Shown here: in pieces, positions 1 to 64,000 of the stretch | Position numbering within the stretch: position 1 is the stretch's first letter | Layout: each line of letters begins with the position of its first letter | From: Trichoplax adhaerens | Taxonomy: Eukaryota; Animalia; Placozoa | DNA length: 64,000 bases | Assembly: GCF_000150275.1 (NCBI RefSeq) | Contig: NW_002060956.1 | Span: forward strand, 1,827,353 to 1,891,352 | Reading direction: 5' to 3' | Program-made: the position numbers and the translations under genes | Notes under the pieces: model-generated | The model's database searches: none | The model's input: the letters and a program-made list of their open reading frames with translations, nothing else | Told to the model about the DNA's origin: nothing

Positions 1-485
1 GTGATACAGGACGACGAAAGCTTAACCATACCAGATTTATGGGTAAGAGTTAATTTAAATTGTGTCTCGAAACAATAGTAGGAAATGAGGTAATGCTATA
101 CATTATTGATTTCATCTTTATATTGCTTTACGAATATTGCACATATAAAGTTATTGAATCTATCATGGATGTATCTGCTAATCCAATCTCTCATTTCTCA
201 ATTACGCGTATAACGACTTTATTACGAACAAGTTGGAAAAATCGTCAAGACAATCCTCAGATTAAGTTAATAGCTGCTATATTCAATTACATTAAACTGA
301 GCAAGGTCCACTATATTGACGTTTCAGCACGTAAATTTTTACGTATACCGGCAAAGCCCAAAATGTTACGAGTAGAACATGGTGTTAAATTTGAAATGCA
401 AAGATACTATACTATTAAGCGTAAAAATCCAGTATTTGCACGACATGCTGGGACAATTGTAAGAATTCGAGCTTATGCATTGTAG
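1..485 (+). CDS. Probable last two coding exons of an unidentified gene entering from the left edge (exon ..42, intron 43-327, exon 328-485)
   Basis: Donor GTAAG at 43 and acceptor TTTCAG ending at 327 join in phase 1 to give ...DTGRRKLNHTRFM-A-RKFLRIPAKPKMLRVEHGVKFEMQRYYTIKRKNPVFARHAGTIVRIRAYAL*. I do not recognise the family. Confidence 0.35.
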
Positions 486-902
486 CACCTAGTAAAATTG
501 AAATCATGCTGTCATTAAATCAATCAAAACGAAATAGCTATTGATTTTGCACTTGATGGATTATCTTTCTATCCACAGTAGTCATCAATCTGACAGCTTA
601 TTTTACAGGACTTTGATAAATGATGAAATCCACTAATTTGAGCTGATTAGTGTACGTATGGCGTATTAACTCAATCAATGCGAATAAAATGATCAACGAA
701 TTTGAACTCGATAGACAATTTAGTTATCAATAGTACTGTACATTTAACGTTCCTTGTTGACTTTTGATTGCATCGATAATAAATAATAAGATCATGTAAT
801 TTTATTGTTCTATATCCCTATATACTGTGCGTCCAGATTGATAAAAGATGCAGGCAATTAACATTTTAAATTTTTGAACTTTACTGTTTATTTTTCTTAT
901 AA

Positions 903-1180
903 CTACATTGGTGACAAGTGATGAGATGAAATAATTTTGATTCATTTCTATGATTAATGGTTTGAACTCGATAACCAATCTAATTTTTTTGCACCTTTTA
1001 CCGATTAATTTTCCTGTAACTACAGTGCTGATGAATGATAAGATCAAATACAATATTAATTCATTTCTATGATTAACGATTTGAATTCGACAGGCTATCT
1101 ATAAATTAAAACCTTTACAGCTTATTTTACTTAGCTACATTGGTAACAACTGATGAGATCAAATCAATTTTAATTCACTT
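903..1180. repeat. Degenerate tandem repeat, ~116-bp unit, ~2.5 copies
   Basis: CTACA(T/G)TG..GA....TGAT(G/A)AGAT(G/C)AAAT starts at 903, 1020 and 1135. Its TTTGAA(C/T)TCGA core also recurs near 700, 1414 and 1497. Confidence 0.7.
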
Positions 1181-1703
1181 TTACGTGTATTCGTAAGAAT
1201 CCTACTTTGAATCAATAACGACACAACTACCGTCGATTTCAGGCTTGATAGACTACAGTACTTATCATGATATATCATCAATACGCGTATTATTAGCGTA
1301 TTTTTTACTAGGTATTGATTGCATAAGCGATCAATGTGCAAGAACCACTAATTTTAATAGTGTGCTCCATATCTATTGGACCTTAAAGCAATGCAGATAA
1401 AACGGCTCATGAATTTGAACTCGAAAGATTACATATTTACGTACGACATTTGATGGAAATTAATAATAGCTGTTTGTCTTGAGCGATCCCATCATATTTG
1501 AACTCATAGTCAAGAATGAAACTAGGACTAATGATGTTGAATTTGATCGACAATTTAGCTATACATTCGAGCAGCATTTTTAGTAGACTTTGATTAACGA
1601 ATTTAAATTTAACGCAGTACTAAAACCCTTAAAATAGATTCGATTTGCAAGATAGATCAAGATATTGCGCAGGTGTCGATGGTAAACGAAAACAATTCGT
1701 ATG

Positions 1704-1784
1704 GTAGAATCAATACAATCCGAATCAACAAAATAAGCTGTCAATTCCTGCCTATTTTGTTGATTCGGATTGTATTGATTCTAC
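1704..1784. repeat. Perfect 32-bp inverted repeat with 17-nt loop (81-nt hairpin)
   Basis: GTAGAATCAATACAATCCGAATCAACAAAATA (1704-1735) is the exact reverse complement of 1753-1784. Confidence 0.95.
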
Positions 1785-4078
1785 ATATTTTCATCAGCTA
1801 CTAGTACCACGTATTTGACTGACTTTTGAAAAATTTCAATTTTCTAACGCCCTTGGAATCAGGATATAATGTTCATTTTTCTTCCGTCCCGTGTCAATTT
1901 TATCACTGTTGTTAGGACTACGTATAGAGAAATGGAGTTGTAAGCGTCGATAAAATTTGTGTACAATTGGAGGGTTTACCGAACTGAAGAATTCCCCGTA
2001 GATTACCTTTTCTACGGCTAACAACTACAGAACTGTAGATTCTGATACAACTAGCTAGTTCTGTAATAGGTACTGTATGTTTATTGGACAGCTGGTTGTT
2101 TGGATTCGTGTCAATGATAAATGATATCAGAATTCCTATCACGTTCTCAAAAGTGAATTCATCATTTCCTATGGTACAGTAGTATGATACAGTATACTAA
2201 ATGCCATCCAAGTTTTTGACTGAAGTACCCGTAGTTGGCCTTTATTATAGTTAGTAACCACAGGATTAGACTATTATCCCGACCTCAAAAGCAAATCCTT
2301 CTTTTACTATAATAGTATGATACTAATTAATTAGAATGCTATTCAAGCATTTCCACAGTTGCTAAAAACGGAACCGACAAAACAAATGCGAAATCGATAG
2401 TCAATGTGGTCGATATTTTGATTCTACCTTTCAGTTTCTGCTTCAATATAGGATAGTAACTAATAAATGAGTAGCCATTTTGGATTAACTGACGGTCGAC
2501 ACGACCATCAAATTTATGTTGTTATAATTAAAACAGAATACATCGAGCTTCTGTTTGTAACGCTATCATCAAAGGTCTCGATCGGCTGGGAGTCTAAATT
2601 TTGTTGAACTGTTATTAATTATATATTGGAATTATCATTGTATTAAAAGTAGTTAAGGGAAGAGTTTTATTTTTCTACCATGGTCACGACATGAGTAGTC
2701 AATTTTACTTGGTTACAAACTATCTACTAACCCTCCCAGTTGATGATAGTAAGTAAATGAATCAAGGTTGCTGATGATAGCAGTAGAATAACACCGAGTC
2801 AATAATTATTAATTAAAAAAATACATACACGTCTATACTATCTATCTACGAGAATAATAGACTAGACAACAAGAAATATTAATCAATTATTCGGCTCGGG
2901 ATTTCATCAGGGTGGTATGGAAAAATTCGATGAAAGCTGATAGAGTACAGATGGTCTCTATCCCATCAACTTGTTCAATTCCTTTTAACAATCTACAGTA
3001 CTCTTCTTTCGTGTGATAGGATAATATCATGATTGGACTGGTACGATGTAGGTAATGATGTGGTAATGGCGATAAACTGTCATATCACGTACACTGAGTA
3101 ACCGATATCCACGGTGCGGGAAAAGTTGTGGACAAGGTCGTGCGAGAAAAAATACTCGTACTGTAGCATCAGCATGGAAATTAGTCGAGATTAACACGAA
3201 GAGAAAGAAGGCATAGGCATGTAATGAAGGGCAAAAGGATAGACAGATTAATTTGGCAGCAGTAAAGATCTCATCATCCATATTTATTTCCAATTGCTCC
3301 ATGTCTACCTACAGTAAGTCATACTACTGTCTAGTGACTGTATACGGTATGTTGGGAACATGTTTTCTTCTGCCAGCACAGAATGTTACCGTCAAAAGTG
3401 ACGAGAGAGAGAGAGAGAGTTGACGACGGCATATCGTATCTAATTACTACATACAGTAGTACATACAGTAGTCCAAAAGGGTTTCTCAAAGCAGGAATGA
3501 CTCAAGCAACAATTTTCCCTCACCTTACCGAAAATTCTAGTTTTCAAGGTAAGGGCGTTGCATATCAATTGACGATCATGAACGATCAATAATCGCAATG
3601 ACTATACAGTATACAGTATATCGATTTCTAATTCATTTCATACATTCCTATCCATACACAATCAATCAAAATAAAACGCCTATCCCAAACGGATAGAATC
3701 AAATTATACTACTGAACTTATTGGAGTCATTCTTACATATCCTGGAATATAGAATATCGCCGTACCGATGAGAGTTGTTGTGAAATTAAATTTCGATTGT
3801 CAAGCGACGTAAATTTTTCGCTGATAAAAAAGCCCAAATTAACCAAAGGTGCTGGAAGACTTGTCGTACGGTATGGCTGCTAATGCAAAGTACTGTACAG
3901 TACTGTACAGTCGAGAAAAGTCCTTCATCAGTGTTGACTACGGAAAATCGATGACGTAAATAAAACAATAGACCTTCGGTGTACAGTACCGTAGGTATAG
4001 TACTAGTTCAAGTGTTGATATAAAGAATAGTACTGTATTATGGTTAACATACATTACAGTCGATAGGCCACTCTTGCA

Positions 4079-4355
4079 GGGGCGTGGCTACCGTGTAGTG
4101 TTATTCAATGGTGAAGAAATGGACTTTCAATTTGGCTAGAATTCCATGCAGATACATCTGTACAACCTTGAGCCATTGGCTCTTGATATGTTGATTCCTT
4201 TTTATCGCAGTATTACCTTGAGCCATTGGCTCTTGATAGGCTGATTCCATTTGATCGCAGTATTGAATAATTCTATTTCTACTTTCTAATACAAACTATC
4301 AGGCGCTTTTCGATGTATGGTCGCCCTGGGCAACCATTTTCTACAAGTCACGTGG
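4079..4355. promoter_or_regulatory. Proximal promoter of BLOC1S6: GC box, duplicated CCAAT-containing 50-mer, X-box, E-box/CLEAR-like site
   Basis: GGGGCGTGGC at 4079-4088. A 50-bp tandem duplication (4165-4214, 4215-4264) carries GAGCCATTGGCTC in each copy. GTCGCC-CTG-GGCAAC at 4320-4334 matches the RFX X-box consensus. GTCACGTG at 4347-4354. All lie 200-480 bp upstream of the ATG. Confidence 0.55.
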
Positions 4356-4557
4356 TAATACCGGTCGACAAGTCCTTGGAGTACACTCAGACACTGTACA
4401 GTACCCATCGACCCAGAGAGCTCAAAGGAAAACAACCTGGTCACAGCTAGCCTGGAGTCTATAAATCACCATACTGAATCAGTTGTATTCAGTACTTAAA
4501 ACTGACACAAAACCGATAGCAGTCTTTAGCACTCTGGCACTGATCGAGCGGCAGCAA

Positions 4558-6275
4558 ATGCATTTACCGATGGAAGAAGGAAGAGAGAAAAGCTCGACGC
4601 AACAGGATTCTGAAATAACTGCCCAAGATGAGAGGATCGATCCAAATGCGACCATCCTAAGCCATTCTGTTTTATCTCTACTTGTACCAAAGGTTGAATA
4701 TGTTCAGGGCAGCGTCAAAGAAATTACGTAAGTGAAATGATGTCATTTTGCTTGGAAAGTGATCGATGAGTCACAGCGTGTTGGTTAGCTACTGCAAACT
4801 TTTGTCACTTTTTGCTAGATGCTGATTTTCATTTGTAGAGTATCATTGCCACTTTTATGACTTTCAACCTTCAATAGTATTGTAACAAATATTACCCTAG
4901 CCTTTGACAGTAGAAATTCAATCTATACCACATGGATAAACTCTCCAAATGGCTGAAATGACAGAGGACCATTTTACCAGCAGTTTCAATTGTACCACAA
5001 CTTAACGAGCAAAAGTACCCCCTTTACTTGCTCTTACTTTATCAAGTACTCTACTCGTAGAAGTGTTATGAGGATTGATTGATTGTAATTTCCCGCTCAA
5101 AACATTCTTGAAATTAGATGGTTGTGCTTGAATGGACCTTCCATTCTTGCGATCGCTTTAAAGTTACCCGTTAGACACAACATAAACTTGTCATAAATAA
5201 TAGTGCCCCGCTACAAGCACTACCAGCTACTTGAATGAATGTAAGGTCTCTTCCTCATTATGGTACGTGCTAGGGGACTCGTCAACGAACAGAATAGGCA
5301 TAACTAAGTTGAATTCAGTATCTAAACAACATTCTAGCGGACTATTATAATAAGAAAACGAATCTTGCCTAATAGAAATCATCCTATCGACATTGTTTGC
5401 CCTTAATCCTCAATTTGCTAGTCTTGTAGTGAATACGGACTGTAAGTTGCAGCGCAAGTGATCATGGGAAGGAAATGTCATGACACAAATGAATTGATCC
5501 CTAAAATCAACATTTCTACTTTATAAGATACCCCTGACATACTGTGCAACTAGATATTATTAACGTTTACCATGTGGCTTTGCTAAGAAATCAACAAAAG
5601 TGTTGTATTCATTTTTCAGTAAAACACAGAACGTCCTTGCCAAATCAGTCGAGCAAGAAAATGAAAAGTTTCGGCAAATTGGCTACATTCATGACTTATC
5701 AAATACTGTAAGATATGCAATCATCTCAAATTGCAATGTTGTTATCATTGATGGATTAATGGAAGGCATTTAGAGACTCGATAATACTGTTTTAATGATA
5801 CTCATTTTGATACTTTGAGTGAGCTTTAGATGATTTGTTCATTTTCATGTGATATATTATCGATATCATTGGTATGTTAATGTCATTATAATTATAGTTT
5901 ATTAGGTGCAGACGTTGCAGATTTAAGCTAGTCAATATCAGGAGAGAAATGTTGAATCTGAGCGATAGAATGAATAAATTAAAGGTAGGCAATCGTCGTG
6001 ATTTATCACGCCAATCGTTTGTGCTCTTGATAATATAATGATACACTTACTACAATTCATTATCGATTACTCTTTGCTGTTACGTTTGCGGGTACTTATT
6101 CGTATGTTGCTTGTTTGTGCTGCTGTCACTTGCAACCATGCAGAAACGTGCTGCAAGACTAAAGTCTATCCGCGAAAAGCAGCAGTTAAAGCAAGCCCAA
6201 GAAGAAGCCGAAAGACAAGCCTATCAAGCTAGCTTACTTGCTAAACCCGCCAAGCATTTAACAAATCAAAACTGA
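4558..6275 (+). CDS. BLOC1S6: BLOC-1 complex subunit 6 (pallidin), 4 exons: 4558-4727, 5620-5707, 5898-5984, 6144-6275; ~158 aa (154 if the ATG at 4570 is used)
   Basis: GT-AG introns with consistent phases. The spliced product ...LSHSVLSLLVPKVEYVQGSVKEITKTQNVLAKSVEQENEKF...KLVNIRREMLNLSDRMNKLKKRAARLKSIREKQQLKQAQEEAERQAYQASLLAKPAK matches the pallidin signature ELTQNQ..L...EQE..KF / KLVNIRKEM......KLKKRA.KL / QLTARPAK as I recall it. Confidence 0.92.
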
Positions 6276-6671
6276 AAAGATGATAAAAAGACTAAGACTA
6301 AGTTCATGCAATGAAATACTTGATTTTTTTCACGTATATAAGATAGCCATCACTGTACATTGTTTTTATATCCATGATATGAAGGATAACCGTACTTCGA
6401 TTAATTATTAGCTATTGGTTATCGTTTTCGGATCTAGATAATTTTCAACAGTATCCTATCACGATATCATGGATTAGGATACTACGTTTAATAATTGCCA
6501 AACCATCTAAAAATTGATTGCAAATATACAGTGTTTTGCGAGGAATTGATAGTGTGGTTGTGCAATGGTGAAACAGCATGGTCATAAAAATAGATGAATA
6601 CTCTTAGAAGCACATTCATTTTGGTGCTATGCAGTATCATAGTGTTATCTGAAAAACTTTATTTCAAATTT

Positions 6672-9600
6672 TTATATTATTTTCATGCCAACAATGGCCA
6701 GATTTCTAGGTGAAATGTATTCCTCAAACAAAGGTATGATTCCACAATCTATGTTAAGCTCATTAAGGTACAAACAGCGGTCGATTGTTACGATACTTTC
6801 TAATAACGGCTGAAATAACACTTGTAATGCCTATGGGATAATATAAATTGAAACAAACTAGAATATCGTAATCACTAAAATGTATGTAGAATTTTCTTTT
6901 GAAGAGAAAATCTTACCGTTATGGCTTCTGCATATGGTATTACCAGCTCGTGCTCCTTGTACTTTTGCATGCATGTAGCGAAGCATTTCTCATAATTTTC
7001 ATCAGTGACTGCTATGGCAGTAAATTATTTATTAATGCTGACATCAGTCTATCATATCCAGCACAACATTGTAGTTTGCAATCAACACAGATTTTAATAT
7101 CATTAAAATTAGAGTGCTTTCTAAGTGATTATGCGTGCTAAAGTAGCATCAGGTAACCACTAATTTAAGTGACTCATTGAGCTAACACAAAAATTACGGT
7201 ACTAAAGCAAGGTGACAGTTAGGGGTTGCAGAGGTTCGGTTACAGTAACAGATATGCTTAGAGGTAACAACGTATACAGTATGCGAGGATATAGAATCTT
7301 AATCATTCTATTTTACCTTGGATGCGGTTAAGATAGATTTTAGTGTAATCTTCGAAGGTCATCGCTGCAGATACTTTAATACGAACACGACCTTGATTTG
7401 TTTCACGAATCTCTTTAAAATCATTTAAAGGCAAAGTATACTTTACACGCAAAAACTTTATGAGTACGGATATAAACGATAGAAAGATTGGCTCAGCTAC
7501 CTCTAGGCAGTGCTTCATTTACAATTGAACGATATGCAACATTTTTTGTATGGAGTACATGCTGAGCTAGGCTCATTTTTTCCCATCTATAAAGTTAAGT
7601 TCGCCATATACAACCTGATTAAACACTATCTGCTTTATCATTCGACCTGGATTGATATACAACACCGTATTGTAATACATAATGTAAAAAGCAAATTCTA
7701 ACCTCTTTCTGGTCTCTTGTGCAGCTAAGCGCATTGCGTAAATCCCCATTTGCCAGTCGTGGTACTTTTTGCTCATCTGTGACAATATATCCTGTATAAC
7801 ACAACACAATGAACTTCAGCAATGTTACTTTCAATTTAAGACTATTATTGATTATACGGGTATAGTATATGTCAATACTACGTAGAAGAGGCTTTGGTTG
7901 TGTTGAACTTAAAAAGTTATTACGATACACCTACATTTAGATGAAAGCTCATCGGAAAATTTTTGAAGCAGCTATTTGCCTTAGTATCTGAAAGTCCAGT
8001 GCATGGTTTTGATGAGATTATGAAATAATTATTTAATATTGAAACAAAATTACCTTGCCGCTCAGGCAGCGGGGTAGTCATGCCGTGATAACAGCAACCT
8101 ACACAGACAAGAAGAGCAGAAAATGGGCAGTGTTCTCCAACGTAGTGCAAGATGTTAGGAGTTAAATCATTACAGCAATGTAAACCAGCGAAACAAATTG
8201 GTATAGTTAAATTTTCCTGATTTTGATTCGGGAAACTAGCTACAGCTTGACAGTTGCCGTCTCTGGCGCTTTTCTTATTCACACCAATTGGATAATACAA
8301 TCCTTTGCTGTTGTTAGTATGGTTAATCGATAAATCTTCAACTAATCGTGTTAATTCTTGATAACTTTGAGTATCACCGCTTATTCTTAACGTAATACTG
8401 TTTATATCTTGTGGTCTAGACCCATCCCAAGTTGATAATGAGGCATTCCTTTTAGAAATTACTTTAACATTACGAGTAATAGCACTTTCGGATCTTTGCG
8501 AATTTGAATCAAGTCCAACAATTTTCATTTTGTAAAGGCTATTAAGAACCTGGCCCAGATAACCCTAAAGATGAAGATACGTATCTTAATCTAATATGAT
8601 TCATAGAGTAGCTGAACAGTAGGAGTATTTCGTTTAATCTGCTTAATTTCAGCATTTCCTAACAAAAACTGATGTAGTATGACCTGTATTGAAAGCTACC
8701 ATACAAAAACTAAATGAATTAAGCTGAATTACCAGACCGGAACCAATGTCGACAACAGTCTCACAGCCATAGTTTTCGCACATTTTCGCAATGAAGGACG
8801 CCATTGATTCAACCTATTTGTGTATGTTGCGGGAATATATTACAATGAAGAGGACAACATGAGGATCAGGCAGAATCATTATTTTAAGTATAAAGTTATG
8901 TAATCGGCTAAAAGGATAATGTAAGAGTTGTCTATTAAAATCGATTAACCTCATGACGCTTTTTTGGGATCATTCCTAAGCCAATATCATCTTGAATCTC
9001 GGCCTTATCAATATTCTGATTTGGCTCTCGAGGCATAGCTAACGCAGCTACTTGAGTAATAAAATTCTGTAAAGATTTGGGCCAGAATTCCTAAGGATAT
9101 ATGTACAGATTGTGATTACTAAGAAAGGGTATTAGGTGCAGAAACAGTAGTAATATAGCAGATAAGGCTACTGGGTATTGTATTTTGCAGCATAATAAGC
9201 TCACTATTCTCATTCGAGCAAATCGCTTGAGTAGAATAACATCATTTCTATAGTACATGGATTAAGCAGCAGATGATAGTCTATAAAAAACCTGAAAGTA
9301 ATCTTTCACTAGATTATAGACTTTGGTTTACATTATGCTCTGACATTACCTTTACTCTTCCTTGAGGAATATACTTTAGATCTTCATAAGAAAGCTGTAA
9401 TAGAGGTTGCTGCCACTAAAGATGCAAAATATTTTGATGACATATTAAAAATTTCGAATTCATTCATTAAGCAGAGCAATGTTTAAATTCAAATCAGCAG
9501 TACTAGGAAGGTAATTGTACTTGTTATCATGATAATTAATTTAATCGTCTACATTTAATACTGTATTGATAGGAAAATCCATCTCTACTAATTACAATAT

Positions 9601-10005
9601 ACTGTACTACAGTTGTTGTAGAGCAAAATCGCTTGATTTCAACTCGAGCCTAAAGCAGTAGGTGATACGAGTACAAAACCTATCCGCGGTTCCTGCAGTA
9701 TCACTCGATGAAATATCGCCTTATCTTAGACATATAGTGAAAATTACTCGTATTCTACCTTTAATTTAATGGTGCCTTGTAAAGCACCCAACACTCACTT
9801 CTTCAGGTATTTTTTCCCATATTCTCTCTTTAAAAAAGTCAACAACCTTAAAATTGTAAATCCATTCAAATTGAGCTACTATATCCACCACATCTTGCAA
9901 GTATTGTAGATGTCCATCTTTCCAGTGATCATATGGAGAAGGTAAATTATAAGGATTGGATATTTTCTTTAGATTAAGCATTCCAGTAAGGTTCATCGAT
10001 CGCAT
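6672..10005 (-). CDS. METTL25: METTL25-family SAM-dependent methyltransferase, 11 exons: 10005-9799, 9415-9350, 9090-8950, 8813-8733, 8564-8054, 7987-7935, 7791-7703, 7586-7501, 7412-7317, 7011-6917, 6830-6672; ~527 aa
   Basis: All introns are GT-AG and phase-consistent. Motifs GMIPKKRHEV, VVDIGSGLGYLG (SAM motif I), GLHCCNDLTP, VGCCYH, FPMS, AYRSIV, QPLLESIVTIDRCLYL and LFEEYISPRNLAI are characteristic of METTL25/METTL25B (RRNAD1). Family assignment is firm but the paralogue is less certain. Confidence 0.88.
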
Positions 10006-10339
10006 TCATTACTCATGTATGACCTTTGTCAGAGACCACATCGCACACCCTTCAATAATCACATGATTATAGAAAGTCTTGAGTTGTTCAACTGGTGCAA
10101 ATAAAGATCTACTTACGCAACGAAAAGCTTATGTCATGATAGCAGTACTTACGCTACGAAAAGCTCATAGTCGTGATAGCAGTATTAAGCTGTGCCTTAA
10201 CTTATTTTGGTCATGGAGGCCAAAGCAAAAGCTTTCTTTGACCTCAATGGATTGGACTACAATTTATATAAACGTATACTGTATGTGTCTACTACTCCGT
10301 TGAGTATACAACTGCGACTGCGCAATGCTAAGCCTCCTA

Positions 10340-10382
10340 ATTGGACCAGTACTGTAACCATTCTGTATTTCATGGGCGGGGC
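10340..10382 (-). promoter_or_regulatory. CCAAT box and GC box upstream of METTL25
   Basis: ATTGG at 10340-10344 and GGGCGGGGC at 10374-10382, in otherwise AT-rich DNA ~340-380 bp upstream of the start codon. Confidence 0.45.
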
Positions 10383-11413
10383 GAGCTCTCTATACTGTAC
10401 ACTGTACATATGTACATGTAATAGTACTAGTTAAAAGCACTTACGCAATACTGTGGTGTAGCCCCTTACAGGAACACTCCTCAGATCATAAGAATTATAA
10501 TGGCATCCAAAAATATATCTACAGTATTAGGGATAAGGGAAATTATGTGCGCATATAAAAGCTTATAGTGTACTGATGTCGGCTTTTCTTTTCCCGTCAC
10601 CTGGAGCACCGTAAAAGGGATTTTATATAAATAAATTAGAGAATTATAGAATTATCTTAACCTATACAGTACTGTATAGTATACACCCGTATATACTCGT
10701 ATTACCGTGACTTTTCCTACAAAATACTTCTCTTATCCCTTTAGATAAAATATCGTTATCTATGACGTTATACATACTTTATATACAGTAGATAACTACA
10801 TAGTTTTATAATATTATTACATACTTACGTAGATTTTCTATAAATTGAGCGACTTTTTAATAAAATTTGGGTTCAGCTTTGTCTAATAAGAGAGACTAGT
10901 ATTGTGTTACTGTTCCTCCTGACGATAGAAGATCGTCAGTATTTTGAGTCGGACTGTAGGTAAATATCACGGAGGACAAACCCAACAGTAGACTCATCGT
11001 GTAATTTCTATTATAGTTTTAACTTTTCCTCTTTACAAATTTCTATTTGTAACAATTATTAATAGCACTTACTTTAAATTTGGCTAAAATTTCACGTTAG
11101 CAGGTCCTGACAAACCTTGAGCAATTGGTACTTGATATTTTTCTTGAACTTGTACTGGAGTATTGAGTTATTTGATCTTTTTTCAATTTTTTGATATAAA
11201 CCATCAGTCACTGCCGCTTGTGCGGTCGGTTCAAACAGTATACAAATTATGCCGTGGCCTATTCCTTTATTGAATACTGATTTCAATTTTGAGGAAGCGC
11301 AAGTTTCTCAGGATGAGTGCCGATATTATTATGGCTAGAGCATTAAATAGGATTCACAATCTGAGTAGTCCCACGATAGTTTGCTAGTAGGCTAGATCGT
11401 AAGATTATGCAAC

Positions 11414-12060
11414 TATCTATTGCCACTAGAGAGATATATTAGATATTGATAGTCCTCGGTATAAGAAATGATTGCTCGTGCGTACTGCTATAGCAAATGC
11501 AAAGCTGAACAAGAACCAAATATCCTGTCAAATATAGTTTTCGAAACAATTATTAGAGTGTGCAATGTGCATGTATCTATTGCCACTAGAGAGATACAAT
11601 AGATACTAATAGTCTTTAGTAGAAGAAATAATTACCCGTACGTACTTCCATAATAAATGCAAAGTTGAACAAGAACCAAAAATCTTTGTCCTTTTGTGCT
11701 TTTTTGAGATAATCATCAGATTGTAAAAATATCTATTGTCGTTGGAGAAATGCAATAATACTAATAGTTCTTGGTTGAAAAATGATTACTCATACGTACT
11801 GCAAGAATAAATGGAATAATGAACAAGAAATGCAATTCTTGTCTATTTTGTATTTTTCGAGACATTCTTTAAGATGTACGTGTATAATCTAGATCAAATA
11901 GGATGAATAATTGTCTATTGTCACTTGAGAAATGCAGTCGCTATTGATAGTCCTTAATAGACGAAGTGTAAACATGCTCGCATGCACTGCAATATTATAA
12001 TTAATGCAAAGTTGAACAAGAAGCAAAAGTCTTGTCGATCTATTTTTTGATGCACTTACA
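11414..12060. repeat. Degenerate tandem repeat, ~160-180-bp unit, 4 copies plus a fragment
   Basis: T(A/G)TCTATTG.C...(A/G)GAGA starts at 11414, 11574, 11730 and 11912. Each unit contains ATAGT.CT and a TGAACAAGAA core. Confidence 0.85.
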
Positions 12061-12802
12061 CTTTTACGTTTATAAGCTAGACTGTAGGATTTCTACAAGT
12101 ATCACTCATCATTGAAGAGATGCGTGCAGTAAATGCTGATAAACATAATTAATCTTTGGTATATCGGATGGATTTTACTCATATTTATTAATCATTAAGT
12201 GAGTCTTTAGCTCTAATAACACCATTTTACTTTCATAGCATTCGATATGAAGGTACTTCTGAAGAACTATCTCGAATTTTCTTAATAGTCAATTGCTTCG
12301 TTTAATGTTCGTTGCAAAAGCTTTCAAATAATTTCAAAATAGCTCTGGCCCTTGTTAAAATTTAGCACATTGATTTTACCATACGCATAAACAGAAAAAG
12401 GGATACGTTGATGTTTTACGATAATAAGATATTTCTTTTCTGATATCTGTTCAATAGTACAATATAAATCAGTGAATGATATCAAATTAAATAAACGTTA
12501 GCTACTGTGCTGTGTACAATATTACTGACAAAAAGGTTACTTCAATGACGACCAATTGTACAAGAAAATGTTCAAACAGCTAGCTAACCGACAATCGAGG
12601 TAGAATTTAATATCTATGTCTAGATCGATTCGGAACAATAATACTTTAAAGAAATTTTTTCGGATTTGATCAAACAGTATTATTATTAAATAATATGAAC
12701 AATATCATAGGTTTTATATATAAGTGTGTTAACGTAATTATCCACGTTTACCGGTCCTTCGCTCTATCTTAGACGGACTATTGACTTGTTACTGGCGTGT
12801 GT

Positions 12803-14092
12803 TTAAGTTTCAGCTATTCTTTTCCCGTAAAAGTGAATAACCATTAGCATAAAACCCTCCGGAACAAAATATAAACTTAATACCAATAGCCTTGGAAAAT
12901 ACTTTATGTTAGTCCGAATAATATCGCAAACTTCACGATCTTTAACTTCCTTACGTGAGTGATCTAAAGGGGACCTATAGATTATGGTAAATAAATACCA
13001 AGCTATAATTCCAAGCAGTAGTAGAATTAGAATTAGTTTCATCCACTTAAGCAGACTCTTGTTTTTGTTCCGTATCCCAATACATGCAGCAGCCATACAT
13101 ATAAAATTAATCACTAAATAGCATCCAAGCACAATTGCTGCTGTTGGATCATAAGCCCCAAGAGCACGTATTTTCGATAAGATAGTGCCACCTAATTGAC
13201 AGATAGTGGCAAGAAGAAACAATTGAAATGGTGTAGTTTCTTAATATCATTTTAAGAATGAATTGTACCTTTTAATCACAAACGAGTAGTTTAAATTAAT
13301 AGTAATGATTAAAAAATATATAAATTACGACCAATAAAGGTAAGCTAGTCTTAATTGTCATAAATGATATATTAAAATATTTAGGGTATTGTTTATTGCA
13401 TTCTCTGTAAACTCTAAACTTACCTTCCAAAATATAAAAGAATGGGGTGACGATATAAATGTAAATTCCAATGATTGCGAGGATAATACCTAAGACTGAA
13501 TACAGAATTTTTTTATAGTCATTTCATGCAAGGATTGAAAACCAATGTAAAACCTCGTGATACTAGAATTTTAGTTCTGCATAGTTAAGACGAGAAATTT
13601 GTAATATAGAAGCATTTATTTAAGAATCGTAGCCCTACAAAATTTAAGACATGTTGCTAATATCGATAATCTGGTTGGCTTCAGCGCTATTATTTTAGGT
13701 TTGCTTGGATCTAAAAATACAGGTTTAAAAAATAAAATTATTTTATGAGTTAAAATCATGTCACCTATAAAAGAATGCCTCAAATACCTATAAACGTATA
13801 CAAGGATAATAAACAACATTGTATGTTTTAAGTCTGCATATCTATTGATACATGTATCCAGTCTTAAAGAAGAGGAAGTGAAACTCTTGAACAATGAACT
13901 CATTGAAGGATATTGTATTGACAACTTGTTTCACAAATTTTCTACCAGGGCGATAGAATAAATAGATACTATAAACAGATATTGATTAATACTTTAACGG
14001 ACCTTCTTGCCCTGCTATTGGCAGCGGAGAGTCAGTAATAGTTGCTAAAGGTATGTCATTTTGGCCATTAGTAAGATCAGTAACATTAGCAA
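12803..14092 (-). CDS. Four-transmembrane (tetraspan-like) membrane protein, 5' end unresolved; exons 14092-14003, 13710-13639, 13495-13424, 13191-12803
   Basis: Phase-1 GT-AG junctions give ...ANVTDLTNGQNDIPLATITDSPLPIAGQEDPSKPKIIALKPTRLSILATCLKFFLGIILAIIGIYIYIVTPFFYILEGGTILSKIRALGAYDPTAAIVLGCYLVINFICMAAACIGIRNKNKSLLKWMKLILILLLLGIIAWYLFTIIY...LLVLSLYFVPEGFMLMVIHFYGKRIAET*. It has four hydrophobic helices and a tetraspanin-like CIG...N..LL TM2-TM3 turn, but no CCG motif. Confidence 0.65.
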
Positions 14093-16130
14093 CTGGATAT
14101 ACAATACCTCAATTGAAATATCTACTATTTTTAAACCTGTCACAGTTCTACCAACAATGAAAACGTCTTTTAAGATAAACTGAAATTTTCATAATTTTTG
14201 CTAACTTTAAATGATCTTTTGTGGCTTTACGTAACTTTCCAGATGTAATCTTGTTGTTTATTGGTTACAAAGCAGCTATTAGTTTACTGATTTATCCAGG
14301 ATTCTATTGCAAATGATCATGTATTGCATATATGCAATAAAATTTTCTACATTGATAGCATTTACGACTGCAGTACTGATATGCTTGGAAGTTAACCATA
14401 TGTTATTACAAAAAACAATTGACCATGCTAACAAATCCAGGTGGCTGCTGTTGTCAAACTATTATAAAGAATGCCATTATTGATGATTAATAAACATGGA
14501 AGAAGAATTACGCCAATATAATTCTCTAGATCATTTCTGTCATTAATATAAATTGGGTTGCAAGACTTCTGCTCAACAAGTCAAGTGATCATGTCGTACA
14601 AACAGCTAAACAATTTTCTTTACAGAATGCATTAAATTAACAGTTTTACCTAAAGACCTTTATTTTAGTTTAAATTAAATAGGAATAATGTTGCAATGGC
14701 TTCTAATCTTTCTCTATTATTAAGTTTTATTTTCACGAATGGTAAATCTGCCTTTTCTGTTAATTATTTATATTGAAAGGATTTTGACAATGACAGTACG
14801 TTACATTCTTAGGCGTTATAAAATCCAAATAAATGCTTGTTTAATACGATGATACTTGCCAACAGTTTCCGAAGTAACTTTCTGCTAGTATAAAATTTAA
14901 TTTCTAACTATTACATGAAACTAAATCTGAACAAATAGTAAATCGGCCAGTTTTGGTCTATTCCTTCCATTTAATGATAGTAAGTAAATATAATATGAAC
15001 TGCATAAACGAGGAATAACTTATTTTAAGTAATGTAGAGATAGTAAGTTTTAAAAGCTACTGAAATTTATTAACGAATCACTAGTCCAGCATTGTATGAA
15101 ATATATATCACTGTGAGTACGTATATTGCAAGGCTATACAGGCTAAATATTGAGATAAAATGAGTTAGATATATTTGATTTCTATAAGGCTACATAATAT
15201 ATTGTTCTCATAATATAGGATGGTATTTTGATGATAATTTGAATCTAGATATGTAGATAGAGATTTGTAGATACGGTATTTTATAAAAATGATATACAGT
15301 TTAACATAGAACAAATTCCTTCCCAAGTGTTCTAAATAACATTTCACATAATTTTTTTCAACTAAGAAATAACAAGTATATACGTCGTGCAATAAAGTAC
15401 ATCTCTCTCACGTCAGCATTTTCAAGTATCGTAAGGGCAATAGCTTTGAAAGCAATTATAAGATATTAACTAGTCAACTAGTTATTTCGATATTTACTTT
15501 CATAACTTCAATAGTAGAATTTATAACCGAATTATTGCCGAATTCTAACATATTGCGTTGAAATATCCTGAGTAGCAATATAGACAGGGCAACTCCATTG
15601 AATAAAAATAAATAAAATACTTCCGACAATTTCCTCCATAATCAATAGAATTAACTTTAAATTTAACATACTGTACACTAAAAATTCTATTTTTAATGAA
15701 CCTCATAATTCAGAAGTTTCTTATGAAAATAGATAATAGAAGCAGAGAAGTTTGACTGCTATAAATTCCGTGACAGTATTAACTAACTCATTGTTAGTTT
15801 TTGTTCTTAGAAATTTAAAGGATAAATTTATCTTACAATAACATCATCTAAATGTCATAGCCATAAAGGAGTATAAATGTAAAAATAATATGTTTCAAAA
15901 GTTTTATAGCCCGAAGATGAATTATCTTAATATTTATTGCATCATGAATCACTGTAGCTGGATGTCGTTAAATAAATTAAGTACAGTTTATTCATAAACC
16001 AGCAAGCCATAATCCGCTCATATTGCTTTGAATACGGTGAAGGTGATTCAAGGGGAAGTAATTTGTTTCTAGATCAAATCTAAAAACTGAATTTTAGAGA
16101 ATAACCATTTCACAGAAGTTCATCAGTAAA

Positions 16131-17306
16131 ATGCAGTGAGTAAAGTTAGCCCACTTAATTGATTCGAGTGCTTGCTTTTTTTAACTTTCAGCTTTCAAAT
16201 TTAAATTGCTTTATTATCAAAAGGTTCAGGCAGAGTTTTTTCATTTTCTTGCTTTGATCACTTGCTTTTATTATTTTAGATTTAAAGCTCCTAGAACGTT
16301 AATCAATTTGTTTCAACATCCTGCTATCATTATAGCATGGATTATCGGTCTATGTGGAATGATAGCTAACGTTACGCTTCTAATTGCTATTTGGAAAAGA
16401 TATCAGGCAACCTTTAAAAAGGGCTGGTTCAAAAAGGAGTTAAAGACAGTGGAGTTATATATCATTAATTTAGTATTTGTTGATATACTAGGTGCAACCT
16501 ACCTGCTTATCATTGCTGTTGCAAATACTGTTTATGACGTTCATGATACCCGTGGAAAGTTACCATCTTCAAATTTTAGCAATATATTCACAAATAATAG
16601 CAAGCCTGTATCTATCGTTAATAGATGGGGAATCCATCCCCTCTGCAACATAGCCAGATTTCTTTACTTTTTATCACTTACTATGTCTGTTTTAATTACA
16701 CTATTAATCGCTATAGAGCGCTGGTTAGTTGTCGTTGGATCTTTAAAAACTTCAGAAGTTAACAGAACAAGAGCGAGAGTAATATTAATACTCTGTTGGT
16801 TATTTTGTATCGGGAAGGCTCTTTATCCATTTATACGATCTATAGTGGTCTTAGATCGTGTTAAGAATCAAACACGCAGCAATCTAATGTTATGCCTACT
16901 TGCAGATCCTGATATTTCTAATGTACGTTATTTCAACATCATTAACTTAAATATCTTTTATATTTCTTACGTTTTCTGCATTTTAATATACATGTTATTG
17001 CTGATTAAAATGCATCAAGCCAGAAAGATTACTCTATATAACAGTAAGAAACCGCAAGTTATTTTAGCAAAAACTATGGCCCTTATCACCGTTTGTAATT
17101 TATTCTCCAATCTTCCCATTACAATCATTATTATATGCAGAATGAGAGGATTAACTATTGTTTTTAACCCAAATTTTACACATGCTTCTGCGATTTGTAT
17201 CGTACTGATGTTTGTCAGTACAATTAGTAATCCAATTATCTACATTAACAGAAATCATCAAACTACGAATCGTAGTCAACGCCGCGTACGCATGAGAAAA
17301 TTATAA
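16131..17306 (+). CDS. Class A (rhodopsin-like) GPCR 1, LGR-like 7TM core without ectodomain; probable 5-nt first coding exon 16131-16135 plus exon 16280-17306 (~343 aa)
   Basis: Seven hydrophobic helices with IINLVFVDILG, WGIHPLC, IAIERW, LAKTMALITVCNLFSNLP and NPIIY. The listed ORF starts at a TTG. ATGCA|GTGAGT (donor 16136) splices in phase 2 to TTTTAG|A TTT AAA (acceptor 16279), giving MQFKAPRTL. Confidence 0.88.
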
Positions 17307-20300
17307 TAAATTAGCGGCTATAGAGACCGGATCATATTATAGCCGTATTAAGCAAAAAATAGGTTAGCAAATTTAAGTTCTTACTAATAATAACGCCAAT
17401 ACCAATTTCTGAATTTAGTATAAGGTAGTATGATTCAATTGAAAATATAAACACCGATACAGTAATTACTTTCTCTGGTAAGCTTTGCTATATATGACGT
17501 TCATATTACGGAACTATGTCCGGATGTTATGTTTACTTAGTGACAATATTCTTCAATGTCTTTAGAGTGATCAGTAGACTAGCATATACTTATATACTTT
17601 ATTCCCGTAGCAAGTTAATCCACAATCTAATATTGCATTTTAAGGCGAAACTTAAACTCAGTTGCACAGTACTACATATTGCAATCATATAATTGTAAAC
17701 CTCCAAGGTAACCATTCTAGAAGAAAACAACTTGTGTATATTCTTATTAGAATTTGATGATCCGTTTTTGAAATTTGCAAACCATAGAACTAGCTTCGAT
17801 CATGTTATTTATTTTATTGCATAGCCTGTGGCATTCCTAGGATACTTTGTAATTAAAATAATACTATTTAATTATAGACAACAATGCGTTTAATACGTAC
17901 ATGTATAGAGATATCCTTTCCATGCAGCTCCTTTTAAGAATCTTACCACCTAGGGCATTTTAGAGATAAGTAGTTATTAATTTCTTAGTTTACTAAAAGA
18001 AAGAGCAAAGACTTGAAATTCTTGTAATGATAAAGAATATTACGTTCAATTTAATCTATATTAATATTTAAGATCTTTTATTTTATTCCTTCATTCTTAA
18101 GAATTCGTTGTCGCCTCGATTAAAATCGTGTCTTAAACGAAATTATCTCATATTACACGATCAAATAAATTTAATATCTTTCAGTATCAAAAAAAATCTA
18201 AATTAAGCATACTACTATCTATTATAGATTATTATATTAGTTTCTAATGCCTTGACCATCCCATTGCCATTCTATTGCTTAAATGTTTTATCACATATAT
18301 TAGCGCAGCCTGTGAAGCTATGAGTAATTGTAAATCTTAGGTCTATGTACCGTATATTTACTTTATTAGGTACATTTAAATGGTACTGATGTATTCATTA
18401 TGGCAAATGATTGATGATGTCTTTTATCAGATCATTAGGCAGCGTCTCGATCGCATTTAAATACTGCGTATATAAAGATACAAAATCACCCCACATACGG
18501 CGTTGCTTTATGGATATAGCTTCGACAGGACCATTAATTCAATCCATCACAATCGCCTTATAGATATTAGCAAAAATATTATAATATTTGTCCATCAGCT
18601 AATGGATAAAAAAAAAATATCATGATTTAGAGTTTAACAGGTTAATATATTTGAATTAATCATCACTGAACAGTAAATATATTTAATCGAGTGTAAATTC
18701 TATTATATTAAAATTCAAATAATCAATATCTAAATATCTTTATACAATATCATTTTATTCATCTTATACAGAAAGGCCGTCAATTCAGTGATATTCAAAA
18801 TCACATAGGAATTTTTTCTATTTCCAATGGTATCAAATATATTAAATTAAATACGATAATTGAGAAAATGCCCATTAAATTATATACGAGTGATTATAGT
18901 AGCTGTCAATAATGTATGCAGTTTTCATTGGACTATTCTAATCTCGTTGTTAACTTGTGATTGCCATAAATAACTCCAGCGCAAGCTATCTTTTTCTCTT
19001 ACATGTATCCGTAATTTCGGCATTATTGACAATAACGATATTAAATAACCATGCACACCTTAAAAATTACTGCTATGGTTTTGTGCAATTATGCGATCTT
19101 ATGATCTACGTTTGGCATTTATGATTAGAAGCTAATTTCGGAGATATAATCCGTTATGCTATTACTTCAATTTTTTATCTTCTTATGTTAAGTATCATGA
19201 ATCACGATTTGTTTTATTTTAGTAGCGATGAAAAATGATTCGCATAATATCTATATGGTCATTCTCTTTCCAATATCAACTATTATTGAAATCAACACCA
19301 TTAAGTTCGCAACTTTGCTTGCAGTCTTGATATTGAAACATCGTATTATAAAATTCGAATTATAGCTGCCTTTACAATAATTGCATAAAATTTGGAGCAC
19401 CGATACATAGTGCAGTTTATAATTGAATACTAATATAAAATCTCTTTCGATATACTTCGAGTATATGTCCTATGTACTCAGTGATTATCCATCTTGCATG
19501 GAGTAAAGGAAAATTTTATACAAACTAGCAGAATTACACGTATTGCGTCCCAACAAGATTTATCAGTTCCTTCTTGCATTTCTACGATAAAAACGATTAC
19601 CTTTAAATGTTCGAAAACACCTAAAATGATTTGCAATGCAATACGGCCATCTAGCTGGAAATACGTCAATAATGAATCAAAACAGTCTTAACAGTTAATC
19701 TTCCGTATCAAAATCAAGCATGCTTCTGTGCATTATGCGCAGTACAGTAATGTAACCTACAGCATCTACCGATATATGTTATTAATTACAACAGATCATT
19801 AATTAAATTTAATGCATTTTTGTCGTTAATGAAATTAAAATATAATCAGTTCTTTAGCACAAATTTAACGCTGAGCTAAGTATGTTGCTAGAATCTCATT
19901 TGTATTCATAAAATCATCCGACGTTAATTGGTAAGTATGATTACATTAAGAATTCATTATCAAAGTTAAGTACGGGTAGGTTTAATATTCAGTGCTTAAT
20001 TATTAGTTACGGCAAATATTTAAAGAGTCATAAAGCACGAGCCTGAATTCCATTTGGTAAAGCGGGCGCCTCTACAGTAAAATCCTGGTTGCCGTCAAAG
20101 AAAATCTACAATATACTAGAAATTTTTGGACGATAAAAAGATTGCAAATATATTAATTAGTCATTGTGTAGATGTTTTCAAAGTTAAATCACTTTTAACT
20201 AAATTAATTGGGAACTATCGAGCTTTTTTAAATGGATTATTTTGGATAGGCAGTAAAATTTATGAAGTTTACAAGCAGTAACACAGAGTAGTTAAGAATT

Positions 20301-21735
20301 TAACATCACATTGTAAGCAATATATAACATACAAAAATTTAACATTCTGTTTCAAAAAATTGATCGTGAATTATCATCAATCATTTAGGTCATAGCAAAT
20401 TAATTTACATTAATATTATATTTTTTCCTTACAAGAGTAGTTAATTTTTATCTATTTTAATGAAGTGATTGATCTTTACAGTGTTCAAGTATAAAATAAT
20501 TATAACGGTAATAGACTATTATAAATTGCATCTAAAGATTGTATTTAGCGTTACTACCGTTGTATAGCATATATATGACCACAAAGACCAATACGTGTGT
20601 AATAAGCAGTTTTACTACATACAGTATGCAATGCATAACGACCGAAACTAATTTGTTTACAAAGAATGTAGATTCTACCAATTTTAATTATTTATTTCCT
20701 CCGCAATGATTAGTTAAAGCAGATGTTACAGAAATCAGAGATGTTGTGCACTTGGAATAAAGAAATTGAATTTACGGTTGGTATGAATAGTTGACCATTA
20801 CAAAATAAGAATATGCATATATGTGCTATTATTGCAAAGGAGTAATGGCCATTTACGGATGCATGTCATGGAGACATATGTTCAGCTTTCAAAAATTTTA
20901 TCAATATACCAAAATATTCAATTTTAGCTGTAACAATTCGAAATAAGGATTTCTAATCTTTACGAGAATTTGAAAACTTTTAGCTCCTTTCATAAACATT
21001 CCAATTCCCTTTAATAAGAATTTATAAAAAAATAAACAGTGAAAGAGGGCGACAGCCAACTCAATCCAGGTTCTTAATAAATCGTCTATGCAAAATCGTA
21101 GAATGCTTCCAGTTTAAAATCTAAAATATGGAATAGGAGCAGACAATGTCCTCGCAAACTATTTTGATTTGAATCGGTTTCAAGTTTAATAAATGATTGA
21201 TCCATTTTCGGCTGAAATCTCGATCAAATATCATGATAATTTATAATAAAGCACAGACATATAAAATCAATTACTACTTAGTAAGATTCATGATTGGGAT
21301 AGAAAAAGGAAGTTGACTTCCTGCCTGATCGATCAAATGTATGAGGGCGATTAGTATCTAATATCATATTCCATTTCTTCACCCCAAATAACATATGGCA
21401 TTCAGTAGTGAACATTGAGAACATAATTAGCTAATTAAGTGAACTATTATTAACCAAATTAATATAATATTACGCATGTGTAAAAGCACGATGATAACTA
21501 CCACCGACAATATAAATATTCCGCTTGTGGAAACAAATTTCAGTTCGCGTGTAAATAATTCAAGCCCGAAAACGATAGTTAGTTCCATCGAAAATCGTGA
21601 TAAATCTTATTGTCGAACCAAAGCCTTTAATTAATATAAAAAATCGTACCCTACATACGAAAATTTGAAAGTTTCTACCGAAGCTATATCGTAATTATTG
21701 CGTAAACCATAGTTATTATTCTCTTCAATTTAAAC

Positions 21736-22812
21736 ATGTTCTATTCACTTTATCAAGGAAATAACACGGCAAGAGCGACGGCGTGGATTATCGGTATGTT
21801 AGGCTTAATTGGAAACGGTTGCATAATTATTTATTCTCGAAAAAAGAATTTATTGAAAGTCAGTAATAAAGGACTAAGTACTCGTTCTAGACAAGCGACC
21901 CGTAAATCATCAGTCATATGCAATTATCTAATTTTTAATTTAGCCATTGCCGATTTGTTAGGCGATCTTTATTTAACTATAATTGTATCAGCCGATACAT
22001 ATTATGGAATTAATTATCCAGTAATTTATCAGACTATCAATCCTGTTAATGAAACAAATATTTGGATCTTTCATCCATTCTGTCATATTGGTAGATTTTT
22101 TTACTTTACATCTACTATTTTGTCTATACTGATTACATTAGTTATTGCCGTTGATCGATTTGTGAGCGTCATTTTTCCCATTAGCAAATTAAAACTAAAT
22201 CTTCAAAGATGTCGAATTATTATGCTAATTTGCTGGATCTTAGCAAGTAGTTTCGGTCTATATCCCACTATTAGAGGATTTATCAACGTAAATTTATTTG
22301 CCAAGATGTTCTGGTTCCCTATTAATGCATGTCTTTATGAAGATACTGATGAACAGCTTGTTACGGACTATATCAACGCAAAATATGCAATTTTTTACAC
22401 TTGTAGTTGTTTAGTATGTCTTTGCTATATTTTTATTTTGATTCACGTAAAAACTAAAAGTAAATCTAGTAGTGCCACTCAATCTGAAGCTATTCAACGT
22501 CATATCCTTCTCATCATGATCGCCGTTACCATTTCTAATATTGGCAGCCTATTACCGTCAACGGTCATGTTTGAACTCTATAGATTAAATACTCCATTTA
22601 CTCCTTTATATGATTATATGCTAACCGTAGGTACCATGATAACATTCGTTAATACCGCAGTTAATCCAATAATTTACATGGTTATGTCACCTTCTTTGAC
22701 CAGGAAACTCTTCAAATGTTGTAAGGTTAGATTTTATATACGCAACAGAGTTAACGATGCTTCGCATTGTATAGATGAGGACAAGCCAGTGCATAATCCT
22801 CAACAATCGTAA
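21736..22812 (+). CDS. Class A GPCR 2, intronless, LGR-like 7TM core, 358 aa
   Basis: GN in TM1, NLAIADLL, WIFHPFC, IAVDRF, ISNIGSLLP, NPIIY. TATAAA at 21635, ~100 bp upstream. Confidence 0.93.
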   Translation: MFYSLYQGNNTARATAWIIGMLGLIGNGCIIIYSRKKNLLKVSNKGLSTRSRQATRKSSVICNYLIFNLAIADLLGDLYLTIIVSADTYYGINYPVIYQTINPVNETNIWIFHPFCHIGRFFYFTSTILSILITLVIAVDRFVSVIFPISKLKLNLQRCRIIMLICWILASSFGLYPTIRGFINVNLFAKMFWFPINACLYEDTDEQLVTDYINAKYAIFYTCSCLVCLCYIFILIHVKTKSKSSSATQSEAIQRHILLIMIAVTISNIGSLLPSTVMFELYRLNTPFTPLYDYMLTVGTMITFVNTAVNPIIYMVMSPSLTRKLFKCCKVRFYIRNRVNDASHCIDEDKPVHNPQQS

Positions 22813-25800
22813 TCAACTGATCTAAGTAGTGACTTTAGGTATTGTACTATTATTTATTACTACTCATTAAGATTCCTGTATACTTGATATTAAAATATGC
22901 TGTGGTGTACAGCTTAGTCTACTATATTTAATTCCTGTTGGTTATCATTAGAAGGTCTCCTCTGTCTCATTTAAAGGGTTAACGATTAAATATATGACGT
23001 ATTTGAAATCAATTCAAATGCACCAAGCACTTATCATTACGTTAATAATATTCTAGCTTCCTTACATTTAATACTAATATATCTTCATCTAAAACTACTA
23101 GGACTTGCAATCATTCAAAGTTTCGCTAGTTTATGATACCTTAAATGGTGACAAAACATATATAATGCAAAATTGTAGAGTACTAGTTATAATAAAGATT
23201 ACTTTTATTTGAACCGGACTTGATCTAATGCGACTGATGTTAAATAAATCAATATGTAACTGCTTGAAACTATAATAAACTCTAACTTATAAGAAACTTA
23301 ATATTCACGCCACTGTGTTGTTACAGTTTATAATTTTACTGTGGATGGGTTTGTATTTTTTTCAACGTAATCTCGAGGCCTTTCCTCAGTAGCAACTATA
23401 GACTTAAGCAGTTAGTGTATTATTTCTAACCTTTGCATTTGTATCATTTTGTAGTAAACTGACGTAGAAAAGACATTAGAGCTAATTAGAGAAGTTATGT
23501 AGGTGTGAAAGTTTGTGTCAGTTCGTGAACTTTCTCTCCAGCTATTCACTATATGCGTATCAGATATTCTATTGGCACAGTCTAACCAACATATTAATTA
23601 AATATTAGGCAGGTATTAATGCGTACTTTATTGTTAAGAAAAGTATTAGACTAATTAAAGTGAAGAGTAATCGGTAACTTTAGATTAATTAAATGATGTA
23701 ATATTAGCCTTGTAACTCTACCTCAACATGCTAAAAATAATCACTCGTTTTAAAGCTAATGGAATTAAAAAGTGAAATCGATATCGTAAGCGAGATTTAA
23801 TTATCGTATATCAATTTAATAGAAGCTACTTTTAAAAAATATTTAACTGCTCACGTTAAACAGCACTGAATACCGTAAGTTATGTCGACTCGTAATTTCA
23901 GTACTTACACGTGGTGATAAGATAGCTTGCGATCAGTTTTTATGCTTACTATAAATTTACGTCAAATACAATGTCATAGTGAAAAATTTAATATACTATG
24001 TCAAGAGTCAATCTCTATTACTCAGAATACAGATAAAGCAATAATTGCTTTATCTTTGCTTGAAGGGTATAATTATTAGATGTAAAAGACGTTCTCGTTC
24101 TGTTGTTTGAATATTATTTTCTATTATAATTAATTAGCGAATACAAGTTACTTATTATTCTCAAGTTAAAAGTAATTAATAGAATAGGATTGTGAAGTTA
24201 AATTTAAATAACAATCGTTCGAACTTCAGGCTTCGAGTATATTTTGGGAATTAAGTACGGATACTTTATTTCAGAGACGGGAAAGACCATAGAAATTATT
24301 AGCACTGCTTACTGAACATATAGAATAAGTATTTAAATTTTATGCTATAAATTCTGACATAGAGAATAATGAAATAGTGAAAGAAGCAAAGATAAAAATT
24401 TTATTGAAAGACTGTATACATAAATAGGAAAATTTGATCTTCTTTTTTAAGATCTGCTGTAGTAGGAAGTTTTCCTAGTCTTTCAGAGCTTTTTGTATTA
24501 TTACATAGTATCTTGACGATAGAGAATCGGTAACAAAATCTGATATTATAGAATTACTTGTGTGATTTACATTATTATTACAGTTAGTAGAACAGCTTTT
24601 GTGACAATGACGGAAAGAATAGATATGCTTTTTACAAACTCTGCCTATTCCAATATTCGTTTCCTCAATAAACAAAGTATTACGAGTGAGTAAACAGTAA
24701 CATGTAAGGGCAAAATCTCTCTTTGTATTGATAGGCTACTGTAATGCTGTGAGTTTAGTACTTGAGTTAAATTCTTAATTAAGTATAGAATTATTAATAT
24801 GCACTACCGTAGGCTATAGCACTTGCGTAGTTTAATGCGATTAGTTGCTCGTGCCCCGGCAAAATATGATAATTTAATGCCCGTGATTAACGTGTGGAAG
24901 CGTGATAATGCTACTATCATTACTAAATAGGTCATGCGCTAGGATTTATAAGCGTATGCAACAGTAGATCAGGAGTTCTTCTTGTTCATAGTTTGTTGTA
25001 AATACAGTTACAATTGGCTTTTATTGTAATAAAGCTTAATTTGAGTTTTAAATCCAGTTAAACTGATTTATTGTACTTAAATTAAAAATGTAGTTCATGA
25101 CTTTGTAAGTATCGATGCTTACAAATGTTGATGTCGCATTTTTCTCATAAATTCACCTCGTATTATTGCTTGATCTGATCAATTTACAGTCTAAATTCTC
25201 AGTACTATTGCAGCAATACACATAATTTCATTTCGATGTACAATATATCCGTCAAAATTTTTGATAAATCATAAATTTAAAGAAAATTGATTAATAAGTA
25301 CCTTTATTTAATAAATACTGAAACCAACTGCTGTTTTGTATATGTACACGTATATACAATGATGTAAAAAGTTTCTGTTGAGAGAGTAATACAGTAAGGG
25401 CTGGTAAATTTATTTACTTAATGCTAGTATAATCAACATATAATTAATAGAGTATATTCCCTCTCATCTGTACTAATATTGTTCTAGTAACTATACGTTC
25501 ACTTTCAGTATTTTCATTTTGGATTGAAAATAGTAAGAGAAGCAAAAATTAAAGTTTTCTTGAAAAACTGTGCGTATAGATATAAAATTTGATCTTAATC
25601 TGATAAGGAATACTGTACTACACTGTCTTTAGGTGATGGATTGGAGCTCTGGATTTCTTGCCCAAAATCCAAACTACCATTACATAAAATAAATATTAGT
25701 CGCCATATTATTGCAGATAAGTTTATCTAAGTCAATCTACAAAATAAAATTTTCGAAAAATTTTTAGAATTTGGCAAGAAAATATTCTGAAACTCCGAAT

Positions 25801-26689
25801 GGCATAAATAAATAAGAGAATTGCTCAGTTTACATGGTCATGCTGGTGAAAAAACGCCACTAGTCTCAGATATTATTAATTTTACACGGTTGCTAGATCA
25901 TTAGCGAATTAAAATTACGAAAAATAAACCCATCACACTTCATAAGACTACTCATATGAAAATGTATAATATGCAGTGATTTACGAATTGTTTAAAGGTT
26001 GTTCAGTCTATGCTTTCAAAATATTCCAAACAAATTGGCGCTATTTTGTTTATTCAACACTGTTATTGACAGCAGCTTTCCGTAACTAGGTATATTTAAT
26101 TATGGCAGTCTTCATCATTCATCACCTCAATGAGAGAACAGCAAATATTATAAACTTTATGTAACCTATCACTAAAGAAAATCTTAAACGATTGCTATTG
26201 CCACTAACTATTGCTCTGTCAAGGATCATTAAAATAAAGAAATATTATCTTCAGTAATTTATAGGCCTAGAGATAAAGACATTTTTGCTATAGATAATTA
26301 CTTAGCAGAATCGACTTTTAATTAAACGGCCGGATTCAAATTTGTCTTTGTAGTTCCATTGCTGGATAAAAGAAAATGGTTCAGTACAAACGAATTGCAT
26401 TGTATGTATATTCCTCCTACATTACTCTTAGATATTCTTCATTATAACCTTTTTTATTAACTCTGACTACTTAATTTGATATCTATTTAAATCTGCCTGG
26501 TTTTCGCAAATGTATTTTTATTTCTTTTTGAAGATTTTTTTGCAAATTTTTCGTTTAAATGAATTGAATATTTACTCTACCGTATTCAATTCATTAAATA
26601 ATTAATTAATATATAATAATGAATTTAAGTTTAACTGAAATAAAGATTTCATAATGTAGAGCCAACTGCGTATAAATGGTATCTCCAGT

Positions 26690-27470
26690 ATTATCAATAC
26701 TGTATAGCAATTACAGATATATTTATGATGCGTTTAAATAGCATTGGATATAATTACTGCTGTACAAAGGCACCAGATTTTATAAGGTCTCATTATAATA
26801 TAATTAATCGTATTAATAGTACAGAAAATTAATCAAATAGCATTTGGAATTCATCTGTTAAGCAATTTTGCGAAATTGTTGCATCAACACTTATTTGTAA
26901 TGGTGCGCGTATTGATATATTAGCCATTGCTATTAGCCAATTTTTAGTCGTTTTTTATGAGTATGCCTTATTAAATCAAAATTAATCTCACAAACTGCTG
27001 CATTAATTTACACACATATATTTGCTCGAAAGAGCATGTAGTTTTGGTCCATACACAATTATGAAAGAGATTGTCCACAAAGAGATATTTTGTTAAGTTG
27101 TTTTGTTTTGTATTATTAAATCTCTTTATGAAAAATAGATTGTTATCAGTTCGAATGAAAATTAAAAAATCTCTTTAAGTAGGGTACGCTGTTTCTAAAA
27201 ATTTATTGCATTTTTATTTTCAGCTACCAAAAACTAAAAGCAGGTTGATTAGTGTTAATAATACGCAATGGCAGGCTACTCAATATAATTTTTTGGGCAA
27301 AAATTGTAGTCCTTATTTCTAATGCCACTAGGATATTGCCATCAATGGTTGTGTGCTAGTAAAGTGAACCATTTACCTTTCGACATAGATATACGCTAAA
27401 TATTACCTGTAAAAGAACATCTAAATTCTAATCAATACAATACCATAGTTTATGTCATCATTCTTGAGCA
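26690..27470 (+). pseudogene. Heavily decayed GPCR pseudogene of the same family
   Basis: Collinear remnants across frameshifts and stops: IAITDIF (TM2), FGIHLLSNFAKLL (cf. WGIHPLCNIARFL), LAIAISQFLVV (TM3 end), IKINLTNCCI (cf. LKLNLQRCRI), SFGPYTIMK (cf. SFGLYPTIR), YCIFIFSY..KTKSR (TM5), IVVLISNATRILPSMV (TM6), NTIVYVII (TM7). Confidence 0.7.
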
Positions 27471-28541
27471 AGTCTTTAAACGTCGTTATATAGTCTAATT
27501 TACGATAGAGATATTAAGTCTTGGTTAATACTACCAGGAAAATCAGTATATAATAATTATTTACAGCGTACGATACTATACTAACCATTGCTAGGATACT
27601 AATAAGGAATTTGTTTCAAGTTTACTCATTGTAGAAATGGATAGATTGATGAAGTAGATCTGAGATACAGAGACTGTTCGTTTAGTATACTTTATCATCA
27701 ATATATAGCAAGCAAGAAATGCTGACAACAAGTGACACACGATGCTTGCTTGGTATATAGAATACCAAAATTCTTCAATGTCGATGTAGGAACTTATTTG
27801 GGTAGGATACTCTTAAAGAATTCCACCACAGGACTCTTATTACCTGTTATAACTATAAAAAATTAAAAAATAACGTATTAATTGCCGATGTCTACTTCCC
27901 ACAGAATAGAACTGAATCGATAGAGCGCTTCGATCGTTGTGATTATATCTCAGCAAAGCATCAAATTCAAAAATTACGTAAATTACTAACAGCCTCCAAT
28001 TCCTACCTATAGGAGCTGGAATTTTCGATTTTAAAATGGCCAGTTATAATTCTTCTCCTCGCAGCTGTAAAAAAATTGTTAATGTCGCGTTGCAGCTGAG
28101 AATCTAAGTTCATGGATTCAATCGACGATCTACCATCAAGAAAACAATAACTATTCCTGCTCTATCTACAATTATTATCCAACATTTAACGAAATTAATT
28201 ATAATTTTAATTTAGAATATACTTTTACATATCCGGCATTATATTACCACAAATGGCAACCTATTGTTTTATACAACAAAACTGTATTTATCTCAAAAAT
28301 TTATTGAATTTTCCAGTTGCTATTGTGGCAAATACTTAAAATTCCGATAACGATATTTCTATACTGAATTAGATATTCTAACACCAATGTACACAACTAT
28401 ATAGGTATATTAATAGATTAGGACATAGTAGGGACTTTGAAAGCTCACGTACACATTTCACCTTTTAACATAAGCAAGTGCATATAATGTATTCTAACTT
28501 TAACTAGAGATTATCAAGTCTAGCTTTTCGGAATATACCTC

Positions 28542-29172
28542 TGTCACAAAACAGCTTTGCAACAAGATAACGCAATATACGATCAATAAGTCAATTCCTT
28601 GAACCACGTATCAAGGAACGATATCTGCACTATCACGAACACTTTTGCTCTACTAGCAGACTACACAAAGACTTAGACGCCTCGTATTTTACGTTAAATA
28701 CTAAGTTGGAGAAATTCACTTTATTTCACGATATACTGCATTTATATACTACTCCTCAATAGTTCATGAGTCATAGTTAATACAATTAACATTAGAATCA
28801 TTTACTGAATTAGATATTAATTTTAGCTACTGCTCCCTTAATGCAGACAACAGTATTTACGAACATAGACATGCGATGACTAATACAGAATAGTCAGATT
28901 ACGATATGTCCTATCACGGAACATTTCCATGATAATTTACAGTCTACCATAAGTAAATTACAATCGCAATGATTCGAACTGTAAGCAGATGATTTGCATT
29001 CCCTATCATAACTATTAATTTCAGTATGTGTATAAGTGTTACTGTCATAAAAAGTCAGTGCTATATTACAACACAGTATATCCAAATTAGAAGTTAACTA
29101 AATAAGGATAGGGTAATAGAATTATCCTAACATAGATATTTCTACTGTAATACAGTATATAACACTGTAACA
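28542..29172 (-). mobile_element. Family A solo-LTR-like element (631 bp)
   Basis: Starts TGTCAC and ends GTAACA. Flanks ACCTC / ACGTC form a 5-bp TSD with one mismatch. The first ~200 bp are nearly identical to 33492-33700 and similar to 38002 onward and to the reverse complement of the 50280 end. Confidence 0.72.
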
Positions 29173-30065
29173 ACGTCACTAACAATTGATACTATTTAGG
29201 CAAATAAGACGATTGGCTAATTCGACGTTCAATGATACAATACTTTCATTAACAATGCTTTCGAGTAATTCGATATATAAGCTGCCATGATTTATAACGT
29301 TTTTTTATAACAGTAAAAGTAAGCTTCTGTTTAAAATAGAGACAATCAGATGTACCGGATTTCTTCTTGATTAGGTAATAAGGTAATATATTTATGTTTT
29401 CATTTAAAAATATTTTCTTACGACTAATTATGCCTTTTTATTGTTTCTATTACTCTTTCACTTGGCATTCATTAGTAATTTAGATAGGATATACGTTCAA
29501 GGTTCAAGCCGAATTCCTGCAAAAACTGAGCTATAAAAATTTTAAAATTCACGTGATTTATCATTCAAATGACAAGTTCAATGATTGCTATTGTGGCAAT
29601 CTCAATTTATTAACTAGAAGACGAAATTTTAATTAATCATTCTTTTGGTCAAGATTACTGCTGGAACAGGATTTGGCTAAGTCATTGACCGATCAATGAC
29701 TCAAGAAAAATAAGATTATTACAGCAAACTATGCTTTGTTAGCGAAATCAATTTATTGAATTTATCGTTACAATTAATCGCTATCCTATTCTTATTTTGG
29801 CTATTCAAAGATAGGTTTTGTTAAGAATTTTACGTTAGTATTTATTATTACCTTCTATTAGCGTAAACTGTACTTTATCAATTATTTATCTGTAGATATT
29901 AATAAAATATATAGTTGATACCGTATAACATATATAAGTACGGATGCAAATAAGTTAGTAGGAAATACATGCAAGTCATAGAGCGTAACATAAACTTGAG
30001 CAACTGAGACCTCCATATTTTATCGTAAATTTTACTAGAAAAATTTTATCATCAGTTTTTCAGCT

Positions 30066-31133
30066 ATGCCTTCATTGCTTCAGAACAATCCAGTAGCACG
30101 AATTCTCGCCTGGACTTTTGGTATTATGGGTATTTTAGGCAATCTGACTATTTTATGGTATCAACATAAATGTAAACTTCTTAAAATCAGAGCCCATAAC
30201 TCCTCAAATACTCATCAGCAACATGCTACAAGAAAAACATCTCTAGTAACCAGATATTTAATCTGCAATTTGGCGATAGCCGATCTTCTCGGTTCCATTT
30301 ATCTTATTATTATTGCTTCTGCTGATGTTTACTATGGCTATCATTATCCAAATGTCTTTCGAAATCCTAATCGTGGAAATGTTACGAATCCATGGTTACT
30401 TAGCCCTTTCTGCCATCTTAGTCGCTTCATATTTTTTCTTTCTTCCATTATGTCTATTGCACTAACATTTGTTATAGCCGTAGATCGTTTTATTGCCGTT
30501 ATATTTCCTTACAGCAAATTTCGATTCGATCTTTACCGTTGTCGTATAATTACTACGGCATGTTGGTTTATTGTTATATGTTATGCTCTTATTCCGACCA
30601 TTCGTCATCTTATATATCGCATTACGAAAGGATTTGATTCAAATTCTAATCTTTGCTTATATCGTGATGTAGTAAGAAAACATACTTTTAATTTCATACG
30701 ATCCAGGCAAATTATTTATTTCATATTAACCGGAGCAATTATAGTGCTATATACTGCAATTATCATCTATGTTAAATTGAAAAGCAGTAACATGAGATCT
30801 CAATTAAACAAAGTTGAGAAAAAAATATTTCTAGTTATGCTCTTTATCACAATTTCTAATATTTTCACTTTGCTTCCTACATTTCTCGTAATGATATTCT
30901 CTAATAATCGAGAATTTAATATCTCTATCCAATCATTTCAGCTTATGCTTCCCATCTTTATATTCGCTATCTATTTTAGTGCTGCTATCAATCCAATTAT
31001 ATATTTTGTATTTACTAATTCAAGTAAGTATAAGGCTATTCTATCTTCATGTTTCAAAACTCAAAAAGAGACCACAATTCCGTTAAACACACACTGCAGT
31101 ACTTTACAAAAATTAAATTTTGTGGACTCATGA
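30066..31133 (+). CDS. Class A GPCR 3, intronless, LGR-like 7TM core, 355 aa
   Basis: MPSLLQNNPVARILAW, GN, CNLAIADLLGSIYLIIIASAD, WLLSPFC, IAVDRF, ISNIFTLLP, NPIIY. Confidence 0.93.
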   Translation: MPSLLQNNPVARILAWTFGIMGILGNLTILWYQHKCKLLKIRAHNSSNTHQQHATRKTSLVTRYLICNLAIADLLGSIYLIIIASADVYYGYHYPNVFRNPNRGNVTNPWLLSPFCHLSRFIFFLSSIMSIALTFVIAVDRFIAVIFPYSKFRFDLYRCRIITTACWFIVICYALIPTIRHLIYRITKGFDSNSNLCLYRDVVRKHTFNFIRSRQIIYFILTGAIIVLYTAIIIYVKLKSSNMRSQLNKVEKKIFLVMLFITISNIFTLLPTFLVMIFSNNREFNISIQSFQLMLPIFIFAIYFSAAINPIIYFVFTNSSKYKAILSSCFKTQKETTIPLNTHCSTLQKLNFVDS

Positions 31134-32524
31134 TTTTTATCAGTTAGATTTTGTCGTTTATTGCGCTAATACACAATATTTATACTTTGCTACTGTAGTT
31201 AGCATCTTACTACATTACTATCTATACTAAGCAAGAAATTAAGTAAATCGGTATACTCCTGCAGGAATAAAACGAGTGCGTAAATTAATAATAAATCAAG
31301 ATAATTTGCATCCTATTTAAAAGTAATAGACGATAATAATACATGCTGAACTCGATTGTTTTTCCACTTTATGATAATGTGCATTAACTAAGAAATATTG
31401 TTTCTTATCTGTACTTCCACCTACTCCAGACTAGAATGCTATTACGGCATATAAGCTTATTCTAGCATTATTCATTACTCGGATACAATCGTACCATTAA
31501 TATAAATCTAAGATAAATTTATAGTACGAAACGCCTGATACTTTGTACCATTACTTCATATTGATAATATATATTTTAATTGTAATAGTTAATGATGATC
31601 AAATATGTTATTAATATTTTGATCGATCTTACTAATTCTATAACAACGCACCTAATTTGTAATATATTACTATATTTGCTTAAATCATTAATAAAACTAA
31701 GCTAATTAAGCAAAATAATGCCTTAAATCTTTATTCATTAGGCAATTTAGCCAATTTTACTTCATATCAGTAATTTTGCGTGTATAATAAAGTGCATTCC
31801 TCGTCTGATCTAATTAGTTAAATTATTGGAGAGCATGAACGAAATTTGACGAAAAGAATACCGTATACGGATTTTATCGATTTTTAATTATAGTTTATAT
31901 ATAATATAATCTATTTTCACAAGAAATATATTAATTTATAGAATCTCTTAATTATGGAAATTCTTATACCTCTCCTAATACATAGGAAAAAGAATTCCGA
32001 AAGCAATTCAACGACACTAATTCACTACTGCAATAACAACATCTGCTTATAAAGTCTATGAGTGTTGTGAAATCTAATTTAAATTTAGATTGTTGATGTC
32101 GATAGTAATTTGTTTATGTGTAGATCATTTTGCTATTAGCTATTACTTAGTAATTTCGGAAATAAAGTGACTATTTGCAATTCTGCACTTATTGATTGAA
32201 ACAGAAAATAAGCCATTACAAACTTTGTTTAGGCAACGAGACTTTATCGTAACTCAGAGTATTACTTATCTCAGTAATCTATTTTAATACTTGAAGATAG
32301 ATACACGTATGTCTTGCAATCCATTGCTATATTGACACCTATTTATGCTGAAATGCGGTATAAATTATGCATGTTATTGAGGCTGAGATTTATCTAATTG
32401 CTCGAAATGAAATGATATCATATGACTTATAAAATTCTTTATGTAATTAAGATTGTCAGTTATGACAATATCGATATCAGGTAGTTCCATATAATATTCC
32501 AGTTATACATATTCCAATTCTTGA

Positions 32525-33228
32525 ATGGCAAATGGCAGAGGTTGTGTTGATTGTTATGTAGTTAGACTGTTATTTTTATGACTAAAATCTAGATGTTTAA
32601 AGGTTAATTTTTAGATTGTTATGATGTATAATGATTAGGAATTATGTTAAAAGTGAAGATTAATGTATTTTAAAGTTATTTTGTTTGATTTTGTAGTGTT
32701 TTGTAAGGGAGTACGTAGGGTAAATTGTATCTGAACTTTCAGTACTTTTTGTTTTCTTTATTGGTGCAAAGTAGTTTTCTAAAATGGATCTAAAGGGTGA
32801 TTGACTAATAAAATTTTAGTTTTAAATACTACTGAGAGCTCTGCGAAGCCTATAAATGATAGTACAATCAGAAAATTTAGAGTAGAGAGGAAAAGAAGAT
32901 TCTTTTGAAGAACTTGTTGAATCTTAAAGGCCTTCGGGGTCGAACTCTTGTAAGTTAAAACGTTCTTCTTTTTGTTAGGTTGTTGGTTGTTGACAGTTTT
33001 AGTTCTGTCGTTTTTTTTATTTCGTTACTTATAAAACTTAGAATTAAGTATTTGGAAGATTGTTTGATCAGACTCTCTCATGTTTTCTTAATAAACGTTA
33101 ATCGGTTATTTCCCAATTTAATTTGGTGTTAAAGTTTTGTTAAGTCGATCAGAATACAAAGAAAGTAGAATCAAAGTTTATTAGAAGTTTAGTAGCTTGC
33201 TTTCTATATTTATCACTTCATTACAACA
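32525..33228 (+). mobile_element. Family B repeat, 5'-truncated copy
   Basis: ATGGCAAATGGCAGAGGTTGTGTTGATT...GGCCTTCGGGGTCGAA...CATTACAACA is collinear with 60576-61100 and with the reverse complement of 38781-39487. Confidence 0.85.
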
Positions 33229-33491
33229 TCATATGTATTTTCATGACGCAGAGTGAATGCCAATTAACTTCTACGATAAATTTCTAGTATTCACTCTGAT
33301 ACCACATAAATATTTATAATCAACGTTTCCAAATACAATTTCTGAATTTATTCTGTTATGTGCAATATGCTCGAGCATTAAGAACTTCTTTATATGATAC
33401 TTTCGTAATTTTCTTTTATGATTCCTAATGCAGCATTGGTTATAACCGTGAAATCATAGAATACAAATTGTCAATGATTATAATATTCTGG

Positions 33492-33705
33492 TGTCACAAA
33501 ACAGCTTTGCAACAAGATAACGTAATGTACGATCAATAAGTCAATTCCTTGAACCACGTATCAAGGAACGATATCTGCACTATCACGAACACTTTTGCTC
33601 TACTAGCAGACTACACAAAGACTTAGACGCCTCGTATTTTACGTTAAACACTAAGTTTAAGAATCCTCTTTATTACACGATATACTGCATTTATATACTG
33701 TGACA
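33492..33705 (-). mobile_element. Family A element, internally deleted 214-bp copy retaining both termini
   Basis: TGTCAC...GTGACA termini, flanks TTCTGG / TACTGG, and near-identity to 28542-28750. Confidence 0.75.
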
Positions 33706-34699
33706 TACTGGATCGTTACAGAATTAAGATTTTAAGCGTAGCTCTACGCAGAATTTTATCATTTTATGATAAATTTACACAATAGAATAACCATTTTTAT
33801 TTATTATTTGGAGATAGTTCAATCTTCTTTACCGCAACATATAGTACAAATCAATTGAAACTCAGAATTATGCACTATGCAGTCTTATTGATAATATTTT
33901 CGATTATCGTGAAGCATTTATCTATTATAATTATACGTAAGTAGCAATTATTGTAATGATACAAAGGATAACTTGAAACAACAGTAATTAAATTTTTGCA
34001 TTTCTTTATTCCATCAAAAATTAATTAAGTGAGCAATAGTATCGCGTTGAAAGTGTCTCAAAAATGATGTGCGTGATTTTATTCTTGCCACTCTACTAAT
34101 GTCTAGTATTCTTTTATGGTCGAGTTAAGAAAATTTGTCAAGTACATTGGCGTCAACAAACGTTGCGTACAAGCGTTGCATAAGAATTAAAAAGTTTATG
34201 CTACTTGTCCTTGGATGAATTCTTCTGCAATTACCATTGTGGCAATCCCTATAACATTTGCAAGATATTGTATTAATCTTCACTTTTCGCTAGCATTACA
34301 GCTCAATAAACCACTTAATTTAAATATGTAACTAATAAAGCAATAGAAAACAAAACAAAATCTCGTACAATTAAATAATGTCAACTCATATGTTATTCCT
34401 AACATGTATTTATCACTCCTATGTATACCGCCCATTGATCGGTAATTACTTTTACACAAAATTAGATATAATACAATTAATCATTTCAAACCTAACTCAA
34501 ACTGTCTTTCTATTCAAGTATCTCTTCATTAATTGTTAATGCTGCAATTCGTATAAACAGTATAGGGTATTTACTCGCGCATATAGATAGATTGGATAAT
34601 ATGAATATTTATGCTACTACAAAGAATCTTCATTTAACGATTGGAATTGCATACATGAAATACGTAAATCTATTGATAATTTAGAAAAAATTTCTTAGC

Positions 34700-35713
34700 A
34701 TGGCATCGTCATTCCTTCAGAATAATGAAGCAGCTAGAATTCTCGCTTGGTCCATTGGTATAGCGGGAATTTTATGCAATTTTGCTATTTTATGGTATAA
34801 TTATAAATACAAACTTCTTAAAATCAATATCCAAAACCCATTAGCAAATCATCGCCAACAATCTGCACGAAAAACATCAACTGTAACTAATCATTTAATC
34901 TGTCAATTGGCAATAGCGAATCTTCTCGGTTCCATTTATCTTATTATTATTCTTTCTGCTGATCTTTACTACGGTTATCATTATCCAAATCTCTATCGAA
35001 ACCCTAATCGTAAAAATGTCACAAACCCATGGCTTCTTAGTCCTTTCTGCCATCTTAGTCGCTTCTTATATTTCACTTCTTCTGTCATGTCTATTGTGCT
35101 ACCTTCAGTTATTGTTATAGATCGCTTTATTGCTATTATATTTCCTTACAGCAAATTTCGATGTAACAGTTTTCGCTACCGTTTAATTACCTTGATGTGT
35201 TGGCTTGTCGTAATAGCCTATGCTCTCATCCCAACTATTCGTAATATCGCCTTTCGATTAACGAAAGCATTCGATACAAACGCTAACCTTTGCTTATATC
35301 GTGATATAGTGCTAATATACAGTACCAATCACCGACTCTCTAGGCAAATCATATATTTTATACTAACCGGAATGATTGCCATATTGTATGTTATAATTTT
35401 TATTTATATCAAATTTAAAGGGCGTAACATGCAATCTCGAACGAACAGACTTGAAAGAAAAGTGCTCATCATAATGATCATTATTACTATTTCTAACATT
35501 TGCACTTTGTTTCCTGCATTTTTTGCAAGGGCTGTATTTAGAAATCCGGCATTTAATATCCCCAGACAAACATTTCAGCGAGCATTGCCAATCTTAATAT
35601 TTGCTTCGTTCGCCAGTGGTGTCATCAATCCAATTGCATATTTTATATTAAGCGTTCTAGGTAAATGTAATGCTAACCTTCTAGCATGTTGTAAGGCTCA
35701 AAAGACACTATAA
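34700..35713 (+). CDS. Class A GPCR 4, intronless, closest paralogue of GPCR 3, 337 aa (D2.50N, frameshift-shortened tail)
   Basis: QLAIANLLGSIYLIIILSAD, WLLSPFC, VIDRF, ISNICTLFP, NPIAY. Long stretches of nucleotide identity with 30066-31133. Confidence 0.9.
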   Translation: MASSFLQNNEAARILAWSIGIAGILCNFAILWYNYKYKLLKINIQNPLANHRQQSARKTSTVTNHLICQLAIANLLGSIYLIIILSADLYYGYHYPNLYRNPNRKNVTNPWLLSPFCHLSRFLYFTSSVMSIVLPSVIVIDRFIAIIFPYSKFRCNSFRYRLITLMCWLVVIAYALIPTIRNIAFRLTKAFDTNANLCLYRDIVLIYSTNHRLSRQIIYFILTGMIAILYVIIFIYIKFKGRNMQSRTNRLERKVLIIMIIITISNICTLFPAFFARAVFRNPAFNIPRQTFQRALPILIFASFASGVINPIAYFILSVLGKCNANLLACCKAQKTL

Positions 35714-38001
35714 CACTATCATACACACACAACAGTACTTTGCATAAATAAAACTTATATATCAATATAATTTCCTTGTATTAGCTATTGCCAAACATTT
35801 ACATGCAATACGGATACTGTAATGCAGCATGTAACTACTGCAATTATCTGAAATTATTATACGTAGTAAAGGCAACACTCATGCCATATAAAGCTGCAAA
35901 AAAGTAAGTAAAAAGGAAAAAAAGTGACTTTAAGTAACTAAATTCTACGGCTGGGCAAAATAAGATTGCCAGACTATAGCGACGTATAATATGATTGTAT
36001 TTCTTATTTATGACAGTGCCTTATTGTTCAGTATATAAAGTTCAAGCCTATCATATTATTAATGGATAATTGATGCTTAGTATATCTATAGCCGACAACT
36101 TTTTCTGAAAAAAAACTATGCTGTTAACAGATCTTTCTCATCAAGCCATTGCTCACAAATCATGTTTTAACCCAACTAACCCTATACTATGCCGGTAAAA
36201 ATTCGTAAACGCATTCATGGATACATAAAATTTAATTCCCTACAGTCATTTGATGCAATTCGATCTTATTAACAATCTGCTAATAAATCCTGTTAATAAA
36301 GTTGTACGCAAAATAAAAAAACGAGAAACCTATATCTTTAGCACTTATCGTATTCCAGATAGACGATGTACTCCAGTTGTCGATGTACATTTCTTGTAGT
36401 ATTGAAAAAATATTTCGCTTGTTCGTAGATACTGTACTTATAACTTCAAAGAAAGAGTATGCAGCAATCATTTCTAACAGCATAAACTATTGAAAAATTA
36501 CATCTCAACGTTAAGATGAATTTTACAATATTGACGAATAAATTAAATACACGTTAGATTCGACAGCCGCTGCATCACAGAATTTGCCGTACTTTTGTTG
36601 CAAGGGTGAAATTTTAGCTAATTTAAGAATGATAACAACAATTAAGGAATTAATTAACAGTATGTCACTTAATCAACGATACAGCATAGTAAGGGATGGT
36701 TAGGTCACTCAGGTACGTAAGCCTTCGTGATTACTATGTTGATATCTAAAATTCCACCACAGAAATTTGATCTAGTGCATCGAATTTTAACAGCCATTGA
36801 TTAATATAGATTTCTATATACTGTTCACCATAATTCTCGTGCGCCTCAGCGCTTCAAATAACATGTCTATGATTACCTTGTTTCAGGTACGAATCCACAA
36901 AAGTATCTTCGGACGGAATAGCCAAGTGAACAAAATTTTTTGATCTTTAAGAACACTTATTGTGTTGTTGCTAGAAATCAGGTGCCATTGCAAATCAGTT
37001 TGTGATTCATACTATGCCCTGTAATAAGTAGGAGATTACAGCGAATAGAAAAGGTCTGATAATGTGCCCTCCACCGCTCATAGTAAGAGATAGGAACTAC
37101 AACGTTTAGGATCAACTTTCATGAGAGAGTCATAGCCATCATATATAATTTTAGACTTAAGAGCCTAGTAATTTCATTTTGTTTTAAGCCTCTTGCACAG
37201 GTTAATTAACGTACGTAAAGTAGACGTCAATTGAACCAATATAGATAATGCATCCCCTTGCTAACTGACTGAAGTTCACATAATTAGTAAAATGAAATTT
37301 GAACTATCTATAGGTACAACATATAATTACTTCAGTCTTAATTGTGAATAAATAAGGGGTAGTTTGATAAACACGAATACTTTACATCATATTTAAAAAA
37401 AGAAAACTAGCACAACATCTTTCGAATACTAAACCAAAAAATTATAGAGAATTACAAAATGGTCATATTGAGTACCTGTAAAGTTACAGATGCTCGAGGC
37501 ATTTAATTTAAAAATAAACCTATCGTATTGTTAATAGATTGCTTCGTAGAGTTATGCTAAAGCATTTATGGTCCTTTAAAGGCAACTGAAAACTATATAG
37601 AAAATCTCGAAATTGACTTCTTTACGATTTGGTTTAAGAATGAAAAAATTCTCTTTATCCAATTAGATAATACAGTCCTGAAAATAAGTAGTGAATGAGA
37701 AAATACTAAATCCTGCTGTAATAGCTGAATATAACAGCAAAATGAATTCTTCTGACTATAATACTAATATTGCTAAGAGATGCAAGATCACAATTGTAGC
37801 GATTTCAGCTAATTACAGTAGTAAGTTGAAGAAAGCTTCACTGTGTGACGTAGATTAGTCTATAAGAGGTTATTAAACTCATTCACTTGTAACAGCCAAC
37901 TCTAGGCATTGTAATCGGTAAATAACTTAGGACGAATTAGAGCTGTATATCGATGAATTAAGTATTGGTAGCTACTATGATGAGAAACTTAATCATAAGA
38001 A

Positions 38002-38574
38002 TGTCACAAACCAGCTTCGTGAAAAAGATAGCGTAAAACAAATCTCTAAATTACAGTAGCCTTTGGGATTCAGCATCCCTTAACTATCTCACAAGAAATT
38101 AGACGCCTTTGCTTCTACTTTAAACAACTATAGAATTCCTCTTTATTCAACTATCTGCCGAGCTTAAATACCCTTCGGCAGCTGCTATCATGTATGAGTC
38201 ATAGCATTTCATGCAATTTAGTGCGTATTGGATAGCTAAATTAATACAGAAATTGTTCATAATCTTAGACATGTACTGAATGATTCTAAATAATTAGATT
38301 ACAGTATATCCATACAAAGAATTATTTATAGCGTCATCTATAATTGAATATTTTCAGGCTATTCATCAGAAGCATTACAAGATATAACACTATAATGAAT
38401 TAATTTTTAGTATTAGTTATCGTATAAGAACTCTTACTACAGCAGAGCATAATTTACTAAATCAAAATAATAACTACCGTAGTTCTTATTGTAAGTTATT
38501 ACTAGTTATCTCCATATATAAATGTTAACCACTAAATTTAGTCGTTAGTCTTCACGACGGTTCGTATCGTTACA
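38002..38574 (-). mobile_element. Family A solo-LTR-like element (573 bp)
   Basis: TGTCACAAACCAGCTTCGTGA...TTCGTATCGTTACA. Flanks AAGAA / AGGAA. Both ends match the reverse complement of 49845-50280. Confidence 0.8.
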
Positions 38575-38780
38575 AGGAAATAATTGTATCCGTGCATTCG
38601 ACTAAACCAAATCAAAGCAATAATATGTATCAACGTATTATTCTATTGACAAGCTATTATATCGTTACCATATTGTAAACTATAGCATTAAGAAATAATG
38701 ACGCACTTATTCTAAATGCGATACTGAATTTGATAGTTTCTGCAACAAAATAGATAATTTCCCAATGACTTACAGTAAGT

Positions 38781-40235
38781 TATTGTAATGAAATGACAAA
38801 AGTAGAGATCAAGCTATAAAACTTTAATAAACTTTGATTCTACTTTCGTTGCACTCCGGTCGACTTAACGCTAATTCTTTGACACCAAATAAAATTTGGG
38901 GAAATAACCGAACAACAATTTATTACAAAACAAAAATGGAGAGAAGTATAAACCGAAAAACCTTACAAATACTTAGCTTTAAGCATTATTAAAATAAATG
39001 ACAGACTTAAAAACTGTCAACGACCAAGCAACCTTTCAAAAAAGAAGAACGTTTTAACTTACGACAATTCGACCCCGAAGGCCTTTTAAATTCAACAAGT
39101 TCTTCAAATAAAATCTTCTTCTACTCTCCCTCTAAATTTTCTAATTGCACTATCATTTATAGGCTTCGTAGAGCCGTCAGAGGTATTTAAAACTAAACAT
39201 TTGCTAACCAATCGCTCTTAAGATCCGTTTTAGAAAACTAAATTTGCACCATTTAAGAAAACAAAAATCATTCAAAGTTCAGACGCAATTTACCCTACGA
39301 TTCCCTTACAAAACACTATAAAACTAACAAGCTAACTATAAAAATACATCAAACTTCATTTCTAGCTTGATTTCTATCATTAATACACTATAAAAGTATA
39401 AAAATCAACCTTTAAACATCAAGATTTAGTCATAAAAACAACATTCTAACTACCTAACAATCAACACAACCTCTGCCAATTTCCATCTTATTTTCTATTT
39501 TCCTAACTAAATCTCCTAATATGACTTCAAGTCACGTCATAAAATTCCAAAGTTTCAAATTCATAACAAAAAGTCCAAATCTCAAAAATCAATTCTTACG
39601 ATATTATTCATGAACAAAAATCCAAAAATTAAAACAGAAAAATTATAATTCAGATATAAATTAAAAATAAACCCGACCGGTTCCAAAACAGGAAAATTAT
39701 ATCGGACACAAACCCGACCGGTCCCAGAATCCGAAAACTATATCGGACACAAATCCGGAAAAATTCGGTTTTTATAAAGATCACAGTAATCGCTTATCAA
39801 AAAACTTTATATGACTATTACGACTACTTTTCTGACATTAGTATCGCTTAGTATTCGCGAGTATTGACAGTTGATGTTTTAGCGTCAGATTGTACTGTAA
39901 CTGTACGATTATAGACTGCATTACGGTACTTTATCGTCATGTCATAAATCCCCTTTCTCTAAGGATAGGGTTTTGCTACTAAGTCAAATTCCTTTACAAT
40001 TTGAATAGACGATCAAACGCCCTTTCTTTAGATTAGGCATTTGCTCTATAGGGCTACTTCTATAGTAATCTATATAATACCTTGTAAAATAATGAAGAAG
40101 AAAAGATGGCGACATGATGATTTGGCAGGGTAAAACTTAAAGACACCATCACTTTCTAGGTATTTTCTATAGTAAAATAATACTAATTACATACTAAACA
40201 CTACAAAGGACTCTACTTTTTAGTCCTATACTACA
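38781..40235 (-). mobile_element. Family B repeat, longest copy (~1.45 kb), solo-LTR-like, non-coding
   Basis: The reverse complement aligns end to end with 59933-61100 and with 32525-33228. It begins TGTAGTA on the - strand, has a 41-bp tandem duplication at 39669-39750 and contains a CTATAAATG TATA-like box. I found no clear TSD. Confidence 0.85.
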
Positions 40236-40639
40236 TCATGGTAAAATATAAATTATATGCAACAGAATATAAAGAACCCCTAAGATTGTTATTTATTGAT
40301 TATTTTTGTCTTATACTATATGATTTAAGCTTATTCGATTTTCTCAACGTTGCAATATTGTTAGTAACGATAACTTTAATTATCATAAATTATTTATTGG
40401 TCCCAGAATCATGTGCAACGATATTTTAGCAACAACATAAGTTAATTCAGTAGTTAAAAACATGTACTACTTCTTCTATAGAAAAAGTCACTTGATCTAT
40501 AAAGAATCCTACTGTCAAATTTTATCGTCACCGTTATCTTTACCACTTTTATAGCTTCTATTCTTCTGCAAATTTGATAATAATATTCATATATAGGTTA
40601 TCTTTGTGTAGCAGTAATTTCTGTATGTTTATGGTTACT

Positions 40640-41140
40640 AGATATTTGATAATTTCAAATGTAGTCAATCCATAACTAATTTAAAGGAAAAATTATTTTT
40701 AATTATTTTCTTTTTAGTTAGTTCTATACCTTTTAAAAACCAACTCGATTAAAGAGAAGAAAAAGTTCATATGCCGTTAAATTAGATCAAATAATACCAA
40801 TTCACAAGGTTTACGGCTAAAAAGGGATTAATAGTGTCGATATATTATAGATATTCTGTTATCAATCATATATGGCTACATTATTATAAGCCATTTTGTG
40901 CAATTATTATCACTCTACCGTATATCAGCCATTCAGATTATTATAAACATGTTCGTATGTTTATTTAAGAGCTTTGCATTATATGTATATACAGTAATAT
41001 CATAAATGCAATTATACAAGACGCCCATCGAAGTAAACTCGATTCAGTATATTAAAGATCCAGTTATATTCATACTTGTACTAAGATCTAAAGATCACAT
41101 TTTTGGTATCGCTTTTTCGTTCTTACAAGATCATCATAGC
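40640..41140 (+). pseudogene. Relic of a duplicated GPCR 5: upstream region plus first ~10 codons only
   Basis: Collinear with ~43410-43968 (ATATGCC.TTAAATTA.ATCAAATAATACC; GATTCAGTATATTAAAGAT.CAG). It ends in ATC GCT TTT TCG TTC TTA CAA GAT CAT CAT (41108-41137) versus ATG CAT TTC TCG TTC CTA CAA GAT CAT CAC in GPCR 5. Confidence 0.8.
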
Positions 41141-41779
41141 CGTCATACGTCATTTTAGATTTTAGACCCAAATAATGCTATTCTGTTTTCAGTCTCTGCC
41201 ATTGGTTGACTACCGTATATGCATGGTCATTAAATTATTATTGATAACTCATCTTTCCCTTATTGAATAGAGCCCATATATTTGATAGTACGAAAATATG
41301 CATTATCTACAGTCAAAACAGATATTACTGGGATACAAAATTACGAGCAAATAAGAAGCAGTTTTTGTAGTTACGAACAATCTAGATTATACTCGTGTAC
41401 ATATCTTAAAAAAGAAATTAGGGTAAAATTTTGCGAACATTAAATCAAAATCAAGTGAAATAATAAAATACTCTTATTGATTAACAACAATGTTACTGTT
41501 GCTTGCGATATCTGATCTAGACTAGTCCATAACATTCTCACAATGATGTTCCTGAGATAATTAAGGTCTCATTTAACGCATTATTTGAAAGCTATGTACA
41601 AAGTACAATTCTTCTATATTGCTGCATTGTGACTAATTAATGTAAATACGGTATGATAGCTTTGCATCACTATTATTGATCGATACTTATACTCTATGTG
41701 CATCCTCTTCAATTCACTGTTACCACAGTTACTTTGAAGATATCTACATATTAGACATGAGAAAGGTTCAGCTCAGCTT

Positions 41780-42500
41780 TATCATCAACAGTTATTTAGT
41801 AACAATTAGGATGCTTGCATGCCAAATTCATGAATAGAATCCTTTATTTTCACAATATAACTTGATGTGGTAGGATCGCATGCCTTGTTATGCACTATTT
41901 CTAATTATCACGTGCCATCATTGGATATGCTTTTTATTTTCGCTTTAGAAACGAGTATAAGCAGGTTAAGTAATAAAACAACAAAATTGTCATGGCAATA
42001 AAATAATATATATCGGAAATAGGTACACTGCTGACGTTAGCTCTATCGAAATATACAAGTAAATTCAAAGCAGCAATTATCAGGATCTTCTTCGTAGTTA
42101 ATAGTAGGAAATCTAATATATTATTTCTAACGTGCAGTATTACAAATGACAACTTAATATCTATACTGAACATGAACTGTACCCAATAGCATATCCGAAT
42201 ATTAAAATTATTGGTATAAAAGAATAAAATAAAAGAAAACAAAAATGCGTCCTTAAAAAAATCTCGCTTTTAATATATACTATTTAGCGCTACCGCAGGT
42301 ACAAAAACAGTCAATCACTTGTGCACAAGAATCGATCATTGGCGATTCATGGTAAAAAATTCTAACCATTGAAATAACTACGCTAGGTAGTGATATAAAT
42401 ATAATATGGTACTATTTGCTTTAAACTCAGCTAGAAATAAATGACTAATCACAAACTTTATTATTAATAAATTACTTCGTAGAATTGTACTCAAGCATCC
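41780..42500 (-). pseudogene. Decayed opposite-strand GPCR remnant
   Basis: ORF fragments in TM order: IKFVISHLFLAEF (cf. TKFLIRQLALADL, TM2), ICYWVQFMFSIDIKLSFVIL (TM3), LTTKKILIIAALNLL (TM4), IYYFIAMTILLFYYLTCLYSFLKRK (TM5), SILIVTK*LL (TM6-like). Confidence 0.45.
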
Positions 42501-43936
42501 ATGGTCCTTTAATGCCAACTGGAAACTGTATCGGGAAATATGAAATTTCCTTCTTAACAAATGGGCCTATGTATAAACTAATTTATCACATTTCATTAGA
42601 GAATATGGTCTCGAAAATAATTAGTAAAGAAGCAAATATTAAATTCCGGTTGTTATTTGTGTTATACACATAGCAGCAAAGAATAAATATGTATGATAAT
42701 AATACTGATAGTACTTTTTAAAATATTTAGGCGCATTGTTAAAATTTGCAATTAACCCAAGACATTTTGTCGTCAAAATTTTTTGATGATTAGAATTTAT
42801 ATCAATTGAATAGTTTTTGTGGCTAACATGACAAAGACTTCAATCTTAGAAAACAATTGAATATATACAATTTACTAACCTAAAATAAACAATAATATAT
42901 ATCATATTATAATTCTTTTGAAAGGCTATTATACCGCTTGCACTTTATATAATATAGCAGTAAGTAAAGCAAAGTATTGATACTAGATCTTATATTGAGT
43001 TTTATAGTTGCTACAGTAATGCAAATAAGAATTCGTAAAATTTACACTATGTCGTAGTAAAAGACTTATATACAGCAGGAATGCAAAGAATATGTAAAGT
43101 AGTTCTTTATTATTTTTGCAACTTATGCTAGGTAAAGGTACTGTATCAATTGCTATTCCATTGCTAAAAAGATCTTCTTAATGTTGTAATATAACTATCA
43201 ATTTATAACGTTAATTAAATATCACAAATTATTTATTGGCGATAGTATCATGGAAATAAAATTTAATAGCAAAGAAATTAAGTCAGAAATTAATGACATA
43301 TACTTTCTTTCTTTTATCGAGTGAAATTTTGGTCTATATTAGTTTCTTGGTGACGAATCCTATCCTCTCTATTGCATTCACAACTTTCATAACTTCTTTT
43401 CTTCGGTAAATTTGATAATTAATGGTTACAGATCGCCAGTGTGTAACTGCAATTTAATTTAAAGTAACTAAATGTTTATTGACTTCAATTTTAGGAAATT
43501 AATAACCAATTCAATAAAGGAGATCATTATTATTTAAGTATTTTTCTTACAGGACGTATATTACTTGAACAAACGACTTGGTCATAGAAAGAAGAAGCTT
43601 ATATGCCATTAAATTATATCAAATAATACCGATTTGTATGGCTTATATCTGAAAAAAATCTAAAGAATCAATACATCATAGATATTTAGCAGTTAATTAT
43701 CTGGTCAATAAATTATTATAGGCTATTTTTAAAATAATCATTATAAATCTAATTGAATCATCATAATATTTATAAACCCATTTATACTTTAAGTGTATTA
43801 GAACATCCTTTATTGCTTATATGATATCATAAGTACAGCTATAAAAAGCGCCATCGAAATGAACCTGATTCAGTATATTAAAGATTCAGCTACATTCATA
43901 TTAATACTAGACATCTAGCAGTCCACATATTTAATC

Positions 43937-44995
43937 ATGCATTTCTCGTTCCTACAAGATCATCACGCAGCTCGAATCTTTGCTTGGTCTATTGGCATAT
44001 TCGGTGTTTTAAGCAATCTTGCAATTTTATGGCGTAACAATAAATATAAATTCGTTAAAACTTTTAATAGCAATCCATTGGATAATCGCCGTAATCAACC
44101 TGCAAAGAAAGTGTCTACGATTATTAATTATTTAATCTGTCACTTGGCAACTGCTGATCTCCTAGGCGCCTCTTATCTAATTATTATTGCTTCTGCTGAT
44201 CTTTACTATGGCTATCATCATCCAAATATGTTTCAAAATCCTAGTCCTGGAAATAGTACGAATCTCTGGCTTCTTAGTCCTTTTTGTCATCTTAGTCGTT
44301 TCTTAATTTTCTGTACTTCTATAGTATCTATTCTGATAACATTTGTGATTGCAATAGATCGATTTATTACTGTTATTTTCCTCCGTTATAGATTACGATT
44401 AAATATCTTTCGTTGTCAAATGATCCTTTTAGCATGTTGGCTTTTCAGTATAGGCTATGCTCTCATTCCAACTATTCGTAATATTATTGTTATGCACCCG
44501 GTATCGAAGTATCGATTTGATATGGTTTCGAATCTTTGCCTATATCTCGATGTAGTACCTTATTACTCCGAAGCTTACATCCTATCCAGGCAAATTATTT
44601 ACTTTACGTTAATCGGACTGATTGCAATGATGTATCTATCAATTATAATTTATATCAAAGCCAGAGGACGCAATTTAGGATCTCGAATGAACAGAGTTGA
44701 AAAAAGGATATTTCTTATTATGATCATTATAACTATCTCCAATATTTGCAGTCTCCTACCTTCATTCCTTGTGTTTGCGCTAGCCCGAGATAAATCTTCC
44801 TTGATCACTATTCAATCTGTTCAGCGCACTTTCACCGTATTCATAGTTGCTGTATTCGCAAATACTGCAATCAATCCATTTGTATATTTTATATTAACTA
44901 CTTCAATTGAAAATAGAGCCCCTTTCTTGAGGTTTAGTACTAAAAAAAATAAGGTAAGACCAGTAAATAAACCCGAAAATTTCAAGCCAAAATGA
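43937..44995 (+). CDS. Class A GPCR 5, intronless, LGR-like 7TM core, 352 aa
   Basis: HLATADLLGASYLIIIASAD, WLLSPFC, IAIDRF, ISNICSLLP, NPFVY. TATAAAAA at 43840-43847. Confidence 0.93.
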   Translation: MHFSFLQDHHAARIFAWSIGIFGVLSNLAILWRNNKYKFVKTFNSNPLDNRRNQPAKKVSTIINYLICHLATADLLGASYLIIIASADLYYGYHHPNMFQNPSPGNSTNLWLLSPFCHLSRFLIFCTSIVSILITFVIAIDRFITVIFLRYRLRLNIFRCQMILLACWLFSIGYALIPTIRNIIVMHPVSKYRFDMVSNLCLYLDVVPYYSEAYILSRQIIYFTLIGLIAMMYLSIIIYIKARGRNLGSRMNRVEKRIFLIMIIITISNICSLLPSFLVFALARDKSSLITIQSVQRTFTVFIVAVFANTAINPFVYFILTTSIENRAPFLRFSTKKNKVRPVNKPENFKPK

Positions 44996-45719
44996 AATAT
45001 TTCAGATATGTGCCATCGTTTCTTGATCTACACCAAGTTCTATATTAATATACAATATGTTAATTTATAACTTGCATGGAATTTTACAGATGATTTACAA
45101 TGCTATGCAATCTTTGGAGCAACTACGAATAAACAGCTATCATATTTCTGTATGCAGGATTGTTAGTGTAAACTGTATTTATCTACGTTCTTGTTTCACT
45201 AACATTTTTTAGTACTTAAGACTATATCTCGTAGTGTATAGATATTAAACTATAAATGAAACAGCCCAGCATTAAGAGACTTTGAAATACGTTGCTAAGA
45301 ATTATAGAATGTACTAAGTAATCATTATTGATTTAATAATTGGGTTTCATGGTTGTTGCTATGTTTTCTTGATATTATCTTTAAGCAATTATTCCAATAG
45401 CATAGTATCATAAGTTTTCTGCTATTATTTATTATCATTCTAAGATAATTTCCAATAGTATACAGTATCAATGAGTTCGCAAGTATATATCAAAATGCTA
45501 ATCTGTAATTACTTATAATTGTCAAGGGTGTAAGGAAGTTGACTTAATTATTCAAGTTGGTCCCTGATATACGTATTGTGTCTTATATTACCAATAAACT
45601 TTACGGAGACTTCAAATTCATAAATATTAACAATCAACTGTATAGAATATTATTTTAATACTTTGCAACTTAAAAATTGTTCTTTCAGAAATATTTAATA
45701 GTTTTGTCATTAGCGCCGT

Positions 45720-46600
45720 CGAATTTTTTGCTGAACATCCAATGGTCCACATCTCCTTATATTCACCAATCTCAAGTAGAACTTTCTAGAGAATTTTTAT
45801 TAGAAGTCCCTGCTTCAGTCATACTCTAAAGGGACTATTATAATTGCAATAGTCAGAGATTAAAATATTGTTCTGGCATAAATTTTAACCTAGTTACTGA
45901 TAAATGGCCATTGATAAGTTAATACTGTAGTCATACTGCCTATAATTATAAGCTGTTGCATCTCCAAAATACTGATTCTACGCTGATCAAATACATGTTA
46001 TTTTAAAGCTCCTAAGGTTATTGAAGAATTTATTATAAGCAGCTTAAGCCATCTTAGAATTTCAGAGCTTTAATATACTAGTATTATTCTAAATTGAAAG
46101 CAATTAAACACGTTTCGTAAAAAGCGGCATACATTAAAAGAATTTAGAATAAGATCTTAGAACATTAACTCATTTCTCGTCCCAGTCAGGCAATAATTTA
46201 GTTATAATAGAATTGAAAGCAGCTGGTTTTAAAATGATACACCTGTTTTGGCCTACTTAGCAAATTTACTATGCCACTGATTGGAATTTCCTGTCGTAGT
46301 AATAAACAAAATTTTTATGATATTACTCCGAATGAAACGGTGTACATGTTTTATCTGATTAATTAAGTATATTATAGTTTATCATCGATATCGAAGGTAG
46401 CTTATATTACAATTTACAAGCGGTCCGTAATGTTTGACATATATGGATAATCTCATCCGTAAATCACTAACATTAATTGCAGAAATTACTCAGTCTTTGG
46501 AATATTGGTGTTGCAGTAAACCTGAATTAAAATTAATGCCAAAGCCAGTTACTTTCATCAACATATCGGATATAATTAAGGTCTCTTTTAAATCCAAATA
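45720..46600 (+). pseudogene. Possible very old GPCR 1-like remnant
   Basis: EFFAEHPMVHI (cf. NLFQHPAII). CATACTGCCTATAATTATAAGCTGTTGCA at ~45932 resembles GPCR 1 TM2 CCTACCTGCTTATCATTGCTGTTGCA. KPELKLMPKPVTFINISDII resembles KPQVILAKTMALITVCNLF. Confidence 0.35.
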
Positions 46601-48669
46601 CAGTCTTCTATTTATATTATCTATCATTTCTTATCTTCCTACTTCACAATCACTACACATCCAAATGAATAAATAACAAAGTACTCTAATGTACTTCTAG
46701 ATAATAATGCTATTCAAAGTACAAACTCAGGTTGTAACATAAAATAATTAAAAGAAAATATTTTCATAAATTACATCATGGTCGGCAGATTTGGCTAATT
46801 AATAATCTATTAATGTTTAAATTGGTAAAGTAAATATTCAATTATGTATACAGTACACAATAACCAACGAAATATCTAATCGGTCAAGAAAAAAATATTC
46901 TATTACTGTTCCTATAAAAATTTCTTCATTGATCAACTATCCATCCTAATCATTAAAAAAATTAACTTGACGGCTTTGAGCCCCAATATATGGAAAAAGC
47001 AATTTCATAAAGGTTTGCTTATAAGCGATTAATGAAGTGTGATATAGCGTACATTAGGTGGCTAACGCCAAATGCATAGTAAGAGAGTTTAAAATGGTAT
47101 TACGTTCTCATCAGATTTCTTTTTGAGTTCTTTTCTTGACTACTTCAAATATTTATAAATGTCTAAGTATTAACTTTGTTAACTCTACAGTATTCAATCG
47201 GAAACAACATTTTTTCCTTAACATTACAACATAAATCGTTTGTTTTGCAAAAAATGTTTTTAATTTTAAGAATGTTATTAAAATTTCTCAACTTTTGTAT
47301 GAATTAAAATCACCAATTTCTTTCTTCTCTCTTAGTATCACTGGGATAGCAACCGAATAGCCATTTCCTTTCGAAGTATCATTATTCTGTATGCATTTTA
47401 CCATTGCCATTATTAAATGATTACTAGATACTGTAGAATGGATAACAGGACCGTGTCTCGAATCTATAATAGTCTTCATGAATAGGTCTGTGAACTAAAT
47501 TAATGGAAAAATGTTGCATAATCAATTGAATTATACATTTGCAAGAATTGAATTTTTAGCCCTCAAGATTTGCAATGCGTTACTTCAAATTTTAGTTATT
47601 AAATTAAATAGATCAAATTTCTAAAGTATCGTAACTGGCTATTCTATATCACATAGTGTTATAATTAAAGCACTTAATAACGGTAATAAATAAAATTCAT
47701 TTAAGAATTAAACGAAGTGAGGATGAATGAGAAATATTATAGCAGCTAGCTCAATTTAAAAAAGTAAAGGTAGCGCAGAAAAACAAATAATAATCTTTAT
47801 TAACACTATCACCACAGTTAAAGCCTCAAGTTAGGCAAAGTTTTCATCTATTTGTAGTTATTTTTGTATATCGCTAACCCTCTTTCACAAATACATCAAA
47901 TATCTATTTATTATATAATTTAAAAAAAAATTTAAATTACTGCCAAAGTAATCGTTTATTAATTGTTACTAAATACTAAAAATTTTTGTTTATGGGTATT
48001 GAATAATTCAGCCACACCGTAGGCATATTTGAATGCATTGTTCATACAATGAAATAAATTCTAAATTTTTCTTCGATCAATGCCAAGCAAAACGAATTCG
48101 GTCAGTTGAAATATTTAGAAATTTTTATTCGTCCGTAAAATATCATACTTTAAGGAATTATCGGCGATAATTGAAAGAACTAGGTAAAATGTGATAGCGG
48201 TACAATCGAGTATTGGACAATGTCAACTATCCAACTGGTCCTCTATTGCGGCTCTTGTATAATATAAAGCAATGCTATAACTGATTAAAAATTAATAAAT
48301 ACTTAGATCAGAAAATAATTACCTTTACTAAATATTTTTCTCAGTTTTTCTATTACTCATTATTATTTATAACCTTTAGACCTTACGTAAGCTGAAGACT
48401 TCCACATATTCGCCTAGTCTAATTCTCCTTACAAGCAACACCTCCATTTAGAGAAAATATACTCATTTTCATATTATTTTACCAATATAACAGTTTGAAA
48501 CAAGGCAATCTTGCAACATGGAAATCTTTATTAAGCGAGAATAATAGACTAACAGACTTAAATATAATTTAAAGTAATTCAAGACTAAAAATATATACCA
48601 ATCAAATATTAGTAAGATTCCTATTTATTAGCCCAAAAATGCCTCTTCTACAATATTCAAACTTGATCT

Positions 48670-50330
48670 ATGAACCGTATGAAAGTTAGCCACTAGATGG
48701 TTTATCAGATACCAATAAATAAGTCATCAAAAAAGCAGCGCTTAATCAGGGTTGAAGTATTTAAAGCCACATAATACTGAACAGTGAAGAGTATAGTCAT
48801 AGCAGTAAACTTGCTCTAATTTGATGTGATTGTTAGCATCAATAACAGTTATTTATTAATGTCTAGAACCTTCGCTTTTTCTTTGATTTCTTAACATCTT
48901 GGGCATGATCAAGTTAAATTAACACGTAATAAGTTTATTTTAAACTTATATCAGCATACATCCATAATTTTAGGACTAATTGGATTTATAGCCAGTGGTG
49001 GTCTACTCCTAACTGCTACAAAACGTTCTTATACGAATAGTAATGATGCTATTCTTAGCCGCCCTAAACGCAGACGAGTACATCCAACGGTTCGAATACT
49101 AGTAATCAATTTAATGATCGTCGATTTTTTGGCGCAGTTTATCTTACCATTATTGCTATTGCTACTGTTTACTATGTTCATCCTCCCATCGGAGGGAAAC
49201 AGTCTCTACTAGATGGAGATGTCAACTGCAGTAATAGTCCATTTGTCATTTTGTGGGCAATTAATCCATTTCGTAGCCTTGCTAGATTCCTGTAGCATCC
49301 CTCGATGACTATGTCAATTTTATTAACACTTTTAATAGCAATTGAACGGTATTTGGTATTAATTCGATCGCTTCGGTCAACTACAGCAAATATTAGCGGT
49401 TTTAATATCATTTTGGTATTATGTTGGCTATTTTGCATCGCTAGAGCGCTCTATTCTACGATACGAGCTCTATTAATTTCACATCTGGTAAAAAATCAGA
49501 CACGAATCAATTTAATGTTATGCTTACTGGCAGATACTGATATTTGAAATACAATATTTAAATATACTTAATTTAAGTATATTTTATGTTGGCTTCATCC
49601 TGACCGTTATTATTCATACAGCATTACTGATCCAGCTACACCAAATTAAAGGCTTAGTTTAATATAATCAAGTAAAGTCGGGAATACCCTTAGCTAAGAC
49701 ACTCATTTATATAACTCTAAGCAATTTTATATCCATGATTCCAATTACTGTCATCATTATGTGCCACACGTTAGCGTTACCTATTATTAGGAGTCCAACT
49801 TTTATGCACACCAGCCCAATTTGTGTCGTATTCTTGTATATTAGTGTCACGGTACGAACTACCGTGAAGAAATAGCTATCTAAATTTGGTGAATATAATA
49901 TAGTGATAATATATTGCAACTAGTTACTTACAATAGGAATTACTCTAATTGTAAATGTGTTACAGTAAATTTAATGCGGTGCTGTAATGTGCACTGAAAT
50001 GATTCTGTGAAAGGACATGCTGTAGTCCGACTGTGAAAAATTAGTTAGGAGATGTTCTCACGTAAGTATTTCTATAAGATGACTCATGAATGTTAGCTGC
50101 TGTAGAAGGGTATATAAGCCCGTCAGATAGTTAAATAAAGTAGTTCTCAATTGTCTAGTTGAGTTTAACGTAGAATCAAAGGCGTCTAAATTCTTGTGAA
50201 TAGGGATACTGAATCCGCAGATTTTAAGAGATTTAGAGATTTATTTTATGTTATCCTTGTCACGAAGCTGGTTTGTGACAATTAGCTCAATAGGTAATCC
50301 TCTAATCTATTTGAAGCCAACAAATTAAAC
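48670..50330 (+). pseudogene. GPCR pseudogene, paralogue of GPCR 1, with frameshifts, stops and an LTR-like insertion in TM7
   Basis: LNLYQHTSIILGLIGFIAS, VINLMIVDFL/frameshift/GAVYLTIIAIA, WAINPFRSLARFL*, MTMSILLTLLIAIERY, VKNQTRINLMLCLLADTDI*, then ICVVFLYI[insert]SSIGNPLIY. Confidence 0.9.
49845..50280 (+). mobile_element. Family A solo-LTR-like element (436 bp) inserted in pseudogene TM7
   Basis: TGTCAC...GTGACA terminal inverted hexamers and a perfect 5-bp TSD ATTAG (49840-49844, 50281-50285). Internal TGACTCA at 50080, TATATAA at 50111 and AATAAA at 50134 are in U3-R-U5 order. Confidence 0.9.
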
Positions 50331-53300
50331 GGAAAACGTCGACACCAAGTCACTCATATTAATTATAAATAACGACAATAACGTATCCTGCATGTTCAGA
50401 TACAAAATTTTTACGATATTAAATTACTAGCTGGTCTGCTACAACTACTATAGCCACATGTAAAATCTATTATTGAATTATGTTTAGCATAGTTTTATAT
50501 ACGTACGATTATTAACTTTACTGCACCTAAAATATAATAGTATAATAGTCCAGTTAATGTTCTTAAATCTATTACTAATTTAAAATTATCTTCAACAGGC
50601 CAAATCCATCATGATTTAGATATCATAAAATCAAATACTTTCCTTTTGGCTCTTTCATCCGCCTTCATCTTTAATTCCCATTAGAACTTGTACTCCTAAT
50701 GACACACAGCACAAAACACGGTAAGCGTATATTAAAGAATCATTTAAAAATTTTTAAATTTGTCCTTTGTAGCAATGACTCTTATACCTCATCGCTAGTC
50801 AGCTAATCTAATGGAGGTATATTGTGTTGTTATATTGGATATTAGTAATTCTAAAAATTAACGGAGTGTAACAGAGTACGGACTCCGTAAATTAATCGTA
50901 GCGTTAGTTTTAGTAATTAAGATTTTATTAGTTTGTTAATGACCTTTATTTATTATGCACTCGTTAATTGTAATTTTATTAGTAGTCTAGTCGTACTTGT
51001 TTTAGACTCTGTACAGAATAGTGTACTTGCAGAGGTGACAACTAATATTCACACATAGCAATTTCTGTTACTTTGTTGCGAGCCTTTGATTGTTAATTGG
51101 CTCTTAATTAGTCTGGCGCTCTCATTAGCTAGTTAGTCGATGATTGACCGTGTAGTTAGAGTAGTATTGGATGTCAAGACTACCTTGGTTTAATAAACTA
51201 ATTTAAAAGCCTAAGTCTAGTCTACTCTTAGCCCGTTGGGGGCACATTTGGCTGTTGTAGCCTTAGTATTTATACAGATTCAAAGACCCAAGTTTCTAGT
51301 CGTGAGCTGAACACGAAACCGAGCAAAGTCAAAAAGTTTTCAATCGCGTTAAGTAATTAATAAAATGAAATATGCTTAATTTACTACACTCTATACTGTA
51401 TAAAGCTTTTAAAGCAATAATTTTAACAAATCCTGCAAATATAGATAAAAATGACGTGTATGCTGACATTTAAATTTACCAGAATAATTCTACAACTATC
51501 ATTTGACTACATTTTAATACTAAATTATTTTATAATTTGCACTTCAATTGAATTATAGAAATTAATACAGTATAATACTCAAATAAGGTTCAATCACATA
51601 ATTAGATAAAAGTAGTATAAAAATCTGTTCTTATAACATCATTAGTAGCTAGAATTTCAGTAATTCGTTAAAGTTTTACCCGAAATATTAATAATATTTT
51701 ATTGTCGCCTTTTGGATTCATAAGCTCAATGCTATCGCGATTAGAAATCACGTTAGCAAAGTTAAAACCAAAGCCATTTTTGTTGTTACTAGGGTCATTG
51801 AAATATTCTTAGCTATTTTCTTGAGTAATCTATTTGATTAATCTGTATTTAGGATTGCTATAATTAGATTTTAATTTCATCATCTACTTCTATTCTTGCA
51901 GTTATGAAGAAAATTGACTAATCAAAACATCTTGCATTGAAGATAGGGATGAACTTTGGCATATTTATTCTCAGGATATAGATGAATTCATTTTCGACTA
52001 AAATTTGTCTCATTAAACAGAATTTATTTTTCTAACTTTTTACTTTCAAATATTTTCGCTGCCATGAATTAATGGCATTGAACAGAATTAGAATATTCTG
52101 TACCAAAATTAATCTCTTACTGAGATCCAAGAGTCTAAAATCATATATTAACCGAAATTCTTAATTTGCCAATTTTCGGTCAAATCACATTTCACAATTC
52201 AGTCAACAACAATCATGCTATAAACGTGTTCTTAAATTTCATCACACTGTTATAAAGGAACCCTGCCGATAAGTATCTTAAATTACGATTCAATTTATCA
52301 TTTACTGTTGATACATAACAATTTTAGAAGTATAAACATAAATCTTCTTTAGGTCTGAAAACAAAAATAGCATTCATATATTATCAAACTATATAATACT
52401 AAACAGCTATAGTCATTTACACTCTCATTATTGTGTTATTGGAATCAAATCATTTTAATTCTTACAATATTAAATCATCAAAACTACCAGCCAAGTTACA
52501 ATAAATGGATGTTAAAGCTCTAGATGGATATGAAAGAATAAAGAATATTATAATGGTCTTATGATGACCTTCGTAGCTGAACCTAGAAATAGGGTCTATT
52601 AAATACTACGGACCTATTTTTTAAAGCAAACTGGGATGTAGGTGCTGCATAATTTCAACATACAGGAGGTTAGGCAAAATAAAATCTTTCCAATTTAGAA
52701 AATAACCTATGAAAGACGTTTATAGAATATAGCTATAAATAATACGTGCAAGAAAGTTTTATTCTTAGATTGGCTTCCGCAAACATTTTATTGAAATGTA
52801 AATGATATATTTTGAAATTTGAAGACCGAATTAAACCCTGCATTTAAGTACTTATCATTCTTCATCATATATTGCTGTATCATATTGTTACCATATCACT
52901 TACTAAAGTGGACGCATTATGTATTTATATTTACCAATCTCATGCATATATAAAACAACAATTAATCAATAATTTAATAGCTCCCTTTTAGTATATCAGT
53001 AATAGCACTACTCTCATAATAAAATGTATAAATTTTGTTTTAATGGAATTCTATCCCTTGATTAAAGATTTAATTATGATACTGATTTTACTGTTACGGT
53101 AAATATGATCGACCATTTCTATCCTAATTTGATTGATAATCAATACCTACTAAACAAGTGCGGGATAATACAAATGAAAGATGCCCATAGTATTAAAACT
53201 ATTTGTCTGCGCGTATAATTGATGACTGATTTACAATTAAGATATACGACTATTATTATGTCTTTGTGTGATACAAAACAGCAATTTTTCGTAGCAGCAT

Positions 53301-56265
53301 AAGCACATACGCATTGGGAATATTTTTTTTGCGCAACACTTGTATATTAGTAAATTGTCCATTGTAGCTTTCAGTAGTAATGATTTGGTTACAGTGTACA
53401 AATTTTAGTGCAATTTTTAACTATCATTTTAAGCTTATTGGTGATTAATATTTCGGATCACATTAATTACTCTTTTAACTAATCCGTTTAAATATATTTC
53501 ACACGAATACAAACTCATTACTGCATCACCGTAAGCAACCTATTCATGCCTGCTGCCACAACCAATACCTATTATTTATTAACATTAATTGTATGTATAG
53601 GCGCTGTAGTTGCACGAAATTATAGTCAGAACGTATAAAAGCGAGTAATTTTTCATACTAAAATGAGTTCGTTAATCAATTGTTTGCGCATAAAGAGACG
53701 ATCTATATTGTTTCTATCGTAAAACTTAAGAAAGAAATTTATAGTTGTGACAGAGAAGTGATCATAATAAGCTGTTTGAGATAGGAGAAGATCTAGAAAT
53801 ATCTCCGATTTATCTTTATCACAATGTCTAATTACTATCCAAGCATAAACTGACGTCATTGCAGCTGGAAGTCAAAATAGTCATTTTAAATGACTATTAT
53901 TGCATTACAGAGCAGAAACTTGTGAACAACGTGTGTTTGCAAGGATTACAAATTTGTAACATATTTACCTTAAACTGCGTAAAAGGTATTAAAGGTTAAG
54001 GCTGGTGTTAAAGTTTCCCTTGAAATTTTACTCTATCATGTCTATTCTGTTCTAATTGTGTGTTGAATACTTTTTGCTTATACATTAAAAATACGTTTAA
54101 GTACTAAAATCAATTTTTACTTAATTGTTTATGATAATCAAAAATTTCTAAAGCATTATCGGGGTTAATAGAACCCAAACATTTTATTAACGGGTCAATT
54201 AAGCTGTATAAATATTTTTTAAAATGAAGTAAATCTTTTTATTTGTGTCTGTATTATGAGCGATAGACTTATTTCTTTACTAAAATAGCACCAGTACGAT
54301 GCCGTATGAAATTAACATTAGTCTTTCCTTATCTGCAATAGCAATAGAGCCATAACTTGCGTATACATAGTTTTTGTTACAGCGGATAATAATCCGTCTA
54401 TACCACATATAACTTACGTGCAATAATTGCACATGATTGTAAATTTGGAAATAAGATCATTTCCGGCACCATATTATCTAGAATTGATACCAGAAATTAC
54501 TTTCAGAGCCCCACTGATAGATTTCAGATGCTACTCTATCCATATCTACAATCAGAATTAGTACAGGTACCTTTTTGGTGTAAATTTTAATAGCCGATAA
54601 ACTTAGATGAAGAAGTACTCTATGTTTCATTTGCTCAGTCTTGATTTATATTCGGTTATCCGCCATCAGAATCAAGGCACTCATACTTTTATGCTACAAA
54701 GTTTAGAACATTGCTGTCTTTTCAGTCTGTCTTAAATTATTTCTATCCTTGACAGAGCAATGTAACCATTAAGCAATCGCTATTACCAGCTCAATCTTAG
54801 ATATTGAAGATAACTAATATTAGGGTAATCTCTTCTATAATATGAATCTCTTTATATTGTAGATTCTCACGCTAAAGCATGCATACGTCTCGAGTATGAA
54901 GGAATCACACCATTTCTAGTATATTTTGAAGAATGAACGTTAAACAGTCATACGACAACAGGATAAACAACATTTAAATTGATCGTAAGTTAAAAACGAC
55001 TTTAAGATAATATTCGAACAAAAAGAAATAATTTTAGCTTTATGACGGAACTGAACCTTAATTGCATAAGTGGTCTAGTTAGAGCTATAGCAACAAATTT
55101 TTATTTATTAATATGTTGAAAATTTAACGTTGCGCAATACTTCCTATTAATCATTACTCTCATGAACCAGGCATATTTGGCTAACGCTTAATTGATGTTG
55201 CCTTTTCTGGATAAATAAATATTATACTTGTAAATAATGCGATTCAAATGACCAGGTAATAATAAAAACAAATTTAAAAAAGTCTGTACGCTTCTTTTTT
55301 ATTCAAATAATATTTATTTTTTAATGGCAGTAATTTGCAATTTCTAAGTTGAAATAATGCATGTATGAGCTTAATCACAATAAGCCTAGTAAATTAAAAA
55401 AATGTGACATCTATTTCATTTCCATAAATACAATACTTTAAGCAATTCGTGTCTTTTATGAATTGATCTATAAATTATGGGAACTAATTTAAAGGTTACG
55501 GAACATAATAGAATGATAACTAGTTTCTTAACAAATAATCGAATGCATATATAAGTTCGTATCCTAAGTTACATCCAAGATGATAAACTTTGACTATCTA
55601 CAAAATTGCATTATTTGAAATGCTGCAATGGAGCAGTAATGTGTAATCAATCTTTCAAGCTCCGATAAGTAATTTCAATAGCATAACTGTTTGTAAGTCA
55701 GGTGATATTTTTCGTGCATTCAATTCTTATATTTAGATGCAATTTAATCTTGAATTTATCTAGTTTTCCCTGCTTTCGCGACCAAATTCATTCGCATTTG
55801 TGTGAAATCATTAGAATAGGCATTATATAATCAATTTGAACTTATTTCAAGAAACGTAGAACAACTACAAATTGTCTCTAGATTATTGTATGAAGATCTC
55901 CCATAATTATAAAGCTTCGCTCATTAATAATAACGTATGATAAATATTTTTAAATCGCCTTTTGAAAATTTATTTCTATGGATAAATATAATAAGTAGTT
56001 TGATTGCTGAATAGAAAATCTTTTATCTTTAATAATTGATTTTGTTTTATGAAATTTCACTAATTGTATTCTATTGCCTACAATATCTAAGAAAATAGCA
56101 AAAAAGTTGGTCTCGCCTTCTTGTAAACCAGCACGCCTAGATTCCCATCTTTATATTTCACAGGAATACTAAAGTACATTTTGTTTAGTAAGTCGAAATT
56201 GAGTAGATCTTCGTATATTAATCTAGTTCCAGTAATTGATTCCAGCCGCCTATCAAATTTCAATC

Positions 56266-57183
56266 ATGTTCTATTCCCTACTACAAGGCAATGAAACATC
56301 TAGAATATTGGGATGGATAATAGGAATAGTTGGTTTATTGGCCAATTCTAGTCTTCTTCTGTATCATTTTAAACGTAAATTGTTTAAATCATCCAAAACT
56401 AATCATCACAAAATTATTACATCAAAGTCACGCTCTATTACCAAATTTTTAATTCGTCAGTTAGCCCTAGCTGACTTACTTGGTTCCCTTTATGTTATTA
56501 TTATCAGTTCAGCCGATAGTTATTATGGTTATCGTTACCCTGAAACAGTCATATTCCCGCACAGTAAAGCAAGGTTAAATTTATTTAAAAGCCGGATTGT
56601 GATATCTGTTTGCTGGTTAACTTGTTGTGCATTTGGTCTTATTCCAACAATACGAGGAATAATATCAGCTCCGTACTTTGCACAAAGTTTCAATTGGCGC
56701 CTAAACATTTGCATGTATACTGACATAGTAAAAACCATTTTAACTATTTTCTTTAAAACTAGGGCTGCAATATACTATGGTTGCTGTAGCTTAATTGCAT
56801 TGATTTATGTTGCCATCATCATCTATGTTAGAAGTAAACGACGCAGAATTGCATCCGGAATGAATCAAATTGAACGACGTATCTTCATAGTCATGATGAT
56901 CATCACAGCTGTAAATGTTTGCAGCTTGCTCCCTTCAACAATTATATATGGGATGCCTTATAATATCAGACAGCTCCCTCATATTGTTTATGCAACGTCT
57001 ATCACAATTATATTTACCTTTTCTAACGCTGCTATCAATCCGTTCATTTACATATTTTTATCATCCTCACGAAAGCGTTATATTCTATGCTGTGGAAATT
57101 CTTCTAAAGTAGCTGTTAAGAATGTTGTCGCTGTTAGTGAAAACAAACCTAAATCAACAGAAGTTGCAGTGTTTTCCAGGTAG
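56266..57183 (+). CDS. GPCR 6: open ORF (305 aa from the ATG at 56266) with an in-frame deletion of most of ECL1 and all of TM3 including DRF
   Basis: MFYSLLQGNE start as in GPCR 2. QLALADLLGSLYVIIISSADSYYGYRYPE is joined directly to TVIFPHSK. TM4-TM7 and NPFIY are intact. It may be a young pseudogene. Confidence 0.8.
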   Translation: MFYSLLQGNETSRILGWIIGIVGLLANSSLLLYHFKRKLFKSSKTNHHKIITSKSRSITKFLIRQLALADLLGSLYVIIISSADSYYGYRYPETVIFPHSKARLNLFKSRIVISVCWLTCCAFGLIPTIRGIISAPYFAQSFNWRLNICMYTDIVKTILTIFFKTRAAIYYGCCSLIALIYVAIIIYVRSKRRRIASGMNQIERRIFIVMMIITAVNVCSLLPSTIIYGMPYNIRQLPHIVYATSITIIFTFSNAAINPFIYIFLSSSRKRYILCCGNSSKVAVKNVVAVSENKPKSTEVAVFSR

Positions 57184-57879
57184 CAGCCGCAGAATTGTAA
57201 GATGAAATTCCTGAAATTACTAAATACTGCTATACTCGTATGGTAGGTTTTACCTTATTCTCATTCTACTCTTTTCTATTCATTTTAACCAGCATAAAAT
57301 GAACTTGAACCACCTAATTAGCAATACTTAAAATTACTAAACAAACATGGTACCAAGATATTGATGAAAGTTGACCGATTGACAGTTATAACATTTGTCA
57401 AAAACGATCAATTTATCCGTTGTATTCACTTGAAAATATCGTGTTATATCTAAATTAATATCCAAAATGTAATTTTTTCTTCTAGATATCAACTGAACGT
57501 ACTTTAACTGATATCACATACTTCTCGATTGAATATTTAGGCTATAAGCTTATACCCTGTAAATTACTATTCATTCCTGTAACTAAATTTTTAATTACCA
57601 AATCTGTTACATTAACCTCTATTCTACTAACATTTCGTAGTAAACTTAATACCTTTAGAAATCAATGAATTCGACAAAATTGTGAAATTTTAATGAAAGC
57701 AGTGTTCACACGACAGTACAATTATGTTACAATTAAAAGGAAAAAAAAAATGGATGCGAATAAGTAGGAAGTATTTTCTGATCATATCGATTTTCTCATG
57801 CCAATGTAGCATAAATTGATAGCCATTTACTTAAGGCTATGATAGATTTAGTTCATAGGATGGATTTACAATAGCTAAT

Positions 57880-58990
57880 TAATACGAAATCACTCGGAAG
57901 CGAACTATTTCGGAATACAGAAATAACAATCGTACAAATGCTTTAATTGCTATGCAGGTACTGTAATCTATGGCAAACAGTAGAATACTAGCTAAACTTT
58001 GGTTAACAGCATCATATACTAAGAAATGCAACTTGATTCTAATTACTAAATTTATTGTCCTGACATGCCTAAATATAGCCCATAAGAATATATAAGGTTT
58101 TAGAAAGAATTTTCCATTTACATTTATCACTCGTTAGTAAAATGATTGTAGGATCCAATAAAAATAAGAAAAGATCTGCTTTACAGATGAGTAAATGAAA
58201 TGAAATGCCAATTGCATTTAGACGGTTAGAAAATTTAAAGTCCTAAGCTCTCTACCGATCGGATAAATCTTATCCTAAGACAGACAACAACAGAAGATAC
58301 AGTGTTTAAGTAAACAATGTGAATCGCAACTTAAGTCAGAAATGACCATTTGGATGTGGAATAAAAATGAAGTGATTTTGAAATATAAATAATTGCACCA
58401 CTGTTTAGGTAGCCGGTAAGCAATGACAGTTCCAGGTTTCCTACAAAAATAGAATGATCAATTCTTGCCTTTAAACAACAGCAATTGATTACTAATTGCC
58501 ATTTCCTGTCATTTCTATTTCAAAATACTCTGCTAGAAATTTCTGACATGATGAACCTTCAGAAATTGAAGGGGTATAATTATGGAACACCAAATAATTA
58601 ATTCTTAGATTTATTACTTTTAAATATTCTTTTGGACGAAAGAATCTTTTCCAGCTTGAGCGCTAAAATGGAAAATAGAATATTCAATCTAAATTCTCAT
58701 AGCAATCCTTTAAGAGTACTACAGTATATTTTAAATACAAAAATATTTCAATTAACTTCAAAACCATCATGCCTACAGTAATTACCCAATTCCATTTACA
58801 GTATACTGAATGGTTAGAAAATAATGGACTTTTATGATCAACATCCGTGAAGAAGCCACAGGAGTTGCGAAAATATGAGCATAATATCGTTAAGGTTGCA
58901 ATAGTGTTTGCTATATTTGCTAGTAAAAATGCAAATTTAGTGATAGCGTGGCAAAGTATCCGTGTCCGTTTTTTTAATTTTGACAAAAAT
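57880..58990 (-). pseudogene. Decayed opposite-strand GPCR remnant
   Basis: In TM order: AITKFAFLLANIANTIATL (cf. SITKFLIRQLALADLLGSL), YCKWNWVITVGMMVL (TM3-like), YIFLWAIFRHVRT (cf. IYVAIIIYVRS, TM5), LHFLVYDAVNQSL (cf. IVMMIITAVNVCSL, TM6). Confidence 0.4.
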
Positions 58991-59932
58991 CAATTGCCTA
59001 AAGTTTTAAATCATAGTGTCAAGGTGATTCGTATATTATAGATATATTATAATGTAATTTGTCTAGTTCCGATAAATTACTAAAGTCTTCCTTTACTATA
59101 CATCTTTAACACATTAACCGCAACATAGTTTTCATCAGATAGTTTAGCCCTAATATTGCGCTACTCATTTATCCGTTCTTGTGCATATTCAAGTATAATT
59201 ATGCTCACATACAGTAAATAATCGATATTTATCTACCCGAAGCATATTTTAGTCAATACTTCGCTTAAGAAGTTTTAATCTAGTGAAAACCCATGGTTGC
59301 TAAGGATTTTTGACGTTAGAACATCGTCAAGAGTTTTTGAATGGCGCGGTAGGCAAATGGCAAGGAGAGTAAGCCAAGCCAAGCCATAGGCTCGAAATTT
59401 TAGATTTTGGTTGCAAAATTTAGATTGTAATGTCTTCTAATTTTCTGTAAATCAATCATTATAATGCAAGACTTAATCAACAAACTGAAGTAGTTCAACT
59501 TTTACAAGTTTATGATATCTAAAGCATATGATGTTATTTTTCGAAAGAGGTTTTAATCGGTTACGGTATCAACGGTATAATCTATACTAGTTTTGCAGTA
59601 TGGTATAATAGCTACAATATCTGTATTTAGTACATTTGGTATTAACCGTAAAATAGCTATTGATTTAATCAAATAAAGATTAAATGTTCATTTTTTTCGG
59701 ATTTAAATCAGTTGAAGCTTACAAATTGTCCGGTACCACAATAATTTGTTATTATATATGAGTACAAGTACTTTTATGACTATACAGTATACGGATTGCC
59801 CTAATCGTTTATTTTAAATTTTTTACTTAATTAATGACAACATTTTCGACGCAAGAAACTTTTCAAATATTGGTAAGACTAGACGATTTGCTTTATGCGT
59901 ATCTATAACAAACTCAAAGATAGGAACTAACA

Positions 59933-61100
59933 TGCATAGTAAAGGACAGAAAGCAGAGTCCTTTATAGCTATTAGTATATAGCTATTATTACTTTACTAT
60001 AGAAAATACCTAGAAAGTGATAGTATCTTTAAGTTTTACCCTGCCTAATCATCATGTCGCCATCTTTACTTCTTCATTATTTTACGAAGTGTTGTATAAA
60101 TTACTATAGAAATAACCTAGGAGCAAACGCCTAATCTGAAGAAAGGGCCTTTGATAGTCTATTGGGGATTGTAAATGAATTTGACTTAGTAACAAAGCCC
60201 TATCCATCCAGAAAAGGGACTTATAACATGAGAGTAAAGTACTGTAATGTAGGTTATAATCATACAGTTACCGTATAACTTCATACTAAAACATCAAGTG
60301 TCAAAAGTAATATCAGAAAAGTAGTCATCGTTGTCATGTAAAATCTTTTGATAAATGAATATGTGATCTTTATAAAATTCGGATTTTTCGGAATCAGATT
60401 CCGGAACCGGTCATATCTGTGTCCTATATAATTTCTGGATTTTAATTTTTGGAAAATATTGCAAGAGTTAATTTTTGAAATTTGAACTATTCGTTGTTAA
60501 TTTGAAATTTGGGAATTTTATGACAAGACGTGAATGTTGCATTAGGAAAGTTTATTTGAGAAAATGGATAATAAGATGGCAAATGGCAGAAGTTGTGTTG
60601 ATTCTTAAGTAGTTAGACTGTTATTTTTATGACTAAATCTTAATGTTTAAAGATTAATTTTTAGACTTTTATAATGTATTAATGATTAGAAATTATATTG
60701 GAAGTGAAGATTGACGTATTTTATAGTTTGTTTGTTGGTTTTATAGTCTTTTGTAAGGGAATCATAATGTTAGTTATTTCTCAACTTTGAATGATTTTTG
60801 TTTTCTTAAGTGGTACAAAGCAGTTTTTTAAAATGAATCTTAAGAGCGATTAGTTAATAAATGTTTAGTTTTAAATACCACTGACAGCTCCGCGAAGTCT
60901 ATAAATGATAGTGCAATCAGAAAATTTAGAGAAGAGAGTAAAGAAGATTTTGAAGAACTTGTTGAATTCTAAAGGCCTTCTGGGTCGAATTCTTGCAGTA
61001 AAAATGTTCTTCTTTTTGTGTTGACCAGAGTGTAAAGAAAGCGGAATCAAAGTTTGTTACAAGTTTTGTAGCTTGATTTCTACACATTGCATTTCATAAC
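59933..61100 (+). mobile_element. Family B repeat, near-complete copy with a ~200-bp internal deletion near 61018
   Basis: Reverse-complement match to 38781-40235 (CTATAGAAAATACCTAGAAAGTGAT, ATCATCATGTCGCCATCTTT, AATTTGACTTAGTA) and direct match to 32525-33228. Confidence 0.85.
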
Positions 61101-63744
61101 ACATGACAATATTTACCTCTATTTAAGCCCTCCGTAGACACTTTTGAATCGTTACTTTTAAATTTAATCTACCAAAAATAGAAATTTAAACATTAAGGAC
61201 TGTACAATAAATACACAATACAAATTTCAACTTTACTTAAAGGTCACGAGTCTGTTTATTAGCAACATTACTTTCCAATAGTATTCCTAGTCCTTTTTAC
61301 CATTTTAAAAGATGTAATGTGATAGCTAATGACATTATTTTCAATTCAAGAAGTAATGATGCTTATTGGCGATAGAACCAGTTCTATTGCACTGTTTCTT
61401 CGAAACGGAAATTGTTTAATTGTATCGTTGACTTTTCGAACTGTAACTTAGCTATCTGAGGCTAATTTGTTAACTATAATGCCACACTTACGAATGAAAA
61501 TCGCTTCTGTATTGTACTAGCTAGGTGCTGAACTTCTTAGTAAAGTGACGTCGTAAAATGAAATAGTTGATCATTACATGACGCTATTATTTGCTGAAAT
61601 TAATTTGGCTTACATAGCGCGTAAAGAACGATTGATAACACAATTTAAGTTATCGATCTATTAATTTTAGTGGTAATAGCGTTCAAGTTTCGTTATTAAA
61701 TGTAGAAAAATATCTTTATAAATTAAAAGCTCTACTTGTATTATCAAATATTTACCATACTATTTTTACATAATTGAAGAAATAGTATTCATAATTTAAG
61801 TCAATGTACAATAGAGTCGATATTTATGAAAGTTAAAGCAGTGTCTGTGTAATGGTTTAAGATAGTGAATGTGATAATGAAATTGATTTAGAAATAGGCG
61901 GTTGTAAATATTATGGTAAAATTTTAATATTCAACCGATAATAGATTTCCGTTAACGATTGTGTAGATTTAGGTTAAGTGCTATGTAAAATACGTGTAGT
62001 AATCGAAATGGCGGTTGTCACACTTTTATACAATCTGTTAGGCACTGAGCGGATTTAAGTTGGCACATAATGTATTAATTAAGACATTATATGCCCTAGA
62101 ATAATTAATACTAGTGCAAACTCCCGTCGCTTTGCTGACGGTTTACGATAATGTGCTCATTTAACAGATAGTAATACCATTTGTCGTACTGTAGAACTGT
62201 CAGAGGTTCAGTAACTTTATACCGTGTACTAGTTTGGCACAAGTATATAGGGAAGCGCATTTGTACTTAAAAAGGGAGAAGAATAATTTAAACTGTGGGG
62301 TGGAACGACAGTTGGATAAAGATAGCTTTGTAATATTACCTAGTAAACTTCTAGACTGCTGGACTGACTGTTACTGTTGACTAAGGTCCTTCACTAAGTT
62401 AGTGAAAGTAGTGACGTTTGGTAGCAGATTTATAATACGGTAGAAGGTTTTACAGGTAATCATAAAAGAAGAATTCATTGTAACAAACGAAATTTATGGC
62501 AGTCTGTTATAATTTGAAATAATAATACAAATAATGATTTAATCAAATATATCCTTCACTCTGAAAACTTAATCCAATTTATAGCAATATTTACTTCTCT
62601 GCTCTTATTAAATAGATTAAACTCCCTAAATAAATTTTATCCAAGGAAAGTATATGAAACAGACCAACTACTACGAAATTTCTCTGTTACTTTTTACGTT
62701 ATCAATATAATTTAGGACTGAAATTCTTCAGCCATGGGCAAACGTACACTTGATAAAAGCGGTTATTTTCTGAATAACTTCAGTATTATATGCTTGTCAT
62801 TATCTAATAAGATACTAGAATCACTAGACAATTAATAATAGTTATCGTCGTAAAATGTAAAAATATAAATACAAATAATAATAATTATTGATTGTTTATA
62901 TGCAATCAATTTTCTCAGCGAAAGTTTTATTATCAATTATCCACAATAGAATGTAAAATATTAACTACCGTACCCAGCGACTGACAAATATAATATGACC
63001 TGTATCGTATTACCGGTAAAAATAACTAAAGCAGATCTGTAATATATTGTCAAATCACTCATTAATAAGCAATTCTGTCCTGCAATGTATAAATTATAAA
63101 TTAATTCATCAGCATAGAGTTAGCTATAGCTATCTGAGGGTCCTGAAAGGCAATTAGTTATCACCAATCGACAATAAAATATTGATTATTATTTATTAAA
63201 ATTTAATGAGTATATAAAGTAAATCAAAATAGAGTTCAACTCGATAGTAATTAACGAACAAATTTATTTATTGTCAAACTACGAAAGACTGTGAAGCTAG
63301 AAGTAGACTTTATTCTACTTTTCGTTGAGCCTGTACCTAGACGCAAATACATATACCGAGAAAGCAGCATCTATTTTGTAATTATTTTTAAACATATCTA
63401 AATAAGTTATTATAGCTGTATCCTAATTTTCTACAAGATCGACAGATGTACATATCATATCTATTAATTATTACTAATACTTTGAAAGATTAAAATGAAA
63501 TTGACCTGCAAAACAAACTAGTTACATAATAATAAGCGCCCATAATTTACGATTATCTAATTTAAATTTATAAGCAATAAATTTAATAAAAAATTTTAGT
63601 TTAACCTATGCAGCTTAATAAACGTCTACAATATCTATACAAATTTGTGTCATTGCATCAAATCACTTTTAAGAAGATCTAATAAGCGTCAAAATAAGTT
63701 AAAGTTAACAATTTTTTGCTCAATCCCGAATTGATTTGATGATT

Positions 63745-64000
63745 ATGTCTTACTCGCTGTTTCAAGGCAACGACTTTGCAAGATGTTTCTGTTGGATATT
63801 CGCAATTATTGGGATCTTGGGTAATGCCTACATTATAATTTCCTGTTGCACTAAAAAAATAAGTAAAATAGCTCCTAAAAAGAACTCAACGCATCANAAC
63901 AATTCAATTTCAGAGAAATCGACCAAAGTGACGCATTTGTTAGTATGTCAACTAGCCATAGCAGATCTTCTAGGTTGTTTATATCTTTTAATCATTGCGG
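63745..64000 (+). CDS. GPCR 7, 5' part (TM1-TM2), runs off the window
   Basis: MSYSLFQGNDFARCFCWIFAIIGILGNAYIII...KSTKVTHLLVCQLAIADLLGCLYLLIIA. There is an alternative in-frame ATG at 63739. The ORF track missed it because the window contains no stop for it. Confidence 0.9.
   Translation, partial: MSYSLFQGNDFARCFCWIFAIIGILGNAYIIISCCTKKISKIAPKKNSTHXNNSISEKSTKVTHLLVCQLAIADLLGCLYLLIIA

What the first reader, a model, noticed from the sequence alone, without database searches (positions are those of the whole stretch)
16131..64000. Tandem array of ectodomain-less LGR/RXFP-like GPCRs: a candidate lineage-specific chemoreceptor family
Seen: at least seven same-strand paralogues spaced ~4-12 kb apart, essentially intronless, several with their own TATA box, each starting only ~10-20 residues before TM1 (M..SL(L/F)Q.N..AR...W). 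Established: L(L)....R...W...GN / NLA.ADLL...YL.IIA.AD / W..S..C and a TM6 like LAKTMALITVCNLFSNLP (no CWxP tryptophan; cf. LH receptor IAKKMAILIFTDFTCMAP) mark the LGR clade, whose members normally bind protein hormones through a large LRR ectodomain. Inference: this family lost the LRR and hinge and expanded by birth-and-death like an olfactory-receptor cluster, so it may detect small molecules or peptides directly in the 7TM pocket. ECL2, TM5 and ECL3 look much more variable between copies than TM2-TM3.
Basis: partly seen in the sequence, partly recalled or inferred. Interest (0 to 1): 0.8.

Follow-up and report, generated by a model that had tools for sequence, protein, structure and literature searches.

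The report
Placozoan ectodomain-less LGR-like receptor array
This stretch of the Trichoplax genome holds a tandem row of eight short, almost intronless G-protein-coupled receptor genes. Their membrane core is most like that of the hormone receptors of the LGR family, but they have no hormone-binding outer domain, and they belong to a placozoan family of at least about 40 genes that I found described in no paper.

Summary
The window (Trichoplax adhaerens, G000:C1401) carries eight same-strand class A GPCR loci 4.6-9.2 kb apart. Six are intact (g1-g5, plus g8, which is cut by the window end). One (g6) has an in-frame 144-bp deletion of ECL1/TM3. One is a pseudogene.

Each ORF starts about 8-12 residues before TM1. 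No LRR-coding sequence lies in the window or its flanks.

- A 25-52-sequence profile of the family hits TSHR, FSHR, LHCGR and RXFP1 first in the PDB, 15-25 bits above somatostatin receptor 2.
- An exhaustive HMM search gives about 58 short placozoan-type clusters first, then LRR/LDLa/CUB receptors of GRL101/relaxin-receptor type.
- Foldseek and VIA-align put LGRs on top.
- LGR signatures are shared: polar 6.44 and an acidic residue at the outer end of TM2.

In trees the short family is one clade, sister to the sampled LGRs. A position inside them is not rejected (AU p=0.12). So loss of the ectodomain is plausible but not shown.

Birth-and-death evolution is supported. A chemoreceptor role is untested speculation. 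The TATA boxes are no more than chance.

The scan's other notes on this genome concern LRR-bearing LGRs, not this family.

The parts
16131..17306 (+). g1: divergent member, 343 aa, E-R-W at the DRY position. Two exons: 5-nt exon 1 (ATGCA, 16131-16135), 144-nt GT..AG intron, exon 2 at 16280-17306.
   Evidence: The H2 gene model has the same structure. PF00001 E=2e-17.
21736..22812 (+). g2: intact single-exon receptor, 358 aa.
   Evidence: H2 orthologue is 357 aa and single-exon.
30066..31133 (+). g3: intact single-exon receptor, 355 aa. This is the copy that was modelled.
   Evidence: (99% to the H2 'GRL101-like' protein P0001).
34700..35713 (+). g4: intact single-exon receptor, 337 aa, with N instead of D at 2.50.
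43937..44995 (+). g5: intact single-exon receptor, 352 aa.
   Evidence: the nearest public protein is H2's P0002; 95% identical over the tree alignment.
49131..49845 (+). g1-like pseudogene: three in-frame stops, a frameshift near 49540-49550, the TM3 cysteine lost, TM1 degenerate and TM7 missing.
   Evidence: The twin copy on C1411 is also broken.
56266..57183 (+). g6: 305-aa open frame with an in-frame 144-bp deletion (junction near 56545-56548) that removes ECL1, TM3 and the DRF motif. Probably non-functional.
   Evidence: The intact twin is L004:4006-5058. dN/dS against the twin is 0.15.
63745..64000 (+). g8: first 85 codons only; runs off the window into an assembly gap. The complete twin and the H2 protein are 459-464 aa with an insert of about 110-125 aa in ECL3.

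Best explanation
The window holds a local, monophyletic tandem expansion of a placozoan family that I call S-type. At least about 40 loci of this family were sampled in this genome, and about 58 clusters at 50% identity exist in public data.

What the genes encode (shown):
- Class A GPCRs of 330-370 aa with only about 8-12 extracellular residues before TM1.
- The signalling hallmarks are kept: D2.50, D/E-R-F/Y/W, NPxxY, and the TM3-ECL2 cysteine pair.
- Their 7TM core is most similar to that of LGRs (glycoprotein-hormone, relaxin and GRL101 receptors).
- They have neither the LRR ectodomain nor the cysteine-rich hinge.

How they most likely work (inferred): a ligand, either a small molecule or a short peptide, binds directly to the extracellular loops and the pocket in the helix bundle, and the signal passes to heterotrimeric G proteins.

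How the family evolves (shown): tandem duplication, divergence concentrated in ECL2-TM5 and ECL3-TM7, and loss. In the window one copy is a pseudogene and one has lost TM3. The near-identical second version of the array on contig C1411 has one more gene.

Open questions: whether the family arose from an LGR by losing its ectodomain or split off before the ectodomain was joined, and which ligands it senses.

The confidence given applies to the shown parts (ectodomain-less, LGR-related class A receptors in a birth-and-death array), not to any particular ligand.
For: Class A membership and anatomy: PF00001 in all copies. The AF2 model has seven helices plus H8, pLDDT 88.6.

No ectodomain:
- A Met lies within 5 residues of profile position 1 in 40 of 41 sampled loci and in about 50 independent database proteins.
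- In-frame stops lie 6-13 codons upstream.
- H2 gene models are single-exon, with nothing called between them.
- tblastn with 7 LGR ectodomains finds nothing in the window, its flanks or the twin loci. The same search finds 19 and 10 LRR exon hits upstream of two hinge-type LGR loci, which serve as the positive control.

LGR affinity:
- PDB profile searches, 25 sequences (A2): TSHR 120 bits, FSHR 118, LHCGR 117, RXFP1 104, SSTR2 98.
- PDB profile searches, 52 sequences (A5): TSHR 114.5, FSHR 110, LHCGR 109, RXFP1 93, SSTR2 89. LGR alignments run from just before TM1; the others start in TM2 or TM3.
- After the short proteins, the exhaustive search returns LRR/LDLa/CUB receptors named GRL101-like or relaxin-receptor-like.
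- In the own genome, the best matches after the family itself are exons starting with an LGR-type hinge. These are bona fide LGRs: RXFP1 E=8.5e-63.
- Position 6.44 is N in 52 of 59 S-type and D in 94 of 101 LGRs, against W or F in the outgroups. The acidic residue at the outer end of TM2 is shared.
- Foldseek's top 12 are TSHR, FSHR and LHCGR. VIA-align's top 10 are FSHR, LGR4 and TSHR, Z 26.4-28.7.

Monophyly: the window clade has support 98; the S-type clade has 94-95.

Turnover:
- Pseudogene, TM3 deletion and an extra copy in the twin array.
- dN/dS among paralogues is 0.32-0.55.
- For g5 against the extra copy, N:S is 42:10 in ECL2-TM5 plus ECL3-TM7 and 22:20 in TM2-ECL1-TM3, Fisher p=0.004.
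Against: - The window-only profile (6 sequences) did not single out LGRs. Galanin receptor 1 and SSTR2 scored slightly above TSHR, and single-sequence searches were ambiguous or blank.
- The margin over non-LGR receptors is modest: 15-25 bits, or Z 28.7 against 26.4.
- The ESM Atlas look-up gave only generic class A neighbours.
- The tree's outgroup is two unnamed class A proteins. Type A and B LGRs are missing from it. Long-branch attraction could pull the fast-evolving S-type clade to the base.
- No transcript, expression or ligand evidence was available. A far-upstream or trans-spliced exon cannot be formally excluded.
- The elevated N:S ratio comes from one gene pair and may reflect relaxed constraint.
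Confidence: 0.8

Rival explanations
1. The family descends from a true LGR of the placozoan lineage that lost its LRR ectodomain and hinge. The short N-terminus (S-L-L-Q-N-N..A-R) would be the remnant of the hinge's last segment, the stretch that acts as the P10 tethered agonist in glycoprotein hormone receptors.
For: - Homology with LGRs runs through TM1 to about 8 residues before it. The S consensus 'nneiarilaW' aligns with TSHR 'GYKFLRIVVW' and with 'LAH.SLRL.VW' of the Trichoplax hinge-type LGRs.
- The window-only profile A1 scores the Trichoplax hinge-type LGR exons at 95-116 bits but human TSHR at only 54 bits.
- An S+H clade is not rejected (AU p=0.119).
- LGRs predate placozoans according to Roch and Sherwood 2014 (PMC4079206), so a sister group of part of the LGRs would be nested among them.
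Against: - The best ML and FastTree trees put the S-type clade outside the hinge-type plus type C clade, which has support 99.
- No intermediate was found, such as an S-type gene with a hinge or a decayed LRR exon.
- The one apparent intermediate, L037, turned out to be a hinge-type gene with an intron before TM1 (P0029).
- The greater similarity to placozoan LGRs could reflect the shared AT-rich composition.
Confidence: 0.45
2. The family is an old sister lineage of the LGR 7TM domain that never had an LRR ectodomain. It would be a relic of the pre-fusion receptor, kept and expanded only in placozoans.
For: - The rooted trees place the S-type clade as sister to all sampled LGRs.
- There is no trace of hinge cysteines in any of 41 loci or about 58 database clusters.
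Against: - It requires loss of this lineage in every other animal phylum. No non-placozoan named member was found among the top hits.
- The basal position is what long-branch attraction would produce.
- The sampling lacks type A and B LGRs and has only two outgroup sequences.
Confidence: 0.25
3. The resemblance to LGRs is superficial. The family would be an ordinary rhodopsin-like orphan or neuropeptide-type expansion whose LGR-like motifs arose by convergence or compositional bias.
For: - The window-only profile ranks the galanin and somatostatin receptors slightly above TSHR.
- The ESM Atlas neighbours are prostaglandin-, galanin- and FMRFamide-receptor-like clusters.
- The Pfam score is low (35-78 bits), with weak nematode-chemoreceptor hits.
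Against: - Four independent measures put LGRs first once the profile is deep enough.
- The 147 best PF00001 loci of the genome do not overlap the 117 loci matched by the family profile.
- Polar 6.44 and the acidic residue at the TM2 end are shared with LGRs and absent from the outgroups.
Confidence: 0.1
4. The ORFs are the 3' exons of conventional LGR genes whose LRR exons lie outside the window or were missed.
For: - Hinge-type LGRs of this genome do carry their 7TM domain on one exon, with LRR exons 1-6 kb upstream.
- g1 shows that a tiny 5' exon can be overlooked.
Against: - The ATG position is conserved and stops lie 6-13 codons upstream.
- Gene spacing is only 4.6-9.2 kb, with another receptor gene in every interval.
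- No LRR similarity was found in 64 kb plus flanks, while the positive control worked.
- RNA-seq-supported H2 models have no upstream exons (annotation method in PMC6057997).
Confidence: 0.04

Closest known systems
Type C LGRs (relaxin receptors RXFP1/2, GRL101-like receptors)
   Same: - The 7TM core is similar. After the family's own members, these are the best hits of the exhaustive search.
- Shared motifs: T-D/N at 6.43-6.44, W6.48 in most members, N-x-x-x-N-P-x-x-Y, the NLA.AD..(G/M).YL.II motif and the acidic residue at the outer end of TM2.
   Different: - No LDLa, LRR or hinge. The N-terminus is about 8-12 residues.
- G instead of M at 2.53.
- Intronless, in tandem arrays, evolving fast.
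- Human RXFP1 scores only 93-104 bits.
Glycoprotein hormone receptors (TSHR, FSHR, LHCGR; type A LGR)
   Same: - Best PDB hits by profile (109-120 bits), by Foldseek and by VIA-align.
- The window subclade, like these receptors, lacks W6.48.
- g1 has E-R-W as they do.
- The pre-TM1 residues align with the end of their P10 segment (P10 is described in bioRxiv 10.1101/2021.08.03.454894).
   Different: - No hormone-binding ectodomain, hinge helix or hinge cysteines.
- N rather than D at 6.44.
- About 20% identity.
Placozoan-specific LGRs (41 of the 46 Trichoplax LGRs of Hauser et al. 2022, PMC9545775)
   Same: - Same genome and same kind of lineage-specific radiation.
- They are the closest in-genome relatives of the family (95-116 bits).
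- Their 7TM domain also lies on a single exon.
   Different: - Their 7TM exon begins with a conserved cysteine-rich hinge (..YLCC.VPAKV..C.P....LS.C.N.L.H) and has no start codon.
- LRR exons lie upstream.
- Some have long C-terminal tails.
- They form a separate clade with type C LGRs.
Chemoreceptor-type GPCR arrays (vertebrate odorant receptors, nematode Srw and Srsx families)
   Same: Mode of evolution only: intronless genes in tandem arrays, pseudogenes, a copy-number difference between near-identical versions of the locus, and variation concentrated in the outer TM5-TM7 and loop regions.
   Different: - No sequence kinship beyond class A.
- Nothing is known about expression in sensory cells.
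- Overall dN/dS is 0.3-0.55, with no demonstrated positive selection.

Membership tests
Class A (rhodopsin-like) GPCR, Pfam PF00001 | Match to the 7tm_1 model above the gathering score | tested here: met
   All six long ORFs score 35-78 bits against a cut-off of 30.5.
Class A (rhodopsin-like) GPCR, Pfam PF00001 | Seven helices plus helix 8; D2.50, D/E-R-x, NPxxY and the TM3-ECL2 cysteine pair | tested here: met
   AF2 model pLDDT 88.6, pTM 0.87. Exceptions: g4 has N2.50, and g6 lacks TM3.
LGR (leucine-rich repeat-containing GPCR) | N-terminal ectodomain of leucine-rich repeats | tested here: not met
   No LRR Pfam hit. tblastn with 7 LGR ectodomains is blank on the window, its flanks and the twin loci, while the positive control loci give 10-19 hits. 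H2 models are single-exon.
LGR (leucine-rich repeat-containing GPCR) | Cysteine-rich hinge between the LRRs and TM1 | tested here: not met
   No [YF][LFI]CC hinge motif in any of the 41 S-type ORFs. It is present in all 25 hinge-type exons.
LGR (leucine-rich repeat-containing GPCR) | 7TM domain closer to LGR 7TM domains than to any other receptor family | tested here: met
   PDB profile searches, the exhaustive HMM search with Pfam scans and names of the hits, Foldseek and VIA-align. The margins are modest, and the 6-sequence profile was ambiguous.
LGR (leucine-rich repeat-containing GPCR) | Polar residue at 6.44 (D in LGRs, F in most class A receptors) and an acidic residue at the outer end of TM2 | tested here: met
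   Position 6.44 is N in 52 of 59 S-type, D in 23 of 25 hinge-type and D in 71 of 76 other LGRs; the outgroups have W and F. The TM2-end D is present in 56 of 59, 22 of 25 and 73 of 76. The role of D6.44 is described in 10.1101/2021.08.03.454894.
LGR (leucine-rich repeat-containing GPCR) | Placement inside the LGR clade in a rooted phylogeny | tested here: inconclusive
   The S-type clade is sister to the hinge-type plus type C clade (support 99) when rooted on two class A proteins. The alternative S+H clade is not rejected (p-AU 0.119). No type A or B sequences could be obtained.
LGR (leucine-rich repeat-containing GPCR) | Activation by cystine-knot glycoprotein hormones, relaxin or insulin-like peptides, or R-spondins, through the ectodomain | not testable with these tools
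   Needs pharmacology. It is unlikely without an ectodomain.
Chemoreceptor-type multigene family (birth-and-death evolution) | Tandem arrays with pseudogenes and copy-number change | tested here: met
   Eight loci in the window, one a pseudogene and one with TM3 deleted. There is an extra gene in the C1411 twin. Further arrays lie on C1409, C1410, C1413 and C1414.
Chemoreceptor-type multigene family (birth-and-death evolution) | Expression in sensory cells and detection of external chemical cues | not testable with these tools
   No expression or ligand data could be reached. No paper found treats this family.

The most novel reading that the evidence does not exclude
The S-type receptors are LGR transmembrane modules that were freed from their inhibitory ectodomain but kept a vestige of the tethered-agonist (P10-like) segment as their whole N-terminus. 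They would then be either self-activated, constitutively signalling receptors tuned by inverse agonists, or direct sensors of small ligands at the site where synthetic allosteric LGR agonists bind. That would make them a natural experiment on how LGR 7TM domains work without an ectodomain, and possibly the main chemosensory repertoire of an animal without neurons.
Probability: 0.12. Interest if true: 0.8.

Novelty: new variant of a known kind. Interest (0 to 1): 0.5.

Why it matters
LGRs are one of the few GPCR groups that can be traced across all animals, and they are defined by their large hormone-binding ectodomain. A family of tens of genes with an LGR-type membrane core and no ectodomain raises three points.

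- The LGR 7TM module can evolve as a stand-alone receptor.
- It offers natural material for studying how that module is activated: the tethered agonist, the allosteric pocket, and D/N6.44.
- It gives candidate receptors for the many orphan placozoan peptides or for food and environmental cues in an animal without neurons.

It also warns that database names such as 'GRL101-like' or 'putative glycoprotein hormone receptor' on these proteins do not imply hormone binding.

Tried and rejected
- Single-sequence PDB searches and the 6-sequence window profile did not separate LGRs from other peptide receptors. Only the deeper profiles did.
- The word-index protein search with the family alignment returned just 5 proteins. 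It was useless for sampling relatives.
- The search with a scallop LGR 7TM returned only type C/GRL101-like LGRs. Type A and B LGRs could therefore not be added to the tree.
- PDB sequences cannot be exported to scripts, so no human references were used in the trees.
- Simple LRR regular expressions were uninformative in this AT-rich DNA. I replaced them with tblastn and a positive control.
- The ESM Atlas gave only generic class A neighbours.
- The genome-wide LRR_8 scan scored too few candidates to map LGR loci.
The canonical class A receptors of this genome could not be used as outgroups, and C1411:10-20 kb was not read.
- L037 first looked like an independent ectodomain-less LGR. A database protein (P0029) shows a hinge exon upstream, so I rejected that reading.
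- P0022, a scallop protein that ranked among the short family, is a fused model of two tandem LGRs.
- Short 'GRL101-like' models from crinoids share their 7TM with long proteins of the same cluster and look like partial models.


Full report
**Origin and observation.**
The window is Trichoplax adhaerens DNA (G000:C1401:1827353-1891352, about 30% GC). Its ORFs are 95-99% identical to proteins of Trichoplax sp. H2 that NCBI names 'G-protein coupled receptor GRL101-like'.

ORF listing, Pfam and tblastn among the copies show eight same-strand loci:
- g1 (16131-17306), g2 (21736-22812), g3 (30066-31133), g4 (34700-35713) and g5 (43937-44995) are intact.
- A g1-like pseudogene lies at 49131-49845, with three stops, a frameshift and lost ends.
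- g6 (56266-57183) keeps an open frame but lacks 48 codons covering ECL1, TM3 and the DRF motif, relative to its twin on C1411.
- g8 starts at 63745 and runs off the window into an assembly gap.

g1 has no ATG on its main exon. A 5-nt exon (ATGCA at 16131) with a GTGAGT donor, a 144-nt intron and a pyrimidine-rich AG acceptor restores the frame, exactly as in the H2 gene model.

TATA-like heptamers upstream of g2, g3 and g5 are about what base composition predicts.

**Is there really no ectodomain?**
- In g2-g8 an in-frame stop lies 6-13 codons before the ATG.
- Across 41 related single-exon ORFs sampled from the genome, 40 have a Met within 5 residues of the same profile position; the exception is g1. 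About 50 independently predicted database proteins start at that position too.
- The H2 annotation was made with RNA-seq data (PMC6057997). It calls g2, g3 and g4 as single-exon genes of 357, 355 and 337 aa, with nothing between them.
- tblastn with seven LGR ectodomains finds nothing in the 64-kb window, the flanks or the twin loci. It finds 19 and 10 LRR exon hits within 1-6 kb upstream of two hinge-type LGR exons used as positive controls.
- The AF2 model of g3 (pLDDT 88.6, pTM 0.87) begins TM1 at residue 9.

No transcript data could be consulted, so this is strong but indirect evidence.

**What are they related to?**
A profile of the window copies matches at least 117 loci in the genome. 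The sampled ones fall into two sharply separate kinds:
- 'S-type': short, with a start Met and no hinge.
- 'H-type': exons that begin, without a Met, with a conserved cysteine-rich segment (..STR.YLCC.VPAKV..C.P....LS.C.N.L.H.SL..F.W).

The H-type profile hits RXFP1 at 8.5e-63 and TSHR at 2.8e-55, far above somatostatin receptor 2 at 2.6e-29. H-type loci also have LRR exons upstream. These are the LGRs counted by Hauser et al. 2022 (46 in Trichoplax, 41 of them placozoan-specific; PMC9545775).

For the S-type family the window-only profile was ambiguous. Profiles of 25 and 52 members put TSHR, FSHR, LHCGR and RXFP1 first (120-104 and 114.5-93 bits) and SSTR2 next (98 and 89 bits). The LGR alignments alone extend through TM1.

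The exhaustive HMM search gave 30,672 hits, 729 of them at E<1e-30:
- First come about 58 short proteins of the same architecture. The named ones are all Trichoplax; the rest come from unnamed metagenome or SRA assemblies.
- Then come almost only long receptors with LRR, LDLa, CUB or lectin domains. They are named GRL101-like or relaxin-receptor-like and come from molluscs, echinoderms, a hemichordate and Trichoplax (one search adds named GRL101-like and relaxin-receptor-like LGRs from further phyla).

The 147 loci that best match Pfam 7tm_1 in this genome do not overlap the 117 matched by the family profile.

Signature residues agree. Position 6.44 is N in the S-type family and D in LGRs, but W or F in the outgroups, and the acidic residue at the outer end of TM2 is shared. 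The role of D6.44 and of the P10 segment is described for LHCGR in 10.1101/2021.08.03.454894.

The g3 model's best structural matches are TSHR, FSHR and LHCGR by Foldseek (top 12) and FSHR, LGR4 and TSHR by VIA-align (top 10, Z 26.4-28.7, against 26.4 for the delta-opioid receptor). The margins are small but every test points the same way.

**Inside or beside the LGR clade?**
The trees agree on four points:
- The window copies form one clade (support 98; 90 with g1).
- The S-type family is monophyletic (94-95).
- H-type LGRs (97) and type C/GRL101-like LGRs (99) are each monophyletic, and together they form a clade (99).
- With two unnamed class A proteins as outgroup, the S-type clade is sister to that LGR clade.

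Forcing S-type and H-type together costs 18.5 log-likelihood units and is not rejected (p-AU 0.119).

Type A and B LGRs and named non-LGR outgroups could not be obtained as sequences. The S-type branch is long. So 'lost the ectodomain' and 'never had one' both remain open. I give the first somewhat better odds for three reasons: homology reaches the last pre-TM1 residues, the in-genome LGRs are the closest relatives, and LGRs are older than placozoans (PMC4079206).

**Evolutionary mode.**
S-type genes lie in several arrays: C1401 (three places), C1409, C1410, C1413 and C1414.

C1411:1-42 kb is a 91-94% identical twin of window 33.9-64 kb. It has an extra intact gene, an intact g6 and a complete g8. 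Given the hybrid origin and deep allelic divergence reported for this strain (PMC6057997), it is probably the second haplotype, assembled separately at scaffold ends. A recent duplication is not excluded.

dN/dS is 0.32-0.55 among paralogues and 0.15 for g6 against its twin, so the deletion is recent.

Identity is highest in TM2, ECL1 and TM3 and lowest in ECL3, TM5 and TM7.

In the youngest informative pair (g5 against the extra copy), nonsynonymous to synonymous differences are 42:10 in ECL2-TM5 plus ECL3-TM7 and 22:20 in TM2-ECL1-TM3 (Fisher p=0.004). This fits diversification of the ligand-facing half or relaxed constraint. It is one pair only.

**Function.**
The intact signalling motifs argue for working G-protein-coupled receptors. 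With about 8 N-terminal residues, a 19-residue ECL2 and a 7-residue ECL3, any ligand must act on the loops and the helix-bundle pocket. The g8 subgroup is the exception, with its ECL3 insert of about 110-125 residues rich in glycosylation sites.

Whether the ligands are endogenous peptides, external chemicals or none (constitutive activity) cannot be told from sequence.

**Literature.**
- Placozoan GPCR repertoires and lineage-specific GPCR duplications are known (PMC6067683; 679 family A receptors in PMC9545775).
- I found no paper that describes an LRR-less family next to the LGRs. The library does not hold subscription journals.

**Earlier notes of this scan.**
The notes on this genome describe LRR-bearing LGRs with pseudokinase tails on other contigs. 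They agree with the long C-terminal tails I saw on some H-type exons, but they do not concern this family. A note on g6 lacking TM3 is confirmed and explained here as a 144-bp deletion.

Noticed in passing
L003-L005 (G000:C1411:1-50000) against window 33865-64000: The start of contig C1411 is a 91-94% identical twin of the array's distal half. It has an extra intact receptor gene (C1411:6388-7431), an intact g6 and a complete g8. It is probably the second, divergent haplotype assembled separately, or else a recent segmental duplication.
   Followed up: partly
window 28542-29172; L002:8016-8646; L004:5591-6219 (inverted): A 631-bp dispersed repeat, 94-97% identical between copies. One copy is inserted in inverted orientation just downstream of the twin of g6. 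It may be a small mobile element.
   Followed up: no
window 63745-64000 (g8); L005:1314-2705; P0004, P0003: The g8 subgroup carries an insert of about 110-125 residues between TM6 and TM7 (ECL3). It is rich in Ser and Asn and has several N-x-S/T sites. This is unusual for class A receptors and could act as a small ectodomain.
   Followed up: partly
window 34700-35713 (g4): g4, its twin and its H2 orthologue have Asn instead of the near-universal Asp at 2.50 (LAIANLLG), yet the gene is otherwise intact.
   Followed up: no
P0063 (Glandiceps talaboti, XP_077989864.1): A hemichordate LGR (CUB, C-type lectin, five LDLa, LRR, 7TM) shows a partial protein-kinase Pfam hit in its C-terminal tail (residues 1246-1323, E=2e-5). 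LGRs with kinase-like tails may therefore exist outside Placozoa.
   Followed up: no
L007-L011 (C1384 and C1413 loci): Several hinge-type LGR 7TM exons continue for about 200-250 residues beyond helix 8 with no Pfam match.
   Followed up: no
window 7920-8528 (-) and 12803-13222 (-): Upstream of the array lie minus-strand exons with a Methyltransf_32 match (E=5e-12) and a weak tetraspanin match. H2 annotates a tetraspanin-like gene at the corresponding place.
   Followed up: no
P0022 (Ylistrum balloti, XP_060082553.1): This scallop 'uncharacterized protein' of 1604 aa is a fused gene model of two tandem LRR-7TM receptors. It inflates similarity scores.
   Followed up: yes
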